Shown here: piece after piece, positions 1-64,000 of the stretch | Layout: every line of letters starts with the position of its first letter | How positions within the stretch are numbered: the first letter of the stretch is position 1 | From: Minisyncoccia bacterium | GTDB lineage: Bacteria > Patescibacteriota > Minisyncoccia > Phycocordibacterales > UBA9973 | NCBI GenBank assembly: GCA_965656375.1 | Contig: CBFHKH010000001.1 | Location: forward strand, 772,291 to 836,290 | Direction of reading: 5' to 3' | DNA length: 64,000 nucleotides | Program-made: the position numbers and the translations under genes | The notes under the pieces: model-generated | What the model was told of the DNA's origin: nothing | The model's input: only the letters and a program-made list of their open reading frames with translations | Databases searched by the model: none

Positions 1-1
1 T

Positions 2-922
2 TACTTTTTGTTTATACTTAGCATTCTGTATGCTCTTTATAACAGTCGGAAAAATATGTTATTTAGTAGTACACAGATATCAATTCTTGGAGGTGTAGTT
101 ATTGGATATGTATTCCAAAATCTATTTTACTTTGATTCAGTTCTCTCATCGATAGCTCTTTTCGCTCTGGCAGGGATTGCGTATGCTTCCGTAGATTATG
201 TTATTACAAGAGATCAGAAGAACAAAAAAGATCGCTCATCAATAGATTCTTTCTTTAGAAATCTCATTGCTTTTGTATTAGCCTCACTATGTGTTGTGTC
301 ATTTATGTATTTTTCATATAGACCTTTGCAGAAAGCAAAGGCGTATATTGCTGTTTTGAATACCAACTTCAATAAACCATTTGATCAGTTACTTGTTGGT
401 TCTACAATGGGAGACCAATGGGATGTTAGTCAGATTGCTCATGATGTGAATAATACTTTTGCACGAGATCCATTGAGTATAAAGAATAATAAAGAAGTTC
501 TGTCTTTTGTCTTAAAAGATTTAACTGGTATGCTTGCATATCTTGAAGAAGTCGCTAAGACTAATAAAACTGACTTCCGTCTTTATATAAGTATGGTGCA
601 CCTCTATAATACAAAGATATATCTTGATGATACATTTAATACAGTAGAAAACCGAAATCGAATACATGAACTTCTCGAACATGCGAAAGAGCTTTCACCA
701 ACTAATCCACAAGTATATTGGGATATTGCACAAGTTCATGCATGGGCTGGAAATAAAGTGGAGATTGTAAAAGCCTATCACCAAGCCATTGCTCTTGATC
801 CGCACATTCCAAATTCTTATGAGTTGTTGCTAAAATTTGCAAAAGCTATAAACGATCAAAAGTTATATGCTGAAACATTGTCGAATGCAGAAAATAATGT
901 ACCAGGTTTTACTTTTAAATAA
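2..922 (+). CDS. Membrane protein with C-terminal TPR-like repeats (C-terminal part; gene continues upstream of window). Possibly the C-terminus of a GT-C type glycosyltransferase.
   Basis: Open frame from the window edge (track starts at TTG at 8; codons 2-7 are open). Several hydrophobic helices are followed by a TPR-like helical segment (AYHQAIALDPHIPNSYELLLKFA). It sits beside a glycan biosynthesis cluster. Confidence 0.45.
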   Translation, partial: YFLFILSILYALYNSRKNMLFSSTQISILGGVVIGYVFQNLFYFDSVLSSIALFALAGIAYASVDYVITRDQKNKKDRSSIDSFFRNLIAFVLASLCVVSFMYFSYRPLQKAKAYIAVLNTNFNKPFDQLLVGSTMGDQWDVSQIAHDVNNTFARDPLSIKNNKEVLSFVLKDLTGMLAYLEEVAKTNKTDFRLYISMVHLYNTKIYLDDTFNTVENRNRIHELLEHAKELSPTNPQVYWDIAQVHAWAGNKVEIVKAYHQAIALDPHIPNSYELLLKFAKAINDQKLYAETLSNAENNVPGFTFK

Positions 923-928
923 GTATTT

Positions 929-1831
929 ATGGAAAAAGTAATTGTTACAGGTGGAGCTGGATTTATCGGGTCACATATCGTTGACGCGCTTATTTTTGAT
1001 GGATATGAGGTACACATAATAGACAATCTCTCTGCGGGAAAACAAAAAAATGTGCACGCTAGTGCAGTTTTACATGTTGTCGATATACGAGATAGGGAAA
1101 AGCTCACACCGATTTTTAAAAATGCAAAATATGTTTTTCACGAAGCGGCATTACCTCAAGTGCAATTCTCAATAGAGAATCCAGCAGAGACTCACGATGT
1201 AAATGTTAATGGACTTTTAAATATATTAGAATTATCACAGCAAAATGGAGTGAAAAGGTTAATCTTTGCTGCATCAAGTGCAGCATATGGAAATCAAGAA
1301 AAATTACCTCTTGTAGAAACAATGGAAGCAAACCCACTTTCTCCGTATGCAGTTCATAAATATATAGGAGAAGTTTATTGTAAGCTTTGGGCAGATTTAT
1401 ACGGCCTTGAGACGGTATCTCTCCGTTATTTTAACGTGTATGGTCCTCGACAGAACCATGAAGGTGCTTATTCATCAGTTATTGCGAAGTTTATTAATAT
1501 GAGCAAATTAGGTTTACCACTTTCTATAACAGGAGATGGAAATCAAACTCGTGATTTTATTCATATAAAAGATGTGGTTTCAGCGAACTTAGCTGCGATG
1601 AAATCGACTCATGCTGGGAAAGGTGAAGTTATTAATATTGGTGGTACTACAAAGGTGTCAGTAAATGAAATTGCACAACGTATTGGCGGGTCTATAACGT
1701 ATATTGATGCTCGCGTCGAATCACGCGATACCCAAGCTGACATATCAAAAGCAGAAAAATTACTTGCTTGGAAACCAACTATTGATTTAAAAGAGGGAAT
1801 TGATGAGCTGAAAAAAGAAGCAAATATATGA
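929..1831 (+). CDS. NAD-dependent sugar epimerase/dehydratase (UDP-hexose 4-epimerase family)
   Basis: N-terminal Rossmann motif VTGGAGFIGSHIV and the SDR catalytic YxxxK (YAVHKYIGE). 300 aa is the typical size. First gene of the glycan cluster. Confidence 0.85.
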   Translation: MEKVIVTGGAGFIGSHIVDALIFDGYEVHIIDNLSAGKQKNVHASAVLHVVDIRDREKLTPIFKNAKYVFHEAALPQVQFSIENPAETHDVNVNGLLNILELSQQNGVKRLIFAASSAAYGNQEKLPLVETMEANPLSPYAVHKYIGEVYCKLWADLYGLETVSLRYFNVYGPRQNHEGAYSSVIAKFINMSKLGLPLSITGDGNQTRDFIHIKDVVSANLAAMKSTHAGKGEVINIGGTTKVSVNEIAQRIGGSITYIDARVESRDTQADISKAEKLLAWKPTIDLKEGIDELKKEANI

Positions 1832-3117
1832 TTCTCAATGTAATAAGAAAAATAATCCCACAAAGATGGCATTGGATATTTGAACACGAAGGATATAAGC
1901 GCTATGCGGCAAGTACAGGCTGGATGTTTGCTGTACAAGTAATTTCTCTTATCGTATCGTTCTTTATCGGAACTTGGATTGCTCGATATCTTGGTGTAGA
2001 AAATTACGGCATGTTGAGTTATTCTATCTCTTTCGCGGGAATGTTTGGATTTATTGCTTCTCTAGGAATCGATAATATCTTGAGTCGTGAACTTGTGAAG
2101 TTCCCTCATGATAGAAATAGATTGTTAGGAACTGGATTTCGTCTTAAAATCATCGGCGGATTGATAGCTTTTTTATTCGCTTTCATTGGTGCTTGTTTTA
2201 CTCAAACAAATCCACTCATAAAGCTTCTCATTGTACTTTTCTCCTTGTCCTTTATATTCCAAGCAATGAATGTAGTTAACATCTATTTTCAAGCAGAAGT
2301 ACGATCAAAAAATAGTTTTAAGTCGATACTTGTAGCTACGCTTATATCATCCATATTAAAAATACTCATTATACTATCACACAAAGGCGTTGCTTGGATT
2401 GTGCTTGTTTTCTCACTTGATTTTCTATGGCAAGCTATAGGCTTTGGCATTGCGTATCGCGCATACGGATTAAAAATTCGGGATTGGATTTTTGATAAGA
2501 GTCTTGCAATGAGAATCTTAAAAAATTCTTTACCGCTCATGATTTCTGCAGCTGCAGGATTTATTTATCTGAAGATTGATCAAGTAATTATTGGTCATAT
2601 TCTCGGTAATAGAGAAGTTGGTCTGTATGCTGCAGCAGTAAAGCTTGTGGAAGTGTGGTATTTTATACCGTGGATAATTTCAACTGCGCTTTTTCCAGCT
2701 ATTATAAATGCTCGAAAAATGGGTATGGATTTATACAACAAGCGTCTAAAAAACTTTTATATTTTACTATTTACTCTTTCTCTTATAATTGCTATTCCTA
2801 CTACACTCTTTGCTCCATTTATCATTTATGTACTATTTGGGGAAGGGTACTCTGAGTCAGTATCAGTTCTCTATGTGTACACATGGTCAAGTATAGGATT
2901 ATTTCTTTCATATGGGATAAACCAGTATTTGATTTCAGAAAATCTAGTTAAAACTATTCTTTTTCTAAATATTATTGTTATGTGTGTTAATATATTCCTT
3001 AATCTTTTCTTTATTCCACGATATGGAATTATTGGATCAGCATGGGCAACATTTTCCTCATATCTAATAATACCGCTATTTATTTTACTTAGACCTGCTT
3101 TTAAGTCTAATCGTTAA
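1828..3117 (+). CDS. Polysaccharide/oligosaccharide flippase (MOP/Wzx family)
   Basis: 429 aa, about 12 predicted TM helices, Wzx-like architecture. Start overlaps the epimerase stop by 4 nt (operon). Confidence 0.7.
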   Translation: MILNVIRKIIPQRWHWIFEHEGYKRYAASTGWMFAVQVISLIVSFFIGTWIARYLGVENYGMLSYSISFAGMFGFIASLGIDNILSRELVKFPHDRNRLLGTGFRLKIIGGLIAFLFAFIGACFTQTNPLIKLLIVLFSLSFIFQAMNVVNIYFQAEVRSKNSFKSILVATLISSILKILIILSHKGVAWIVLVFSLDFLWQAIGFGIAYRAYGLKIRDWIFDKSLAMRILKNSLPLMISAAAGFIYLKIDQVIIGHILGNREVGLYAAAVKLVEVWYFIPWIISTALFPAIINARKMGMDLYNKRLKNFYILLFTLSLIIAIPTTLFAPFIIYVLFGEGYSESVSVLYVYTWSSIGLFLSYGINQYLISENLVKTILFLNIIVMCVNIFLNLFFIPRYGIIGSAWATFSSYLIIPLFILLRPAFKSNR

Positions 3118-4336
3118 GAATATTCTCTCCTTCTTCTTCAATAAATGTTTTAAGTAGAGGATAGATGATTGATTTGCGATAATTATCTTTAATTAATCTT
3201 TTCCCTGCCAATCCGACGGCTATCCGACCTTCTTTGTTTTTGAGAATTACATGTATTTTCTCCGCTGCACTATCTATTTTTTCATAGTCTATAAGATATA
3301 TGTTCTTATTATCAAGAATGCCATCTATTCCTTTTGCATTATCTATAGTTGAGATTACGGGGAGGCCAAGTGCCATAGCAAAGAGTGATTTTGTTGGAAT
3401 ACCGGCCCCAAAATTTGCTGGACTAATAAATGCGGCTTGGCGAATCATAAGTTCGTACGGATCATCTACAAACCCAGCAATTTCAACATTCGGTATGTTT
3501 TTGAAAAATTCTCTTCCTCCTCGACCAATAATGATAAGTTTTATTCGAGATTCCCTTCTGAGTATTGCTGGCCAAATATTCTTGCAGAAAAATAGTAATC
3601 CTTGACGATTTGGCGGGTAGAATAGGTTTCCGATGAACACAAGATTATTATTTTCCGGCATATAATTGTATTCGAAAATATTGTCTTCAATCCAATTAGA
3701 AATAAGATGTATATGCGGCATCAATCTTTTCCCATACGTCTTATGCCAATTTTCCGTGATCCAGTCTATATCTCGATGAGAAACAATAGAAAATCCATCA
3801 GCAGTAGTAAGCATTGTAAGCTCATATTTTTTAACTCGATTAAACTCTATTTTATATATAAGTTTCCAGAAACCTTTAGCTTTATGAATAGCATCTCTAT
3901 AATTAAGTGATATTGCATCATTGAAACATAATAGTAATCGTGTAGAGGTAGTTACTTTTTTTAACGAAGTGATATAGCGTCCAAATCGTAAGGTGTGAAA
4001 ATGTATAACTTTATATTCAGAGTTATATAACTTGAGCCATTTGAGTGCTTTACGATTGAAAAAATAGTTACTCTGAAGCGGATATAAGGAGAAAATACCC
4101 AAAAAAGATCTTATGTAACAGTTGATCTTTGATGATGAGAATATATATACATTGCCATTTATTATCCCATTTAAAAATTCCTTATTTTGAGTACTAATCT
4201 TTTCATCGGTTATTAGAAGAAGGCTCACTTCAAAATCTGAACTAAGCGCTTGTATTTCATTTAAAATCCGTTGCCGTGTTCCATCAGTTGCGGGATATGG
4301 TGAACGAAAAAGCACAAATAATATTTTTTGCTTCAT
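3107..4336 (-). CDS. Glycosyltransferase family 4 (GT-B, retaining)
   Basis: 409 aa. C-terminal GT1/GT4-like region (IIIGRGG..., EGFGIP-like 'GAGIPTKSLFAMALGLPVIST') consistent with the EX7E family. Confidence 0.7.
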   Translation of the reverse strand: MKQKILFVLFRSPYPATDGTRQRILNEIQALSSDFEVSLLLITDEKISTQNKEFLNGIINGNVYIFSSSKINCYIRSFLGIFSLYPLQSNYFFNRKALKWLKLYNSEYKVIHFHTLRFGRYITSLKKVTTSTRLLLCFNDAISLNYRDAIHKAKGFWKLIYKIEFNRVKKYELTMLTTADGFSIVSHRDIDWITENWHKTYGKRLMPHIHLISNWIEDNIFEYNYMPENNNLVFIGNLFYPPNRQGLLFFCKNIWPAILRRESRIKLIIIGRGGREFFKNIPNVEIAGFVDDPYELMIRQAAFISPANFGAGIPTKSLFAMALGLPVISTIDNAKGIDGILDNKNIYLIDYEKIDSAAEKIHVILKNKEGRIAVGLAGKRLIKDNYRKSIIYPLLKTFIEEEGENILND

Positions 4337-5205
4337 ATTTTTATCTTTAAACCTACAATTCCACCTCTAATCCATTCTTTTATTATACGCCAATCATGCC
4401 CTCCGGAAAGTATTTGATAAAATCGAAATGGTGTATAGAGAAAAATGAAAAGAAGTACTCCGTATATGATCATTAAAGGGTAGTGTTTTCGGATAATAAG
4501 CATGTAACTTGAAGAAAGATTTTTAAATACAAAAGCATTTGTTCGACTTTCAGCTACTGGCTTTATGTTATGCCATGCATGAGCAAGAGGGTAATAGCGT
4601 ACATCGATTTTAGCTTTTTTCGCTCGTAAGCAGAAATCTAGATCTTCACCATAGAAGAAAAATTTCTCATCAAGCATGCCAATGGTATTTATGACTTTTT
4701 TAGGTATAAGGAGTACGCAGCCTGAAAGGAAATCTACAGATCTAGCACCTTTGTTAGACAGAGGTTGATTTTTGTCTGGAACGATGATATTCATTCGCAA
4801 TTGGGAAAATATCCCGCCACCCTGCCAGATAATAGTAGGTCTATCTGTGTAGAATAGTGCTGGCCCCACAAGTTTTTTGCCACCACTTTCTGCTAGTAGC
4901 AAGGAAAGACAATTAATTTCAAGTTTTGCATCGTTATTAACAAGAAGGAAGTAATCGCTTTCAGGATGAAGCATCATACCTTGATTAACTCCTTTTGCGA
5001 ATCCAAGGTTTTCTTTATTGAAGACAAATTGATGACGGGGAAAATCTTTTCGCAAAGAGAGCGTAGATCCATCTGTTGAATTATTGTCGATTATTAATAT
5101 CTGCAAAGTGTAATCCTTTGAAAGTTTTTGTTCCTCTAAAGAAAGGATGCATTCACGTACATCTTCATATTTATTATAGTTTAATATTATAGCGGTAATG
5201 ATCAT
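4333..5205 (-). CDS. Glycosyltransferase family 2
   Basis: N-terminal 'IIDNNSTDGS' and DXD-type motifs (VNNDA) typical of GT2. Overlaps neighbouring genes by 4 nt. Confidence 0.8.
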   Translation of the reverse strand: MIITAIILNYNKYEDVRECILSLEEQKLSKDYTLQILIIDNNSTDGSTLSLRKDFPRHQFVFNKENLGFAKGVNQGMMLHPESDYFLLVNNDAKLEINCLSLLLAESGGKKLVGPALFYTDRPTIIWQGGGIFSQLRMNIIVPDKNQPLSNKGARSVDFLSGCVLLIPKKVINTIGMLDEKFFFYGEDLDFCLRAKKAKIDVRYYPLAHAWHNIKPVAESRTNAFVFKNLSSSYMLIIRKHYPLMIIYGVLLFIFLYTPFRFYQILSGGHDWRIIKEWIRGGIVGLKIKI

Positions 5206-6329
5206 ATATGTTGTATAAGCGCTAGTATTTGTCCACTTACATTTTTTATATCTAATTCACTCTGCCAATATGTTTTAATATTTTCCGGAGAGTATTGAGT
5301 ATCCCATTTCTTTATATCTAGATTTAAAGCCTCATACAACGATTGTGCATTAAAATTTTTTGCCATACTTCCGCTTTTTCCACTATTTACAAAATACTCT
5401 ACACTTGCAAGCGGTCCTCCTACGACTGAACAACCGCATGATAACGCTTCTGATGCAGAGAGTGGCGATGCTTCGGTAAGAGAAGGTAAGAATAATATTT
5501 TTGTCTTTGAAAGCTGTGAGAAGATTTCCATATGACTAATTTTTTCTATTCCTTTAATTTGTATATTTCTGTTTGCTGTTTTGATTCTTTCTGTTAAGAT
5601 AACTGAACCTTTACCAATGATATTGATCTGCCAATTAGTTCCAATTTGGGAGAAGACCGTATAAAGGCCATTGGCATTTTTACGCGCATCATCCCACCTT
5701 CCTATGCAAGTAATGATGTTCTCTTTATTTAAAGTGTCTATCGATTCTGTAATAATAGGATTTGGAATAAACGCGATTTTTTGAGAGAGATAAGACTTTT
5801 TCCAGTAAGAAAGCGAATATTCTAGATTCTTTTTTGCTTTTGGTGATTCAATAATTAACGCAGAAGCGAGTTCAATCTGCTTGATTTTAAGTTTCGTAAT
5901 AATCTTTGGTAAAATATACCACTGTGCAAGTCGTAGGAGATGTGTTGCTTTTGAGATGAATGTCTGATTAAAACCGAATACTTTTAGATAGTTTGGCCTT
6001 AGAGGATAAAGAAGATATCCATCGGAGTCTAGTTTTAAAATGACTTTTATATTTGCTTTCTTTGCTGCTCGTATCATTTTTGTATAACGGAGTGAAAGCC
6101 ATGAATATACAAACAAAATATCAATTTCCGATTTCTGCCAGTACAGAACACTTCCACGTTCCACTTTTTTAATTAGGACTACCGGGAATCTTGCTGCAAC
6201 CTCTTCTGTATGAGAATGTGCAAAGACAGCTACATCAACTCCTTTATTTATAAGTCCAGATGCTATTGTGCCAGGATCTTTCGCTAATTCAGTATCAGTA
6301 AAATTTTCTAAAAATATTCCAATTTTCAT
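5202..6329 (-). CDS. Glycosyltransferase (GT4/GT1-like)
   Basis: 375 aa with a GT-B like C-terminal half. Operon context with GT2 and GT4 genes. Confidence 0.55.
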   Translation of the reverse strand: MKIGIFLENFTDTELAKDPGTIASGLINKGVDVAVFAHSHTEEVAARFPVVLIKKVERGSVLYWQKSEIDILFVYSWLSLRYTKMIRAAKKANIKVILKLDSDGYLLYPLRPNYLKVFGFNQTFISKATHLLRLAQWYILPKIITKLKIKQIELASALIIESPKAKKNLEYSLSYWKKSYLSQKIAFIPNPIITESIDTLNKENIITCIGRWDDARKNANGLYTVFSQIGTNWQINIIGKGSVILTERIKTANRNIQIKGIEKISHMEIFSQLSKTKILFLPSLTEASPLSASEALSCGCSVVGGPLASVEYFVNSGKSGSMAKNFNAQSLYEALNLDIKKWDTQYSPENIKTYWQSELDIKNVSGQILALIQHI

Positions 6330-6347
6330 ACAACTAAAATTCGTTAT

Positions 6348-7640
6348 CTAATTAGTAAATATAATCTGTACTGTTCGTGCAATAATACCTAAATCAAGAA
6401 ATATATTTCTATTTTTTATGTAATAGAGATCATATTCAAACTTTTCCTTTGAACCTTCTACTGTGTTTGCGTAATGATATTTAATCTGCGCCCATCCTGT
6501 AAAGCCTGGTTTGATTATATGACGTAATTCGTAATGTGTAATCGCACCTTCTAACTGCTCGACGAAGTGAGGACGCTCGGGTCTTGGTCCAACAAGAGAT
6601 AGATCACCTTTTATTATATTTATCATTTGTGGCAATTCATCTATATGTAGTTTTCTGAGTATCCTGCCGATAGGTGTGATGCGATCATCATCTTTAGTTG
6701 ACCATACCGCGCCATTTTTTTCAGATTCAATAATCATGGATCTTAATTTATATAATTTAAATACTTTTCCATTTAAGCCAACTCTTTTTTGAATATAAAA
6801 TATTGTGCCTCGATCGTATACATATACACAGAGTGCTCCTAATATCCATAACGGTGATGAAAGTATAAATATAATTATTGAGAAAACTACATCCATTAGC
6901 CTTGTGAGAAAATTATATCCGATATTTCCCTTTGTATTTATATTTTCTATAATCCACGACTGAGAAATGCAATCAACTGGTATTTTATAAAGATATCGCT
7001 CGTAGGCTTGCGCAATATCTATAATTTCAGTTTTATTCTTATATAACGTAACAATATCATTTCTAGGTATTTTATTTGACATACCTTCAATTATAAAAAC
7101 TGCATTTGTTATATGGGAGTATTTTTTCAGTGATTCATGTAAATCATTAGTGTACGAAATAACATTGAGGCCTATTTGAGGATTTTTTATGATAGTTTGA
7201 TGTAATTCTTCAAGGTAAGGAGTTACTCCGACTAAGATACCTGGTCTAGTTATCTGTTGTGAGAAAACAACATATACAAATCTTCTTAATAAAAAAGATA
7301 ATAATCCAAATCCTACAACCTGGAAAAGAAGATTTGTTTTAGGAGTAATGCCAAAAATTGGAACCAGATAAAAAAGAAGTATGCCTATAATAAGTGAAGT
7401 GATAAGTGCAAGAGAAAAGCGCCACAGGTGGGGTATCGTTGGTTTAATACTATATAAATCATAAAGCCCAAAAAGGAAGAACGATAGTACCCATGATAAG
7501 TACAGTATGATAAAAGGGATAGCATGAGTTCCTAACGCTGCCTGAAAGGAAGAATCTCCGAATCGTATATATAATATGACTATAAACGTGGTAAAAAATG
7601 CAACGAGATCTCCCAATACGATAAGCCAGACTCTGTTCAT
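6348..7640 (-). CDS. Polyprenyl-phosphate sugar phosphotransferase (bacterial sugar transferase, WbaP/PssY-like initiating enzyme)
   Basis: N-terminal TM helices plus a C-terminal Bac_transf domain with motifs KLRSM, DELPQ, GDLSLVGPRPE. 430 aa. Confidence 0.85.
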   Translation of the reverse strand: MNRVWLIVLGDLVAFFTTFIVILYIRFGDSSFQAALGTHAIPFIILYLSWVLSFFLFGLYDLYSIKPTIPHLWRFSLALITSLIIGILLFYLVPIFGITPKTNLLFQVVGFGLLSFLLRRFVYVVFSQQITRPGILVGVTPYLEELHQTIIKNPQIGLNVISYTNDLHESLKKYSHITNAVFIIEGMSNKIPRNDIVTLYKNKTEIIDIAQAYERYLYKIPVDCISQSWIIENINTKGNIGYNFLTRLMDVVFSIIIFILSSPLWILGALCVYVYDRGTIFYIQKRVGLNGKVFKLYKLRSMIIESEKNGAVWSTKDDDRITPIGRILRKLHIDELPQMINIIKGDLSLVGPRPERPHFVEQLEGAITHYELRHIIKPGFTGWAQIKYHYANTVEGSKEKFEYDLYYIKNRNIFLDLGIIARTVQIIFTN

Positions 7641-7726
7641 ATGGATATATAGTACTTAAATATTGATGTTTGGTAAAGGGAATATTTAATTAAAAAGCAA
7701 GGAAGACATTGATCTCCCTTGCTTAA

Positions 7727-8137
7727 TTATTCTACTAACATTCTGCGTAAATCAGACGAACGAATTACATTTTTGTAGTTGTGGCATATCTTGATCTTAC
7801 CTCCTTTAGATTTCATGTAAGCAATTTCTTCAGTTTTACTCTCTAGCCACTCTGGAGCAATCATGTACACATCTACCTCATATTTCTCCAACAACTTTAA
7901 GGGACTAAAATTGCGTGCCGGTACTACTTTATCTATATATCTAATTGATTCCAAAATCAACTTTTTATCTTTATAGGAAAGTAATGGTTTGCGTTGCTTA
8001 TAGAGTTTTATCAAACTCGGAGTATTCACTGCTACTATTAAATAATCTCCTTGCGCTTTCGCAAATCTGAATGCCCGTACGTGTCCTGAATTTAGTAGCT
8101 CAAATGCACCTTGGATAAAAACTACTTTCTTTTTCAT
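7727..8137 (-). CDS. Cytidylyltransferase-like nucleotidyltransferase (TagD / RfaE domain II-like)
   Basis: 136 aa with the (H/G)xGH-type motif GAFELLNSGH characteristic of the cytidylyltransferase family. Confidence 0.7.
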   Translation of the reverse strand: MKKKVVFIQGAFELLNSGHVRAFRFAKAQGDYLIVAVNTPSLIKLYKQRKPLLSYKDKKLILESIRYIDKVVPARNFSPLKLLEKYEVDVYMIAPEWLESKTEEIAYMKSKGGKIKICHNYKNVIRSSDLRRMLVE

Positions 8138-8310
8138 AAAATAACTGTTTTAGTTGCATAGGTTTTACCATATATAGCTTTGAGATTCAAGTGTACCTTG
8201 ATCATAGGGTATATATTGTTTGGAGCAGGTCTATATCTTACTTATTCCATTTGGTATACTATACATATAGTCGAAATCTTCATTATTAATTTTTTAAGCC
8301 AAATCAATTT

Positions 8311-9096
8311 ATGAATAAAATACTAAAGTTTTCAGTCGGTATATTTGTTGCTCTTGTTGCAGTTACTTCCTTTGCATCATATGCAAATGCAATGACGACA
8401 AGTGCAAGCAGTTGTGCCCAAGGTGCAGCATATGACACAGTTACTGGCAAAGCATGTGCAGACGTCACTATGAATCCACCGGTACTCGGATATGTTCCGT
8501 ACGGTTGTGACTATGGAGTAGGTACCGTGTACAGTCCAGAAACAGGGGAGTCATGTTCAGTGAACGGAGTTACGATTACACCTCCAATAGTTATGATGCC
8601 TCCGTATGATGCATATGGATGTAAAGTTGGTTCTCCATATAGTATGACAACAGGTGCAAAGTGCGCAGGATATACAACTTCTACATCTGGAGCAACTTCA
8701 GCAAGTGCAAATGGATGTACTCCAGGAGCGATGTACAGTACAACAACAGGTGCAAAGTGTACAACGACAAGTTCATCGTCTGCATATGATTGTACAGTAG
8801 CAAAGAATGCGTACTGCGCGGGTATGTCTTCTACAACAACAACTACTCCTCCAGCATGGATTCCACCAGTAAAAATTACTGCATCAAGTTCAGTAAGTGA
8901 TGTGATGACACTTCAAACTTCTTTGAATAAAGTTCTAGGTACTGAACTATCTACGTCACTCGTTGTTGATGGACGATACGGAGCAAAGACACGAGATGCG
9001 ATCCGAAAGTTCCAAATCAAGGCTGGCCTCAAAGCCGATGGCGTTGCTGGACCACTAACACTTGCTTCACTTAAGACAAGTGCATCAATACAGTAA
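8311..9096 (+). CDS. Secreted protein with Cys-containing short repeats and a C-terminal peptidoglycan-binding (PG_binding_1) domain
   Basis: N-terminal signal peptide. At least 4 repeats of Y-x3-TG-x2-C (YDTVTGKAC, YSPETGESC, YSMTTGAKC, YSTTTGAKC). C-terminal DGRYGAKTRDAIRKFQIKAGLKADGVAGPLT matches the PG-binding helical repeat. Confidence 0.6.
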   Translation: MNKILKFSVGIFVALVAVTSFASYANAMTTSASSCAQGAAYDTVTGKACADVTMNPPVLGYVPYGCDYGVGTVYSPETGESCSVNGVTITPPIVMMPPYDAYGCKVGSPYSMTTGAKCAGYTTSTSGATSASANGCTPGAMYSTTTGAKCTTTSSSSAYDCTVAKNAYCAGMSSTTTTTPPAWIPPVKITASSSVSDVMTLQTSLNKVLGTELSTSLVVDGRYGAKTRDAIRKFQIKAGLKADGVAGPLTLASLKTSASIQ

Positions 9097-9166
9097 ATAC
9101 AGAGCTAAAAAACACCCCAGCTGGGGTGTTTTTTAGCTCTGTATTCCTCTATGGTATACTATATAT

Positions 9167-9655
9167 ATGTTCAACAAACACCTCTTCAAAGTCATTATAG
9201 GGTTCTGCGGAATGATCATTCTCGGTCTTGTGTCCCTTGTTGTCATTGATCACTATAAGAACAAAGAGTCCTCTGAACAAGCGGTTCTCTATACTGCTAC
9301 TGAAGATACAAGTATTGGAAGTATTCATGCTCCGGAAGGTATGCCGAAACTTCCTCCAGAAGTTAAGCCGCTTTCATATCAGGATGCGCTCGCGCTTTAT
9401 ACGGGCCGAACAATCACATTTGATAAGGATTGTCGCGCAAATCCCGATCATACGTTTGTATTTAAAAATAACACCAAGGTTATGATCAATAACCTCTCTC
9501 CAGTATCGCGTACTATCAAGATAGAAAAGCCGATTAGTGTGAAAGGCAATGGCTTCAAGATTATAAACCTTGCAACTTCACAGAAATTACCGACAAAAAC
9601 TGTTCTCGAATGTGACACTATAAAAGGCGTCGCTAATATTACTCTTACGAAGTAA
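9167..9655 (+). CDS. Hypothetical membrane-anchored protein
   Basis: 162 aa with an N-terminal TM helix and a strong extended -10 (TGGTATACTATA) just upstream. The nested ORF 9228..9485 is ignored. Confidence 0.5.
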   Translation: MFNKHLFKVIIGFCGMIILGLVSLVVIDHYKNKESSEQAVLYTATEDTSIGSIHAPEGMPKLPPEVKPLSYQDALALYTGRTITFDKDCRANPDHTFVFKNNTKVMINNLSPVSRTIKIEKPISVKGNGFKIINLATSQKLPTKTVLECDTIKGVANITLTK

Positions 9656-9804
9656 TTATCTACACTGCTACTCTTCTTTTATTATACTGCTTGCAATATA
9701 TGCGTAAATTACAAGCAAACGGTAGTATTGATGGTATTGTAAAGTTTAATTTTAAATAATTGTTTTTTAACTATTCTTTAACTCCGAGATGCTACGCTCT
9801 TGGT

Positions 9805-12462
9805 ATGAAGAATAAAATCATACTAAGGATTTTGCTAGTAAGTATACTAAGTTTCTTATCAAACGATGTTTTTGCGGCTACAAACGTGTATTCTCAAGAG
9901 AATGATGATTCCGGTGTTATTACTCTCATTCCATTGAATACTGGCGCTGTGCTCGGTACTCCGATAGGATCTTTTACTCCATCTTCTGATATTGTAGTCG
10001 CACCCAATAAACCAATTTCTTTAACGGTTACATATAAAGGCGATCCAGGCGATACCAATGCAGATTTTTTTATTTGCATTTCTGATGTGTATGAGCCTGC
10101 GGGTCCCCTCACTCATATAACTAATTGTGGTTTTACTCATACCATTTCAGATATCTTTGAGACTCGAACTCTCTCTGCTTCTAGTTCATACACCTATAGG
10201 GCAGGTACGACATACTACGTCGAGATGGCACGCGACTGCTTCTATGGTTGTGGAACGTATTATCTTAAATCTGATGTTACTTTGTCTTCTTTTTATGGAC
10301 GAATAGATACGGTTGATCCTATTCCAGAATGCTGTTCCAGTGTTCTCTTTCTACCGGGAATTAAAGGTAGCATACTTCAATCCGGTCCTGATACGTTATG
10401 GCCTCCGACTGTGCTTAGTAATGACATACCACAGCTTGCACTGACGAACAGTGGAACAAGTATAAATGATGTTCATACTAATGGCATCTTAAATACATTC
10501 CACGGTACTCCTATATACGCGCCATTCTCGAGTTTTATGGATAGCCTTGTTGCCGATCAAACGATAACGGAGTGGCAGCCGATGGCATATGATTGGAGAC
10601 TTCCTCCTGAAGATTTGATTGCAAACGGTATAAAAACTGCTACAGGAACTAAAAATATTGTTGAGGAAATAGAAAAGCTCGCAGATCATTCAAAAAACGG
10701 AAAAGTATCGATAGTTGCACATTCTATGGGAGGCCTTATGGGAAAGGCAATTATCAAAAAGCTAGCAGAGGAAGGCAAAGATAGGATCATTGATTCTTTT
10801 GTCATGGTCGGTAGTCCGCAGCTTGGTACTCCACAGGCAATAGGAGGGATGCTCCATGGAGATCAGGAAGGAATTATACCTTTACTCATTGCGAATCCGG
10901 CGGACATGCGAGCAATAGCTCAAAATATGCCAAGTGCATATAATCTACTCCCGTCTTCTCGGTATTTTTCCGAGGTACCAGATCCTGTTATTACATTTGA
11001 TCCGGAAGCTACTTTTACGGAAGCATGGCGTAATTTCTGGGGATCAGTTATCAATACATATCCCGCATTCTCTTCTTTCGTGATGGGGACGGGTGTAGAA
11101 CGCATTAAGCCGGCACAGAATATTCTCCAAATTCCTGAAGTACTAAATCCAGGGCTACTAGCACGAGCTACTGATTTTCATACTTCATATGATACCTATC
11201 AATTCCCGTCGCATATCCGCGTGGTTCAAGTAGCCGGATGGGGTATATCAACGATCAAGGCTATTGAATATAGAAATAATCATGGAGTTCCAGGATACAA
11301 GGTCAATTTTACTATTGAAGGTGACAAGACCGTAGTATATCCAAGTGCAGTTTCATCTATAGCAGATGAAACATACTTTTTTAATCTATTTAATTTTAAT
11401 AAACTTTTGAATTCAAATACTCAACATCGAGACTTATTAAATTCAAATCCAATTCAGAATCTTGTTAAGTCGATTGTTAAGAATGAAAGTATTCAGATGA
11501 CTGATATTATTTCTAATGCGAAACCAACCACAGTTAATCGTGAAGACCAATTACTAGTGAGTACCTATTCTCCAGTTGTTCTTGGTGCATATGATCAGTT
11601 TGGAAATTTTACTGGTATCGATCCTAACCAAAATCTTTCCCTCGATATGCTTTCGATCAAGGAAGATATTCCGGGAAGTACGTTCCTCTATACAACTGAT
11701 AGCCAGCATATATTCCTCCCAAAGGAAGGGACCTATACTTTTATCTACAAAGGAATCGACAGTGGCCCTACTACTGTCACTGTCGAGAACTTTCAGACAA
11801 ATGTTGCTACCCCTATAAATTCGTATACCGATATTCCTACTACACCAAATACTACTGCAAAGTTCACCATACAAGCTGTAGCTCCCGAAGATATGACGAT
11901 AGCCCTCGATACCAATAGTGATGGCACTCCTGATGAGGTAGTACGTTCAGACGGAAGTATCCCATCACTTACTGAACTTATCACCTGTATCAAAGGAAAA
12001 CTATCTACGCTTGTTGTGAAAGATAAGCTAAAGCAAAACCTCATCAAACAGATATCAGCTCTTGAAAAGAAAATTGAGAACAAAAAAGAGAAAAACGCAA
12101 AGATACTCGCAAATCTAGAGGTTAAGATATCCAAGCAGGAAATGAAAGGAAAGATTAACACTGCTGATGCCTCGAGTATCACGAGCCTGCTTGATACTCT
12201 GGAGGCACAAGCAGAGAGCATCATACTTGATCCTCTGGTACTTCTTGATTTGAAAGCAAAAATACAATCTCTTACCATAAAGAATAATATTAAAAATGAT
12301 ATGCTAAAGCGAGTAGATACTCTTACCAAGAAGCAGGTAATAGTCCAAACACTGCATAATTTATCAAATAACATCACAAAGAAAGCTGGAAATGGCAAGA
12401 TCACAGAAGGGGATGCGCAAGCACTTCTTGATCTCCTTACTCAAGTTGAAAGCGTGATATAA
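9805..12462 (+). CDS. Secreted alpha/beta-hydrolase (lipase/esterase, GHSMGG nucleophile elbow; PGAP1/LCAT-like) with long C-terminal coiled coil
   Basis: Start is taken at MKNKIILRIL... (signal peptide); the track ORF begins earlier at a TTG. Lipase nucleophile motif VAHSMGGLMG. The last ~170 aa are heptad-rich (LKQNLIKQISALEKKIENKKEKNAKILANLE...). Confidence 0.65.
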   Translation: MKNKIILRILLVSILSFLSNDVFAATNVYSQENDDSGVITLIPLNTGAVLGTPIGSFTPSSDIVVAPNKPISLTVTYKGDPGDTNADFFICISDVYEPAGPLTHITNCGFTHTISDIFETRTLSASSSYTYRAGTTYYVEMARDCFYGCGTYYLKSDVTLSSFYGRIDTVDPIPECCSSVLFLPGIKGSILQSGPDTLWPPTVLSNDIPQLALTNSGTSINDVHTNGILNTFHGTPIYAPFSSFMDSLVADQTITEWQPMAYDWRLPPEDLIANGIKTATGTKNIVEEIEKLADHSKNGKVSIVAHSMGGLMGKAIIKKLAEEGKDRIIDSFVMVGSPQLGTPQAIGGMLHGDQEGIIPLLIANPADMRAIAQNMPSAYNLLPSSRYFSEVPDPVITFDPEATFTEAWRNFWGSVINTYPAFSSFVMGTGVERIKPAQNILQIPEVLNPGLLARATDFHTSYDTYQFPSHIRVVQVAGWGISTIKAIEYRNNHGVPGYKVNFTIEGDKTVVYPSAVSSIADETYFFNLFNFNKLLNSNTQHRDLLNSNPIQNLVKSIVKNESIQMTDIISNAKPTTVNREDQLLVSTYSPVVLGAYDQFGNFTGIDPNQNLSLDMLSIKEDIPGSTFLYTTDSQHIFLPKEGTYTFIYKGIDSGPTTVTVENFQTNVATPINSYTDIPTTPNTTAKFTIQAVAPEDMTIALDTNSDGTPDEVVRSDGSIPSLTELITCIKGKLSTLVVKDKLKQNLIKQISALEKKIENKKEKNAKILANLEVKISKQEMKGKINTADASSITSLLDTLEAQAESIILDPLVLLDLKAKIQSLTIKNNIKNDMLKRVDTLTKKQVIVQTLHNLSNNITKKAGNGKITEGDAQALLDLLTQVESVI

Positions 12463-12472
12463 TATAAATATT

Positions 12473-12871
12473 ATGAATCCAAAAAAAATATTAACCTCTT
12501 TTTTAATAATCTCTTTATTAGGAATATTAACTTCTTATTTAATTTTACATTCTAATCTAAATGCTGGTGTTACTGGCGAAATTTTAGTAAGACTCGGAAA
12601 AAGTTTATTTTACGGTATGTCTGCTTTGTCATTTATATTCTTAATTTTACTCTTTATACCTCGGGCATTTCCTGCATGGAAGAAATTTGCAATTTGGTTT
12701 ATTCCGTTGATGACGCTTCTCTTTGTCTTTTATCCTGATCCCGGGTCAGGCGACTATTTCTCTCCATATCCTGAACATATATTCCGATGGGTGAGCATCA
12801 TATATGTTTTGATCAGCCTGCTTATCATTTTATCGAATATGATTCGGAGAAAGCAGGCCTATTCTAGATAG
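12473..12871 (+). CDS. Small integral membrane protein (hypothetical)
   Basis: 132 aa with 3-4 hydrophobic helices. Confidence 0.45.
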   Translation: MNPKKILTSFLIISLLGILTSYLILHSNLNAGVTGEILVRLGKSLFYGMSALSFIFLILLFIPRAFPAWKKFAIWFIPLMTLLFVFYPDPGSGDYFSPYPEHIFRWVSIIYVLISLLIILSNMIRRKQAYSR

Positions 12872-12900
12872 AAGGTACGTGTATCACTCCCAAATATAAA

Positions 12901-12929
12901 TTGACAGCGGGACACAAACCTGCTATGAT
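12901..12929 (+). promoter_or_regulatory. Sigma70-type promoter (TTGACA -17- TATGAT)
   Basis: Near-consensus -35 TTGACA (12901-06) and -10 TATGAT (12924-29) with a 17-nt spacer. Confidence 0.45.
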
Positions 12930-12988
12930 AGAAGCCAATTTGTTTTCATAAAAATGTTTTTTAAAAATTTAAACCCAATTAAATTAGT

Positions 12989-13177
12989 ATGGTAAAAGAG
13001 CTGATCAACAACGAGTATGTTGGGGAAGTGAAAACCCAACAAAACACAGTAGTAAACAATGCTTTTGATGAACCACTTTCTGAAAAAAAATCTGTGCCAA
13101 TTATCATGAATGGTAAACATCGTGGAAAAAGGTATGGTGAGGAATACCAGTGTGGTACATTAGAAAAATCGTTTTAA
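12989..13177 (+). CDS. Small hypothetical protein (62 aa)
   Basis: ATG ORF downstream of the consensus promoter. No recognisable motif. Confidence 0.3.
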   Translation: MVKELINNEYVGEVKTQQNTVVNNAFDEPLSEKKSVPIIMNGKHRGKRYGEEYQCGTLEKSF

Positions 13178-13419
13178 TAAATTTCATAACATATTAAAAT
13201 TTACTACTTTGCAAAAAGATTCAAACGAAGAGAAAGTTGAAATAGTTCAACAACCTCCTGCACATCAAAACTACGAAGAAATTCTTAAGACAGAAATTGA
13301 GCGACGTGATATCAAGAATAATCTTGGTGAGAAAGTAAAGACTTATGCCGATACAGGGTTTTTGTTTTAAAATAGTTTTTATGGGGTTAATTAAGAACCG
13401 GACCGAAGGTCCCACAGTA

Positions 13420-13452
13420 AAGGGGTTCGCATTTGCGAACGCCCTTTTTTTA
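13420..13452 (+). terminator. Rho-independent terminator
   Basis: GC-rich hairpin GGGGTTCGC-ATTT-GCGAACGCCC followed by T9. Confidence 0.6.
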
Positions 13453-13453
13453 T

Positions 13454-13598
13454 TTGACAAAACGTCGATATTTGATAGTATATCCCTGTAAGCCGTAGAC
13501 AGCAGGCATTCATAAGCCCTGCCGAGGTCAACTCAATTTTGAGGTGATTTAACGGCCGTAATAGGTCGATTTTTAATTTGTAGGTAAGGCTAGAATAT
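13454..13598 (+). promoter_or_regulatory. rplJL promoter (TTGACA, extended -10 TGaTAGTAT) plus structured L10 leader
   Basis: Consensus -35 at 13454-59 and TGnTAGTAT at 13473-81. A ~115-nt leader with hairpins (GCAGGC...GCCCTGC) precedes rplJ, the position of the L10(L12)4 autoregulatory leader in bacteria. Confidence 0.45.
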
Positions 13599-14090
13599 AT
13601 GGCATTAAAAAAAGAAAAAAAAGCAGAGATAGTATCTGACCTTGGCGCATCACTCAAAGATGCCCAGTCTATCGTCTTTGTAAAGTTCGACAAGCTTACT
13701 GTGGCTCATGTGAACGCGCTTCGTCGCTCACTCCAAAAGGAGAATGTAGGGTATAGCGTTGCCAAGAAGACGCTTTTGAAGCGAGCTCTTGGAACAAAAA
13801 CAGTCGAAGGAGAAATTCCTCCGCTTACTGGTCAGATCGCTGTTGCATACGGAACAGATCCGATCGCATCTGCTCGAGGCGTATACGAATTCGCAAAAAC
13901 TCACAAAGAAAATATTTCTATCGTGGGTGGTGTGTATGATGGCAAATATGTAGATGCAAGTATGATGACGTCGCTTGCGACAATTCCAAGTCGCGAAGTC
14001 CTTCTCTCGCAGATCGCATTCTTGCTCAAGAGTCCAATGCAGCGCCTTGCAATAGCCGTGAACGCAGTTGCAGGAACAAAGAGCGCATAA
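13599..14090 (+). CDS. rplJ: 50S ribosomal protein L10
   Basis: 163 aa. N-terminus MALKKEKKAEIVSDLGASLKDAQSIVFVKFDKLTVAHVNALRRSL is typical of L10. Immediately followed by L7/L12. Confidence 0.9.
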   Translation: MALKKEKKAEIVSDLGASLKDAQSIVFVKFDKLTVAHVNALRRSLQKENVGYSVAKKTLLKRALGTKTVEGEIPPLTGQIAVAYGTDPIASARGVYEFAKTHKENISIVGGVYDGKYVDASMMTSLATIPSREVLLSQIAFLLKSPMQRLAIAVNAVAGTKSA

Positions 14091-14117
14091 CAATTATTAG
14101 TTTAGTATTTATTATAT

Positions 14118-14492
14118 ATGGCAAAATTTGATTCATTTTTAACAGAACTCGAAAGCGCTTCAGTTCTTGAGCTCAATGAGCTTGTGAAGGCTATCGAAGA
14201 AAAATTCGGTGTCTCAGCTGCAGCAGTTGCAGTTGCAGGTCCTGCCGCAGGCGGCGCAGCTGATGCTGGTGCTGAAGCGAAGGATGCATTCACTGTTGAA
14301 CTTACAGCAGCAGGCGATCAGAAGATTCCTGTTATGAAAGTCGTCAAGGAAGTTCTCGCGCTTGGTTTGAAAGAAGCGAAAGATCTCGTAGACGGAGCTC
14401 CTTCAGTCCTCAAAGAGGGTATGAAGAAAGCAGATGCTGAAGACTTCAAAAAGAAGCTTGAAGAAGCTGGTGCTAAAGTAACTCTTAAATAG
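14118..14492 (+). CDS. rplL: 50S ribosomal protein L7/L12
   Basis: 124 aa with the N-terminal dimerisation helix, an Ala/Gly-rich hinge ([18 protein letters not shown]) and a C-terminal domain ([22 protein letters not shown]...[13 protein letters not shown]). Confidence 0.92.
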
Positions 14493-14600
14493 AGTTACTT
14501 TAGAGTCGGAACTCGCGAAGGCGAGTGAGACGGGGTCGCGGAAATTCTCAGCAGAGAATTATCTGTGACAAGGTTACTCTTAAGTAATATTTTCCCACAC

Positions 14601-14629
14601 AAAAAACACCTCGAGAGAGGTGTTTTTTG
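14601..14629. terminator. Bidirectional rho-independent terminator (perfect palindrome)
   Basis: AAAAAACACCTC-GAGA-GAGGTGTTTTTT. Its 3' half is the first 12 nt of leader copy 1. Confidence 0.7.
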
Positions 14630-14734
14630 CTGCATATAATCTGACAATATGTTGTTTGATTTGTAAAGGAGTTTGTGGTAGGGTAGGTCTAAATTAAACC
14701 AAATTAAAAACTTAAAACTCTACAGTTATGAAAC
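14618..14734 (+). repeat. 117-bp leader repeat, copy 1 (TATAAT, ~90-nt UTR, ATG, first codons) in front of the AICARFT gene
   Basis: 100% identical to 15816..15932 on visual alignment. Confidence 0.8.
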
Positions 14735-15777
14735 GTACTTTAGTAGGAACACAAGCAGTAATCCTTCGCTATGGTGAAAATGCTCCACAGCAACCTGCGT
14801 ATTTGATGGAATTAGATACGGATGATCCACTGGCTTTACATACCTTTAAGATTCATGCAGGTAACCCCAGTATGATAAATTTTACTGATGTAGATTGCGG
14901 CCTCTCTACCATGACTCGCTTTGTAGCTGCACTGCTCAATGGTACTGGTGGAAAGTCTCCTTTGATGGCCCTTGGGCTTAAACATGGGAATGCATGTGGT
15001 GCATCATTTGATCTGGTTGATAAATCAAAAGCGATTACAAAAATGTTGGGTGGTAATCTGAAATCAATTTTTGGAGGTACCGTTATAACAAACTTTTACA
15101 TTGATGTTAAAGAAGCAAACCTATTGCAATCATATGGTACAGAAAAACCCCGGCCGCTTGATGTAGTTGTAGCAAGCGGTATTAGTGATGATGCGATCAA
15201 AATACTGCAAAGAAAAAATGACCGCTGTTTGATCTTAACGAACAAGCATCTTGGGTTTCTGGATAAAAGCAGTGTTGATACCAGTGTTCAATTCAGAAAA
15301 GTGAGAGGTGGCTGGATACAGCAACCTGCCCCAACTTTTATTCTTGATTTATCATCAGATGATGTTGTGAAATATCATCCGTGCGCATTTAAAGGTGATG
15401 CAACAGAAAAATATGACAACGATACGCTTTTAGCGTGGTCAATCTGTGCAACAAGCAATAGCAACACCATAACTCTGGTGAGAGATGGAATGTTGATCGG
15501 CAACGGTGTAGGCCAGCAGGATCGTGTTGAAGCAGTTGAACTTGCTATCAAGCGGGCGACAGATGCAGGACATGATATACATGGTGCCGTAGCAGCAAGC
15601 GATAGTTTCTTTCCATTTCCTGATGCTCCTACAGAATTGATTGCTGCAGGTGTACGTAGGATTTTTGCAACCTCAGGTTCGGTAAATGATAAAGCTATCA
15701 TTGAACTTTTTATTGATGAAGATTGTGAACTTATTCATATTCCGGATTCTATCGGGCGTGGATTTGCAAAGCACTAA
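14728..15777 (+). CDS. purH: AICAR transformylase, stand-alone AICARFT domain of PurH (no IMP-cyclohydrolase/MGS domain)
   Basis: Matches the E. coli PurH C-terminal half: LRYGENAPQQPAY vs MRYGENSHQQAAFY, LKHGNACGAS vs VKHANPCGVA, and the C-terminal ASDSFFPFPD...SGSVND vs ASDAFFPFRD...GGSIRD. At 349 aa it starts directly in the AICARFT domain. Confidence 0.85.
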   Translation: MKRTLVGTQAVILRYGENAPQQPAYLMELDTDDPLALHTFKIHAGNPSMINFTDVDCGLSTMTRFVAALLNGTGGKSPLMALGLKHGNACGASFDLVDKSKAITKMLGGNLKSIFGGTVITNFYIDVKEANLLQSYGTEKPRPLDVVVASGISDDAIKILQRKNDRCLILTNKHLGFLDKSSVDTSVQFRKVRGGWIQQPAPTFILDLSSDDVVKYHPCAFKGDATEKYDNDTLLAWSICATSNSNTITLVRDGMLIGNGVGQQDRVEAVELAIKRATDAGHDIHGAVAASDSFFPFPDAPTELIAAGVRRIFATSGSVNDKAIIELFIDEDCELIHIPDSIGRGFAKH

Positions 15778-15815
15778 ATGTACTTTATTTTTTTTAAAAG
15801 CATCTCTTTAATAGG

Positions 15816-15932
15816 AGGTGTTTTTTGCTGCATATAATCTGACAATATGTTGTTTGATTTGTAAAGGAGTTTGTGGTAGGGTAGGTCTAAATTAAACCAA
15901 ATTAAAAACTTAAAACTCTACAGTTATGAAAC
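15816..15932 (+). repeat. 117-bp leader repeat, copy 2, in front of the putative purO
   Basis: Identical to copy 1 through the ATG and 'AAAC'. Confidence 0.8.
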
Positions 15933-16660
15933 AATTTGAACGTGGAAGTGCTGATGAAAATTTAGCAGCACTTGCGAAGAATACTTATCCTGGAAGAATT
16001 ATTATGGTAGGCAGGGATAAAAGTAGTGATAACCTTGTCCAAGCGTATGCTATTATGGGCCGCAGTGCAAATAGCAGGAACCGTCTTTTTGTAAAAGATG
16101 AATTTGGGTTCATTAGTACTACACCTGCAGATGCAACCAAGGTAGAAGACCCAAGTCTAATCATCTATAAAGCAATGGTTCACCGTGATTCAATCCATGT
16201 AGTAAGTAACGGCCATCAAACAGAAGACGCAGCTAAGGCAACTCTACTTCAGGCAGGATTAAGCGGATGGACATATGAACCTGATTTTCCCAACAATACC
16301 CCCCGTATCACGGCATCATTTGACCTTGGCCGTGACTATCCTTTGTTTGCCAGTATGGCCATTTTAAAAAAGTCTCCGTTTTCGGAGGTGTGCGACAAGC
16401 ATTTCTACGAATTAGATGTTTCAAAGCAGGGTATTGGTTATTGTTTCCATACGTACGAAAATGATGGAAACCCGCTCCCTTCATTTTCCGGGGATCCGTA
16501 TTTAGTACCACTTTCTGGTGATAACAGTAAAGCTGTTGCGGAAAATATCTGGAGTTATCTGAATGAAGAAAACCGGATATCACTGGTAGTAAAGTTTATA
16601 AACTTCATGTCAGGCGGTGTTTCAACTCACATCATTAATAAGTATGAAGTTGTTGTATAA
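15926..16660 (+). CDS. purO: Putative archaeal-type IMP cyclohydrolase PurO (NTN-hydrolase fold)
   Basis: 244 aa. N-terminal GRIIMVGRDKSSDNLVQAYAIMGRSANSRNR and later VVSNGHQTEDAA resemble, from memory, the archaeal PurO pattern (GRxxxVGR...A(Y/F)...S(R/N)S...NR ... V(V/S)NGxxT). Adjacent to the AICARFT gene and sharing its leader. Confidence 0.6.
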   Translation: MKQFERGSADENLAALAKNTYPGRIIMVGRDKSSDNLVQAYAIMGRSANSRNRLFVKDEFGFISTTPADATKVEDPSLIIYKAMVHRDSIHVVSNGHQTEDAAKATLLQAGLSGWTYEPDFPNNTPRITASFDLGRDYPLFASMAILKKSPFSEVCDKHFYELDVSKQGIGYCFHTYENDGNPLPSFSGDPYLVPLSGDNSKAVAENIWSYLNEENRISLVVKFINFMSGGVSTHIINKYEVVV

Positions 16661-16679
16661 TATACATCATTCCATTTTT

Positions 16680-16705
16680 AAAAGCTCTCTTTTGGGAGCT
16701 TTTTC
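16680..16705 (+). terminator. Rho-independent terminator after purO
   Basis: AAAAGCTCTC-TTTT-GGGAGCTTTTT. Confidence 0.5.
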
Positions 16706-16772
16706 TATGCCTACTGATCTTGGTGTGAGGGGTTGATAGGGCGCGGGACTTGGCGTATACTAGACCCTATAT

Positions 16773-17390
16773 ATGGAAACACTAGCAAAGCTATTTGGCG
16801 GTCAGGCCCGAGTTAGAATCATGCGTCTTTTCCTTTTGAACAGCATGACGACGTTCGATATTGATGATATTACTAGTCGTAGTCGTGTGACGAAAGTAAA
16901 TGCACGTAAGGAAGTGAATGCGCTCTCTGCGATGGGATTCATAAAGCCAAAGACTCTCGTACGCGAAGGTTCTCGCGGCGGCAAGAAAAAGGTTTCTGGA
17001 TGGCAGCTTGATCCATCTTTCCAATATCTCGAAGCGATCCGCAATCTTCTCATCGATCCGAACTTGCTCCTTCAAGACGACCTCGCGTCACGCTTCAAGC
17101 CAATCGGCAAGATCAAGCTTATGATCGTATCAGGCGTATTTATCGGTGATTCGGAAAGCCGTGTCGATGTGCTGCTCGTAGGGGACAAGCTCAAGAAGAA
17201 TGTCCTTCAGCAGGTGATCAAGGGTCTCGAAGCTGAAATCGGCAAGGAACTCGACTATGTAGTCTTTGATTCTGAGGAATTCAGATACCGTATGGATATG
17301 TATGACAAGCTCGTATGCGACGTCATAGATCTGCCCCATGAGAAGCTCATAGACAACGGACAGTTATCCACATACATCTCTAAGAAATAG
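16773..17390 (+). CDS. Hypothetical protein (possible winged-helix N-terminus)
   Basis: 205 aa with extended -10 TGgcGTATACT upstream. No catalytic motif recognised. Confidence 0.45.
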   Translation: METLAKLFGGQARVRIMRLFLLNSMTTFDIDDITSRSRVTKVNARKEVNALSAMGFIKPKTLVREGSRGGKKKVSGWQLDPSFQYLEAIRNLLIDPNLLLQDDLASRFKPIGKIKLMIVSGVFIGDSESRVDVLLVGDKLKKNVLQQVIKGLEAEIGKELDYVVFDSEEFRYRMDMYDKLVCDVIDLPHEKLIDNGQLSTYISKK

Positions 17391-17496
17391 CCTCCACAGG
17401 CTATTTTTTGATATACTATATATAGTACTTGAAAAAAGGTCGAAGCTTTGTAAGGTACATTAATTATTAGTATTTTTTTTACAAACATATCTATTT

Positions 17497-18189
17497 ATGA
17501 TGTTTATACAAACATGGGGAGGAGTGTTCAGTGAATCTTTGATGGGCCTTTGGGCAGGATTCATCAGCTTCGTACCTAGTCTCTTGGGTGCGATCATCCT
17601 CTTTATCATCGGATGGGTTGTCGGCGGAGTTATCGGTAAAGCAGTTACTCAGGTTCTTGACGCGATAAAGCTCAATAAGCTTTTCGAAAGTGCAGGAGCG
17701 AGTGACCTCATGAATCGCGCGGGCATGAAACTCAATGTCGGTGGATTTATCGGCGGTCTCGTGAAGTGGTTTATTATCATCGTGTTCCTCATGGCGTCTC
17801 TTGAGATCATGGGTCTTACACAGGTGAATGACTTCCTTCGTGAAGCAGTACTCTTCTACTTGCCGAAAGTTATCATCGCAGTGCTCGTACTTGTTATCGC
17901 TACTGTCATCTCTGACACTATGCGCAAACTCGTACAGGCAAGTGCGCAGGCAGCGAACGTACGCTCTGCAAAAATGCTTGGCTCAATCGTGAAGTACTCA
18001 ATCTGGACATTTGCATTCATCATCGCTCTCTCTGAGCTTGGTATTGCATCTGCATTCATGCAGATCCTCTTCACTGGTCTCGTCGCAGCTCTTGCGATTG
18101 CCTTTGGACTCGCATTCGGACTTGGTGGCAAGGAAGCAGCATCTCGTGCTGTTGAACGTGTCTCACAAGACATGTCTACAAAGATGTAA
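17497..18189 (+). CDS. Integral membrane protein with conserved TM-helix repeats (MscS N-terminal-like)
   Basis: 230 aa with repeated amphipathic/TM segments and lysine-rich linkers, resembling TM_helix (PF05552)-type proteins. Confidence 0.5.
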   Translation: MMFIQTWGGVFSESLMGLWAGFISFVPSLLGAIILFIIGWVVGGVIGKAVTQVLDAIKLNKLFESAGASDLMNRAGMKLNVGGFIGGLVKWFIIIVFLMASLEIMGLTQVNDFLREAVLFYLPKVIIAVLVLVIATVISDTMRKLVQASAQAANVRSAKMLGSIVKYSIWTFAFIIALSELGIASAFMQILFTGLVAALAIAFGLAFGLGGKEAASRAVERVSQDMSTKM

Positions 18190-18194
18190 TAGTA

Positions 18195-18295
18195 GCAACT
18201 GGCAATTAGCCATTAGCTTCTAGCAAAAAAGAGCCTTAATTAAGGCTCTTTTTTGTGCATGGCTAAGAGCTAAAAGCTATATGCGAATGGCTATC
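18195..18295. repeat. Palindromic 'GCAACT-R-GCAATTAGCC' element, copy A (intergenic; its central hairpin is the terminator)
   Basis: Left arm GCAACTGGCAATTAGCCATTAGCTTCTAGCAAA, central hairpin 18225-18254, right arm TGGCTAAGAGCTAAAAGCTAT...GGCTATC. The arms are mutually complementary and similar to copies B and C. Confidence 0.55.
18225..18254. terminator. Rho-independent terminator (AAAAAAGAGCCTTAATTAAGGCTCTTTTTT)
   Basis: Perfect 11-bp stem with A and T flanks, 35 nt after the membrane protein stop. Confidence 0.7.
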
Positions 18296-18303
18296 TAAAA
18301 TGC

Positions 18304-18332
18304 TTGACTTCTCTGGGGCGTTAGTATAGAAT
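18304..18332 (+). promoter_or_regulatory. Candidate rRNA promoter (TTGACT -17- TAGAAT)
   Basis: -35 TTGACT at 18304-09 and -10 TAGAAT/TATAGA around 18325-32, about 310 nt upstream of the 23S 5' end. Confidence 0.4.
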
Positions 18333-18402
18333 ACACCCACGATGTTAATGAATAAAAATCATCCAAATCTGCGGAGAAGCTAAACCTCTACTGGTTTTCC
18401 TT

Positions 18403-18427
18403 TGACCGCTTGAAGCGGTTTTTTTGT
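18403..18427 (+). terminator. Terminator-like hairpin + U-tract in the rRNA leader (attenuator or small transcript end)
   Basis: GACCGCTTGAAGCGGTTTTTTTG, about 95 nt downstream of the candidate promoter. Confidence 0.35.
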
Positions 18428-18923
18428 TGAAAAGGCATCGATATGATATTTGAAAACTGAATGCTGTTCCGACTCGCTGTTATCCTAACAATTTTTGTCA
18501 GGGTCTTTTCATTAGAGTCGGAAACAGAACGCAATGATAATTTAAGTCGTACACCTATCAGAGGAAGCGGTTCCCGAGGATAGGTGCGGTCATCATGTTT
18601 TAAATTTATTTAGAGCATGATGGTTTTCAGATTTCCTAATAGGAAATTAAGAGTATATGGCGGATGCCTAGACTAAAAAAGGCGATGAAAGACGCAGCAT
18701 GGCGGCGATACGTTTCGGGGAGGTGCCTAGCAACCTTTGATCCGGAAATTTCTGAATGGGGAAACCCACGTGTGTAAACCATACGTACGTTCATGCTTGA
18801 CATGAATGAGCATACCCAGGGAAGTAAAACATTTCAGTACCTGGAGGAAAAGAGAAAAATATTTATTTTCTAAGTAGCGGCGAGCGAAAAGGAAAGAGCC
18901 CAAACCGGCCTATCACACTGAAT

Positions 18924-19011
18924 GGGATAGCTTCTAGCACTTAGCTTTTAGCCTGTAGCAAATGCATTTGTATTTTGCTAGTGGCTAGCTGCTAATCGCT
19001 AATTGCTATCC
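18924..19011 (+). repeat. Palindromic 'GCAATTAGCC' element, copy B, forming an expansion hairpin in 23S domain I
   Basis: GGGATAGCTTCTAGCACTTAGCTTTTAGCCTGTAGCAAATGCATTTGTATTTTGCTAGTGGCTAGCTGCTAATCGCTAATTGCTATCC. Flanked by the complementary CCGGCCTATCACACT / AGTGTGATTGGCCGG. Core TAGCAAATGCATTTGTATTTTGCTA is near-identical to copy C. Confidence 0.55.
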
Positions 19012-19239
19012 TTGGTAGTGTGATTGGCCGGGGTTGTAAGGTGACAATGTAGATTTATCTAGAGAAGTTACAAATTGTGTTGTTAGATTAATCTTCTGGA
19101 AAGGAGAGCCGCAGACGGTGATAGCCCGGTGATCGAAAATTTCACAACTTCTTGGTTGTCATTCTTGAGTAACTCAAGACACGAATAGCTTGAGCGAATC
19201 CACCAGAACTAACTGGTAAGGCTAAATACTTTTTTAGAT

Positions 19240-19282
<43 letters not shown>

Positions 19283-19860
19283 GATGAGGGGAGTGAAATA
19301 GACCTGAAACCATATACTTACAAGGAGTCGGAGCGGGCATTTATGTCCGTCACGGCGTGCCTATTGAAGAATGAGCCAACGAGTTTATCTATGCTGCAGG
19401 CTAAGCTGCTAGAACAGTGGAGCCTTAGGGAAACCGAGTGTTAATAGCGCGAACAATTAATGTAGTATAGATAAGACCCGAAGCGAGGTGAGCTTGCCAT
19501 GAGCAGGATGAACCCTGTCGAAAGATGGGGGGAGGTCCGAACCGGTGACCCGTGCAATAGTCTCGGATGACTTGTGGTAAGGAGTGAAAAGCTAATCGAA
19601 CCTCGTAATAGCTGGTTCTCTCCGAAATAGCTTTAGGGCTAGCGTTGCGTGTTCCTCTTGGGGGTAGAGCACTGGAAGGTTTCGACAGGGAGCAATCTCG
19701 CGACACCTATCAAACTCCGAATACCAAGAGTTAAAACGCAGCAGTTAGGCTATGGGGGCGAAGCTCCATCAGCCAAAAGGGAAACAGCCCAGATCTCTAA
19801 TTAAGGTCCCAAAATTTACGCTAAGTGCAAAACAAGGAGGTGAAATTTCTCTGACAGTGA

Positions 19861-19892
<32 letters not shown>

Positions 19893-20708
19893 GAAAGCGT
19901 AACAGCTCACTCACTAAGAGATTTCGCACCGAAAATAATCGGGGCTAAGCGTAGTACCGAAATTGAGGGCTTTGGATTTCTTCGGAAATCGCAAAGCGGT
20001 AGGAGAGTATTCCACTCAGCGACGAAGGGAAAGGGGTGACCCATCCTGGAGCGTGTGGAAGTAAGAATGTTGGCACAAGTAACCGCAAGGAAGGTGAGAT
20101 CCCTTCCCGCCGAAAGATTAAGGGTTCCTTGGCAATGGTGATCATCCAAGGGTTAGTCGGTCCTAAGGGGATGGCGAAAGCCGCACCTGATGGGCATAGG
20201 GTTAATATTCCCTAACTTCTGTTGTATCCGATGATAGGACGGAGTGTAGTATACAAAGCTCATTATTGGATTTGAGTTTGTGAGTAAGGGTGCTCTCCAG
20301 GAAAATCCGGAGAGTCGCGTAAAAGCAACACCCAAGCAGAGCATAAATGTGTGGGTTCGCCCATGTAGATTTTATAAAGCACGCTTCCAAGAAAAGTATC
20401 TAAGGTTAATGCAATAGAAACCGTACCGTAAACCGACACAGGTAATCAGGTCGAGTAGACCAAGGCGAACGAGTGAGAGGTCTTCAAGGAACTCGGCAAA
20501 AAAGCAGCCGTAACTTTGGAATAAGGCTTGCCATTCTAAATTTATTTAGTTTGGCCGCAGCGAAAGTATCTCTGGCAACTGTTTATCAAAAACACAGCTC
20601 CCTGCGAACTCGCAAGAGGATGTATAGGGGGTGACGCCTGACCAATGCCAGAAGGTCAACTATCGGTGGTGTGTGGAGCAATCTACATGCTGGCTGATAT
20701 AAGCCCTG

Positions 20709-20743
<35 letters not shown>

Positions 20744-20956
20744 TTTGCATTTCAATGAAAGTTGGAATGCAAAGCGGACTAGGACAGGTTATAGAAAACG
20801 ATAAACAATTAATAAGAATATTTCAGGAACCATTTTAAGCTACCTAATAGTACAGTAATGTATTATTAGTCCACACTTGATGAACGAGAGACCAACGTCA
20901 AGCATCCCACCCCGCACGGGAGGATGAAGATAGAGTCCTTCTTAGGGGTACAGAAG
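20744..20956 (+). mobile_element. 213-nt intervening sequence in 23S at the E. coli 1917-equivalent site; putative small ORF-less group I intron
   Basis: Interrupts GGTCCTAAGGT | AGCGAAgTaCCTTGTCGGG. The 5' exon ends in U and the insert ends in G. It contains an S-like element GAAGATAGAGTCC (P7 3' strand) and an upstream GGACTAGG that can pair with it. Confidence 0.5.
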
Positions 20957-21619
20957 AGCGAAGTACCTTGTCGGGTAAGTTCCGACGCGCACGAATGGCG
21001 TAATGACTGGAGAACTGTCTCGAAGACCTGCTCGGTGAAAATACAATACCGGTGAAGATGCCGGTTACCTGCAGATAGACGAAAAGACCCTAGAAGCTTT
21101 ACTGCAGCTTGATATTGAGCATGTTGTTATACTGCGTAGCATAGGTGGGAGAGGTTATACGTACGATTTCGGTTGTGCGGTACTCGTCAGTGAAATACCA
21201 CTCTGTGTGATGACATGTTCTAATCTCTACGGCAAAAACGGAGAGAGACAGTATCTGGTGGGTAGTTTTACTGGGGCGGTATCCTCCTAAAAAGTAACGG
21301 AGGAGTTTATTAAGGTTAGCTAGGCGCGAATGGAAACCGTGCCGATAGTGTAATGGCACAAGCTAGCTTAACTGTAAGACGTACTTGTCGAGCAGATACG
21401 AAAGTAGAACATAGTGAACCGACATTTCGCATTAGATGCGGATGAAGATTAACGGATAAAAGCTACTCTAGGGATAACAGGCTAGTTCCGCCTAAGAGTT
21501 CATATCGACGGCGGAGTTCGGCACCTCGATGTCGGCTCACCTTATCCTGGTGGTGGAGAAGCTGCCAAGGGTTTAGCTGTTCGCTAATTAAAAAGGTACG
21601 CGAGCTGGGTTCAAACCGT

Positions 21620-22017
21620 TGAGTAGCCGTTGGCAACTAGCAATTAGCCTTTAGCAAATGCATTTTGTATTTCGCTAATGGCTAGTAGCTAAACGCTAAC
21701 AGCTATTGAACAGTTTGAACCAATTGAGGAACAAGAAAAAGGAAACTTTTATCTAACTGTTTTAATCTGAGATTAAGACCATGCACACAGTAGTGTGTCA
21801 CGGCGGTGTAGTACAGAAATGTATTATATGAAGTTCACTTATATCGGTGGAACCCCATGCGGGCAATACCGAGGGAAGTCACAAGACGCCCGTAGAGACT
21901 GAATGTGAACCATCTCGCTAAATTTATTTTGAGATGATGTTACAGTCCGATCCCATTAGTAATAATGGTTCTGATAGTTTTACCAAACGCGAAACTATTG
22001 GAAGTAAAACATAGATG
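21620..22017 (+). mobile_element. 398-nt intervening sequence in 23S near the E. coli 2593-equivalent site; putative ORF-less group I intron carrying element copy C
   Basis: Interrupts GAGCTGGGTTCAAACCGT | CGTGAGACAGGTTGGTCTCCTATC. The 5' exon ends in U and the insert ends in G. R-like GTAGAGACTGAATG and S-like ATGTTACAGTCC elements are present. No ORF. Confidence 0.5.
21633..21707 (+). repeat. Palindromic 'GCAACTAGCAATTAGCC' element, copy C (inside the second 23S intervening sequence)
   Basis: GCAACTAGCAATTAGCCTTTAGCAAATGCATTTTGTATTTCGCTAATGGCTAGTAGCTAAACGCTAACAGCTATT. Confidence 0.55.
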
Positions 22018-22069
22018 CGTGAGACAGGTTGGTCTCCTATCTACTGCAGGCGTTGATTCTTGAGAAGAT

Positions 22070-22100
<31 letters not shown>

Positions 22101-22417
22101 TGACCTCTGGTGTGAGGGCTCTAGTGCCAACTGGACTGCCCTGTAGCTATGTCGGGAATGGATAACCTCTGAAAGCATCTAAGAGGGAAGCCAGCTTCAA
22201 GATGAGGAATCGTTTGAGAAACCTAAGAGATGATTAGGTTGATAGGCACTAGGTGTACGCACAGTAATGTGTTCAGCCAAGGTGTACTAATCGTTCGATT
22301 CCTATTAGGAAATGTGGAAATCATTTGTCATTGCGTTTACAGCATTCAGTTTTCAGGTATCATATGCCGAGTTATGACTTGGTTTACATACTTGAAAACT
22401 TAATTTGAATTTTTTGT

Positions 22418-22524
22418 TCTGGTGATTTGGTACTGGGGTCACACCCGATCACATTCCGAACTCGGAAGTTAAGCCCATCTACGCCGATGATACTCTTTAG
22501 GGGAAAGTAGGTTGTCGCCAGAAC
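22418..22524 (+). rRNA. rrf: 5S ribosomal RNA
   Basis: TCTGGTG...CACACCCGATCACATTCCGAACTCGGAAGTTAAGC...GCCGATGATAC...GGGAAAGTAGGTTGTCGCCAGAA. Helix I closure TCTGGTG/CGCCAGA. 118 nt after the 23S. Confidence 0.8.
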
Positions 22525-22538
22525 AAAGAATTTAAACC

Positions 22539-22570
22539 AAAACACTCTCGTAAATACGAGAGTGTTTTGC
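22539..22570 (+). terminator. rRNA operon terminator
   Basis: AAAACACTCTCG-TAAATA-CGAGAGTGTTTTG. Confidence 0.6.
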
Positions 22571-22610
22571 TATTGACAGCTTATTAAAAAACGGAGTAAT
22601 ATCTGAGTAT

Positions 22611-22772
22611 ATGGATATAGAAAAAATGACTTCAGAAGAAGTGAAAATATTAGCAGAAAAAGTGAAAAATAAAGCTGCAACACCCGAAGAGGAGTTAACC
22701 TTGCTTAAGTTTTTGAATCAAGGGATAGAACAAACGAGAGCTTTTATTAAAGATGTAATGGAGGATAAATAA
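22611..22772 (+). CDS. Small hypothetical protein (53 aa), translationally coupled to the next ORF
   Basis: TTGACA-18-TAATAT promoter at 22573-22602. ATG ORF MDIEKMTSEEVKILAEKVKNKAATPEEELTLLKFLNQGIEQTRAFIKDVMEDK ends 4 nt before the next start. Below the track's 60-aa cutoff. Confidence 0.35.
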   Translation: MDIEKMTSEEVKILAEKVKNKAATPEEELTLLKFLNQGIEQTRAFIKDVMEDK

Positions 22773-22775
22773 TAT

Positions 22776-23282
22776 ATGTTTAATTTCAATAGAATCCAAA
22801 AACAGGAAAAACCTATAGTTAGCGCACAAGAAAAGACTCAAGAGCAATTTGATAAAGAGATTATTGAAGAAACAGATAAGCTCAACCTTAACTTAACTGA
22901 GCTTAAAAATGATATTGATACATATGGTGGAGTTGAAAATATTAAAGAAAAGATTGCTAATTTAGTTGAGTCAGAAGAAGAAGGTAAGACTCTAGTAAAA
23001 GGAGGTATAGGGCTTAGCGCAGTATTTGGTGCTATTACTGTACTTGAAGTCGTTGCTCAGTTAGATCAAAGTCAATCAAGCTTTTTTGAATATCTAAGAG
23101 AAAATAGTATAGGTGGAAATGCAGGTCTTACGGCATTTGTTACGGGAATGTTAACCCTTATTCCTTTGATAGCAACAATTACATCAAAATTCGATAACCG
23201 TAAAATTAGAAAGCAAATAGAAGAGGAAGAGGTGGGGTTAGTATTGAAAACTGGTGGATACCAAGGCAAAAAAATGGGGTAA
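22776..23282 (+). CDS. Hypothetical protein with an acidic coiled-coil N-terminus and a hydrophobic central segment
   Basis: 168 aa, followed by a terminator hairpin at 23303-23332. Confidence 0.45.
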   Translation: MFNFNRIQKQEKPIVSAQEKTQEQFDKEIIEETDKLNLNLTELKNDIDTYGGVENIKEKIANLVESEEEGKTLVKGGIGLSAVFGAITVLEVVAQLDQSQSSFFEYLRENSIGGNAGLTAFVTGMLTLIPLIATITSKFDNRKIRKQIEEEEVGLVLKTGGYQGKKMG

Positions 23283-23302
23283 AGATCTTTAATTGTAATA
23301 TA

Positions 23303-23332
23303 AAAATCCACTCAATATTTGAGTGGATTTTT
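23303..23332 (+). terminator. Rho-independent terminator
   Basis: AAAATCCACTC-AATATT-GAGTGGATTTTT. Confidence 0.6.
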
Positions 23333-23408
23333 ATATCTGACTTTTTCCTCGGTAATGGTAATCTCAAATAAAGCATCTATCTACCTTTCACCCCTAAAAC
23401 AACACGTT

Positions 23409-23942
23409 ATGAGTACATGTAAAAATCTTTCTCAGATATCTGTATTTATAAAAAATCAGATAAAAGTATTACTCTCTACTTTTCAAAATTCAAAAAATGT
23501 TTCACTTGCCCTTGGACTATATAACCAGACGTTATATGGAGAAGAATTGTTTAGTGTTTTTAAACCTGACTTCTCAGTAAGCGCTATGCCTGAAACTTTT
23601 ATTGAACAGAAAGTGCAACATTATTTAAATTGTTCACGTGATCTTGTATCAGTAAGTTTATTTAATGAAACCATGCCGACTGACTATGAAATTTTTGCTA
23701 CAATGTATGTTTTTCATGCAGAAGCATGTTTTCAATTGCAGTTTATGAAAGCACTCAAGAGAGACGGAGATATCCAAGAGTTTACGTATACCGAAGGAAG
23801 GATACACCATAAATATCCTTTTAGCGATATACGATTTGATTGGGAAGAGGGAGTAACAAACCTCATTGCTTCTGTGAAAGAAGCAATCTCTGTTACAGAA
23901 TCTTTTATTGCCAGTAAATGTGGAGCTGCAATAGCTGCGTGA
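23409..23942 (+). CDS. Hypothetical protein
   Basis: The track ORF starts inside the upstream terminator, so the start is moved to an internal Met (MSTCKNLSQ...). No domain recognised. Confidence 0.3.
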   Translation: MSTCKNLSQISVFIKNQIKVLLSTFQNSKNVSLALGLYNQTLYGEELFSVFKPDFSVSAMPETFIEQKVQHYLNCSRDLVSVSLFNETMPTDYEIFATMYVFHAEACFQLQFMKALKRDGDIQEFTYTEGRIHHKYPFSDIRFDWEEGVTNLIASVKEAISVTESFIASKCGAAIAA

Positions 23943-23955
23943 TTCTAATATTTTT

Positions 23956-23988
23956 TAAAAAGCCTGATGGTAACATCAGGCTTTTTTT
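23956..23988 (+). terminator. Rho-independent terminator
   Basis: AAAAAGCCTGATG-GTAA-CATCAGGCTTTTTTT. Confidence 0.6.
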
Positions 23989-24004
23989 GATAGTATATAC
24001 GTAT

Positions 24005-24781
24005 ATGTCATGGGCAGCACGACGACAGGCGCAATATTTGTTAGGAATCTTTGGCTTTTTAGCGCTGATTGCTTTTATAATTCTCTATCCAATACTTACT
24101 AAACCCGCAACCTGCACCGATGGCAAGAGAAACGGCGGCGAGAACGGCGTTGACTGTGGAGGGTCCTGCCAACGTATTTGTACAAGCGATGTTGCCGAGC
24201 CGTTAGTGCTCTGGAGCAGAGCGTTCCCAGTGAGCAACAGTAATTACAATCTCGTTGCCTATATCGAGAATAACAATAAAACCGCTGCAGTTGCTGTAGC
24301 AAATTATGAGTTCCGTATTTATGATACGAACAATCTTTTGATCGGTCGCAGAGAAGGAACAACATTTATCCCTCCAAATCAGCAGTTCGCTGTATTTGAG
24401 CCGCGGTTTGATTCGGGTAAGAGCGAGATCAGAAGCGTACGATTTGATTTTACCTCTCCGTTTATCTGGATAAAAAAAGAACCGAAACTTCAGACACTTC
24501 CAATTCGTATCTATGATGCTATTTACGGTGATGACAAGAGCATGCCAACACTTACTGCAAGTATGACCAATGATTCCGTGTATGATCTCCCAGCATTTGA
24601 TGTGATCACTATCCTCTACGATGCAAATAAGAAAGCTATTAATGCATCAAAGACTCACAAAGATGGATTGGGAAGTAACGCGACTACACCGCTTCTCTTT
24701 ACCTGGCCACAACCTTTTACAGAAGACCCTGTGAATCAAGATATCTTACCTCAAATTAATCCCTTTACTATTTCACTGTAA
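24005..24781 (+). CDS. Hypothetical membrane-anchored (N-in, extracytoplasmic) protein
   Basis: Start at MSWAARRQAQYLLGIFGFLALIAFIIL (TM helix) after the terminator and a TGATAGTATAT promoter. The Cys pair CTDGKRNGGENGVDCGGSC is consistent with an exported domain. Confidence 0.5.
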   Translation: MSWAARRQAQYLLGIFGFLALIAFIILYPILTKPATCTDGKRNGGENGVDCGGSCQRICTSDVAEPLVLWSRAFPVSNSNYNLVAYIENNNKTAAVAVANYEFRIYDTNNLLIGRREGTTFIPPNQQFAVFEPRFDSGKSEIRSVRFDFTSPFIWIKKEPKLQTLPIRIYDAIYGDDKSMPTLTASMTNDSVYDLPAFDVITILYDANKKAINASKTHKDGLGSNATTPLLFTWPQPFTEDPVNQDILPQINPFTISL

Positions 24782-24786
24782 TTGCT

Positions 24787-25905
24787 ATGAATATACGCCT
24801 CCCACAGATCGACTGGCTTCTTTGTCTTTTCTTGTTACCAGTACTTGGAGCAGGGCTTATCACGATGAAGTCATTCACCGAAGCAACTCCGTATTTTAGT
24901 CACCAGATTATATGGATTTCTATCGGATTTGCACTTATGTTCATCCTTTCCTATATAGACTTCAGATTTCTGAAGCGAACTGATGTATTGGTAGTACTTT
25001 TTTGTATCTTTTCAGCGTTACTCCTTCTCTTGTTCCTTGTCGGACATACGGCAAACGGTGCGGAGAGCTGGTTCCGCTTGGGTGGATTTTCATTCCAGCC
25101 ATCAGATATGATGAAAATCGTCGTCATATTGATGCTTGCAAAGTATTTTTCACGCCGTCATGTCGAGATTAATAATTTCAAACATATTCTCATCTCAGGG
25201 ATTTACGCGCTCATTCCGTTTCTCCTTGTGTTCCTGCAACCTGATTTCGGGGGAGCGGTGATCATCTTCTTCATCTGGTTGGGGATGACTCTCATCTCAG
25301 GAATTTCAAAGCGATATCTGTTGATTGTTCTTGGCGCTGGAATTGTTGTCTTTGCTCTTTTGTGGGGATTTGCGTTTGAACAATATCAAAAAGATCGCAT
25401 TGTGAATTTCATCCAGCCACTCTCAAATATTCATGGTTCAGGGTACAATGTATATCAGTCGACTATTGCAGTCGGATCGGGGCAGATTCTCGGCAAAGGT
25501 GTCGGTTTTGGTACGCAATCGAGACTTAAATTCTTGCCTGAATACCAGACTGACTTTATCTTTGCAGCGTTTGCAGAAGAATGGGGCTTCGTCGGAGTGA
25601 TACTTCTTTTCATACTGCTTGGGCTTATCATCTGGCGAATACTACATATCGCCCTCTTAGGGACGACGAATTTTGAGATACTCTTTGGTATCGGCCTTGC
25701 AGTGTATTTTATGAGTCATTTTATTATCAATATCGGGATGAACATCGGCATTATGCCAGTGACGGGGATTACGCTTCCGTTTATGAGTTACGGCGGCTCG
25801 CATATTCTTACTGAATTTATAGGTCTTGGGATATTGATGGGGATGAATCGGTATCGAAGAGTGGCGCACCGCGACGATATGCGAAATGAGTTTTTGGGAA
25901 TTTAA
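24787..25905 (+). CDS. SEDS family peptidoglycan glycosyltransferase (FtsW/RodA/SpoVE)
   Basis: Motifs PSDMMKIVVILMLAKYF, QPDFGGAVIIFFIW, FIFAAFAEEWGFVG, GITLPFMSYGGS. 372 aa with about 10 TM helices. Confidence 0.85.
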   Translation: MNIRLPQIDWLLCLFLLPVLGAGLITMKSFTEATPYFSHQIIWISIGFALMFILSYIDFRFLKRTDVLVVLFCIFSALLLLLFLVGHTANGAESWFRLGGFSFQPSDMMKIVVILMLAKYFSRRHVEINNFKHILISGIYALIPFLLVFLQPDFGGAVIIFFIWLGMTLISGISKRYLLIVLGAGIVVFALLWGFAFEQYQKDRIVNFIQPLSNIHGSGYNVYQSTIAVGSGQILGKGVGFGTQSRLKFLPEYQTDFIFAAFAEEWGFVGVILLFILLGLIIWRILHIALLGTTNFEILFGIGLAVYFMSHFIINIGMNIGIMPVTGITLPFMSYGGSHILTEFIGLGILMGMNRYRRVAHRDDMRNEFLGI

Positions 25906-25909
25906 TTAT

Positions 25910-26740
25910 ATGATTATCGACGGAAGAAAAATAGCGCAACAAATATTGGAAGAAGTACGAGAAGGTGTCGCGGCTCTGCCGGTTCCACCGATATTTTGCG
26001 ATGTGGTAGTAGGGGATGATCCAGCGTCGCTTCAATATGTCCGTATGAAAGCACGTACTGCAGAATCAATCGGTATTAAATTTCGTTCAGCAAATTTTCC
26101 TGAAACGATTACAACAGAAGAGCTTATTAATGAAATAGAGAATCTCAATCGTGTCCCGCATATGTGCGGAGTCATTGTGCAATTACCACTGCCATCACAT
26201 ATCGACAAACAAGCAGTGCTCGATGCAATTAATATATCGATTGATGTTGATTGTCTCGGTACGAATGGAAGTACTCTATTCTATAAAGGTGAAAATCCAC
26301 TTGGTTTTCCGACTGCGCTTGCATGTATAAAAGCGCTTGATTCAATAGGTATTTCGCTCGATGATAAGAATATAGTCATGCTCGGTCAAGGTATGCTCGT
26401 CGGTAGACCTGTGACACATTTCCTGCGATCAAGAGGGCTTTCTGTTACGACTGTTGCGAGTCATACCGAGAATACACGAGAAATTTTGAAAACTGCCGAT
26501 GTCATTATTTCGGGCATTGGTCATGGAAAATTCATTACTGGAGATATGGTAAAAGAGGGAGTGATTATTGTTGACGCAGGGACATCCGAAGAAGATGGGG
26601 GAATAGTGGGCGATGTAGATCTAGATACTGTTTTACCAGTAGCTTCACACGTGTCTCCGACTCCAGGTGGCGTTGGTCCGATTACAGTAGCGATGCTTCT
26701 TAAAAATGTTCTTATTGTAGCAAAAAGATCATTACTATGA
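25910..26740 (+). CDS. folD: Bifunctional 5,10-methylene-tetrahydrofolate dehydrogenase/cyclohydrolase
   Basis: MIIDGRKIAQQILEEV..., VGDDPASLQYVRMKAR, PLP..., GIGHGKFI.. and the C-terminal TPGGVGPITVAMLL are classic FolD. Start moved to the internal Met just after the FtsW stop. Confidence 0.85.
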   Translation: MIIDGRKIAQQILEEVREGVAALPVPPIFCDVVVGDDPASLQYVRMKARTAESIGIKFRSANFPETITTEELINEIENLNRVPHMCGVIVQLPLPSHIDKQAVLDAINISIDVDCLGTNGSTLFYKGENPLGFPTALACIKALDSIGISLDDKNIVMLGQGMLVGRPVTHFLRSRGLSVTTVASHTENTREILKTADVIISGIGHGKFITGDMVKEGVIIVDAGTSEEDGGIVGDVDLDTVLPVASHVSPTPGGVGPITVAMLLKNVLIVAKRSLL

Positions 26741-27261
26741 ATATAACCCTTTTTTATTTCTTGCATAGCATTGCATATATCTATCCATGGCTTGATCGAG
26801 TACTCTGGTTTTTGGCGGAGCCCTTCATATATATAGTCATTACAAGTGTGACTCTGGTATTAGTATGGCAGGAAAAAATCTTTACACTCGGCAGTAGTGT
26901 TTGGGAAATGTGGAACAAGGGAAGAGGGGTAGTAGTTGTCTGTATCTCCACTATATCTGGATATATCTTAGCGAATTTGTTAAAAATAATTATACATACT
27001 GATCGACCACCAATCGCGCTTCCAGACGTTCATTCGCTTGTTTCTGAGACTGGGTATGCATTCCCATCTGGTCATTCTGCTACTATAGCTGCATTTGCGT
27101 TTGCTGTATTTTTCAAAAACAGGACACTTGGGTATGTTTCTTTTGTTGCGATGCTACTTGTTGGCGTTGCTCGAGTGGCTGCTGGGGTCCATTTTCCCAT
27201 TGATATTGTTGGGGGATACGTACTTGGCTTTATGGTTGCATATTTCTTAAAAAGCCGATAG
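26737..27261 (+). CDS. PAP2-family phosphatase (undecaprenyl-diphosphate phosphatase-like)
   Basis: PAP2 motifs KxxxxxxRP (KIIIHTDRP), PSGHS, and SRxxxxxHxxxD (ARVAAGVHFPIDIVGG). Confidence 0.75.
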   Translation: MNITLFYFLHSIAYIYPWLDRVLWFLAEPFIYIVITSVTLVLVWQEKIFTLGSSVWEMWNKGRGVVVVCISTISGYILANLLKIIIHTDRPPIALPDVHSLVSETGYAFPSGHSATIAAFAFAVFFKNRTLGYVSFVAMLLVGVARVAAGVHFPIDIVGGYVLGFMVAYFLKSR

Positions 27262-27273
27262 AATAACCCTATT

Positions 27274-28683
27274 ATGTGGAAAACCAGAATTACAGCATTG
27301 CTTATAGTGCTCCTTGGCGTAGGGGTCACTTTTTTCGTTTATAAGTCAGAATTGTCTCACCGGACGCGTGCAGAAGGCACAGAAGCGCATGGTATAGCAA
27401 AGTATCCGTTCAAGCTCGGCCTCGACCTTTCCGGTGGTACGCACCTGGTCTATCATGCTGATGTTTCAAAAGTTTCAGCAAGTGAAGTAAAAGATTCGAT
27501 GAATGCACTTCGCGATGTTATCGAGCGACGAGTAAATATGTTCGGAGTATCTGAGCCGATAGTTGCTGTACAGGATGGGGGATTCTCAAATAATGGCGAG
27601 GAGCGATTGATCGTAGACCTTCCGGGTGTGACTGATGTATCAAAAGCAGTCACTATGATCGGACAGACTCCACTTCTTGAATTTAAGACTATCAATCCGG
27701 ATCCGTCGGCAGCTGTACCTCAAGAGATTACAATCGATGAGAACGGGAATGCATCTCCGCTCCAGGTTCCAGATCCATATGTCGCCACGGAATTGACCGG
27801 TCGCTACCTCGACAAAGCGATACTTGAATTCAATCAGACTACTGGTGAACCAGTTGTCTCACTTCAGTTCGATGAAGAGGGTTCAAAGCTGTTCGAAGAA
27901 ATCACTCGCGCAAACATCGGCAAGCCGGTGGCGATATTCCTCGATGGTGAAGCAATTTCTATCCCGACAGTTAATGAAGCTATTAGTGGAGGTAAAGCAC
28001 AGATTTCTGGCAACTTCACACCACAAGAAGCAAAGACATTGGTTGGTCGTCTCAATTCAGGCGCGCTTCCAGTGCCGATCAGTCTTATTTCAACACAAAC
28101 AATTGGACCTACTCTCGGCGAGCAAGCGACGCACGCTGGTGTTAAAGCAGCTATTATTGGGTTCTTGGCTATAGCACTTTTCCTTATCTTCTGGTATCGA
28201 TTGCCTGGATTTATTGCTGTGATCGCTCTTTCTCTCTATGTCTTTATCATGCTTGCTATCTTTAAATTAGTTCCTGTAACGCTTACGGCGGCTGGTATTG
28301 CTGGATTTATTATTTCGATTGGTATTGCAGTTGATGCGAATGTCCTTATATTTGAACGTATCAAAGAAGAGCTTCGCTTGGGCCACTCAATACCTGAGTC
28401 AATCAAGCATGGATTCTCTCGTGCATGGTTCTCTATCCGTGACTCCAATACTTCGAGTATCATTACTGCACTTATCCTATTTTGGTTCGGAACAACACTT
28501 ATCAAAGGGTTTGCACTTACATTTTTGATTGGTGTGATCGTCTCTATGATCTCCGCAATATCCATTACACGATTGTTCCTGTATGCTCTCAATATTGAGA
28601 AAACGTCGAGAGCTACTAACTTTTTATTCGGGTCGGGTATAACTTCAGCTAAAGCCATGCCTGCGCATGCAGGACAAAAATAA
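27274..28683 (+). CDS. secD: Protein translocase subunit SecD
   Basis: 469 aa. Periplasmic domain plus the C-terminal 6-TM region (GLDLSGGTHLVY..., IGPTLG..., FERIKEE). Followed by secF. Confidence 0.9.
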   Translation: MWKTRITALLIVLLGVGVTFFVYKSELSHRTRAEGTEAHGIAKYPFKLGLDLSGGTHLVYHADVSKVSASEVKDSMNALRDVIERRVNMFGVSEPIVAVQDGGFSNNGEERLIVDLPGVTDVSKAVTMIGQTPLLEFKTINPDPSAAVPQEITIDENGNASPLQVPDPYVATELTGRYLDKAILEFNQTTGEPVVSLQFDEEGSKLFEEITRANIGKPVAIFLDGEAISIPTVNEAISGGKAQISGNFTPQEAKTLVGRLNSGALPVPISLISTQTIGPTLGEQATHAGVKAAIIGFLAIALFLIFWYRLPGFIAVIALSLYVFIMLAIFKLVPVTLTAAGIAGFIISIGIAVDANVLIFERIKEELRLGHSIPESIKHGFSRAWFSIRDSNTSSIITALILFWFGTTLIKGFALTFLIGVIVSMISAISITRLFLYALNIEKTSRATNFLFGSGITSAKAMPAHAGQK

Positions 28684-29566
28684 TATGTTCGTAATAAAAC
28701 ACAAAAAAATATTCGTTATCATTTCAGTTATACTTGTTGTCTTATCTATCGGTTCGATAAGTTATTTCGGACTCAATCTCGGTATTGATTTCAAAGGAGG
28801 TTCTCTTACAGAGATCGAATACAAAACTACTCGTCCCGAACAAACTGCCATCGAAACAAGCCTTAAGCCGCTTGAACTCGGGGAAGTTATTATCCAGCCT
28901 ACTGGTACACTCGGCTACAGCATCAAGACTCGTGCAGTTACAGAAGAAGAGCGTATGTCTATACTAACCTCACTTGGCAGTGATGCAACAGAGAAGGGCT
29001 TTACTTCTATCGGTCCGTCTGTAGGTGCTGAGCTTGTACGGAAATCAATTCTCTCATTTATCCTTGTATCTCTCGGTATCATCTTCTTTATTGCATTTTC
29101 TTTCCGTAAGGTTTCAAAACCGGTTTCTTCATGGAAGTACGGTTTGATCGCTATTGTGACCCTTATCCACGATATCTTGATTCCTGTCGGTGCGTTTGCA
29201 GCACTTTCTCATTTCTTTGGAACAGAAGTTGATACGCTCTTTGTAGTAGCGATACTTACTGTCCTCGGTCTTTCTGTATCCGATACGATCGTCGTATTTG
29301 ATCGCATTCGTGAAAATATCCGCATCGGACAGTTCAAGTCATTCGAAGAAACTGTCGGTAAAAGCTTGGAGCAGGTATATACTCGATCTATCGCTACATC
29401 CACAACGGTGATCATCGTCCTTCTTGCCCTTGTATTCTTTGGCCCTACAAGCACGAAAGTATTCGCAATGATGATGACAGCTGGTATGTTCTTCGGAGCG
29501 TATTCCTCGATCTTCCTTGCTTCACCTCTTCTCGTAATGGTCAGCGGCGTAGCTAAAAAGAACTAG
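28667..29566 (+). CDS. secF: Protein translocase subunit SecF
   Basis: 299 aa: GIDFKGGS...IGPSVG...FDRIREN. Overlaps the secD end. Confidence 0.9.
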   Translation: MQDKNNMFVIKHKKIFVIISVILVVLSIGSISYFGLNLGIDFKGGSLTEIEYKTTRPEQTAIETSLKPLELGEVIIQPTGTLGYSIKTRAVTEEERMSILTSLGSDATEKGFTSIGPSVGAELVRKSILSFILVSLGIIFFIAFSFRKVSKPVSSWKYGLIAIVTLIHDILIPVGAFAALSHFFGTEVDTLFVVAILTVLGLSVSDTIVVFDRIRENIRIGQFKSFEETVGKSLEQVYTRSIATSTTVIIVLLALVFFGPTSTKVFAMMMTAGMFFGAYSSIFLASPLLVMVSGVAKKN

Positions 29567-29586
29567 AAAATCTCTTATTTTAAGAC

Positions 29587-29616
29587 AAAAAGCTCCTAGA
29601 CATCTAGGGGCTTTTT
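29587..29616 (+). terminator. Rho-independent terminator after secF
   Basis: AAAAAGCTCCTAGA-CAT-CTAGGGGCTTTTT. Confidence 0.55.
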
Positions 29617-29630
29617 GTTATACTTATTGT

Positions 29631-29834
29631 ATGAGTAATCATCATAATCATCCATCTCATGTGCACAACTTTATAAACAAGCACACAGCAGTAGCAATGC
29701 TGATCCTTATTGTAGGATGCTTCTTTGCCGGATATTTTATTGGAAAAGAGGATGCCTGGTCTCGTAAACACAAAGATCAAGATATGAAAAAAGGGTATAT
29801 GATGAAGGATTATCAAAACTCAGTCTACAGATAA
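29631..29834 (+). CDS. Small His-rich membrane protein (67 aa, hypothetical)
   Basis: MSNHHNHPSHVHNF... followed by one TM helix and a charged tail. Confidence 0.3.
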   Translation: MSNHHNHPSHVHNFINKHTAVAMLILIVGCFFAGYFIGKEDAWSRKHKDQDMKKGYMMKDYQNSVYR

Positions 29835-29861
29835 AATTATCATTAAATATCTTAACTATAT

Positions 29862-30410
29862 ATGTATTACGCATTAGGAATTATTGTTGCATTGGTTCTC
29901 TATCTTATTTTAAAATATAACGGGTTCGTGAATTTACGTACTCGAGCAGAAGAAGCATGGGCAGATATTGATGTTCAACTCAAGCGCCGCTATGATCTGA
30001 TCCCAAATCTCGTAAATGCAGTGAAAGGATACGCATCGCATGAATCATCCGCGTTTGAGAAAGTAACTCAAGCACGTGCAGCTGCAATGAATGCAAAAAC
30101 AATGAGTGAACATTCAAAATCTGAAGCGATGCTCGGTAGTGCGATCACTGGACTCTTTGGAATCGCTGAAGCATATCCTGAGCTCAAAGCAAATACGAAT
30201 TTCTTGCAGCTTCAAAATGAACTTTCAGATACTGAGAACAAGATTCAAGCCGCACGTCGCTTCTACAATACGAATGTTCGCGATCTAAACGCAGGAGTAG
30301 AGATGTTCCCAGGAAATATGATCGCAGGAATGTTCAAATTCTCAAAAATGGATTACTTTGAGCTCGAAGAGGGAAGTGCAGAGAGAAATCCTGTAGAAGT
30401 TAAATTTTAA
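29862..30410 (+). CDS. lemA: LemA family protein
   Basis: N-terminal TM helix followed by NLRTRAEEAWADIDVQLKRRYDLIPNLV...RRFYN, the LemA signature. Confidence 0.8.
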   Translation: MYYALGIIVALVLYLILKYNGFVNLRTRAEEAWADIDVQLKRRYDLIPNLVNAVKGYASHESSAFEKVTQARAAAMNAKTMSEHSKSEAMLGSAITGLFGIAEAYPELKANTNFLQLQNELSDTENKIQAARRFYNTNVRDLNAGVEMFPGNMIAGMFKFSKMDYFELEEGSAERNPVEVKF

Positions 30411-30413
30411 ATT

Positions 30414-30902
30414 ATGCAAAAGCAATATTGGTTTTTAAATTCGAAACCAATCACAATTACACTTCTTATCTTTATTGCCCTCATTGGTATTGGCCTTGAG
30501 TTGATTAACGCTCGTACACTACCTGTCAAACAGAACTCTATATCTACTATTCCTGAAGAAACCCAGATAGAAGGGAATAAAGAAGATCTTGTTTCATTCT
30601 CAATTACGCCTGGACAGGAAGTTTCAGGTAAAGTTCATGCAACTGGAATGTTAAGTGGTGGATACTTTTTTGAGGCGAATGTTCCAATATCTGTTCTTGA
30701 TGAGCAGAAAAATGTTATCTTTATGGTTCCTGGTACAGGAGCTGAGTGGATGACATCTAAGCCTGTTTCCTTCTCTGTAGATTTTGATTTCAGTAAAGCA
30801 CCTAAAGGAAAAGGATATATAAAAATTACTCAAGATGATCCTTCAGGAGGAGAGAGTGGTCTACCGATACGATCAGTATTAATTCCAATTGTAATAAAAT
30901 GA
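30414..30902 (+). CDS. Hypothetical membrane-anchored exported protein
   Basis: 162 aa with an N-terminal TM helix, within the LemA-HtpX operon. Confidence 0.45.
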   Translation: MQKQYWFLNSKPITITLLIFIALIGIGLELINARTLPVKQNSISTIPEETQIEGNKEDLVSFSITPGQEVSGKVHATGMLSGGYFFEANVPISVLDEQKNVIFMVPGTGAEWMTSKPVSFSVDFDFSKAPKGKGYIKITQDDPSGGESGLPIRSVLIPIVIK

Positions 30903-31498
30903 ATAAAAAATATAACATCATAATAGCTGTCCTACTCATAGTAATTATCATTCTCGTTGCTATTAAGTTCAAACCGAAAGATGAAGTTACTATTGTGCCC
31001 GAAGAGATAGGTGTTCAGAGTACAATTTTTGATTGGAAATCACTTTCTTCCTCCGATGTTTTCAAGATTGCATCAAAAATACCTGACCTACAATTTTATC
31101 CTGAAGTTCCGATCGAGCTTTCCGCAGTCGCCGATCTGACCGGAGATGGTATCCCTGAGGGAGTCTTTACTGGTGATGGTGGCAATAATGGACTCTCTAT
31201 TATTCTTTCAAAAACTAATGAAAGCGGCACTATAACTTTGCTCCAGCAAAAAGATCAGTATGGCACTGTCGGCCCCGTTACTCTCCTGAGCGTTGGAAGA
31301 GCTATGATAAACGAAGGATACCAATTACTTCCAGAGGAACATGGGTTCTACACAGTTTCAAGATCGTACGATCCAGATGGAGATTATTTTATTTGCAATG
31401 AATCTGGAGTAAATGCCTATATATGGAATTCATCAACGAAACTTTTTGAATGGAATAAATCATATTCAGAAAAATATACGTCTGAAGCGTGTAAATAA
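30899..31498 (+). CDS. Hypothetical membrane-anchored exported protein
   Basis: 199 aa with an N-terminal TM helix and a 4-nt overlap with the upstream gene. Confidence 0.45.
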   Translation: MNKKYNIIIAVLLIVIIILVAIKFKPKDEVTIVPEEIGVQSTIFDWKSLSSSDVFKIASKIPDLQFYPEVPIELSAVADLTGDGIPEGVFTGDGGNNGLSIILSKTNESGTITLLQQKDQYGTVGPVTLLSVGRAMINEGYQLLPEEHGFYTVSRSYDPDGDYFICNESGVNAYIWNSSTKLFEWNKSYSEKYTSEACK

Positions 31499-31563
31499 AT
31501 TAAAAAACATGTGGGCATCTTTGTCAATATTTGGTTTTTTTGATATACTGTATCTATAAAGAT

Positions 31564-32445
31564 ATGGCTACACTATACACGCAAGCAACAAAAAATGTCA
31601 CAAAAACATGGATACTCATGTCGAGTTTTCTTGTTATTGTTATAGCGCTCGGATTCTATATCTCACAGCTCTACGGTAACCCAAATATTTTATATATATT
31701 CGTCGCGTTTTCAATCATCATGAATATTGTAGGATACTGGCGCTCAGACAAAATCGCGCTCTCAATTGCTGGTGCGCACCCGGCAACCCGTGCGCAGTAT
31801 TTTGATCTCTATACTACTGTCGAGAATCTTTGCATTACTGCTGGTCTTCCATTGCCAAAGATCTATGTTATCAACGACTCTGCTCCAAATGCGTTTGCTA
31901 CTGGCCGTGACAAGAATCACGCAGTCGTAGCTGTATCGACTGGACTTCTTGATGTCATGAACAAGACCGAACTCGAAGGTGTCATCGCACATGAACTTTC
32001 CCATATCGGAAATCGCGATATGCTTGTCTCTACTGTTGCTGTTGTTATTGTTGGATTTATTGCGATTGTTTCTGATATGCTCATGCGAATGTCATTCTCT
32101 GGCTCGCATAATAGCGACGACAACAAGGGAAGTGGGGTATTTATTATCATTGGTATCATCCTTTCGATCTTGGCGCCGATCATGGCGTCACTGATTCAGC
32201 TTGCGATCTCGCGCAAGCGAGAATATCTGGCCGATGCGTCCGGAGCGCTACTTACTCGCTATCCAGAAGGACTTGCATCAGCGCTTGAGAAAATCGGAAT
32301 GTATCAGCGACCCATGATAAAGAAATCAACCGCGATCGCGCATCTGTATATATCAAATCCATTTGGAGCAGGGAAGAAGCTTTCAAATCTTTTCTCAACT
32401 CATCCGCCGATCGAAGAGCGTATCAAGATACTTCGGGGAATGTAA
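31564..32445 (+). CDS. htpX: M48-family zinc metalloprotease HtpX
   Basis: HELSHIGNRD (HExxH) and a downstream EYLADA-type glutamate. Start placed at MATLYT after the TGATATACT promoter; the track ORF starts 33 nt earlier. Confidence 0.8.
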   Translation: MATLYTQATKNVTKTWILMSSFLVIVIALGFYISQLYGNPNILYIFVAFSIIMNIVGYWRSDKIALSIAGAHPATRAQYFDLYTTVENLCITAGLPLPKIYVINDSAPNAFATGRDKNHAVVAVSTGLLDVMNKTELEGVIAHELSHIGNRDMLVSTVAVVIVGFIAIVSDMLMRMSFSGSHNSDDNKGSGVFIIIGIILSILAPIMASLIQLAISRKREYLADASGALLTRYPEGLASALEKIGMYQRPMIKKSTAIAHLYISNPFGAGKKLSNLFSTHPPIEERIKILRGM

Positions 32446-32453
32446 TTTTTACT

Positions 32454-33020
32454 ATGGTTCAAAAAATAAAGATCAACAAGAAAAAGCTCCGTACGCTTGA
32501 ACCTACCAAGAATCCATTCCAGTCTCTCGTACGGTCGATTATTTTCCAGCAGCTCTCTGGTAAAGCTGCGACTTCTATATTGAATAAATTTATTGCACTG
32601 TGGCCTGCTAAAAAATTCCCGAACCCTGAAGACGTGCTCGCGCTTACTGATGCTCAATTCAAAAGTGCTGGAGTCTCATCACAAAAAGCTTCGTATCTTC
32701 GCGACTTATCCTTAAAGTTTGTTGACGGTACGATCAATCCGAAAAAGTTTTCAAAGATGTCTGATACTGAAATCGAAGAACATTTAGTAAGAGTAAAAGG
32801 AGTGGGTGTATGGACGGCACACATGTTTCTCATCTTTGCTCTCAATCGTCCCGATGTGCTACCGACAGGGGACTTGGCAATTCGGAAAGGGTTCATGAAA
32901 GCATTTGCACTCAAAACGATGCCAAGCCATGAAAAGATGGTGCAACTTGCAAAAGCTCACGCGGGAGAGCGTACATACTTGTCGCTCCATCTGTGGGGCA
33001 TTATGGATGATGAGAAATAA
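32454..33020 (+). CDS. HhH-GPD superfamily DNA glycosylase (AlkA / 3-methyladenine glycosylase II-like)
   Basis: Helix-hairpin-helix LVRVKGVGVWTAHMFLIFAL plus a catalytic Asp in LPTGDLAIRKG. Confidence 0.75.
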   Translation: MVQKIKINKKKLRTLEPTKNPFQSLVRSIIFQQLSGKAATSILNKFIALWPAKKFPNPEDVLALTDAQFKSAGVSSQKASYLRDLSLKFVDGTINPKKFSKMSDTEIEEHLVRVKGVGVWTAHMFLIFALNRPDVLPTGDLAIRKGFMKAFALKTMPSHEKMVQLAKAHAGERTYLSLHLWGIMDDEK

Positions 33021-33142
33021 AGCGGTTTGGTAAATAGTCGTATTTCTAGTAGTATAGCTACAGATGTTCCTTTCACATGTGGATTTATTATTATAATTCA
33101 CATATACTACAATGCCTGCCGCAAGGCGGGCATTGTAGGTAT

Positions 33143-33229
33143 GGAGAGGTCGCATAGCGGTCTAGTGCACTGCCTTGGAAAGGCAGCAAAGTGTAAAAGC
33201 TTTCGGAGGTTCGAATCCTCTCCTCTCCG
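33143..33229 (+). tRNA. tRNA-Ser (anticodon GGA), long variable arm
   Basis: Acceptor GGAGAGG/CCTCTCC, anticodon stem CTGCC/GGCAG with loop TTGGAAA, a 19-nt variable arm, T-arm GGAGGTTCGAATCCTCT and discriminator G. Preceded by a perfect hairpin (33105-33133). Confidence 0.75.
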
Positions 33230-33235
33230 CATCTA

Positions 33236-33573
33236 TTGACATTATGTATACGGTTATGTAATATAGGCATAGATTAATTCCAGGAAAGCAAAGGGAATTC
33301 TGTGCACATTGCACCTGATATCCAAACGATAATATACTGATACGTCACGAGCCTTACGGGCACGTTTGTTCCAAATTTACATTATGAGGAATAAACCTTT
33401 GGCCAAAAACCAACCTGACTTACCAAACAGATAGTAAAGCGCTTGCTATACTGTTTCAGTTAAAAACAAAAGATATCATTGCCGAGCCTACATTAAGAGA
33501 TTTATGCTTCTTACAGCCCATCTTCTAGTGTGGAGTTGATCAAAAGCCTGCGATACTGTTGCAGGCTTTTTTA
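33236..33573 (+). ncRNA. Putative ORF-less transcript (~300 nt) bounded by a consensus promoter (TTGACA-17-TAATAT) and a rho-independent terminator
   Basis: -35 at 33236-41, -10 at 33259-64, terminator GCCTGC-GATACTGTT-GCAGGC+T6 at 33546-33573. The longest ATG ORFs inside are 16 and 11 codons. Identity unknown: no RNase P, tmRNA or SRP signature was recognised by eye. Confidence 0.3.
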
Positions 33574-33613
33574 TTTGTGATAAATCCGGAAGTATCATAC
33601 AATACTCATATAT

Positions 33614-34861
33614 ATGGCAAAAGAGAAGAAAAAAGTAGTCATACTTGGTGGTGGATTTGGAGGCCTCTATACGTACAAGGGGCTTTATAAATATTTCAAG
33701 CATCACGAGATTGATATCACGATCGTCAATCGCAATAATTACTTTCTCTTTACGCCGATGCTCCACGAAGTTGCTACGGGTGGTGTTGCTCATCACCAAG
33801 TTGTTGAATCAATCCGCCAGGTTATCTACAAGACAAATGATAGGCTTCATATTGCCAACGTAGAATCTGTTGATTGTCAGGCACAAAAAGTGCGAACAAG
33901 TATTGGAGAACTCCCATACGACATACTTGTTGTCGCACTCGGCGCGACAACAAACTTTTTCAATGCGCCTGGAGCAGAAGAACATAGCTTTGTACTCAAA
34001 GATCTCCGTGATGCGATACGCCTGCGTACGACGCTTATCGAGACATTCGAAAAAGCATCGGAAATAGCAGATATAGATGAACGGAAGAAAGCTCTTTCGT
34101 TTGCAGTTGTAGGTGGGGGACCTACTGGTGTAGAACTTGTTGCTGAAATTGCAGAACTGTATATGACTACATTCTTGAAATATTATCATGGGATCATAAC
34201 CCCGGCTGATATATCGCTCTATCTTATCAATGCTGGACCGGAGATTCTTTCTCCATTCCACCCTTCGCTACGCAAGAATGCGCTTGCTGCGCTGCGTCAT
34301 AGCGGAGTGACTGTTATGCTCGATAGTGTTGTAAAAGAAGTCAAACAAGGCAGTATTGTCTTTAATGATGATTCATCGTTAGACGTTTCTCATATTATTT
34401 GGACTGCGGGAGTTAAGCCACATGCTCCGATGTTTACGCATACTACCCCCCAAGATAAAGCAGGACGTATCATGGTGAATCAATCTCTCCAGATGATAGA
34501 TTGTCCAAATGTTTTTGTTATTGGTGACATGGCAAGTGTCGCAGGAGATGATGGCAAGCCGCTTCCAATGCTCGCGCAAGTCGCTGAGCGACAAGGGCTT
34601 CATACAGGCAAAAATATCAAGCGTCTCGTAGAAGGCAAACCACTCTTGCCATTCATCTATGACTCATCGGGGCAGCTCGCGTCGCTTGGGCAGTGGAATG
34701 CAATTGCAGATATCTACGGATTCCGTTTCTCTGGTGCATTTGCATGGTTCCTTTGGCGAACGGTCTATTTTTTCAAATTCCTCTCTGGTTCAAAGAGACT
34801 CAAGATCGCTGTCGACTGGACAGTGAACTTGTTCTATCCTCGCGATATCACAAAAGCATAA
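33614..34861 (+). CDS. ndh: Type II NADH dehydrogenase / FAD-dependent pyridine nucleotide-disulfide oxidoreductase
   Basis: VVILGGGFGGLYT (FAD GxGxxG), a second dinucleotide motif VVGGGPTGVELV, and GDMASV. 415 aa. Promoter TTGTGA-17-TACAAT upstream. Confidence 0.8.
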   Translation: MAKEKKKVVILGGGFGGLYTYKGLYKYFKHHEIDITIVNRNNYFLFTPMLHEVATGGVAHHQVVESIRQVIYKTNDRLHIANVESVDCQAQKVRTSIGELPYDILVVALGATTNFFNAPGAEEHSFVLKDLRDAIRLRTTLIETFEKASEIADIDERKKALSFAVVGGGPTGVELVAEIAELYMTTFLKYYHGIITPADISLYLINAGPEILSPFHPSLRKNALAALRHSGVTVMLDSVVKEVKQGSIVFNDDSSLDVSHIIWTAGVKPHAPMFTHTTPQDKAGRIMVNQSLQMIDCPNVFVIGDMASVAGDDGKPLPMLAQVAERQGLHTGKNIKRLVEGKPLLPFIYDSSGQLASLGQWNAIADIYGFRFSGAFAWFLWRTVYFFKFLSGSKRLKIAVDWTVNLFYPRDITKA

Positions 34862-34862
34862 T

Positions 34863-35549
34863 ATGTCACATCAAGGCGATGCATGGGAGCGTGAATACAA
34901 AAATCCAAAGCTCGTCACCAAGCGAGATGGACCCCAAGCTGATACTTTGCGATTTTTAAAATTCTTGAAAAAGGATCAAAAATATACTGTGGAGAATAAA
35001 GTAATTCTTGATCTTGGGTGTGGTACTGGTCGCAATTCAAATTATTTAGCTCGGGAAGGGAATACAGTCATTGGAATTGAAATTTCAAAAACCGCACTTG
35101 ATGTAGCAAAATCTAGAGCATATGATTTAGGTATAGAGGTGGATTATAGACTTGGCGATATTGGACAGCCATACAATGTAGAATCTGGTTCAATTGATAT
35201 TATTCTTGATGTTACATCTTCGAATTCTCTGGATGAGACAGGCAGGGCGACGTATCTCTCGGAGTGTAATCGCCTGCTCAAAGGTGGAGGATATATGTTT
35301 GTTCGCGCACTCTGCAAGGATGGGAACAAGAATGTGAAAAACCTACTGAAAGACAGTCCAGGTAAAGAATACGATACCTATATCATTAAAGAGATTGGTT
35401 TAACTGAGCGTGTATTTAGCAGAGAAGATTTTATAAAACTCTATAGTCAGTTTTTTAAAATTCTCAAACTAGAGAAGAAAACGAGCTATACTACTTTTAA
35501 TGATCGGATTTACAAGCGTGACTACTGGTTGGCGTATTTACAAAAATAA
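34863..35549 (+). CDS. Class I SAM-dependent methyltransferase
   Basis: Motif I ILDLGCGTGRNSNYLA and post-I acidic DIILDV. Confidence 0.75.
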   Translation: MSHQGDAWEREYKNPKLVTKRDGPQADTLRFLKFLKKDQKYTVENKVILDLGCGTGRNSNYLAREGNTVIGIEISKTALDVAKSRAYDLGIEVDYRLGDIGQPYNVESGSIDIILDVTSSNSLDETGRATYLSECNRLLKGGGYMFVRALCKDGNKNVKNLLKDSPGKEYDTYIIKEIGLTERVFSREDFIKLYSQFFKILKLEKKTSYTTFNDRIYKRDYWLAYLQK

Positions 35550-35566
35550 TAAAATATTCGACTTGC

Positions 35567-35989
35567 TTGAAATCTCAAGCAGAGTCATATAATAAATCTA
35601 TGGATAAAGAAGAACTAAAAAAGAAACTAACACCAGAGGAATATCATGTCACTCAGGAAAAGGGTACGGAAGTACCCTACAGCGGAAAATACCATGACGA
35701 AAAAGCAAAAGGTATATATAATTGTAAGGTCTGTAATACGCCTCTTTTTTCATCAGATGCAAAATATGACACAAGTTATGAATGGCTTAAAGGCTGGCCA
35801 AGCTTTGATCAGGCAATACCAGATTCCGTAGAATATCGAGAAGATACAAGTTATGGAATGCATCGTACGGAAGTAATCTGTGCGAAGTGCAAATCCCATT
35901 TGGGCCATATATTTGATGATATGGAGGCCAAAACAGGCAAGCATTTCTGCCTCAATTCATGCTCTCTTGATCTAGACAAAAAAGAGTAG
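35567..35989 (+). CDS. msrB: Peptide-methionine (R)-S-oxide reductase MsrB
   Basis: SelR domain with two CxxC pairs (CKVCNTPLF...CAKCKSHLGHIFDD) and the conserved HLGH. Confidence 0.9.
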   Translation: MKSQAESYNKSMDKEELKKKLTPEEYHVTQEKGTEVPYSGKYHDEKAKGIYNCKVCNTPLFSSDAKYDTSYEWLKGWPSFDQAIPDSVEYREDTSYGMHRTEVICAKCKSHLGHIFDDMEAKTGKHFCLNSCSLDLDKKE

Positions 35990-36180
35990 ATTAATGGTAT
36001 ACTAGATATGGGTTGGTTTTATCAGTTAATTCAACTTAAATTTTATGGAAGAAGAAGTAAAGACATGTGATAACTGTGAAGCATGTGCAGCTGGATGCAC
36101 TATGCACGAAGGTGGAGAGGCTCCAATGGGAGGCGAAGCTCCTACTGAGGAAGCAGCAATGTAATTAATGAGTTCTATAC

Positions 36181-36202
36181 AAAATCCCCTTTAGGGGATT
36201 TT
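36181..36202 (+). terminator. Rho-independent terminator
   Basis: AAAATCCCC-TTTA-GGGGATTTT. Confidence 0.6.
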
Positions 36203-36225
36203 GTCATTTTGGGTATACTTATCAT

Positions 36226-36912
36226 ATGGCACAAATAAAAACGAAAGTTGAAACAGCAAAGATCAAGAAGGCATGCAAAATAACGGATGCAATTTTCGTA
36301 ACACTTCTTAAGCAAAATCTGAAGAGGATGACCGAGATTGAGCTACGGGATTTTATCTTACAAGAAATCAAAAAGAGAAAATTAAAGCCAAGCTTTCCAC
36401 CGATAGTTACCGGAGGGAAGCGTGCAGGCAATGAAATCCATCCGCAGTCGACAGATCACAAGCTTTCTGGATTTGTGATTATAGATTTTGGGGTGATATA
36501 TGAAAAATATATGTCAGATATGACACGAACTATTTACGTTGGCATACCGACGAAGGAAGAAAAAGCACTCTATGAACTTCTCTTGAAATCCGAAGAGCTC
36601 GGGATTACTATCGCGAGTATTGGAATGTACTGTGCGGATGTTGACGATATCGTGCGTAAATCTCTCGGTCACTACAAGAAATATTTCATCCATATGCTTG
36701 GTCATGGCGTAGGGGCAAAGATACACGAAGAGCCGAAACTCTATTACAAACTCACAAAACCAGTACTCAAAGAAAATATGATCATTACAATCGAGCCTGG
36801 AATCTATATCAAGAATAAACTCGGCATTCGTATTGAGGACACGTGTTTGATTACAAAGTATGGCTGTATTCCGCTTACAAAATCTCCTAAAAGGCTTATT
36901 GTGGTAAGATAG
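36226..36912 (+). CDS. M24-family metallopeptidase (minimal pita-bread fold; Xaa-Pro dipeptidase/aminopeptidase-like)
   Basis: Metal-ligand pattern D..D (IIDFGVIYEKYMSDMTRT), H (HMLGHGVG), E (ITIEPGIY), E (GIRIEDT). Confidence 0.7.
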   Translation: MAQIKTKVETAKIKKACKITDAIFVTLLKQNLKRMTEIELRDFILQEIKKRKLKPSFPPIVTGGKRAGNEIHPQSTDHKLSGFVIIDFGVIYEKYMSDMTRTIYVGIPTKEEKALYELLLKSEELGITIASIGMYCADVDDIVRKSLGHYKKYFIHMLGHGVGAKIHEEPKLYYKLTKPVLKENMIITIEPGIYIKNKLGIRIEDTCLITKYGCIPLTKSPKRLIVVR

Positions 36913-36919
36913 CCAATAT

Positions 36920-37675
36920 ATGAATATTGGTGTATTTGACTCAGGATTTGGTGGTTTGTGGATACTAAAGTATCTCGAAAAAGAGCTCCCAGACCATAAC
37001 TACATATACTTTGCAGATCAGGCGCACTTGCCGTATGGAATGCGAGAGCCTTCCGATATCATCAAGCTTAGCTGTGATATTACTGATTTTCTGCTTGCGA
37101 AAAATTGCGCACTTATTGTAATTGCGTGCAATACTGCGACATCAGCTGCGATTAGTACGTTACGAGAAAAATACAGTGTGCCATTTGTCGGCATCGAGCC
37201 TGCGATCAAGCCCGCATCTGAGCAGTCAAAAACTGGCCACATCGGAGTGCTTGCCACAAAAGTAACTGCAGAAGGGAAAAAACTTGAAGACAGTATAGAA
37301 AAGTTTGCAGCAGATGTAGAGGTTCATACGGTAATCGGCTTTGGATTGGTAGAACTTGTGGAGGAAGGGAAAGCAGATACTGATGAAGGAGAAGAACTTC
37401 TCCGTACATATCTTGAACCAATGCTCGAAAAGAATATTGATCAACTTGTCCTTGGTTGTACCCACTATGCATTTCTTATTAATCGCATTCGGAAAATTGT
37501 TGGCGATGGGGTGACTATCGTTGACCCTGCACCAGCGGTTGTTCGTCGAGTGAAACAGTTGATAGAAGAAAATCACATCCTTCCAACAGATACTAAAAAA
37601 GAATCTGAGATTGTCACCTCAGGTCCTGATGTAAATAAAGTAGAAGAATTTTATCAAAAAATGGATCTGCTATAA
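36920..37675 (+). CDS. murI: Glutamate racemase
   Basis: IGVFDSGFGGL, the Cys-containing VIACNTA and VLGCTHY motifs. 251 aa. Confidence 0.9.
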   Translation: MNIGVFDSGFGGLWILKYLEKELPDHNYIYFADQAHLPYGMREPSDIIKLSCDITDFLLAKNCALIVIACNTATSAAISTLREKYSVPFVGIEPAIKPASEQSKTGHIGVLATKVTAEGKKLEDSIEKFAADVEVHTVIGFGLVELVEEGKADTDEGEELLRTYLEPMLEKNIDQLVLGCTHYAFLINRIRKIVGDGVTIVDPAPAVVRRVKQLIEENHILPTDTKKESEIVTSGPDVNKVEEFYQKMDLL

Positions 37676-37707
37676 TAGCAAATCCATTTGAATACCCAAG
37701 GTATTAT

Positions 37708-38022
37708 TTACCTTACATCAATTACTTCTCCTACTACGATATTTCTTCTTATCATTCCACCGAGGCTGATAGTATCTTTTGGCTGCCACAGATTACTATT
37801 GTAGATAAATTCATTACCAGTAGCTGATAAGAATCCCTCTACTTTCATTATCGCAATGGTCCTGCCAGTATCAGATAAACTGATGTAGTCATCCATAACT
37901 GGGGCCACTTTTGCTGTGTACTCTATACCATTTTCAGATCGGATGGTAACTGTTTTTTTAGTACTGCAGGCAACTAATGTAAGTAAAGTAGAAAAGAGCG
38001 CAATTGAAAATAACTTTTTCAT
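37708..38022 (-). CDS. Small lipoprotein (hypothetical)
   Basis: Signal peptide with lipobox LVAC|S (MKKLFSIALFSTLLTLVACSTKK). Confidence 0.5.
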   Translation of the reverse strand: MKKLFSIALFSTLLTLVACSTKKTVTIRSENGIEYTAKVAPVMDDYISLSDTGRTIAIMKVEGFLSATGNEFIYNSNLWQPKDTISLGGMIRRNIVVGEVIDVR

Positions 38023-38170
38023 TTTTTATTATGTTTGGTTTAAAAATCGGGTTGTATAGAAGTTCAATTTTTTGAACACTTATAAAACCCGACAAACCAA
38101 AACTCTCTTAGGTATATTATACCACAAAGAATATCAATTTGTCAAGATAAAATACAGTACTATAATATAG

Positions 38171-39913
38171 CTATTTTGCTCCGATTTGCTCGCGCCACAT
38201 AGCGGCGTAGAGACCTTTTTCTGCAATGAGATTCTCATGTGAGCCGGACTCAACTACAGAACCTTTTTCAAGAACATAGATCCGATCAGCATGCATGATG
38301 GTCGAGAGGCGGTGAGCAATGAGAATAGTAATGTGTTCTTTTGATTCACCGATCGAGCGAACTGTTTTCGAGATTTCCTGTTCAGTAAGCGTATCAAGAG
38401 CACTGGTTGCTTCGTCGAAGATAAGGAGCTTTGGTGCACGAAGTAACGCACGTGCGATAGAGAGACGCTGTTTTTCTCCACCGGAGACTTTGACCCCACC
38501 TTCTCCGATAACTGTGTCGAGACCTTTACCTCCGCGTTCAAGTAGATTCTGACACTGAGCTTTCTTGAGCGCATTTAAGCATTCTTCATCGGTTGCTTTT
38601 GGATTTACGAAAAGCAAATTTTCCCTGATTGTTCCAGAAAAGAGCTGAGTGTCCTGAGTAACGAACCCGATTTGCATACGGAGTTCTTCCTTGTCTATTT
38701 TATCGTATGTGACACCGTTATAGAGAATTGTTCCTGATGTTGGTGTATAGAGGCCAACTAGAAGCTTCATAAGTGAAGTCTTTCCTGAGCCTGATGGACC
38801 TACGAATGCAATGGTTTCTCCTTTGGAAACTTTATATGAGATATCAGAAAGGGCAGGAGTCGATGCGCTTGATTGGTAAGAGAATGTCACATCTTTGAAT
38901 TCGAGATCTGATACTTCTCCAATCGCAGTTGGGTTATCTGCTTTTGGCTCAGGCGCCATTTTCATCAGTGTCGCGTAGTTTGCAATCGAAGCTTCGGCTT
39001 GTCGGTACGTACCGATGTAGGCTGCGATCTGGCTTACAGGGAAGAAGAGCCAGAAAGAATAAATATTGAGAGAAAGGTATTGTCCAAACGAAATACGTTC
39101 TGTGAAAATAAGATAGAAAAGGAATAAATAGAGTCCCGCACGAACTGCATTAGTCACTGTACCTTGGATAAAGTCGAGTGTACGTAGATAGCGGAGTTTC
39201 TTGAGCTCAAGAAGAAGGATTTTTTCTGTTGTTGAATTCAATCGTCCAACTTCCTGCGCAGTGAGGCCGAGACTTTTTACAAGTTCGATATTGCGTAGGG
39301 ACTCAGTTGTTGCTCCGGCAAGCGCAGTTGTTTCGGCTACGATAATTTTCTGAATATTCTTTATCTTTTTTGAGAATGCCAAAGTGATGCCCGCAATGAT
39401 GGCAACCATAGAACCGAAAATAAGCGGGATGACCCAGTAGACTCGAGCGGCATACACCATGACGAAGATAAAAATGATTGAGGAGATCAGGACAACATTA
39501 ATCGTATCGCTGATCAGTTTCTCTGCATCTTGGCGTGCTTTTTGGAGCTTGCCAAGCGTTTCTCCGCTTCGCTCATCTTCGAATACTTCGTAGGGGAGAT
39601 CGAGCGAGTGTCGAACACCTTCACGGTACATATCTGCACCACTTCGCTGGCTTACCGTATTCAAATAGTAATCCTGGAAATTTTTAGCGATTCGGGAAAT
39701 GAGTGCAGTACCGACAAATGCTCCGAGAAGAAGAAGGGTCCCGCGGAAAAATTCTGCACGGGTCAGTTCGTGGAACCGGAGCGCATAATTGTCGATAATA
39801 CGCTGAAAGATCATCGGCTCAAAGAGAGCGAACACCTGGTTTATAATTGCAAGAATGATTACAAGGACACACAGTTTCCAATACTTGCGAAGATACTCAT
39901 ATAATATTTGCAT
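38171..39913 (-). CDS. ABC exporter, fused permease/ATPase (MsbA/multidrug-type)
   Basis: 6-TM domain followed by an NBD with Walker A GPSGSGKTS, signature VSGGEKQRLSIARAL and Walker B LLIFDEATSALD. Start set at the internal Met MQILYEYLRKYW so it does not overlap the divergent helicase gene. Confidence 0.85.
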   Translation of the reverse strand: MQILYEYLRKYWKLCVLVIILAIINQVFALFEPMIFQRIIDNYALRFHELTRAEFFRGTLLLLGAFVGTALISRIAKNFQDYYLNTVSQRSGADMYREGVRHSLDLPYEVFEDERSGETLGKLQKARQDAEKLISDTINVVLISSIIFIFVMVYAARVYWVIPLIFGSMVAIIAGITLAFSKKIKNIQKIIVAETTALAGATTESLRNIELVKSLGLTAQEVGRLNSTTEKILLLELKKLRYLRTLDFIQGTVTNAVRAGLYLFLFYLIFTERISFGQYLSLNIYSFWLFFPVSQIAAYIGTYRQAEASIANYATLMKMAPEPKADNPTAIGEVSDLEFKDVTFSYQSSASTPALSDISYKVSKGETIAFVGPSGSGKTSLMKLLVGLYTPTSGTILYNGVTYDKIDKEELRMQIGFVTQDTQLFSGTIRENLLFVNPKATDEECLNALKKAQCQNLLERGGKGLDTVIGEGGVKVSGGEKQRLSIARALLRAPKLLIFDEATSALDTLTEQEISKTVRSIGESKEHITILIAHRLSTIMHADRIYVLEKGSVVESGSHENLIAEKGLYAAMWREQIGAK

Positions 39914-39968
39914 CCATAGATTATAGCCTATTTTCCATTTTTGCTGTAGTTTAGGTATAATATAGCCT

Positions 39969-42950
39969 ATGAAGACTACTCTTTTTGATGAGGCATACAA
40001 ATCGCTCAATAGTGCCCAAAAAGAAGCAGTCGATACTATTGATGGTCCGGTGATGGTAGTGGCTGGTCCTGGAACAGGTAAAACTCAGGTGCTTGCGCTT
40101 CGCATCGCTACGCTACTAGAAAAAACTGATACCCCGGCAAATGGGATTCTTTGCCTTACCTTTACTCGCGCAGGTGTACGGGCAATGCGCGATCGATTAG
40201 CCCGATATATTGGTTCACGAGCACGCGAAGTATCTATCTCTACATTCCATAGCTTTGCTATTTCGCTTGTTGAGAAGCACTATGAATTACTCGACTTCGC
40301 TAGTGTTCCGACACTCCTCGATACTGAGCATTCCGTAGCACTTTTTGATGAATTGCTCGAGAATGGAGAGTGGCAGTATCTACGACCGCGAGGCGATGTG
40401 TCTCGGTATTTTTCCGATCTTACTTCACTTGTATCGCTTCTAAAGCGTGAGCGCATTACCCCAGAGAAATTTCTTTCGGAGATAGATAAAGATATAAAAA
40501 CGCTCACTGAAAGTCCAGAAAGTATTTCGAGTCGCGGTGAGACAAAAGGTCAGATCAAAAAAGAAGTCCAGAAAAAGATCGATAGTCTGGAGCGTACTCG
40601 AGAAGCAATCTCTTTTTATAAAAAATATGAAGAAATAAAACATGAGCGATCACTCATGGATTATGATGATGTCCTTGAGTATGCTGTTCGACTTGTCGAA
40701 GAGTTCGAAGATGTTCGATCTGATATTCGCGAGAACTATCTCTATGTTTTAGTTGACGAACATCAGGATTCTTCGGGAATTCAGAATGCATTCTTGAAAG
40801 CAGTCTGGCAAAACACCGAACAACCAAATATTTTTGCAGTTGGGGATGACCGTCAGCTGATATATGGTTTTGGAGGTGCATCAGTCCACTATTTTGAGGA
40901 ATTTAAAACTGCATTCGGCCGTTCGAAGTTAATTTCGCTTGTTGAGAACTATCGCTCAACTGGTCCGATTCTTTCTCTTGCTGATACACTTCTTCAAAGC
41001 TCTCTTACAGGAGAAAATCTCAGAAGCCAAAAGGAAGGAGAAAAAGTTACACTTGCCGAATACTCATATGAGCGCGATGAGATAATCGCTGCAGGAATCT
41101 ACTTCAAGAAGAAAATAAATGATGGTGTACCCCCGGAAGAATGTGTACTTCTTGTTCCTCGCAACAGGCATATTCGTTCCGCTGTTACAACGCTCCGCTC
41201 GATGGGATTGCCGATCCGGAGTGAGGGAAATGTTTCACTTTTTTCGCTTCGCGAAACGGAAAGCCTGAGAGATATCTTTCGGATTGTTGCTGATCCATCT
41301 GACGCCGTTGCTCTTTCGCGATCAATCTTTTCTCCGCTTTCTGAAATAGCTGCACTCGATGCGCATACTTTTTTGAAATCAGTAAAAGCTCGAGATCTTT
41401 CCGTCGATATGCTTGCTTCATACGGAGAATCAGGCAATCTATTTTCTGGCGAAAGTTCGATCAATCTCTGGGGTAAAAAGCTAATTCACTGGATCAATCA
41501 ATCAACTTCGATTGGCCTAGTACCTCTTATCCAGAAGATTGGGAATGAGTATCTGATCGATAGTGCGACTGATCATGAGAGTTTGACTCGCCGGATCGAG
41601 ATCCTGCGTACGATGCTTCACCTTGCAAGCGCTCGAGTTGAGCATACGCCATCTGAAGACTTGGCCTCATTTGTACGTTATCTCGATCGGCTTGAAACAT
41701 ACGGGCAAACTATCACGGTTGCTACACTTCTCGGCGGGCAGGGGGTAAGCGTCCTAACGCTTCATGGTTCAAAAGGACTTGAATTCGAAACTGTATGGGT
41801 CGCGCATTTGAATGAATCAGTATTGATGTCAGCAAAACGCTTAGGATTTGCTGTTCCTGAATCTGTATCGCATTTGATCGAAGAGCGCGACAGATCAGTA
41901 GCTACTCGCGAAGTATATGTAGCTATTACACGCGCAAAAGAAGAATGCACTATATCCTATGCTCGTTCAAATACAAAAGAAGGCGAGCTTGAACTTGCGT
42001 ATTTGCTCGCTGATCTTCCCGAATCCCATTTTATAAAGAAATCAGCCGAGGAAACGGAATCTCTACTCGTAGGTGATGATCCAAAAGTATATGTGGCGAT
42101 GGATACCCCGCTTTCATCTTCAAGCGATCGAGATCAATTAATAGAGTCAGTTACAGATAGTTACGAAGAGCGTAAAGTTTCTGTTACACTTCTCAATAAT
42201 TTTTTTGAATGCCCATGGAAATGGTATTTCAGAAACGTACTTGACCTTCCAGAAGAAAAAACTGAGCACCAGCTCTTTGGAAGCGCAGTCCATAGAGCAC
42301 TTGAAAAGATTTTGAAGGGCGAACTTGCTCCACAGAAAAATAAAATCAACGAAGCACTCATTGAATTTCTAGAAAAAGAAGGGATTCGAGAAGAAACAGC
42401 ACTCAAACGCTTAAGCATAGATGGGGTTCGTGTTGTCCTCGCGTGGGCTGAGAGATTTCTACCAACGATAGCAAAAGATCATACTACAGAAAGATCGATC
42501 TCATATAAGGACCCAAATTTCCCTCACTTGCATCTCTATGGCAAGATCGATCTGACCGAGCGCACGCCTGATGGTTCTATCAGTGTGACGGATTTCAAGA
42601 CAGGTAGTTCAAAGACGCGCTCAGTTATTGAAAAGCGCGACGAAGAAGGTAGACTTTCTCCTCATTTGCGCCAGCTCACGATGTATGCGTACTTAATAAA
42701 AGGTACAGAGAAAAAAGATGTTGAAGAATCAAAGTTGCTCTATGTCGAAGAAGATTCTGATGAGAAAAATTCTGTCTATCGGACTCGTATAACGACAGAA
42801 GAAATTGATCTTCTTAAAAAAGACATTGCTGACTATGACAGTCTTGCGACAAGTGGCAAGTGGCTTGATCGAAAATGTTTGTTTAAACCGTATGGCACGG
42901 AAACAGAATGTCCATATTGTAAATGGGCTCTCGAAGTCTACGGAAAATAG
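39969..42950 (+). CDS. UvrD/Rep-family SF1 helicase fused to a C-terminal PD-(D/E)XK (RecB/Cas4-like) nuclease domain with a 4-Cys cluster
   Basis: Walker A AGPGTGKT, motif II VDEHQD, UvrD-like C-terminal helicase motifs (VAITRAKEE), then a tail with CPWKWY...C...CPYC (Cys4, Fe-S type as in AddB/Cas4/RecB-family nucleases). Confidence 0.8.
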   Translation: MKTTLFDEAYKSLNSAQKEAVDTIDGPVMVVAGPGTGKTQVLALRIATLLEKTDTPANGILCLTFTRAGVRAMRDRLARYIGSRAREVSISTFHSFAISLVEKHYELLDFASVPTLLDTEHSVALFDELLENGEWQYLRPRGDVSRYFSDLTSLVSLLKRERITPEKFLSEIDKDIKTLTESPESISSRGETKGQIKKEVQKKIDSLERTREAISFYKKYEEIKHERSLMDYDDVLEYAVRLVEEFEDVRSDIRENYLYVLVDEHQDSSGIQNAFLKAVWQNTEQPNIFAVGDDRQLIYGFGGASVHYFEEFKTAFGRSKLISLVENYRSTGPILSLADTLLQSSLTGENLRSQKEGEKVTLAEYSYERDEIIAAGIYFKKKINDGVPPEECVLLVPRNRHIRSAVTTLRSMGLPIRSEGNVSLFSLRETESLRDIFRIVADPSDAVALSRSIFSPLSEIAALDAHTFLKSVKARDLSVDMLASYGESGNLFSGESSINLWGKKLIHWINQSTSIGLVPLIQKIGNEYLIDSATDHESLTRRIEILRTMLHLASARVEHTPSEDLASFVRYLDRLETYGQTITVATLLGGQGVSVLTLHGSKGLEFETVWVAHLNESVLMSAKRLGFAVPESVSHLIEERDRSVATREVYVAITRAKEECTISYARSNTKEGELELAYLLADLPESHFIKKSAEETESLLVGDDPKVYVAMDTPLSSSSDRDQLIESVTDSYEERKVSVTLLNNFFECPWKWYFRNVLDLPEEKTEHQLFGSAVHRALEKILKGELAPQKNKINEALIEFLEKEGIREETALKRLSIDGVRVVLAWAERFLPTIAKDHTTERSISYKDPNFPHLHLYGKIDLTERTPDGSISVTDFKTGSSKTRSVIEKRDEEGRLSPHLRQLTMYAYLIKGTEKKDVEESKLLYVEEDSDEKNSVYRTRITTEEIDLLKKDIADYDSLATSGKWLDRKCLFKPYGTETECPYCKWALEVYGK

Positions 42951-42991
42951 CTTTCGTTTGAAAAAAAGCCATAAAATGCTATATTTTATAT

Positions 42992-43774
42992 ATGCAGAAA
43001 GGCAGCTTACATCCGCTAACAATACTTGAACGTGAGGCGTACGAGGTCTTCACAAGACTTGGTTTTGAGGTATCACGAGGTCCTGAACTTGAAACACTCT
43101 GGTATAACTTCGATGCGCTTAACGTGCCCAAAGATCACCCCGCTCGTGACATGCAAGATACTTTTTATATTAAATCAACTTCGTCAGAAGTCCCAGATGA
43201 AAGGTCCTCGGATCTCCTCGCACAAAATTCTGGGAAGGAGCGAGGCCAGACCGTTTCATCTGGGACTTCTGACTTCGTATTGCGCACGCATGCAACGAAT
43301 GTAAGTGCTCGCATTCTCGAGATAGCTGCAAAAGAAAACATAAAAGAAATTGCATCGATCTCTATCGGTAAAGTGTTTCGAAATGAAGCGACTGACATCA
43401 CGCACGAAATGCAGTTCTTCCAGATTGATGGATGCATGATTGGTGAGAATGTAAATCTCTCAAATATGAAAGCGGTGCTGATCGAGTTCTATAAAAAAGC
43501 GTTGGGTCCTGATATTGAAATTGAATTTCGTCCAAGCTTCTTCCCATTTACCGAACCATCCGTAGAAGTACATGCAAAGTTTAATGGCAAGTGGCTCGAG
43601 ATGATGGGTGGGGGAATGATCCATCCGCAAGTATTGAAAAACGCAGGGCTCGATCCAGAAAAAGTGCAAGGCTTCGCATTTGGCGGTGGCCTCGACCGTA
43701 TCGCGATGATTCGCTGGAATGTTCCTGATGTTAGACTTTTTTATCAGGGAGATTTGCGCCTCAATCAATTTTAA
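42992..43774 (+). CDS. pheS: Phenylalanine--tRNA ligase alpha subunit (short form, N-terminal extension absent)
   Basis: Class II aaRS motifs: FDALNVPKDHPARDMQDTFY, LRTHAT, FRPSFFPFTEPS, GGGMIHPQVL. A ~35-aa Ser-rich insertion follows motif 1. Confidence 0.85.
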   Translation: MQKGSLHPLTILEREAYEVFTRLGFEVSRGPELETLWYNFDALNVPKDHPARDMQDTFYIKSTSSEVPDERSSDLLAQNSGKERGQTVSSGTSDFVLRTHATNVSARILEIAAKENIKEIASISIGKVFRNEATDITHEMQFFQIDGCMIGENVNLSNMKAVLIEFYKKALGPDIEIEFRPSFFPFTEPSVEVHAKFNGKWLEMMGGGMIHPQVLKNAGLDPEKVQGFAFGGGLDRIAMIRWNVPDVRLFYQGDLRLNQF

Positions 43775-43787
43775 ATAAGAATACAGT

Positions 43788-45644
43788 ATGAAAATTTCTT
43801 ACAACTGGCTAAAAGCATATCTACCGGAACTGCCTGAAGCGGAAACGCTTGCAGATCTTTTTACATATCACGTATGTGAAGTTGAGTCAGTAGTCCCGAT
43901 TCGAGCCGACGGGTCTGCTGCAGACCCTGCCTCGAACGAGATTTCTGATTGGATTTTTGATCTGGGAATTCTTCCGAATCGTGCGCATGATTTACTTTCA
44001 CATCAAGGAGTTGCGAAAGAGCTTGCGGGGCTGCTCTCGATTTCTTTCAAAGATCCTACGCCGATGTACAAGACTCCAACACCAAGCCCTACAAATTTGA
44101 AAGTAGAAATAAATTCTGATAGTTGTCGAAGGTACTCTGCTCGCATTATCCGCAATGTAAAAGTTGGTCCGTCATCCGAGTGGGTGGTGAAGCATTTGGA
44201 ATCAATAGGCCAAAGAAGCATCAACAACATCGTCGATGCGACAAACATTGTCATGTATGACTGCGGTCAACCGACGCATGCATTTGATTTGGCTAAACTC
44301 ACAAGCGAAAAGATCATAATTACCAACGCAAAATCTGGAATGGAACTTCCTGTTGTAGGCAGGGAGGGTATCGTAGCAAAACTGCTTGATACTGATCTTG
44401 TCATCACAGATGGGGAGAAAAATCTTGCACTTGGAGGGGTAAAGGGTGGTCTTGATTCGGGAATACAGGAGGGAACTACAGACATCGTGATCGAAGTTGC
44501 AAACTTTGATCCTGTTTCGGTTCGTAAAACTGCACGGCGGCTTGGACTCCTTTCTGATTCTGCAAAACGATTCGAGAATGATTTATCGCCAACACTCTGC
44601 GACTTTGGAATGTTTGCACTCTCCGCACTTCTCGTTGAGTTATTCCCCGAAGCTACATTCGAAGAGATTGTAGATATATATCCGCATCCGCAGAAAGAAA
44701 GAATTATCTCATTCACGAGTGCACAGGTAGAGAAATATTTGGGAATTCAAATTCCAGAAAGCGAGATAGAAAATATTCTCAATCGCTATGGGTATACATA
44801 CATGAAAAAAGAAGATGAGTACATGATCATGGTGTCATCAATGCGCCTTGATCTCACTGGAGCACATGACATGATCGAGGAAATCGGCCGTGTGTATGGA
44901 TATGATAAAGTGAAACCCGAACTTCCGAAAATAAATTTCACTCCACAAAAAAATGAACAGTATGAAAAAATTTCTCATGTTCGAAATACTCTGATAGAGA
45001 AAGGGTACAGAGAAGTCATGACGTATGCATTTAGAAGTGCAGGTGACATAGAAGTTCTCGCGAGTGCAAGTGATAAAAAATTCTTGAGAACAAATCTTTC
45101 CGATGGACTCAAGAAGTCATACGAACTCAATAAATTAAACGCTCCGCTTCTCGCGACGAGTGAAGTTCGGATTTTTGAAATTGGAACAGTATTTAAAAAT
45201 AATGTGGAAGAAATTCATGTAGGATGGAATGAGAAGAGTGAAATTAAAGAAATAAAATTAGAAGAATTTAATGCTTCATCATTAGACAAAATTTCTGGTC
45301 CTCGGGTTGGTTCACCAGACCAGAGAATTTTGTCTAATGATTTTGCATCTCTTACACACTTTAAAATGTGGAGTGTGTATCCATTCATCGTACGTGACAT
45401 TGCGGTTTGGGTGCCAGAGGGGACAGATGCGAAGATACTTTCTGATATTTACAAAGAATTTGGCACAGAACTTCTAGAAGGTGAGCCGCAACTTGTCGAT
45501 ACGTTTACAAAAAATGAAAAAGTTTCTTATGCATTTCGACTCATTTTCCAATCATTTGATCGTACGCTCACTGATGAAGAAATAAATACAATCATGTCAA
45601 AAATTACCCTAAAAATCGAAAAAATGGGCTTCGAGGTACGTTAA
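43788..45644 (+). CDS. pheT: Phenylalanine--tRNA ligase beta subunit (short, 618 aa)
   Basis: MKISYNWLKAYLPE start, B3/B4 and B5 regions, catalytic-like C-terminal domain. Immediately downstream of pheS. Confidence 0.8.
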   Translation: MKISYNWLKAYLPELPEAETLADLFTYHVCEVESVVPIRADGSAADPASNEISDWIFDLGILPNRAHDLLSHQGVAKELAGLLSISFKDPTPMYKTPTPSPTNLKVEINSDSCRRYSARIIRNVKVGPSSEWVVKHLESIGQRSINNIVDATNIVMYDCGQPTHAFDLAKLTSEKIIITNAKSGMELPVVGREGIVAKLLDTDLVITDGEKNLALGGVKGGLDSGIQEGTTDIVIEVANFDPVSVRKTARRLGLLSDSAKRFENDLSPTLCDFGMFALSALLVELFPEATFEEIVDIYPHPQKERIISFTSAQVEKYLGIQIPESEIENILNRYGYTYMKKEDEYMIMVSSMRLDLTGAHDMIEEIGRVYGYDKVKPELPKINFTPQKNEQYEKISHVRNTLIEKGYREVMTYAFRSAGDIEVLASASDKKFLRTNLSDGLKKSYELNKLNAPLLATSEVRIFEIGTVFKNNVEEIHVGWNEKSEIKEIKLEEFNASSLDKISGPRVGSPDQRILSNDFASLTHFKMWSVYPFIVRDIAVWVPEGTDAKILSDIYKEFGTELLEGEPQLVDTFTKNEKVSYAFRLIFQSFDRTLTDEEINTIMSKITLKIEKMGFEVR

Positions 45645-45680
45645 GCGCACGTTCTTCACAAGTTATCCACATTTTTGATC

Positions 45681-45707
45681 AAAAAACCATATTTTATATG
45701 GTTTTTT
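45681..45707 (+). terminator. Rho-independent terminator after pheT
   Basis: AAAAAACCATAT-TTTA-TATGGTTTTTT. Confidence 0.6.
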
Positions 45708-45752
45708 ATCTATTTTTTAAGTTTTTCTGATGATACAATATAGATGTGTCTT

Positions 45753-48700
45753 ATGAACAAAGACAATAATCCAAAGTTTTTCAAATTAATACAGAAAATT
45801 CTCACCAAGCTTAAGCCTCGGTTTTCTTTACATTACGTTTCATATACCATACTTTTTTTGATGGTAGTATTTTCTGTTGTGCATCTCGTCGGTGCTGCAA
45901 CTCCGAACCCTGGTCACCCATGGAGTGAAGTTGGTGATGGAGTATTTACATTTACAAATGGACAAACAGTTACGAACTACACTTACACATTCCCAGCAGC
46001 GACTACCACCGTACTCACTACAAACGCACTGGTAACTCCTAGTCAAGGAGGAACTGGAATTGGAACCTACACTATCGGAGATTTAATTTATGCATCGGGA
46101 ACAACGACACTTACTACGCTTGCTGATGTTGCTACTGGAAGCTGTTTGATTTCCGGTGGTGTCGCAACTGCACCATCATGGGGTACATGTACAACCGGTG
46201 CTATTACCTCTCTCTCTGCGATTGGCTCATCTCCAAATGCTAACGGCGCGACTATCACTGGCTCAGTTCTTAACCTTGAACCCGCATCAGCATCGTTTGG
46301 TGGAGTGGTTACGACTGGTACTCAGACATTTGCTGGTCAAAAGACAATTTCAAATTCAACAACATCTGGTGCAGACCTTGCAATCACAAACACTGGTGCA
46401 TATACAGGTACAGGAATATTCAATCTCACTGCAAACTCAGCAACAAGTGGAACTCTGGCGTTAATAACTTCAAATAGTCAAAATGCAGGAAAAATGCTAG
46501 ACCTACAATTTTCAAACAATGGAGTATTCACGTCACATACAGCATTAAATATTTTAACTACAGGATCCGATAGTGGCAGTCCTACTACATACGGAGCTCA
46601 AATTTCAAATACCCATTCTTATAATAATATTGCTCTCTACTTGAATGCTTCTGGCGGTACAGGCTCAAATCCAAACAGAGCACTTGTTGTAAATGCGGGT
46701 ACTGTTACCGTCACCCCATTCAGCGCTGCAAATGGTGTTATTTATGCAACAAGTTCTGGAGTACTCACTCAAAGTGGAATAAATAGTACTGGAACAACCC
46801 AATGTTTAACTCAAGTAAGTTCTGGGGTTCCTACATGGGGGTCTTGTACAACCGGAGCCATAACAACCCTTGCAGCAATCGGATCATCACCAAATGCAAA
46901 TGGTGCAACATTAACTGGTTCAACTCTTAACCTTGAACCCGCATCAGCATCGTTTGGTGGAGTGGTTACGACTGGTACTCAGACATTTGCTGGTCAAAAG
47001 ACAATTTCAAATTCAACAACATCTGGTGCAGACCTTGCAATCACAAACACTGGTGCATATACAGGTACAGGAATATTCAATCTCACTGCAAACTCAGCAA
47101 CGACGGGTACGCTTGGATTGATTAATGGAGATGGACTTACGAGTGGTTCACTTCTTTCACTTACATCAAATGGAACAGCAACTGACAATAACCAGAAAGG
47201 ATTGAACATTTCACTCTCTGGTACAAATGCCAGTTCGTCAAAAACATCGTATGGCTTGTATGTTTCAAATGCACACCTTGGTACGAGTGCGAATAATTAC
47301 GGTACATACTTGTCTGCGACCGGAGGTGTTTCAAGTACCAATATCGCACTATATGCGACAGCAAGTGGATCAAATACAAATAATTATGCCGCAGTCTTTC
47401 CATCAGGAAGAGTCGGCGTGGGCTTGATCCGACCATTTAATATATTTCAAGTAGCACCTGTCCAATATAGCACTGGTTCAGTGTCTCAATCAGGCACTAC
47501 CGTGACTTTAACTGGAGCAACGTGGAGTAGTACAGTACAACCAGGAACTGTATTAGTGTTTGCAGACGGAACAAAGCGCATTGTAGATTCTTATACTGAT
47601 AGTACTCATATTGAAGTTACAGTATCTGGGACCGTTTCAAGTCAGTCATATACACTCAACTATACGGGATTAAATGTTGATGATTTAGGGAATGTAATGA
47701 TTGGTTCAACAACGAATCCAAATACTAATAGTAGACTTTATATCAATGGTGGTAACAATGGTGCAAATATCGACGCACGAGGCTGGCCCGGGGCAGCAAC
47801 AGACAGTAGTATTATTGAGCTTGAGGGATCTGATTATGATACAAACGCTCAATCCACATATCTTATGTATACAGGTGTTACTGCCACCGGGACACAGATG
47901 GGGTACTCAAAAGCAAATCTAGCGCAACTTGTCTTTAATGGGGACAATGCATTGATTTATTCTGGTTTAAATACTCCTATTATGTTCGGTACTAATGGAA
48001 CTCAACGGATGGTCCTATCTGCAGGAGGAAACTTCAGTATCGGATCAAATACCACAACCTCTCTTTTCAACGTCGGTTCTTCTGCACAGTTTCAGGTTAA
48101 CTCTTCTGGTGCAATTGCTGCGGCGGCTGGTATCACTTCAAGTGGAACTATTACATTCTCAGGTCTTGGCGGTGGAGGTATTCAATGTGTACAGACAAGC
48201 AATACGGGAGTACTCTCAGCAGCGGCGTGTGGTGGAGGCTCATCCACCTGGAACGGTATCACCAATCCGACTGGAACACAGACGCTCACGTTTGACGATG
48301 CTGAACTTAATAACTGGACAATGAATTCTGATACGGAAACATTTTGGACAATCACTTCCAACTCTCTTACAAGCGGAAAAGTTCTCTCTCTTGCATCATC
48401 ATCACTCACTACTGGAGGACTTATTGATCTAACTACCACCTCAACCGCACTTACTTCAGGCGGACTTCTTAATCTCCAGGCGACTGGTGCTCCAGCGAGT
48501 TCATGGACAGGGGAGCTCGCCAAGATCGAGTACAACAATGCTGATGTAGATGTAGATGGCAGCGCGCTCAAGGTAGGACTCCTCGGTGCAGCTGGAGGCG
48601 AAGGCACAGCACTCAACATCACGACCGCACAGACAGGAACAAATGCGTACGCACTTCGCGTCAACGATGATGGCACCTACACAGACAGTACGCCGTTTGT

Positions 48701-51700
48701 CATTGATAAGGCGGGTAGTGTAGGAATCGGAACGACAGCCCTCAGTACCAATGTCCTCAGTGTGGTTGGGAGTACTTCTTTCACTGGATCAGGAAGCAAC
48801 CGGTTTGATTTTACTAATACGACCGCAAGTTCCAGTAACGGAGTACTCGGTGTAAACGCGACTGCAAGCAGTGACTTTATCCCTGGTATTCGATTCTCCA
48901 CTACTCAGACGGCAACTGGTTCTCTCTTTGCTTCATATGGTACGCAGAACTTTTGGACCTCTGCCGCAGTTGTAACTGGAGCAGGTGTTGGGCAAAACGC
49001 ATACGGTATATACAATGCGATGACAAAAAGCGGAGCAGACACAGCAACTGGAACATACAATCTATTTGGTTCATATAATTCAGTATCAAACACTGGAAGA
49101 ACCAATGTGGGAACAGTCAATACATATGGTGGATATTTTGAAGCGCTTGGCGATACAGCGGGAACATCTACTACTACAGCTGGATATTTCTATGCATCAG
49201 GAGCAGACAATAACTACGCTGGTATATTTGATGGTGGAAATGTGGGAGTAGGAGACACTACTCCAGCGTCACTCTTTACCGTCGGTAACGGCGACCTCTT
49301 CCAGATCAACTCGACAGGTCAGATAGGTTCTCAGCAAGCACCTGTTTCTGACTACCTCTTCGCGCTTGCAGGCACGACAGGTAATGACAACAGTCGTATT
49401 ATAGATATTACTCAAGCAAATAATGCGGATGAAACTAGTACAGGGATTTCATTTACGGGTACACCTACCTTAGGTGCAATTGCTGCGAATCGTAATATCT
49501 CAGGTATGGATATCACTCTGACCCCGAGCTTTACTTCGAATGCTCATAGACCATTTATATATGGCTCTACGAATACAATCTCGCTTTCAAGCGCGACCTA
49601 TGATGCGACAGACCTTGCATCTGTTATTGGTAATAATTCTACTATCACAGGTACTCCAGTTATCAACGATACTGGCGGTGAAGTATCACTTTTGGTTGCT
49701 GGAACACAAGGTTCTGTTGGTTTTACTCCAACGCTGACATCAGTCTCTACTGCTGACATTACCACATTTGGTGGCCGGTTCTTGAACACAGTATCTTCAG
49801 CAGGAAATGCTAATCTACAAATGATTTCTTACGGAATTCAAACTTCTGCAACTGGTAATCTGACCACTACAGGAGCCACTTCTCATTATGGCGGACACTT
49901 CCTTGCATCCGGTACGGCAGATATAAATTATGGTATTTATGTAACTGCGTCTGGCGCAACGAACAACTACGCGGCTGTATTTGATCAGGGAAATGTGGGG
50001 ATCGGAACGACAACTCCAGGTTCCGCACTCGATGTAAAAGGTACGATCCGCTTGAGCGGCGCAACATCAGGATATGTTGGCCTCGTCTCACCATCTGCAC
50101 CTACGTCATACACATGGACACTTCCAACTGCTGACTCTTCTGGTTGTATCCAGTCAAACGGTTCAGGAACACTCAGTATTGCTGCTTGTGGCGGAGGTGG
50201 CCTCACTGTCGGTACGACAGCTATTGCAAGTGGTGGTGCAAATCGAGTTCTCTTTGAAGATGGATCAAACAAGCTTGCTGAAAACTCAAACTTCACATAC
50301 GACGGTACGACCCTCGGAGTTTCGAATGCATCTACAACTGCATCAAACAAGGTACTCAATATTTCTCAGACTGGTGCAACTACGGGTACCGACTACGCTG
50401 GATATTTCTCAAATACCGGTGCAGCGACAACCAATGTCGGATTGTACACTACGGCTTCCGGCGGTACGACAAATCTTGCGTTAAATGTTGATGCGGGCCA
50501 GACACTCCTCGGAGGAACGACGCTTACTTCCGGAACATTAGCCAAATTAAACATTGTGAGCACTATGGCTTCAAACGGTTCTACAACAGCTATCGCTGGA
50601 ATTCACGGCGACTATACATTTAATAACGGAGGCGCTGCGAGTTATGTCCAAGTCGGCAATCGTTTTGTGTTCAACAACGCGCCGACAACAAATGCAAATA
50701 CGATGGTAGGCGAAGTACTCAGAACAGTTGATAACACCTCTCTTGCAAATCTTGTTCGTGGCATTGAAATTGTTTCAAATGCTGGCAGCAATACTGCAGG
50801 TACGAACACCGGCTTGCGATCAACAGGAGCAACATTTGGTGTACAAGCAATTACTTCAGGTCTTGCAGGTGGAGTAGCGTTACCAGCTGGTCTCTATGCA
50901 GAAAATACAGGGACTACTCAGGGAGATGTTGCTCGATTCTATACAGGTTCGATGACTTCAGCTCCTTCAATGGTCAATATCTATCATGACACGTCGACAT
51001 TCACTGGAACTGGTCTTATCATGGATATGGCTGTAGGTTCAGGAACTTTTTCAGGTGACTTTATGAATCTCAAAAATGCGAGTGTTACAAAATTCAAAAT
51101 AACAAATGCAGGAGTGGTCAGTATGGGTCTTTCTGGTACTGCAAGTACAAATGCCCTCTGTTCTAGTTTAGCGAATGCTACTGCTCCTACCGCTGGTACG
51201 GCGTATGAAATCCGAGATTGTAACGCTGCTCCAGCTGCCGATTACGCTGAGATGTATCCAGTCGAAGCTGGGACAGAATATGGAGATATCGTTGCAGTGG
51301 GAACTGAGATGGTAACCACCTACGATGTTACTGATGGTAATATTGATTGGACAAAAGTGAAAGGTAAAATTACAAAGTTAGTAAAATCTAACAAAGCATA
51401 TCAAAGTAATATCGTAGGTATCGTTTCAGATAACCATGGTGACTTTACCTCAGCTGGTCATAATATAAAAGAAATCGACAATCCTATGCCGATTGCTCTC
51501 AACGGTCGTGTCCCAGTGAAAGTAGCACATGACTCAGAAGCTATTTTACCAGGAGACTATCTTACTACTTCTTCATCAGAACCAGGGAAGGCAACAAAAG
51601 CTAAAAAATCCGGACAAGTTATCGGTAAAGCACTTGATACATGGACTCCCGATTCAGGTGCTCCTACAGTTATGGTCTACGTAGAACAGGGATTCTACAA

Positions 51701-52964
51701 TGGTAAAGGAGTGAGTGAGTTTGCTGGTATTGATCCAGTTGCAACTGATTTTGCGAAACAGGTTCTCGAAACATTTATGAATAATCAACAGTATGCGAGC
51801 GAGGGATCTGAACTCATGCTTGATCGAATTGCTGTTGGAGTAGAAATAATCACGTCGAAACTTGTTGCTGATACTGTTAAAGTAAATACAATTAGTGCAG
51901 CAACTGGAGACACTGTAGGACTTCTTCTTGGCCCTGACGGAAAATTAATAATAAACTCTGGAACAACTAAAGCTGCAAATCCAGTTATTACGTTTGACTC
52001 GCTTGGGAATGCGACATTTACTGGCAAGGTTACAGCACACGATATAGAAGTTACTAATCTTTCTGGAATACAAAATATTACTGATCAGATAAACCAGCTT
52101 TCCGAAGGCCAGGCTGCATTTACTCTTACTACAGAAGTTATCAATACACTCTCAACAGTACTCACAATTGCACAAGCTGATATAACTAAATTGAAAGATG
52201 ATATGGGTAGATTACAAAGTACTGTCACCGGTCTTGTGGTTCGTGGTGATGATCTCGATACTCGCATGAAACTTGTAGAATCATTCCTTGTACGAGATGA
52301 GTCTGGTGTTCCAACTGGTATCGCTACTGTAGGGTTAAATGTAAGTGGCGATGGAACTTTTACTGGCAAAACTCAGTTTGACGGACTTTCATTCTTCTCT
52401 AACACTACCTCATTTGCAGGAGGAGTTATTTTTGGAGGACAAACAGAGTTCACGCTTCCACCACTTTATAATAAAGATACTGCTGGATATGCGCTCATTA
52501 AAGAAGGGGATCGACGAGCAAAGATTGTATTTGCACAGCCGTATATCGCAACTCCAGTTGTAAATACTTCAGTTACATTTGAAGCAGAAGATGAGATCGA
52601 TGATACCAAGGCACAGGCGTTATTTGCAGATGATATTCGATTCATTATCGTAGGCAAAGATCAGACTGGATTTACAATACTCCTTAATAAGCCAGCAATT
52701 CGCGATATACGGTTCTCATGGAATGCTCTCTCAGTAAAAGACCCGGCTATTTTCACAAGTGTATTTGAAGGTTTGACCATTGAGCCAACACCACCTCCGG
52801 CAGAAAACAACACAACTCCTTCAGGAGATGAAGGAACTCAAGATGGAAACGAAGAACAAAATAGTGGAATTGGTACCGAAGAGACCCAAACTCCTCCTGA
52901 AAACACCACGCCACCTTTAGATAATGGCGGAACTTCCTCTGGAGATACTCCTACTGCAATATAA
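45753..52964 (+). CDS. Giant (about 2,400 aa) membrane-anchored cell-surface repeat protein, G/T/S/N-rich, with tail-fibre-like 'NNYAAVFDxGNVGIGTT' motifs, C-terminal coiled coil and Pro/Thr-rich tail
   Basis: N-terminal hydrophobic anchor (VSYTILFLMVVFSVVHLVGAA). About 219-aa tandem repeats (TTGAITSLSAIGSSPNANGAT...GQKTISNSTTSGADLAITNTGAYTGTGIFNLTANSAT). Recurring (T)NNYA(A/G)(V/I)FDxGNVG(I/V)G(T/D)TTP. Heptad segment INQLSEGQAAFTLTTEVINTLSTVLTIAQADITKLKDDMGRLQSTV. Ends PTPPPAENNTTPSGDEG... Single uninterrupted ORF. Confidence 0.7.
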   Translation: MNKDNNPKFFKLIQKILTKLKPRFSLHYVSYTILFLMVVFSVVHLVGAATPNPGHPWSEVGDGVFTFTNGQTVTNYTYTFPAATTTVLTTNALVTPSQGGTGIGTYTIGDLIYASGTTTLTTLADVATGSCLISGGVATAPSWGTCTTGAITSLSAIGSSPNANGATITGSVLNLEPASASFGGVVTTGTQTFAGQKTISNSTTSGADLAITNTGAYTGTGIFNLTANSATSGTLALITSNSQNAGKMLDLQFSNNGVFTSHTALNILTTGSDSGSPTTYGAQISNTHSYNNIALYLNASGGTGSNPNRALVVNAGTVTVTPFSAANGVIYATSSGVLTQSGINSTGTTQCLTQVSSGVPTWGSCTTGAITTLAAIGSSPNANGATLTGSTLNLEPASASFGGVVTTGTQTFAGQKTISNSTTSGADLAITNTGAYTGTGIFNLTANSATTGTLGLINGDGLTSGSLLSLTSNGTATDNNQKGLNISLSGTNASSSKTSYGLYVSNAHLGTSANNYGTYLSATGGVSSTNIALYATASGSNTNNYAAVFPSGRVGVGLIRPFNIFQVAPVQYSTGSVSQSGTTVTLTGATWSSTVQPGTVLVFADGTKRIVDSYTDSTHIEVTVSGTVSSQSYTLNYTGLNVDDLGNVMIGSTTNPNTNSRLYINGGNNGANIDARGWPGAATDSSIIELEGSDYDTNAQSTYLMYTGVTATGTQMGYSKANLAQLVFNGDNALIYSGLNTPIMFGTNGTQRMVLSAGGNFSIGSNTTTSLFNVGSSAQFQVNSSGAIAAAAGITSSGTITFSGLGGGGIQCVQTSNTGVLSAAACGGGSSTWNGITNPTGTQTLTFDDAELNNWTMNSDTETFWTITSNSLTSGKVLSLASSSLTTGGLIDLTTTSTALTSGGLLNLQATGAPASSWTGELAKIEYNNADVDVDGSALKVGLLGAAGGEGTALNITTAQTGTNAYALRVNDDGTYTDSTPFVIDKAGSVGIGTTALSTNVLSVVGSTSFTGSGSNRFDFTNTTASSSNGVLGVNATASSDFIPGIRFSTTQTATGSLFASYGTQNFWTSAAVVTGAGVGQNAYGIYNAMTKSGADTATGTYNLFGSYNSVSNTGRTNVGTVNTYGGYFEALGDTAGTSTTTAGYFYASGADNNYAGIFDGGNVGVGDTTPASLFTVGNGDLFQINSTGQIGSQQAPVSDYLFALAGTTGNDNSRIIDITQANNADETSTGISFTGTPTLGAIAANRNISGMDITLTPSFTSNAHRPFIYGSTNTISLSSATYDATDLASVIGNNSTITGTPVINDTGGEVSLLVAGTQGSVGFTPTLTSVSTADITTFGGRFLNTVSSAGNANLQMISYGIQTSATGNLTTTGATSHYGGHFLASGTADINYGIYVTASGATNNYAAVFDQGNVGIGTTTPGSALDVKGTIRLSGATSGYVGLVSPSAPTSYTWTLPTADSSGCIQSNGSGTLSIAACGGGGLTVGTTAIASGGANRVLFEDGSNKLAENSNFTYDGTTLGVSNASTTASNKVLNISQTGATTGTDYAGYFSNTGAATTNVGLYTTASGGTTNLALNVDAGQTLLGGTTLTSGTLAKLNIVSTMASNGSTTAIAGIHGDYTFNNGGAASYVQVGNRFVFNNAPTTNANTMVGEVLRTVDNTSLANLVRGIEIVSNAGSNTAGTNTGLRSTGATFGVQAITSGLAGGVALPAGLYAENTGTTQGDVARFYTGSMTSAPSMVNIYHDTSTFTGTGLIMDMAVGSGTFSGDFMNLKNASVTKFKITNAGVVSMGLSGTASTNALCSSLANATAPTAGTAYEIRDCNAAPAADYAEMYPVEAGTEYGDIVAVGTEMVTTYDVTDGNIDWTKVKGKITKLVKSNKAYQSNIVGIVSDNHGDFTSAGHNIKEIDNPMPIALNGRVPVKVAHDSEAILPGDYLTTSSSEPGKATKAKKSGQVIGKALDTWTPDSGAPTVMVYVEQGFYNGKGVSEFAGIDPVATDFAKQVLETFMNNQQYASEGSELMLDRIAVGVEIITSKLVADTVKVNTISAATGDTVGLLLGPDGKLIINSGTTKAANPVITFDSLGNATFTGKVTAHDIEVTNLSGIQNITDQINQLSEGQAAFTLTTEVINTLSTVLTIAQADITKLKDDMGRLQSTVTGLVVRGDDLDTRMKLVESFLVRDESGVPTGIATVGLNVSGDGTFTGKTQFDGLSFFSNTTSFAGGVIFGGQTEFTLPPLYNKDTAGYALIKEGDRRAKIVFAQPYIATPVVNTSVTFEAEDEIDDTKAQALFADDIRFIIVGKDQTGFTILLNKPAIRDIRFSWNALSVKDPAIFTSVFEGLTIEPTPPPAENNTTPSGDEGTQDGNEEQNSGIGTEETQTPPENTTPPLDNGGTSSGDTPTAI
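46269..46444 (+). repeat. 176-bp perfect intragenic direct repeat, copy 1 (within a ~657-bp tandem unit)
   Basis: Identical to 46926..47101. The surrounding unit is diverged to roughly 85%. Confidence 0.8.
46926..47101 (+). repeat. 176-bp perfect intragenic direct repeat, copy 2
   Basis: Identical to 46269..46444. Confidence 0.8.
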
Positions 52965-53014
52965 AGGAAAAAAGTTTAAGCCTATTTTAATTTATAAAGC
53001 ATAGTATTATTCCT

Positions 53015-53965
53015 ATGAATAAAGAAGTTGAAAAATTAAGTAAAAAAGTTAAAAAACAGAAGTGGGTAATATATGTACTTGTTATTTGTATACCCCTTAG
53101 TATTCTTATAACTCGGCTATTTCTTCGTATGAATAATGTTTCTGAATTTAATTTCCCACTTCTTGATCCGCTTCGTAAATTTATTCCCGCAGAAAACTAT
53201 ATTACGAATATAGAAAGTCTTAGAAATTATCTAGCAGATTTAGGGAGGAGATATCCTGACTCCATTACTATTTATTACGAAAACATAAATTCTGGTTCAA
53301 ATATTTCTGTTAATAAAGATTTAAGATTATTTCCTGCATCACTTTCAAAACTTGCCCAGGCGATACTTATTGTGCATAAAGTTGAAAAAGGTGATCTTTC
53401 TTTTGATCAAGAGTTGAAAGTTATTCCTGAAGATCTTTCTTCAGGGTCAGGAAATCTTTATCAAACAATTGAGGGTAAGTCTATAACAGTAGAAAATTTG
53501 TTAAAAGAGTTACTTATAAATTCCGACAACACTGCGCAAAATATTTTTAAACGATATCTTGATTTCTCTGATTACGCTGACTTTCAAAATACGACTGGAT
53601 TGCAAGATTTGTATAATGAAAATGGTTTCATATCTGCAAAAGAATATACACGTATTCTTCGCGTACTTTATACTTCGAATTTTTTAAAGCCAGAAAATTC
53701 TCAAAAGATACTTGAGTACATGGCAGATTCCACTTTCCATGACTACCTTTCGCAAGGAATTCCAGAAGGTGTTGTGTTTGCGCATAAATATGGCGAGAAT
53801 AAAGATTACAACATTTTCGCAGATTCGGGTATTGTCTATGTACCTGGAAAACCGTACATGATATCTGTGATCATTAAGGGAAAGGATTCAAGCCCTGAGA
53901 CCCGGGCATGGGCTACTAGTCTTATGAAAGAGATATCTCAACGAGCGTACGCTATTAATAAATAG
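53015..53965 (+). CDS. Membrane-anchored serine hydrolase with class-A beta-lactamase fold (SxxK, SDN motifs)
   Basis: N-terminal TM helix. SLSK (in LFPASLSKLAQAIL), SDN (INSDNTAQN) and KYG (HKYGEN) in the spacing expected for S70xxK / S130DN / K234TG. Confidence 0.6.
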   Translation: MNKEVEKLSKKVKKQKWVIYVLVICIPLSILITRLFLRMNNVSEFNFPLLDPLRKFIPAENYITNIESLRNYLADLGRRYPDSITIYYENINSGSNISVNKDLRLFPASLSKLAQAILIVHKVEKGDLSFDQELKVIPEDLSSGSGNLYQTIEGKSITVENLLKELLINSDNTAQNIFKRYLDFSDYADFQNTTGLQDLYNENGFISAKEYTRILRVLYTSNFLKPENSQKILEYMADSTFHDYLSQGIPEGVVFAHKYGENKDYNIFADSGIVYVPGKPYMISVIIKGKDSSPETRAWATSLMKEISQRAYAINK

Positions 53966-54134
53966 TATCGATCTATATGACAGGGAAGCCGGTAGTTTCT
54001 ATCATTGAGACTCCTGGTTTATCAACATAGCTTACTGTACATACTATTAATGAATAGGGTATACTTATAGTGTTCCTCTATCAACCCTCACTTCTCTTAC
54101 AGTAACCGTTCTGTATCAAGAAGAGTATCAGTCT

Positions 54135-54329
54135 GTGAAAAAAACATTTAGAAATTCAATACGAATTTTTGCAACACTTGTTGTAGTTTTTTTGTTACCT
54201 TTACATATATATAAAACCGAGGCAGCTGTAAGCAGGTCGATATATATCACAAGCGGTTCTTTATCAGTAGCTTGTGTAGAATCTATTTTTTCAAATTGTG
54301 CAGTGAAGTTTCATACTATCAATGAATAA
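54135..54329 (+). CDS. Small hypothetical exported peptide (64 aa); doubtful
   Basis: ORF with a signal-like N-terminus that overlaps the start of the next gene by 8 nt. No other support. Confidence 0.15.
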   Translation: MKKTFRNSIRIFATLVVVFLLPLHIYKTEAAVSRSIYITSGSLSVACVESIFSNCAVKFHTINE

Positions 54330-55332
54330 AACCTTCCTAAAAATTTTAAAGTCTCCTGTCGCGCTTTTTGTGTACGGTTTCATTTTTGGATCGATTCTTG
54401 TATATGTTACGCTCATAAACTTACATACAGAAGGAACTAACTTCTATAAAGACATACGACAAGAAAATACAAAATATAAATTCATAAAACCTTTATTAAG
54501 TTCTAATTACTCATCAGAAGATGATACCCTAAAATGGTTCCCAGAAGAGCGGAGGTTGAAATCTGCAGTCGTCGATGAAATAAATAACAATCCAGATATT
54601 GAGGTAGGAATGTATTTTTTAAACCTTACTAATTCTGGATGGTTTGGAGTAAACTCATCTACAAATTTTATTCCTGCGAGTTTGCTAAAATTGCCCATGT
54701 TAATCTCATACTATAAATTAAAAGAGACTACCCCAGGATTATTTGAGCAACAAATTATGTATGAAGGGAAAAATTTTAATACAGCTCAAACAATGGGTAC
54801 CGGGAAAATTACAGCTGGCAACACATATACTGTACGTGAACTCCTCGAAGAGATGGTTAAATATTCAGACAATAATGCACTGGAACTTCTCTATAAATAT
54901 AAAAAGGATTCATTGAAAACTATTTTTGCTGATATCCAGATTCCACTGCCAGATACTGATGAAAAGATTTCAAAACAAGATTTTATGACCACTAGAGACA
55001 TGGCTCGCTTTTTATTGGTACTGTATAATTCTTCATATTTAAATCGAAGTGATTCTGAAGATGCATTACATATTCTGTCTCAAACAAGTTTCAAGGATGG
55101 GTTAGTAGCTGGGATACCATCTGATGTTGTTATTAGTCATAAGTTCGGGGAAAGAGAGATTATAGAGAATAGTAAGGTTTTGTTACGAGAATTGCATGAT
55201 TGCGGTATTGTGTACGATTCTAAAAATCCTTACATACTTTGTATTATGACGAAAGGCAATGATTTTACAAAACAAAAGGCAATTATAAAGAACATTTCTA
55301 CTATTGTTTATCAAAATGTACACAATTTTTAG
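54322..55332 (+). CDS. Membrane-anchored serine hydrolase with class-A beta-lactamase fold (paralog of 53015..53965)
   Basis: N-terminal TM helix. SLLK (IPASLLKLPML), SDN (YSDNNALELL), KFG (HKFGER). Same architecture as the upstream paralog. Confidence 0.6.
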   Translation: MNKTFLKILKSPVALFVYGFIFGSILVYVTLINLHTEGTNFYKDIRQENTKYKFIKPLLSSNYSSEDDTLKWFPEERRLKSAVVDEINNNPDIEVGMYFLNLTNSGWFGVNSSTNFIPASLLKLPMLISYYKLKETTPGLFEQQIMYEGKNFNTAQTMGTGKITAGNTYTVRELLEEMVKYSDNNALELLYKYKKDSLKTIFADIQIPLPDTDEKISKQDFMTTRDMARFLLVLYNSSYLNRSDSEDALHILSQTSFKDGLVAGIPSDVVISHKFGEREIIENSKVLLRELHDCGIVYDSKNPYILCIMTKGNDFTKQKAIIKNISTIVYQNVHNF

Positions 55333-55384
55333 GAAACCTTTATTAAAGATATACATAATAATGAACGCGAACTACTTAAAAACA

Positions 55385-58300
55385 ATGAGACTTACCGCAG
55401 CATTCTTTCTTATTGGATGGTATCTGTTTTCATTTGCTGGTACAGCTGAAGCAGCTACAAGGACATGGACTGGCACAACCAACGGCTTGTGGTCTCTTGC
55501 AAGCAACTGGGGAGGGACTGCCCCTGTAACCGGAGATGATCTTGTGTTTCCTAATGGAGCATCAAACCTTTCAAATACTAACGATCTCGCAGAAAATACC
55601 ATAATAAACTCTATAACTATTTCTGGAAGTGGGTACACTCTTTCTGGTAATCCAATAATTCTTGGTGCGGGACTTGCGGGTATCACTGATAGTGCTTCTT
55701 CAGGAGGGAATACTATTGCTCTCGATCTTCGTCTCGATATAACACGTGATATTGTTGTTACTAATAGTGGTGAGACACTTACTATCAGTGGAAGAATCGC
55801 TGGTGTTGGCGGTATCAACAAAGAAGGTCTCGGGAAAGTTGTTTTCTCCGGAGCAAACACATATGGCGGAATAACAAAGATCAATACGGGTGTCATTAAT
55901 GCGCGTACTAACACCGCACTTGGGACCGCTGCAACTGGAACTGAAGTTGTCGGCAATGCTTCACTGGAACTTGAAGGGGATATTGCCATCGGATACGAAT
56001 CATTGACCGTGAGAGGATATGGAGTCTCAAGTGGCGGCGCACTTCGCAATATAAGTGGTGACAATAGGTTCGGTGGCTTTATCACGTTGGTTGCCGGCGG
56101 AGCAGAAATTGCTTCTGACGCTGGTACTCTTACTATCACCGGCGGAACTACAGGTAATTTTCCACTCATTTTTGATGGGGCTGGTGATATCACTTTTTCA
56201 ACCGCTCCAATTGCTGGATCGGGCGCGATCACTAAAAATGGCGCTGGAACAGTGACATATAATTTCCCGAACACCAATACTGGACTCCTCACGATCAATA
56301 GCGGGACCATTCGCTATGGAGTAGATAATGCGATTTTAAGCGGTGCGGTTACTATCACCGGCGGTACGCTTGATATTGCAACGTACTCAGATATGGTGGG
56401 AACCGTGACGCTTGGCACCCTTGATCTTGCAAGCGGTACTATCACCGGAACTACTGGATTGCTTAGTAGTGCCACATGGACTCTCTATAATGGAACTATT
56501 AGTGCAAATATTGCCGGGGATGGTGGTGCGCTTACAAAAAGTACCCCTGGAACAGTAGTATTGTCAGGATCAAATGAATACACTGGAGCTACTACTATCA
56601 GTGCGGGAATTTTAAAAATTCAAAGCAATACGGCTCTGGGTCTGATCGATGGCATCACGACCGTCACGGCAGGCGCGACACTACAGATTGACGGTGATGG
56701 CCTTTCTATTCCCGAATACATCACGTTTTCTGGAACTGGTCATCTCTATACCGGAGCGATCCGAAATTCAAATGGAGATAATACTCTTACTGGCCTCCTT
56801 ACGCTTGGCGCAGCTGCAATGATCGAGTCAGAGAGCGGAGCAACGCTCACGATAGATTCAAAAGGATTATCGGCAACAACTCTCGGGCTTATCATTGCTG
56901 GAGCGGGTAATACGACATTTACCTCGACTGCACCGATATATGGTACCACTGCAACACTAACAAAGAATGACTCTGGTACGCTCACACTCCAAGCATTCAA
57001 CAACTTCACTGGAGCTACGAACCTTAGCCGTGGCGAAATTGTACTCAGTGGATCTGGGGCTATTTCCAATTCAGCGGTCACAATTGGCAGCGGAGGAACG
57101 TTGACGGTCGATAATTCTACGACAGCTGCACTCAACCGTCTGAGCGAAACCGCTGCACTTACTATGAATGGTGGGGCATTTAATTTCATTGGTAACAGTA
57201 GTACTGATGCTACCGAATCAACTGGAGCACTTACTCTTTCGTCGGGACATAATACTGTGACGATTACTCCAGGATCCGGCGGATCAACAACGATGACATT
57301 TGCAAGCCTCTCGCGTACCGCTGGTGCTACCGGTTTGTTTCGAGGTACCAATTTGGGTTCAAATCCTGCTGCTAATGTATCGACGCTGATGTTCACAACA
57401 GCGCCGACACTGACAGGTGGCGGAGGTGCAGCAAACAGTTCAACTCTAAGTATTGTAAAAGGTGCGTATGGAGATGCATCCCTTTCAGGACAAGGAAGTG
57501 ATATGGTCACCTATAACAAAGGGAACACTAACGGCCTGCGTCTGCTTAATACCGTAGGATTCAATGGGGAATATGCAGATGATGTAACTACTGCGAATGC
57601 GAATGTGAAGCTTACTGCGGACCGCGTCGCAACAGCAACAAATACGAACTCTCTAATATTGAACGGATTTAATATCACCAATCCTGGGAGTACGACCACG
57701 CTTCCAATCGCGAGTGCCTCACTTGCTGGTAACATTCTGATCAACTCGGCAAGCACAATCGCTGGTGCTAATACAACACTAGGTATCACCACTAATGAAC
57801 TCCCCATACTTGTAACAGCGAGCGCAACTATTTCCGCTATTATCGGTACAGCTACCACAGGATCTCTTACGCTTAGTGGAACAGGTAATGTGACGCTCTC
57901 TACAGCGAGTTTGTATACTGGTACTACTTCTATCAACGGCGCAACGCTTACTGAAGGCGCAAGTAATATGCTCTCAAGTGGAGGGGTGACAGTAGTTGGC
58001 GGAACATATGACCTTGGGAATTTTAGCGACAGTGTTGGCGCTGTCATACTCCAGAACGGAACGATTACAGGCGGGTCAGGTGTCCTCACTAGCACTGCCT
58101 CATATAGTTTCCGAGAAGGTACAGTCAGTGCAATTATTGCGGGGTCTGTGGCAGTAACTCGTATAGCGACAAGCGCTGCGGCGGACAGTGTGGTGATCAT
58201 GACTCGCAACAATACCTACACAGGCGCGACAACTCTGACGAGCGGAATCCTCAAACTTGGAGGAACAGGGGATGGCACAAATACGCCTCTTGGTACCGTT

Positions 58301-61300
58301 GCAGGGGGAGTAACGATTGCAAATATCGCTGCGCTTGACCTGAACGGCTTTACTCTTTCGACGGCTGAACCGATTAGTTCCATGAACGGTCTCGGATACG
58401 GCTTGGCGGCGGCTGTTTCAGGGGGTAACAGCAACATGGGAGCGCTCATGAACAGTTCACCATCATCTGCAAGTTACAGCGGAGCGATCACTCTTACTGC
58501 TGCGTCGCGTATCAATGCCGATTATGGAACTCTTACTATTACTAGTGCTATTTCTAGTACAGCAATTGGTCTAACTATTGGTGGATTTAGTGATAGTACT
58601 TTTTCAGGAGTCATTGCCCTTACTACAGGCACCATAACAAAAGACGGAATTGGTGTTTTGACACTTTCAAATAGTAATACGTATACGGGAGCAACTACAA
58701 TAAGTGTAGGAACAGTAAAACTTGGCGCAACAGGAGGTGCAACCAACACTCCACTTGGTACGACTGGCGGTGCAACAACAGTGGCCTTAGGCGCCCGCCT
58801 TGATCTTAATGGGTTTACACTTGGAGCAGCTGAGCCACTTACCTTAAACGGTACGGGATATGGGCTTGGTGATTTTGCAAGCGGGGCGCTTATCAATAGT
58901 TCTGGATCTAGTGTGTCATACAGTGGAGCAATTACTCAGGGTTCAGCTTCTACAATAAAGGTAGATGCTGGAGACATGACTTTAAGTGGTTCATTTTCTG
59001 GAGCGTTTGCACTTACTCTTGGAGGGACAGGGACGGGTACAATTTCCGGCCTTGTTGGTATTGCGGCTGGAACTATCACTAAAATAGATGCGGGTACGTG
59101 GACACTCTCCAATGCTGGAAGCACATATACTGGCGCAACTACTATTAATCGCGGGACGCTCAAGCTCGGAGTTGCTGGTGGTGCAACCAATACACCGCTT
59201 GGTACTACGGGTGCGGGAACTACAGTACTCTCTGGAGGGGTATTAGACTTAGCTGGATTTGCATTAGGTACCGCAGAAGCTCTGACACTCAACGGACGTG
59301 GTATAGGTAACGGCGGAGCATTAATTAATACTGGTAATGCGGTAACTTTCCTTGGAGCTATAGCTCAGGCGACTGATTCTCGAATAACAAATGATGGAGG
59401 AGGACTTCTGACTCTCTCTGGTGCGATTACTGGAGCATTTGCATTATATATTGGAGGAACAGCAAATATTACAATGGGAGCAGCGACTGGTACAGCTGGC
59501 CTCAGTTTAGTAAAACAAGGTGCTGGTACAGTGACACTCACTGGTACCAATACACATACAGGAGAAACTCGTGTTGATGCTGGTACTCTTGCCTATGCAG
59601 GAACAACAACACTTGCCGCAACGAATCTTCTCATGAAGGGCGGTACATTCAATAACGGTGCAAATGCCGATACAATCGGTACCGTAACGCTTGTCGGAGG
59701 CACTATCACGAATTCAGCTGCTCTCACTGGAACCGCATATACGCTTGAGAGTGGTACAGTGAGCGGTATTTTAGCGGGGGCCGTTGCCGTGACAAAAAAC
59801 ACGAACAACACTGTAACACTGAGCGGCGTCAATACTATTAGTAGTACGCTGACCATCAATGCCGGGACTCTCGCTATAAGTGGTTCAGGTTCGGCTGTTT
59901 CGGTAACTGCTGCCACGGTGAATTTAGGCGGAACACTTACTCTTGATAATAGCACTACTGCAGTTGCAAGCCGCCTCCTTGATACTATCGTCTTGACGAT
60001 GAACGGAGGTAACTTGAATTTCCTGGGCAATAGCGCCGCAGTATCCTCTGAGACAGTCGGACAGCTTGCGCTTGCATCAGGACACAATACTGTCACTGTT
60101 ACTCCAGGGGCAGGAGGTTCCACAACGCTCACGTTTGCAAATAATCCGGGATTTAATCGTACTGCGGGCGCAACTGTTCTTTTTAGAGGCACAAACCTCG
60201 GTGCTACTCCTGCTGCGAACGTATCTACATTAAAATTTTCAACAACAGCACCGACACTAACTGGTGGTGGGGGAGCTTCAAGCTCGACAACTATTAGCAT
60301 CATCAAGGGTGCATTTGGTGATAGTTCGTTATCTGGCTCCGGTAGCGATATGGTGACTTACAACGTAGGTAACACCAATGGGCTTCGACTTCTAAACGGT
60401 GCCGGATTCTCCGGAGAGTATGCAACAAATTTCGGGACAACGAATGGGAACGTAAAACTCGGTGCAAATACAGCGGCAAGTACAGCAACAATCAACTCTA
60501 TTATTTTAAATAATTTTGGTATAACGAATCCTGGTAGTGCTCAGACGATAACACTTTCGACGACAGGAAACATCTTGGCAAACTCTGCTACCACTATCGC
60601 TGGTGCGAATACAGTACTCGGTATTTCTACAAGCGAGCTCGATGTGCTAGCTACGGCGAATGCCACGATAAGTGCAGTCATCGGTACTGCAGTTGCCGGG
60701 TCTATGGTACTCAGTGGTTCAGGCAATATAACATTGAGTACAGCCGCTCTTTATACTGGTACGACATTCGTAAATGGTGCAACACTTACGTATGGCGTAA
60801 GCAACGTGCTTTCGAGTGGAGGCGTGACCATAGTAGGGGGAACATATAACTTAAATGGTAATTCTGATACTGTCGGTGCACTTTCTCTTAATGCAGGAAC
60901 AATTACAACCGCAGCCGGCACATTGACGACATCAACAGGGGGAGTCACTACGATTGCGAACAATAATACCCCTTCGCTTATTAGTGGTGCTCTAACACTC
61001 GGTGCAGGGGGCACATTTAATATCGGTAATGGGATTGTTGATAATGACACTATTATTTCTGCGGTAATAAGTGGAACGACACTTACAAAATCAACTGGTA
61101 CTGGAGTACTCGAACTTTCTGGAAGCAATACGTATACAGGGCTCACGACTGTGAGTGCAGGCACAATCAGACTTGGTGCTGCCGGCGGCGCAACCAACAC
61201 GCCGCTTGGAACAACTGCAGCAGGAACAACTGTATCAGGAGCAAGCTCAGCTTTGGATTTGAACGGCTATACCCTAGGAACATCAGAGGCGCTCACACTC

Positions 61301-64000
61301 AGCGGTGCACTGGCAACAGGTGCATTGCAAAATACATCAAGTACGGCTGTGACGTACTCTGGATTACTAACTCTCGGTGCAGCAAGTAGTATTATTTCAA
61401 ACTACGGAGATATAAACATATCTAACGCGGGTAGTATTACAGGCACCGGTTTCTTGCTGACGATAGGAGGAGCAGGGAATGGAATATTGGCGAGCACACT
61501 TGCTACATCCACCTCTGGAGCTTTAACTAAAAATGGAATGGGTATATGGACTGTCTCGGGAGCAAATACCTACACTGGTGCAACTACTATTAGTGCTGGT
61601 ATATTGAAACTCGGCAGTGGAGGAAGCGGAACGAATACTCCGCTCGGAACGACTGCCGGTGCGACAACACTCAGTAGCGGTGCGGTGCTTGATTTGAACG
61701 GCTTCACGCTGAGCTCCGCCGAACCAGTGACGATCAACGGTGCCGGCATAGCGAACATTGGCGCATTCATCAATAGTTCGAACAACACTACATCGTTTTC
61801 AGGACCTCTAACCATGGCCGGAGCATCCCGTATTGCCAATCACGGAAGTGGGGTAACAACGGTGAGCGGAAATATCTCAGGTAACTTTGCCTTGACTGTG
61901 GTAGCGGTTGGCAATTTTACACAAGCAACGAACAGTGTCTGGTCAGGTACGGGTACTCTTGTAAAAGAAGGTCCAGGTACACTCACACTTTCGGGGCAGA
62001 ATACCATGTCGGGGACTATGACCGTCAGTACGGGCACACTCAAACTTGGCGACAACGGCGGCGTAACCAACACGCCACTCGGCACGATTGCCGGAGGCGT
62101 GACGGTATCATCAGGGGCTGTGCTCGATTTATCTACATTCACTGTCGGAGGAGCATCAACTTGGGAGCCGCTCACACTCTCTGGAAGTGGACTCCTAAAC
62201 GGAGGAGCACTTATCAGTAATTCTTCTACAGGAAGTACATTTGCAACTGTGGCACAGACGAATGCGCGTATCGTAAACAATGGCGCAGGGACACTCTCGA
62301 TCACTGGCGCTGTTACAGGTGCATCGACTTTCTGGGTCGGCGGATCTGGTGATACTATTATTTCTGGCGCGCTTAACACTGCAGGATTGCTTCTCACCAA
62401 GTATAATCCCGGTGTTCTCACTCTTAACAGTGCTTCGAATATAAATACTTCTCTTGTGCGTATTAATTTGGGTACTCTTCGCTATGGAATTGGTAACGGA
62501 CTATCTACACCTCCTGTCACAATTGCCGGTGGAACATTAGATCTAAACGGCTTTAGTGATAGCATTGGAACAGTAACCTTAATTGATGGATCTATAATAA
62601 ACAGTGGAGGGGCGGCTACACTTACGTCAACCGCTACATATGTTCTTGAAAATGGAACAGTAAGTGCGGTTCTCGGAAGCGCGGTAGCTACAGGTATTTC
62701 CAAAACGACAGCTGGCCGTGTGATACTCTCAGGTGATAACACCTTTACCAGTACATCTATCGCGCTCAATGCAGGGTATCTTAATATCCGTCACAACAAT
62801 GCCCTCGGTGCTTCAGGAACGACACTTACGACAACTGTCTCAGGTGGAGCGACACTTGAACTCGAAAACGGCATTACTATACCAAGCACCAAACTCATAA
62901 CTGCAAATGGAACAGGAATGGAACGAAGTGGTGCGATCAGGAGTGTTAATGGTACGAACGTCATAAGTGCAAATGTGACGCTCGGTACCACCAATGTGCG
63001 TATAAATTCCGACAGCGGTAGCTTGACTGTCCCAAGTATATCGGGGAACACATTTAATACGATATTCGGCGGTGCCGGTGATACGACTGTAAGTGGTGCG
63101 ATTAGTACGACTACCGGCAGTCTGACTAAGGATGGGGCGGGAGCACTTACGCTTTCTGGAACCAATACGTATACGGGGAGCACGACGGCGATGGCAGGTA
63201 CTATTGTTGCAAACACGACTGCATCGCTCGGTGATGGAAGCAACGCAAATAACACGTTCATATTTAAAGGCGGTACGCTTCAGGCGACCGGGACGATAAC
63301 CTCTGCATCAACTCGTGCATTCGTGCTCGCGACCAACGGGGTGATCGATACCAACGGTAATAATGTCAGTATCGCCGGTACGGTCGGCTCGCTCGGTAGC
63401 CTTACTAAAAACGGCGCCGGCACCCTCACGATAAGTGGCGTAACAACAATCGGCGGCAACTTCACGATTGGCGCAGGCACATTTGTAGCGCCGACAAGCC
63501 TGACGCTCGGAGGAGACTTCAGCAATAGTGGTACCTTCACGCACAGCAACGGTACGGTGACACTTGTTCCAACCAACAGCACACTTACAACGAACATTAT
63601 CGGTAGCTCAGATACATCTTTTTATAATCTTACAAACACAACTGCAGGATCAACACTGCAGTTCAAGGCGGGTAATACCTATACACTGGCAAACACATTC
63701 ACGCTCGGCGGGGCAGGAGCAGAAGAAAACCCTGTCTCAATCAACTCCGATAGCGCTGGTTCGCAGTGGTTCATGACACTCTCTGGATCTGCTGTAATCT
63801 CAAATGTCAAAGTTAAAGACTCCGGCTGTAGTGGGGGAAACAGTGTTTCTGCAAGTAGCACAATATATGATTATGGAAATAACGGTCTATGCTGGTCATT
63901 CTTAACAGTCACACATGGAGGAGGAGCTGGCAACATTGAGCCTTCGGAAGATCCAGATGACCAACAAGATGGCGGCGGAGGTGGTGGAACAGGTGGTGCG
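55385..64000 (+). CDS. Giant secreted PATR (autotransporter-associated beta-strand repeat) protein, over 2,870 aa, 3' end beyond the window
   Basis: Start MRLTAAFFLIGWYLFSFAGTAEA (signal peptide), then ATRTWTGTTNGLWSLASNWGGTAPVTGDDLVFPNGASNLSNTNDL and dozens of 'GxGTLTLSGxNTYTGxTTIxxGTLKLG...TNTPLGT' repeats. The frame is open to position 64000 by manual translation and is absent from the ORF track only because no stop is reached. A large internal ~2.8-kb diverged duplication is present (57181-57600 vs 60000-60420). Confidence 0.7.
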   Translation, partial: MRLTAAFFLIGWYLFSFAGTAEAATRTWTGTTNGLWSLASNWGGTAPVTGDDLVFPNGASNLSNTNDLAENTIINSITISGSGYTLSGNPIILGAGLAGITDSASSGGNTIALDLRLDITRDIVVTNSGETLTISGRIAGVGGINKEGLGKVVFSGANTYGGITKINTGVINARTNTALGTAATGTEVVGNASLELEGDIAIGYESLTVRGYGVSSGGALRNISGDNRFGGFITLVAGGAEIASDAGTLTITGGTTGNFPLIFDGAGDITFSTAPIAGSGAITKNGAGTVTYNFPNTNTGLLTINSGTIRYGVDNAILSGAVTITGGTLDIATYSDMVGTVTLGTLDLASGTITGTTGLLSSATWTLYNGTISANIAGDGGALTKSTPGTVVLSGSNEYTGATTISAGILKIQSNTALGLIDGITTVTAGATLQIDGDGLSIPEYITFSGTGHLYTGAIRNSNGDNTLTGLLTLGAAAMIESESGATLTIDSKGLSATTLGLIIAGAGNTTFTSTAPIYGTTATLTKNDSGTLTLQAFNNFTGATNLSRGEIVLSGSGAISNSAVTIGSGGTLTVDNSTTAALNRLSETAALTMNGGAFNFIGNSSTDATESTGALTLSSGHNTVTITPGSGGSTTMTFASLSRTAGATGLFRGTNLGSNPAANVSTLMFTTAPTLTGGGGAANSSTLSIVKGAYGDASLSGQGSDMVTYNKGNTNGLRLLNTVGFNGEYADDVTTANANVKLTADRVATATNTNSLILNGFNITNPGSTTTLPIASASLAGNILINSASTIAGANTTLGITTNELPILVTASATISAIIGTATTGSLTLSGTGNVTLSTASLYTGTTSINGATLTEGASNMLSSGGVTVVGGTYDLGNFSDSVGAVILQNGTITGGSGVLTSTASYSFREGTVSAIIAGSVAVTRIATSAAADSVVIMTRNNTYTGATTLTSGILKLGGTGDGTNTPLGTVAGGVTIANIAALDLNGFTLSTAEPISSMNGLGYGLAAAVSGGNSNMGALMNSSPSSASYSGAITLTAASRINADYGTLTITSAISSTAIGLTIGGFSDSTFSGVIALTTGTITKDGIGVLTLSNSNTYTGATTISVGTVKLGATGGATNTPLGTTGGATTVALGARLDLNGFTLGAAEPLTLNGTGYGLGDFASGALINSSGSSVSYSGAITQGSASTIKVDAGDMTLSGSFSGAFALTLGGTGTGTISGLVGIAAGTITKIDAGTWTLSNAGSTYTGATTINRGTLKLGVAGGATNTPLGTTGAGTTVLSGGVLDLAGFALGTAEALTLNGRGIGNGGALINTGNAVTFLGAIAQATDSRITNDGGGLLTLSGAITGAFALYIGGTANITMGAATGTAGLSLVKQGAGTVTLTGTNTHTGETRVDAGTLAYAGTTTLAATNLLMKGGTFNNGANADTIGTVTLVGGTITNSAALTGTAYTLESGTVSGILAGAVAVTKNTNNTVTLSGVNTISSTLTINAGTLAISGSGSAVSVTAATVNLGGTLTLDNSTTAVASRLLDTIVLTMNGGNLNFLGNSAAVSSETVGQLALASGHNTVTVTPGAGGSTTLTFANNPGFNRTAGATVLFRGTNLGATPAANVSTLKFSTTAPTLTGGGGASSSTTISIIKGAFGDSSLSGSGSDMVTYNVGNTNGLRLLNGAGFSGEYATNFGTTNGNVKLGANTAASTATINSIILNNFGITNPGSAQTITLSTTGNILANSATTIAGANTVLGISTSELDVLATANATISAVIGTAVAGSMVLSGSGNITLSTAALYTGTTFVNGATLTYGVSNVLSSGGVTIVGGTYNLNGNSDTVGALSLNAGTITTAAGTLTTSTGGVTTIANNNTPSLISGALTLGAGGTFNIGNGIVDNDTIISAVISGTTLTKSTGTGVLELSGSNTYTGLTTVSAGTIRLGAAGGATNTPLGTTAAGTTVSGASSALDLNGYTLGTSEALTLSGALATGALQNTSSTAVTYSGLLTLGAASSIISNYGDINISNAGSITGTGFLLTIGGAGNGILASTLATSTSGALTKNGMGIWTVSGANTYTGATTISAGILKLGSGGSGTNTPLGTTAGATTLSSGAVLDLNGFTLSSAEPVTINGAGIANIGAFINSSNNTTSFSGPLTMAGASRIANHGSGVTTVSGNISGNFALTVVAVGNFTQATNSVWSGTGTLVKEGPGTLTLSGQNTMSGTMTVSTGTLKLGDNGGVTNTPLGTIAGGVTVSSGAVLDLSTFTVGGASTWEPLTLSGSGLLNGGALISNSSTGSTFATVAQTNARIVNNGAGTLSITGAVTGASTFWVGGSGDTIISGALNTAGLLLTKYNPGVLTLNSASNINTSLVRINLGTLRYGIGNGLSTPPVTIAGGTLDLNGFSDSIGTVTLIDGSIINSGGAATLTSTATYVLENGTVSAVLGSAVATGISKTTAGRVILSGDNTFTSTSIALNAGYLNIRHNNALGASGTTLTTTVSGGATLELENGITIPSTKLITANGTGMERSGAIRSVNGTNVISANVTLGTTNVRINSDSGSLTVPSISGNTFNTIFGGAGDTTVSGAISTTTGSLTKDGAGALTLSGTNTYTGSTTAMAGTIVANTTASLGDGSNANNTFIFKGGTLQATGTITSASTRAFVLATNGVIDTNGNNVSIAGTVGSLGSLTKNGAGTLTISGVTTIGGNFTIGAGTFVAPTSLTLGGDFSNSGTFTHSNGTVTLVPTNSTLTTNIIGSSDTSFYNLTNTTAGSTLQFKAGNTYTLANTFTLGGAGAEENPVSINSDSAGSQWFMTLSGSAVISNVKVKDSGCSGGNSVSASSTIYDYGNNGLCWSFLTVTHGGGAGNIEPSEDPDDQQDGGGGGGTGGA

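Follow-up and report, generated by a model that had tools for sequence, protein, structure and literature searches.

An apparent in-place truncation of purH next to a PurO-family gene behind a second, identical copy of the purH leader in a Minisyncoccia bacterium

Between rplL and orf205, the 64-kb stretch of DNA from a Minisyncoccia bacterium analysed here (the window) carries two genes predicted to serve the last two steps of purine synthesis, purV and purO, each preceded by one copy of a direct repeat, R. The features of the locus, together with folD as context, are as follows.

14118-14492, + strand: rplL (L7/L12), upstream anchor; ORF; the rplL of 60+ related loci is 75-87% identical at the amino acid level
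14601-14628, + strand: rplL intrinsic terminator T1, AAAAAACACCTC-GAGA-GAGGTGTTTTTT; R1 opens with its 3' arm and T-run, 12 nt at 14617-14628
14617-14734, + strand: repeat copy 1 (R1), consisting of terminator 3' arm, apparent native purH promoter, 5' UTR and ATGAAAC; 100% identical to copy 2
14656-14684, + strand: predicted promoter in R1; -35 TTGATT at 14656-14661, 17-nt spacer, extended -10 TGgTAGGGT at 14676-14684
14728-15777, + strand: purV (ORF1), AICAR formyltransferase domain only, 349 aa, PF01808 only; apparently the native purH minus MGS/IMPCH by in-frame deletion
15796-15826, + strand: hybrid terminator 3' of purV; left arm AAAAGCATCTCTT like the left half of the backbone terminator, T1-type right arm that opens R2
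15815-15932, + strand: repeat copy 2 (R2) upstream of purO; same predicted promoter (-35 at 15854-15859, -10 at 15877-15882), 5' UTR and ATGAAAC
15926-16660, + strand: purO (ORF2), PurO family, predicted IMP cyclohydrolase of the bacterial clade, 244 aa; PF07826, AF2 fold match 2NTM
16680-16703, + strand: backbone terminator t, AAAAGCTCTC-TTTT-GGGAGCTTTT; precedes the orf205 promoter
16773-17390, + strand: orf205, downstream anchor, possible winged-helix protein; 69-84% identity across 85 loci, weak Sta1/Lrs14 HTH matches
25886-26740, + strand: folD (context); PF00763 and PF02882

R is a direct and perfect repeat of 118 nt with a spacing of 1198 and the sole perfect long repeat in the window. 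Its 61-nt core gave two exact matches in the window compared to none in 100 shuffles. Both copies open with a terminator hairpin's 3' arm, GAGGTG-T6, and close with ATGAAAC, i.e. the start codon and four nucleotides of the next gene; each contains a TATAAT (14635-14640 in copy 1). A first-pass annotation of this DNA had reported an identical leader of 117 nt in front of both genes, with the 3' half of the rplL terminator inside copy 1, and had pointed out that recombination between the copies would remove the AICARFT gene. All of this was borne out except for the length, which is 118 nt.

The protein encoded by purV was searched for the domains of bifunctional PurH. It matched PF01808 with an E-value of 6e-38 (profile positions 73-311 of 311), no PF02142 match indicative of an MGS domain was obtained at E ≤ 0.1, and the alignment to the PurH profile was confined to positions 208-492 of 510, in line with the AICARFT-only protein announced in the first-pass annotation. 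The top homologues were Patescibacteria proteins of 535-550 aa with both MGS and AICARFT domains, with 64% and 63% identity at a query coverage of 99%. In BLASTP, residues 5-349 of purV corresponded to residues 196-540 of a 540-aa PurH (P0123) with 63% identity. The alignment (A5) showed the initial MK of purV joined straight to the inter-domain linker and retention of the KH motif along with other columns that are invariant. K85 and H86, which we take to be the catalytic Lys-His pair known from ATIC, and 90+ further columns were invariant in 10 homologues, fused and stand-alone. The start of purV coincides with a natural domain boundary, as independent homologues of 335-364 aa begin within a few residues of it. 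One of these, the 364-aa protein of locus L089, consists of the PurH N-terminus MEKKNTLLS fused to the linker and represents a second, independent deletion of the MGS domain at the same site. Because purO does not adjoin the L089 gene, loss of the domain does not require a neighbouring purO; the L089 genome may carry purO elsewhere.

The site itself varies among relatives. In 68 metagenomic loci with both anchors the rplL-orf205 gap was empty in 55, held a stand-alone IMPCH gene in three and other inserts in ten; in addition, orf205 was adjoined by purH/AICARFT or purB in five cut contigs. The P0123 locus reads rplJ-rplL-purH-orf205-MSchannel and the P0122 locus rplL-purB-purH-orf205, with rplL of the latter found by tblastn. 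Locus L085 has purO alone at the site. The promoter region of this purO is not R-like, thus R has not always been the leader of purO. The nearest relatives share only about 80% DNA identity with the window; the window is more similar to the purO-bearing L085 in the upstream flank and to the purH-bearing L083 in the downstream flank. There was no second tandem like that of the window among 85 related loci.

The origin of R became apparent from the relatives that carry purH. R was 84-85% identical to the region upstream of purH in L083 over 106-123 nt, with 67-80% in the adjacent coding DNA. Searches of 170 loci by blastn and nhmmer found R-like sequence upstream of purH in L083 and L084 and nowhere else, and an exact-pattern scan of metagenome contigs with the leader core TTGATTTRTARNNNNNTNTGTGRTAGNGTA yielded 0 matches. 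By its homology R is the native promoter and leader of purH. Because purV shares locus, leader and 63-64% identity with the full-length PurH of relatives, we concluded that it is, as far as comparison can tell, the lineage's own purH without codons ~3-192, which were removed in frame.

The conserved element of the leader is a promoter. TTGATT-17-TG(g/a)TAG(G/T)GT occurs twice in the window and at orthologous positions in L083 and L084, where the extended -10 elements read TGaTAGGGT and TGaTAGTGT, respectively; L089 has TTTACA-17-TGaTAAAA at the same position. Similar promoter forms precede the purB, purO and purJ cargo genes. We predict that this sigma-70-type extended -10 promoter at 14656-14684 is in use and is followed by an A-rich, unstructured 5' UTR of about 37-40 nt. 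The first-pass annotation had proposed the TATAAT as promoter box with a 5' UTR of ~90 nt. The box is indeed present in both copies, but it is not conserved in relatives, and the conserved promoter sits 40 nt further downstream, which argues against the long UTR; the TATAAT at 14635 may be a second start. Several other candidate signals were discarded. A putative dedicated pur promoter motif, TTTRTGNTAGNNT, occurs only three times in the window, yet it is an ordinary extended -10 element of the TRTG form, and because rplJ has the same form the notion that a dedicated regulator binds here was dropped. An upstream ORF (MLFDL, 14649-14666), the start of which is not conserved, and an AAGGAG at 14666 were rejected as translation signals on account of their position, which is either 5' of the conserved promoter or within it.

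Both genes are bounded by hairpins. T1 (MFE -18.7 kcal/mol, z -6.6) is conserved in L083 and L085. The backbone terminator t (MFE -12.8 kcal/mol) is common to all site variants, being located 3' of purH in L083 and L084 and 3' of purO in L085. The hybrid terminator between purV and purO (MFE -12.9 kcal/mol, z -4.9) combines the two: in its left half it can be aligned to the backbone terminator, and an additional A there strengthens the pairing with the right arm of T1. Because of this terminator purV and purO are predicted to be two monocistronic units with identical signals for transcription and translation initiation.

The product of purO matched PF07826 with 128.4 bits at a cut-off of 28.1 and covered profile positions 1-189 of 192, consistent with its first-pass assignment as PurO-like. 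With the archaeal PurO equivalogs TIGR01922 and NF003167 it reached 26.7 and 34.7 bits compared to cut-offs of 158 and 150, and the N-terminal half alone aligned. ORF2 is thus placed outside the archaeal equivalog. It belongs to a separate, large bacterial clade (PMC6486802), with 4387 homologues, many of them from Patescibacteria. An AF2 model of ORF2 (pLDDT 91.3, pTM 0.90) had the NTN-hydrolase-like four-layer PurO fold; the best PDB match was 2ntm_D, a PurO (E 1.7e-11, TM 0.64/0.75), followed by proteasome subunits and acylases with E > 1e-3. Like archaeal PurO (TIGR01922; PDB 2NTK/2NTL/2NTM) the protein belongs to PF07826 and has PGR, GRSxNSRNR, SNGxQT, YExD and TPRI motifs, and the profile alignment with 2NTK showed GR, RS..R, VSNG..T, YE.D and TPRI in common. 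Unlike the archaeal proteins, to which it is 21% identical, it has about 40 extra C-terminal residues. Ten of 14 active-site residues of the PurO from M. thermautotrophicus are reported to be identical in bacterial PurOs (PMC6486802). We found no assay of a bacterial PurO in the published literature searched. Homology and gene context suggest that PurO converts FAICAR to IMP, and that PurV would produce FAICAR from AICAR using 10-formyl-THF.

The matches listed from a search of genome contigs with the PurO profile were mostly from Firmicutes with 40-49% identity and included the Clostridial order purO-purV; close relatives were absent among them, and 80 loci taken from these matches showed no synteny with the window. 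PurO genes of the Falkowbacteria type (P0003, P0006) lie in unrelated neighbourhoods with no adjoining AICARFT gene, and the context of P0128 is likewise unrelated.

The replacement of purH by purV and purO is known from other bacteria, where the pair anticorrelates with purH (Cruz et al. 2019, Genome Biol Evol, PMC6486802); CPR bacteria are absent from that survey. The window resembles this pair in having a stand-alone AICARFT gene and a bacterial-clade purO with no IMPCH (MGS) domain in the region, and the two genes adjoin as they do in several of the Firmicutes. On the other hand, Clostridia have the order purO-purV and a purV that is only ~25% identical to that of the window. Furthermore, the window's purV looks as if the lineage's own purH had freshly been truncated in frame, and the two genes of the window are predicted to be transcribed separately, each from one copy of the duplicated promoter/leader. 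In comparison with bifunctional PurH/ATIC (TIGR00355) the AICARFT half is homologous throughout and keeps KH and the invariant positions, and purV has the leader and locus of the relatives' purH; what it lacks is residues ~3-192, so that both the MGS-like IMPCH domain and PF01808 positions up to ~72 are missing.

Taken together, we consider it probable that the native purH lost its IMPCH domain in place and that an exact copy of the purH promoter/leader came to precede the purO gene that replaces it. The rplL-orf205 gap is a variable site that often holds genes of late purine synthesis. In the ancestor it presumably contained a bifunctional purH (MGS/IMPCH plus AICARFT), equipped with a promoter, a short A-rich leader and a terminator of its own. 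Loss of codons ~3-192, i.e. of the whole IMPCH domain, would have left promoter, leader and start (M-K) untouched and turned the gene into a stand-alone purV, with a PurO-family gene placed directly downstream behind an exact second copy of promoter, leader and start. Because the expression signals are identical, PurV (AICAR to FAICAR) and PurO (FAICAR to IMP) should be made in parallel and would substitute for one fused protein.

The duplication may have arisen by a single unequal or illegitimate crossover between two terminator hairpins, e.g. one from a version of the site with purH and one from a version with purO, after which the redundant IMPCH domain would have been lost. The structure of the junction fits such a crossover. 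Direct repeats that flank one gene, and a novel junction within a terminator hairpin with intact homology of the outer flanks, are shared with cases in which a promoter is captured through tandem duplication or unequal crossover and with homology-facilitated illegitimate recombination in transformable bacteria. Unlike in such duplications, the units of the window carry unrelated genes, and the mechanism is read from the anatomy of the junction alone. The mixed similarity of the flanks, moreover, is the opposite of what the simplest two-parent crossover would leave. With the nearest relatives at the distance given above, the crossover as well as the order of purO gain, R duplication and MGS loss are tentative.

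That the two copies of R are perfectly identical is due either to a recent event or to gene conversion. In the latter case the tandem could be old, its R copies homogenised, and the relatives with purH or purO only would be deletion derivatives of a tandem ancestor. This is possible, but we regard it as rather unlikely. It would account for the presence of either gene at the same site between the same terminators, recombination between the copies would yield rplL-R-purO, and the extra A in the left arm of the hybrid terminator suggests that there was time for adjustment. On the other hand, the purO promoter region of L085 is not R-like; furthermore, the tandem of the window is the only one among the 85 loci, and 0 differences in 118 nt are equally expected from a recent event. 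As a tentative and rather doubtful extension of the truncation in place, the rplL-orf205 gap of this CPR clade might be a recombination hot spot at which self-contained purB, purH, purV, purJ and purO modules come, go and recombine between related strains through crossovers in terminator hairpins with no dedicated recombinase. A module in this sense is composed of a terminator half, promoter, A-rich leader, gene and terminator half, and the 118-nt duplication would be the footprint of a recent module capture. If so, module capture enabled PurO to take the place of the IMPCH domain in PurH, and the identical leaders would enforce the matched expression that was formerly provided by gene fusion.

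It had also been proposed that the leader could harbor a ligand- or protein-responsive RNA that co-regulates both genes. A riboswitch, an attenuator or a protein-binding element with a response to ZMP, purines or folate would be of this kind. The leader precedes purine genes, its conservation in L083 is no less than that of the neighbouring genes, and perfectly identical copies would suit a shared sensor. Yet the recommended Rfam scan for ZTP/pfl, purine and other riboswitches (cmscan, E ≤ 10, 14400-16800) gave no relevant match for the leader, and a scan of the whole window at gathering thresholds retrieved 23S, 5S and one tRNA and nothing else. The leader folded no better than shuffled sequences with an MFE z of +0.54, and downstream of the conserved promoter values of +1.39 and +1.03 indicated even less structure. 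Thus, there was no riboswitch signal. The best-conserved blocks are the -35 and extended -10 elements, and the mini-ORF ATGTTG...TAA is not conserved, its start being ATC in L083. The three homologous leaders are too few for covariation analysis. We consider a regulatory RNA very unlikely.

Horizontal acquisition of an archaeal-type two-gene module for the conversion of ZMP to IMP, inserted after rplJL as the first-pass annotation suggested, is most unlikely. The site is empty in most relatives, the fold of PurO matches that of the archaeal enzyme, and stand-alone AICARFTs of 335-349 aa with ~50% identity exist in other phyla. However, the closest relatives of the AICARFT are full-length PurH proteins of Patescibacteria from the same rplL-orf205 site with the same leader, and the MK-linker junction together with the independent deletion in L089 indicates truncation in place. 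PurO misses the archaeal cut-offs (27-35 compared to 150-158 bits) and is surrounded by thousands of bacterial homologues. The identity ranking already points to the Patescibacteria PurH clade for the AICARFT and to the bacterial clade for PurO, and the base composition does not stand out from that of the flanks. What stands of the original description is the split AICARFT and PurO-like pair behind identical leaders; the archaeal-type, acquired origin is supported for neither gene.

An assembly artefact or population mixture, be it a collapsed or mis-joined repeat, an excised R-purV circle or an amplified array, is extremely unlikely: De Bruijn contigs do break at R, so that short reads alone leave the copy number unfixed, but in an independent assembly of run ERR15116721 (Logan contigs), which fixes junctions and says nothing on the copy number of R-purV, the rplL contig (to 14646), the purV contig (14705-15844) and the purO contig (from 15903) have their breakpoints exactly 30 nt (k-1) into R, so that reads support all four junctions including that of the purV 3' flank to R, with R attached to unique sequence at either end of the purV contig, rplL-to-R and R-to-purO junctions present, the assembled order as the only linear path through all four edges, a good terminator at the R junction and both genes intact.

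The pairing of the two enzymes was known before, and the window is a clear evolutionary snapshot that reveals neither a new pathway nor a riboswitch or other new regulatory RNA in the leader. Its value lies in a rare non-orthologous displacement with visible steps, in which a bifunctional gene appears to have lost a domain in place on two independent occasions in related genomes, and next to the window's truncated gene lies that of an unrelated enzyme for the lost reaction under copied expression signals. This would be context evidence, in the manner of a natural experiment, for bacterial PurOs acting as IMP cyclohydrolases. It also illustrates how a bacterium with a small genome may build a new transcription unit via duplication of a promoter/leader. 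For annotation it is of use because these PurH-like CPR proteins are labelled 'hypothetical' in public records.

FolD makes 10-formyl-THF, the co-substrate of AICARFT. No pur genes besides folD were present among 20 flanking ORFs scanned (929-12871 and 22776-34861). Membership of the Patescibacteria/CPR is suggested by the source names of the homologues and by the 23S rRNA of the window, which contains insertions of ~750 nt. As a separate observation, a structured, covarying RNA is located at the 3' end of rplL, for which no Rfam family was retrieved at E ≤ 10.

The locus between rplL and orf205, a conserved 205-aa ORF, is an in-place truncation of a native purH combined with a bacterial PurO, and as such varies an arrangement that is already known. 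Its worth lies in showing clearly, as an evolutionary snapshot, how a domain is displaced and a promoter duplicated. The Pfam searches with PF01808, PF02142 and PF07826 that the first-pass annotation had proposed returned AICARFT without MGS for ORF1 and IMP_cyclohyd for ORF2, which confirmed the predicted split AICARFT/PurO pair by domain content. The features of the locus are:

14601-14628, terminator T1, after rplL, MFE -18.7 kcal/mol
14617-14734, copy 1 of the repeat R, before purV
14728-15777, ORF1 (purV), 349 aa, PF01808 (AICARFT) as the sole Pfam match, profile positions 73-311
15796-15826, hybrid terminator, after purV, MFE -12.9 kcal/mol
15815-15932, copy 2 of R, before purO
15926-16660, ORF2 (purO), 244 aa, PF07826 (IMP_cyclohyd), 128 bits
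16680-16703, backbone terminator t, before the orf205 promoter, MFE -12.8 kcal/mol

An MGS domain was not detected in ORF1 by Pfam profile search. The nearest homologues of ORF1 were PurH-type MGS+AICARFT proteins of Patescibacteria with 535-550 aa (64% and 63% identity, 99% query coverage). Stand-alone enzymes as the closest relatives of purV were ruled out because the best matches are these fused proteins. The two best homologues are encoded at the window's own chromosomal site, in the related loci L083 and L084, where the neighbouring orf205 and channel proteins share 79-91% identity with their window counterparts:

L083, rplJ-rplL-purH-orf205-MS channel
L084, rplL-purB-purH-orf205-MS channel, rplL found via tblastn

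BLASTP aligned residues 196-540 of PurH with residues 5-349 of window purV, and in the multiple alignment 'MK' is fused straight onto the inter-domain linker. In L089 (rplL-purB-purV-orf205) a 364-aa protein carries the PurH N-terminus 'MEKKNTLLS' fused to this linker, with the junction placed a few residues before that of the window protein. Window purV and the L089 protein are thus two resident purH genes that lost the IMPCH domain in frame and independently of each other. All invariant AICARFT columns, the Lys-His pair among them, were kept. Nine full-length MGS+AICARFT proteins of Patescibacteria (P0139, P0185, P0194, P0195, P0207, P0210, P0225, P0230 and P0233) carry the NCBI label 'hypothetical protein', which probably reflects under-annotation of purH in CPR bacteria.

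The PurO-like nature of ORF2 was upheld by its PF07826 score and by its predicted fold. The confident AF2 model (pLDDT 91) had archaeal PurO 2NTM as by far the best PDB match (E 1.7e-11, TM 0.64/0.75), and the main PurO motifs were kept in a profile alignment to 2NTK. Against the archaeal PurO equivalog models it stays below cut-off. Homologues numbered 4387 at E<=1e-5, many of them from Patescibacteria and named IMP cyclohydrolase at NCBI. The closest (57% identity) came from L085/L086, which have the order rplJ-rplL-purO-orf205-channel at the same site as the window, lack an AICARFT gene and differ in the promoter region. An archaeal-type import, as first proposed, did not hold: purV is a native purH truncated in place and PurO is bacterial. 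A distinct PurO clade exists in bacteria, sharing 10 of 14 active-site residues with archaeal PurO, and in about 5% of bacterial genomes purH is replaced by purV/purO and purV/purJ (Cruz et al. 2019, PMC6486802). Among the loci retrieved, those of Clostridia have purO followed by purV, the latter about 25% identical to window purV. Because purV/purO is already present in that study and in the Clostridial loci, the enzyme pairing is known. We infer activity for bacterial PurO.

The two copies of R are 100% identical within the window. The shared leader before both genes was thus correctly recognized by the first-pass annotation, with a measured length of 118 instead of 117 nt, and its repeats were rightly regarded as deletion-prone. 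The 64-kb window contains no third copy, nor would chance predict one. Both copies begin with GAGGTG-T6, i.e. the 3' arm of a terminator hairpin and its T-run, and end with ATGAAAC, which comprises the start codon and the next four bases of the gene behind. At the read level, the contigs of an independent de Bruijn assembly (Logan, run ERR15116721) matched the locus exactly and broke at R with 30-nt overlaps (end of the rplL contig 14646; purV contig 14705-15844; start of the purO contig 15903). Therefore all four junctions are present in the reads, which speaks against the assembly artefact initially considered. The assembled tandem is the only linear path through these junctions; the contigs give junctions, not copy number.

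R is 84-85% identical over 106-123 nt to the region 5' of full-length purH in L083, compared to lower identities of 80% for rplL, 78% for orf205-channel and 67% for purH. A similar region is recognisable 5' of purH in L084; therefore R is purH's own promoter and leader. The blocks that the window shares with L083/L084 read, in the window, TTGATT for the -35 box (14656-14661) and TGgTAGGGT for the extended -10 box (14676-14684), with a spacer of 17 nt; the aligned position in L089 reads TTTACA-17-TGaTAAAA. The TATAAT box suggested earlier (14635-14640) reads TCTAAC in L083 and is without a -35 box in copy 2. Instead of a 5' UTR of about 90 nt, the conserved promoter predicts an A-rich one of about 37-40 nt, which lacks a Shine-Dalgarno sequence, as do other genes here. 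The predicted UTR folded less well than shuffled controls (z +1.4 and +1.0), and the whole leader no better than shuffles (z +0.54). The Rfam scan of the leader, with ZTP, purine and other riboswitch models, gave no match at E<=10. From prediction and conservation we conclude that R probably acts as a promoter plus plain translation-initiation region and not as a ligand- or protein-responsive sensor.

All three hairpins of the locus fold strongly. Terminator t lies 3' of purH in L083 and L084 and of purO in L085, so that t is part of the site and not of one gene. The hybrid terminator has a left arm like the left half of t (AAAAGC[A]TCTCTT) and a T1-type right arm, which opens copy 2 of R. This composition gives the layout rplL - T1L.T1R - R - purV - tL.T1R - R - purO - tL.tR - orf205. 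It could have come from one crossover, unequal or illegitimate, in which the loops of T1 and t recombined, e.g. of a purH-bearing with a purO-bearing version of the site; similarities of the flanks are mixed and point to no particular parents.

With orf205 as anchor, 80 metagenomic loci (L092-L171) were retrieved, 68 with both rplL and orf205. The gap was empty (<320 nt) in 55 of the 68. Three (L107, L144, L157) held a stand-alone IMPCH of 191-193 aa with MGS and the start of PF01808, i.e. purJ. Other inserts were found in ten: two gaps of 435-480 nt and eight with ORFs of 269-345 aa (L092, L099, L118, L119, L129-131, L140), which had no significant Pfam match and one sub-threshold match to Mob_Pre (L118). 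Five further end-cut contigs had purH/AICARFT (3) or purB (2) immediately 5' of orf205. Including L083-L089, gap contents were purH, purB+purH, purB+purV, purO, purJ or purV+purO; among L083-L089 and the metagenomic loci, the purV+purO pair and the duplicated leader occurred in the window only. The anchor orf205 (16773-17390) is 69-84% identical in every relative and always adjoins the variable site. It has its own promoter (TTGATA-17-TATACT), an almost leaderless start and no Pfam family; weak winged-helix matches (Sta1/Lrs14) covered residues 19-61. It could be a regulator.

Between the rplL stop codon and T1 lies a structured element of about 100 nt (14472-14571) with three helices and no Rfam match at E<=10. 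In 14 sequences, 20 of 35 consensus pairs showed compensatory double changes, and 98.7% of cells were paired; the corresponding values were 84% for shuffles and 34-42% for slid controls. In helix 1 the final rplL codons and the stop codon pair with the 5' arm of the element. Beyond the window it occurs in L085, L093, L104, L106, L108, L109, L113, L114, L121, L134, L137, L140, L145, L163, L166 and L169. Behind it, 12-13 of 17 loci repeat the last five codons of rplL and the stop as a relic second copy (K-V-T-L-K-stop; window 14570-14587), which suggests an insertion that brought a replacement gene end. Stand-alone copies of the RNA core exist in two relatives (L113, 12151-12243, minus strand; L128, 11487-11579, minus strand), some 6 kb away from the rplL site and behind a terminator. 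They scored 59-62 bits with model R1 and differ in the first hairpin; no ORF of at least 50 aa lies downstream in L113. They may represent a small RNA gene or else a mobile element.

No further pur genes were found among 20 flanking ORFs scanned (929-12871 and 22776-34861). Located 9 kb downstream of the locus is folD, which supplies 10-formyl-THF. The 23S rRNA (18637-22523) spans 3673 nt versus a 2925-nt model and thus carries about 750 nt of insertions, as is typical of CPR bacteria; a 5S gene lies behind it, with no 16S nearby within the window. A 2406-aa ORF (45744-52964) contains internal 289-nt repeats with 88% identity (46177/46834), and a 72-nt repeat family occupies 58.6-63.2 kb. The repeat-bearing ORFs at 45744-52964 and 56-63 kb probably encode repeat-domain surface proteins.

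Follow-up and report, generated by a model that had tools for sequence, protein, structure and literature searches.

At one end of a 64,000-nucleotide stretch of the genome of a Minisyncoccia bacterium (hereafter the window; the four genes described below, and their parts, lie on its + strand), two giant genes bracket two small ones, raising the question of what a group of very large surface proteins and wall-type enzymes might do together for the cell. An earlier note on this DNA had proposed a system for host attachment or for remodelling of the host-cell wall. The locus can probably be read as attachment gear combined with enzymes for the cell's own wall, assembled from known kinds of parts in a new arrangement. 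Our literature searches returned no description of such a cassette, in which a G1-type giant, a hydrolase, and a PATR-repeat giant follow one another.

The interval 45753-64000 is filled by four genes on the same strand. The ORF calls give G1 (45753..52964), a 2,403-aa giant fibre-like surface protein; HYD1 (53015..53965; 316 aa), a candidate N-terminally tethered, PBP-A-like serine DD-peptidase of the class-A fold; HYD2 (54322..55332; 336 aa), a second candidate N-terminally tethered PBP-A-like serine hydrolase; and G2 (55361..64000), a PATR beta-helix giant with a Sec signal, whose frame is still open at base 64000. These four reading frames, their motifs, and the PATR repeats had all been listed in the earlier note, and the ORF calls together with Pfam and NCBIfam bear them out. 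Reading frames as long as 7-10 kb lie well outside what chance would give, and the giant ORFs are intact both here and in an identical second assembly; the Logan contig L005 is identical to the window across 16,920 nt, and the exact 2,403-aa G1 protein is recorded from an 840,184-bp NCBI contig. The spacers measure, in order, 50, 356, and 28 nt. The genes had been described as separated by short spacers only, which is correct for the outer two but not for the middle one, which holds a possible 64-aa ORF (54135..54329) with a GTG start, a signal-peptide-like N-terminus, and an 8-nt overlap with the start of HYD2. This small ORF has no counterpart in loci L019 and L024 of related genomes, where HYD1 and HYD2 abut. 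No + strand terminator-like site was found in the 50- and 28-nt spacers, and on its sequence this layout appears operon-like. Upstream of G1, a hairpin with a T-run lies after pheT, and the window also encodes FtsW/RodA and a glutamate racemase. A prophage remnant was considered and ruled out, given that there are no other phage genes, that the locus has a conserved chromosomal place after pheST, and that the N-terminus of G1 is of the Sec type.

G1 would be exported by Sec and have the architecture of a trimeric phage tail fibre; it would be either anchored in the membrane or freed from it by signal-peptide cleavage. Its parts would follow in the order conserved N-terminus, fast-evolving modular middle, conserved stalk, beta-tulip, helical stalk, and lectin head. 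(Residue numbers are counted from an alternative in-frame ATG at 45744, which gives 2,406 aa.) The composition is dominated by T (15.3%), G (12.6%), S (10.1%), A (9.7%), and N (7.6%). A hydropathy scan finds a single hydrophobic segment, residues 27-55 (45822..45908). The earlier note took G1 to be anchored, in which case this segment would be a signal anchor; VGA|A comes after it, and it could instead be a Sec signal that is cleaved off (…HLVGA|ATPNPGH). Residues 1-175 are 52-53% identical in syntenic orthologues. The variable middle that follows (residues 176-1360; 46269..49823) is made of modules ending NNYA..F..GNVGIG, and the motif G-x-V-(G/M)-(I/V)-G is present five times in G1, preceded by 'NNYA' in four cases. 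A direct repeat of 289 nt, whose two copies (46177-46465 and 46834-47122) are 88% identical and lie 657 nt apart, amounts to an internal duplication of 219 codons (657 nt). Matches to syntenic orthologues are patchy in the middle, at 33-69% identity, as against 60-88% in the C-terminal part. The conserved stalk ahead of the putative cleavage site (residues 1361-1832; 49824..51239) carries two conserved Cys before a D-Y-A-E motif and is usually 52-88% identical in orthologues, falling to 39-43% in the most distant loci. Its AF2 monomer model is poor (pLDDT 55.6 for segment 1380-1850), as expected for an interdigitated trimer.

The beta-tulip module (residues 1833-2019; 51240..51800) opens with the invariant D1833-Y-A-E1836 and has the fold of the C-terminal domain of gp12, the pre-neck appendage of Bacillus phage phi29. 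Gp12 is a tailspike with a C-terminal autochaperone (Peptidase_G2 in MEROPS and Pfam); its autocleavage, with D692 and E695 as the catalytic residues, was reportedly established by Xiang et al. in 2009. In both proteins, the beta-tulip lies behind a long fibre or beta-structure region, and the domain opens with (S/A)|D-[FY]-A-E-[YM]-[FY], followed by 'GKI.K…I(I/V)G(V/I)(I/V)S'. The acidic pair at the cleavage site, S691|D692-F-A-E695 in gp12, corresponds to A1832 and D1833-Y-A-E1836 in G1; hhalign pairs the two D-x-x-E motifs, and both the D and the E are invariant in the G1-family alignment. The mature end of gp12 has been placed at residue 691 (PMC6542822). This module of G1 is thus a candidate intramolecular chaperone and autocleavage domain of the gp12 type, which would probably drive folding of the trimer and may cut itself before D1833. 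Pairwise sequence similarity between G1 and gp12 is marginal, however, and the tie to tail fibres, a gp12/Peptidase_G2-type module, is seen by fold and motif only. Peptidase_G2 (PF11962), which scores gp12 itself at 325 bits, matches neither the G1 segment nor any of 18 family members, even at E<=1-10, and a tblastn search of the segment against 50,697 phage genomes gave no match. The earlier note had named Peptidase_S74 as a family to look for, and this link is not borne out, as PF13884 has no match in G1, scanned whole at E<=0.01 and in segments at E<=1. On the beta-tulip, Pfam finds nothing in G1 and, in its relatives, only weak matches to related phage capsid families. Unlike gp12, G1 is the product of a chromosomal gene of a cell, next to pheST, with a Sec-type N-terminus and no phage genes nearby, and its module is not terminal, with a helix, a putative H-type lectin domain, and the Pro/Thr tail beyond it. 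The beta-tulip capsid decoration and cement proteins (XM1 gp53, HFTV1, TW1, the phi29 gp8.5 base, and the lambda gpD class) are small and stand alone, whereas that of G1 forms part of a 2,403-aa cellular protein, close to its end. A phage-appendage-type beta-tulip module of this sort is common among the giant proteins of cells (5,712 protein clusters).

Beyond the beta-tulip, a long predicted helix (residues 2109-2166, 52068..52241; assigned by DSSP at model residues 350-407) is a candidate coiled-coil stalk. The surrounding region (about 2000-2200) shows low conservation in some orthologues or is missing from them, with residues 2058-2228 gapped in locus L001 and identities of 29-68% elsewhere. 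A C-terminal beta-sandwich (residues 2239-2331; 52458..52736) follows, which is a putative, divergent H-type lectin domain. In its family, 14 of 20 members match H_lectin (PF09458). Compared with H-type lectins such as Helix pomatia agglutinin, the discoidin C-terminal domain, and SLL-2, the copy in the window is too divergent for Pfam alone, falling below the H_lectin threshold when scanned by itself, and a search of the family profile against PDB sequences returned low-complexity and chance matches only. As an H-type lectin head, it would bind sugar. G1 ends in a low-complexity tail rich in Pro, Thr, Gly, and Glu (residues 2347-2406; 52782..52961), in which reading of the sequence finds neither LPXTG nor a terminal hydrophobic segment. 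Searches of G1, whole and in 600-aa pieces, gave nothing meaningful in Pfam, PHROGs, or NCBIfam; weak FlgI and BppL_N matches fell below cut-off and were disregarded. The phage-appendage-type beta-tulip and the lectin family strengthen the reading of G1 as an adhesin or fibre that had been offered before.

The two enzymes between the giants, 27% identical to each other, had been described as hydrolases of the beta-lactamase fold. As to the fold this is right: Pfam Beta-lactamase2 (PF13354) matches HYD1 at 7e-39 (133.7 bits) and HYD2 at 1.2e-34 (119.9 bits), against a cut-off of 22, over profile positions 1-214. The catalytic Ser and Lys are present in both, within S109-L-S-K112, S170-D-N, and K258-Y-G of HYD1 and S120-L-L-K123, S182-D-N, and K274-F-G of HYD2, and those of HYD1 do not vary across 26 homologues (60-77% identity). 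In a class A beta-lactamase, Glu166 on the omega loop is the general base for deacylation. The corresponding position in HYD1 is Leu196 (equivalent to PBP-A Leu158) or lies in a deleted loop, depending on the alignment, and no conserved Glu is found in the omega-loop region of the HYD1 family; in HYD2 the position is taken, in an ambiguous alignment, by Leu209 or Asp211. With no conserved Glu166, the two are not beta-lactamases, and matches to NCBIfam bla_class_A (91.5 bits for HYD1 and 71.8 for HYD2) are below the curated 200-bit cut-off. The best solved relative of each is PBP-A (Tll2115), at 1.3e-11 for HYD1 and 9e-10 for HYD2. Both thus have the sequence traits of the PBP-A type, namely PBP-A as closest solved relative, a class-A fold without Glu166, and a membrane tether, and they are predicted to be PBP-A-like DD-peptidases rather than true class A beta-lactamases. 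PBP-A is a DD-carboxy/endopeptidase (PMC11189452). Like PBP-A of Thermosynechococcus elongatus, HYD1 and HYD2 have SxxK, SDN, an N-terminal membrane segment, and no Glu166 general base, but as the third motif they have K-Y-G or K-F-G where PBP-A has K-T-G, their omega-loop region is shorter or ambiguously aligned, and the alignments reach E-values of only about 1e-9 to 1e-11. They also differ in lying between two giant surface-protein genes. Each has one N-terminal hydrophobic segment (residues 14-40 in HYD1 and 8-35 in HYD2), and the Pfam match to the catalytic domain begins about 45-60 residues past it; with so short a linker, the active site would stay near the cell's own membrane. Proteins of the HYD2 family are found in a wide range of CPR phyla, 2,170 of them at E<=1e-10.

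G2 is at least 2,879 aa long in the window and 3,271 aa in full on the identical contig L005. It begins with a signal-peptide-like sequence (…AGTAEA|ATRTW), orthologues share 70-81% identity with it over the N-terminal 400 aa, and it carries 10 stretches of PF12951 (7e-45) and 13 of TIGR02601 (1e-56). In this repeat content, in its Gly/Thr/Ser-rich beta-helix-type sequence, and in its signal peptide, G2 resembles the PATR/TIGR02601 passengers of type V autotransporters and giant adhesins. The repeats noted earlier are real, but PATR is the sole Pfam family (E<=0.01) in residues 1-2879, with no autotransporter barrel, and in the final 480 residues of the complete protein the significant matches are of the Hint type only, again with no barrel. 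Thus, PATR in G2 does not mean an autotransporter, and G2 would instead be a Sec-secreted 3,271-aa PATR beta-helix fibre. In place of the C-terminal beta-barrel of type V autotransporters, repeats of the GGSGY type are found at its C-terminus, together in this genome with a beta-sandwich into which a Hint/BIL domain is inserted. That domain, outside the window, spans 'NA|CFIAG…FVVHN|L' and reaches 36.4 bits with PF14890 (cut-off 35.8), with Hint, Hint_2, and PT-HINT below their own cut-offs. Its N-terminal Cys and C-terminal His-Asn are present; the +1 residue is Leu, not Cys, Ser, or Thr, which makes it BIL-like rather than a canonical intein. A polymorphic toxin of the PT-HINT type was ruled out, as 29 residues only and no toxin domain follow the Hint domain. 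Orthologous G2 proteins end in poly-Gly and then a hydrophobic tail.

The earlier note had asked for a check of synteny in relatives, and the order of the block is conserved: a G1-family giant, a hydrolase (HYD1, HYD2, or both), and a PATR giant follow one another in more than 20 related Patescibacteria loci. In loci L001-L003, the G1-family giant is followed by HYD1, with or without HYD2 and an HSP20 gene on the minus strand, and then by the PATR giant, and the same order is present in 14 of 14 genome loci (59-76% HYD1 identity), where the flanks allow it to be followed. At 40% identity, the Kerfeldbacteria locus L021 has a G1-family ORF on the upstream side and, downstream, a giant that is not of the PATR type, and in L029 and L030 a HYD2-type enzyme alone occupies the slot between the giants. 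L025 is an exception, with a G1-like gene, HSP20, and a giant but no hydrolase. HYD-like genes at 36-45% identity adjoin other genes in L020, L022, L023, and L031, of which L031 has a HYD2-family gene away from giants; on either side of more distant HYD relatives lie large proteins, secreted or wall-binding, with fn3, BNR, Laminin_G_3, or LysM domains. A setting in the division/cell-wall (dcw) cluster was ruled out for these distant homologues, the neighbours in L022 being ArgRS, a LysM/WxL protein, unknown proteins, and PGA_cap. The HSP20 gene of the relatives, on reading its sequence, carries a Bro-N-like domain; tblastn found no copy of that gene in the window. Synteny reaches further still, to pheS/pheT, and this, together with the hydrolase-free L025, means that gene order alone is no proof of functional linkage; part of it may be mere inheritance among fairly close relatives.

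Taken together, these results lead us to favour, with somewhat more confidence than doubt, a conserved cell-envelope cassette of a Patescibacteria lineage of the Paceibacteria type, made up of a G1 fibre, PBP-A-type enzymes for the own wall, and a G2 fibre. The two giants would together make the cell surface variable and adhesive, plausibly so that it can attach to a partner cell. HYD1 and HYD2 would be DD-carboxy/endopeptidases on the cell's own membrane that most likely trim or cut its own peptidoglycan. Their persistent place between the giants suggests that the genes are expressed together, perhaps so that the wall is opened at the points where such very large proteins cross it, and functional coupling of hydrolases and giants is plausible. 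One element fits badly: a self-cut at D1833 would strip the lectin head from the anchored part, which ill suits a distal adhesin head. Giant surface proteins of CPR bacteria have already been proposed to serve host attachment (PMC8080830). The giants of Vampirococcus lugosii described there are, like G1 and G2, predicted surface proteins of several thousand residues in a reduced genome, with a proposed role in host binding; they differ in domain content, and the text of that paper, as far as it was searched, describes no gp12-like module, H-lectin head, or intercalated PBP-like gene.

The strongest competitor, though we regard it as rather unlikely, is that there is no functional cassette, the giants being independent adhesins or an S-layer-like coat, the hydrolases housekeeping low-molecular-weight PBPs, and the neighbourhood a product of ancestry. 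The shared synteny of pheS/pheT, the loss of the hydrolase in L025, the spread of the HYD2 family over many CPR phyla and its separation from giants in L031, and the fairly close kinship of most syntenic loci (59-77% HYD1 identity) are all consistent with this. However, the slot between the giants is kept though the paralogue in it varies (HYD1, HYD2, or both), the pairing of G1 with a hydrolase persists at 40% identity in L021, distant HYD relatives are again found beside large secreted or wall-binding proteins, and the intergenic gaps are very short.

Retention of an enzyme of one fold through replacement of its paralogue could also be expected if the PBP-like enzymes process the giants or join them covalently to peptidoglycan by transpeptidation, as a sortase would. 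No recognisable anchor is present in either giant (LPXTG and barrel are both lacking), orthologous G2 proteins have the poly-Gly and hydrophobic ends described above, and DD-transpeptidase activity is known in some low-molecular-weight PBPs, according to work cited in PMC11189452. Yet PBP-A gave no transpeptidase products (PMC11189452), the giants of L025 occur without the enzyme, and no conserved acceptor or donor motif was found in G1 or G2, so that we hold such fixing of the giants to be improbable. A further count against it is that we know of no precedent for protein anchoring by a class-A-fold PBP. The wall remodelling of the earlier proposal, in which the hydrolases attack the host-cell wall as part of an attachment weapon, finds some encouragement in the two putative adhesins that flank their genes, in the damage that the DD-endopeptidase activity of PBP-A does to a foreign (E. 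coli) wall (PMC11189452), and in the episymbiotic life of cultivated CPR bacteria (PMC8080830). This reading is nevertheless given very little credence. The membrane segment, with the catalytic domain about 45-60 residues on, would hold the active site near the cell's own membrane; neither enzyme has a secretion, toxin, or targeting domain; and HYD1, with its invariant motifs, evolves under strong purifying selection, in contrast to typical host-interaction effectors. The organism also has wall-synthesis genes of its own, and the short own-membrane tether, together with FtsW/RodA and the glutamate racemase, makes the own wall the likelier substrate. Finally, a bolder form of the favoured cassette can be imagined, in which the class-A-fold PBP-like enzymes of Patescibacteria specifically serve the giant fibres, either as a 'wall gate' that cuts cross-links to let fibres of 250-330 kDa through or as a transpeptidase that fixes them, and in which G1-type proteins are domesticated phage tail fibres with gp12-like self-cleaving maturation and recognition of host sugars; this we consider a long shot.

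The locus consists of new members, in a new arrangement, of known kinds of genes. Apart from type IV pili, little is understood of how ultra-small Patescibacteria recognise and hold partner cells, and because this locus is conserved, it offers a testable set of candidates: a tail-fibre-like lectin fibre whose middle is hypervariable, a PATR beta-helix giant, and the PBP-like enzymes that different lineages keep between them. Recognition of the beta-tulip helps, in addition, to annotate many giant proteins now called 'hypothetical'. If the hydrolases do not serve the fibres, this is a well-annotated but ordinary envelope locus. If they do, it would provide a new link between wall remodelling and the display of surface proteins, and a wall gate or a transpeptidase, if true, would be an undescribed route of display or anchoring in cells whose giants lack anchors of the sortase or autotransporter type.

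From 45.7 kb to the end of the window, ORF calling gives four consecutive plus-strand ORFs, which are most economically read as a conserved envelope set of two very large surface fibers with PBP-A-type peptidases. These are G1, a fiber-like giant (45753-52964, 2,403 aa); the hydrolases HYD1 (53015-53965, 316 aa) and HYD2 (54322-55332, 336 aa); and G2, a PATR giant with its start at 55361 and no stop before the window ends at 64000. The exact G1 protein is recorded from an 840,184-bp NCBI contig, and its residues are numbered here from an alternative upstream in-frame ATG at 45744. A Logan assembly contig, identical to the window across 16,920 nt, gives the full length of G2 as 3,271 aa. The G1-HYD1, HYD1-HYD2, and HYD2-G2 spacers are 50, 356, and 28 nt, and a consensus scan of them found no plus-strand terminator-like site. 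Downstream of pheT there is an AT-rich hairpin with a T-run; thus, G1 probably begins a new transcription unit. The 356-nt spacer also holds a 64-aa GTG-start ORF (54135-54329), which overlaps the HYD2 start and has a signal-peptide-like N-terminus (MKKTFRNSIRIFATLVVVFLLPLHIYKTEAA…); no counterpart was found in relatives where HYD1 and HYD2 abut. The many minus-strand ORFs of 90-310 aa within the G2 gene (55372-56310 and others) are most likely not genes but artefacts of Gly/Thr/Ser-rich coding sequence of 48-49% GC.

A search with the HYD1 profile has revealed a G1-family C-terminal ORF directly upstream of the hydrolase in 16 of 19 genome loci, and a PATR giant lies downstream in every locus of 59-76% identity with enough downstream flank. 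In one of the 16, the Kerfeldbacteria locus L021 (40% identity), the downstream giant has Laminin_G_3/DUF2341 rather than PATR. HYD2 orthologues adjoin HYD1 in L019 and L024, and in L029 and L030 a HYD2-type enzyme is the only hydrolase in the slot flanked by a G1-family and a PATR giant. The order in L001-L003 is giant, HYD1, HSP20 (minus strand), PATR giant. The block synteny on which the earlier note's proposal depended is thus kept in relatives, with exceptions. L025 (G1-like, HSP20, giant) is missing the hydrolase; L020, L022, and L023 (39-45% identity) have different neighbors, which are likewise big proteins that are secreted or bind the wall (fn3, BNR, LysM/WxL, PGA_cap); and in L031 (36%), the hydrolase does not adjoin giants. 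Furthermore, because pheS and pheT are syntenic too, inherited order accounts for part of the pattern. Homologues are named as Candidatus Pacebacteria/Paceibacterota, Saccharibacteria (TPA MAG labels), Kerfeldbacteria, and "Patescibacteria group." These names, together with the 23S-5S layout described below, make it reasonable to assign the window to CPR. The HSP20-domain gene, absent from the window, encodes 227-310 aa on the opposite strand between hydrolase and PATR giant in relatives (L002:10972-11676, minus); its carriers are L001, L002, L003, L006, L007, L010, L012-L019, L024, and L025. Judged by sequence, the N-terminal half of its product looks like a Bro-N/KilA-N-type domain. In addition, the PATR gene of L003 (L003:11807-20972; 2170+85+1567 aa) and the G1 gene of L007 (L007:2-6578; 1145+1083 aa) are broken into three and two ORFs, respectively; possible causes are misassembly of the repeats, frameshifts, or pseudogene formation.

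No library recognises G1 as a whole protein. The composition of G1 and its Pro/Thr tail described in the earlier note are borne out by the sequence, as are the tail-fiber-like motifs of G1, of the form GxV(G/M)(I/V)G, which number five, four of them preceded by NNYA. Relative to syntenic orthologues, residues 1-175 are conserved (about 52% identity), 176-1360 form a variable middle, and 1361-2350 a conserved C-terminal third (56-88%). The middle contains an internal duplication of 219 codons (657 nt), marked by two 289-nt copies with 88% DNA identity. The N-terminal segment may be either an anchor or a cleaved signal, and either end of G1 could be distal. In an AF2 model of residues 1760-2350, built from 54 sequences, two domains are predicted with confidence, 1833-2019 and 2239-2331, with a long helix (2109-2166) between them. 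Modeling of the stalk (1380-1850) failed, a result that would fit an obligate trimer and proves nothing.

The first of these domains resembles the C-terminal beta-tulip/autochaperone domain of gp12, the phi29 pre-neck appendage. A search of a viral structure library with residues 1833-2019 gave 49 matches at E<=1e-3; tail fiber proteins and a preneck appendage protein are among them. In addition, 6 of 18 family members match the XM1 gp53 beta-tulip family weakly. A search with Pfam Peptidase_G2 gave no match to the module. The mature form of gp12 stops at residue 691 (PMC6542822), where gp12 reads WS followed by DFAEYFE; the G1 counterpart is AA-DYAEMYP. The sole hhalign match of G1 to gp12 pairs these D-x-A-E motifs, and the D and E of the G1 DYAE are invariant in 18 of 18 diverse family members. 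If G1 does cut itself at D1833, the putative lectin head would be detached, an internal tension in the proposed reading. In all, 5,712 cluster representatives contain the module, typically some hundreds of residues ahead of the C-terminus, and the longest of these proteins has 7,954 aa. Proteins of the G1 C-terminal type are also found standing alone in different surroundings, which in L026 are phage-like. For the second domain, 14 of 20 family members match Pfam H_lectin and the window copy itself does not; the sole match in a PDB profile search with the family is HPA, the H-type lectin of Helix pomatia. A distant Patescibacteria genome encodes a 565-aa Peptidase_S74 protein (L031:4226-5923) to which the G1 family profile aligns through its C-terminal portion of H-lectin and tail (E 7e-15); thus, the lectin-type end module also follows another kind of tail-fiber chaperone domain.

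Both hydrolases carry the SxxK, SDN, and K(Y/F)G motifs first noticed in the earlier note, and both match Pfam Beta-lactamase2 across the full domain, with scores far under the NCBIfam class A beta-lactamase cut-off. Among solved structures, both are closest to PBP-A (Tll2115) of Thermosynechococcus, a DD-carboxypeptidase/endopeptidase and not a beta-lactamase (PMC11189452). Among 26 HYD1 homologues of 60-77% identity, the catalytic S109 and K112 are invariant, as are S170-D-N, H257-K258, and G260, and no conserved Glu was found in the omega-loop region. At the position of PBP-A Leu158 (class A Glu166), where the loop alignment is ambiguous, HYD1 has Leu196 or a deleted loop, and HYD2 has Leu209 or Asp211. 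The HYD1 family is narrow and strongly conserved (258 proteins at E<=1e-10); that of HYD2 is broad across CPR (2,170 proteins). Each enzyme has one N-terminal hydrophobic segment, with the fold starting ~45-60 residues further on, and we infer that they work near the cell's own membrane, on its own wall. The window also encodes FtsW/RodA, glutamate racemase, and SecDF; thus, the cell has peptidoglycan-making genes of its own and the Sec accessory SecD/SecF.

G2 has a signal-peptide-like start and, as HMM searches now confirm, 10-13 PATR/TIGR02601 repeats; no beta-barrel domain was found in it. Past the window, two GGSGY-type repeats are followed by a beta-sandwich-like segment that is interrupted by a Hint domain (L005:17593-17991, on the Logan contig; G2 residues about 3105-3237), which PF14890 matches narrowly over its cut-off as Hint/bacterial-intein-like. 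This domain runs from CFIAG, after …GGSNA, to FVVHN, before LATAS…, and the last strands of the interrupted segment come after it. It has the Cys…His-Asn residues with Leu at +1, so canonical splicing is not expected. The G2 orthologues in L001 and L002 are without this ~350-aa extension and end in poly-Gly and a hydrophobic tail.

Other features lie elsewhere in the window. A 23S-5S pair (18637-22523), with no linked 16S or tRNA in the window, has a 23S of 3,673 nt versus a 2,925-nt model, ~750 nt extra; a group I intron match at 21782-21969 is sub-threshold (37.3 bits versus a gathering score of 50, E 4.7e-7), and 18189-22776 holds no ORF of at least 100 aa. The gene at 9760-12462 encodes a 900-aa protein that has, around residues 274-400, a lipase-like serine esterase domain of the LCAT/DUF676 type; this protein may be one more enzyme that is secreted or directed at a host. 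A polysaccharide-synthesis gene group (1-8137) occupies a stretch of lower GC (0.33-0.35) and includes a Polysacc_synt flippase (1828-3117) and a Bac_transf sugar transferase (6348-7640, minus). A UvrD-type helicase fused to a PD-(D/E)XK nuclease (39969-42950, AddA-like, 993 aa) overlaps head-to-head, by ~40 nt, a minus-strand ABC exporter gene (38171-40009).

Every part of the cassette belongs to a known kind. What is new is that a class-A-fold PBP is persistently intercalated between the giants, that a widespread gp12-like module, missed by Pfam in G1, is recognised, that a putative lectin head lies behind this module, and that G2 in this genome ends with a Hint domain. In the proposed model, G1 would be built like a tail fiber, with a lectin head and a folding module resembling that of gp12, and G2 would be a PATR beta-helix fiber. 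The PBP-A-type peptidases would act on the cell's own peptidoglycan, perhaps co-expressed with the fibers and letting them through the wall. That the cassette attaches the cell to a partner cell is plausible as an analogy to what is proposed for other CPR bacteria (PMC8080830).
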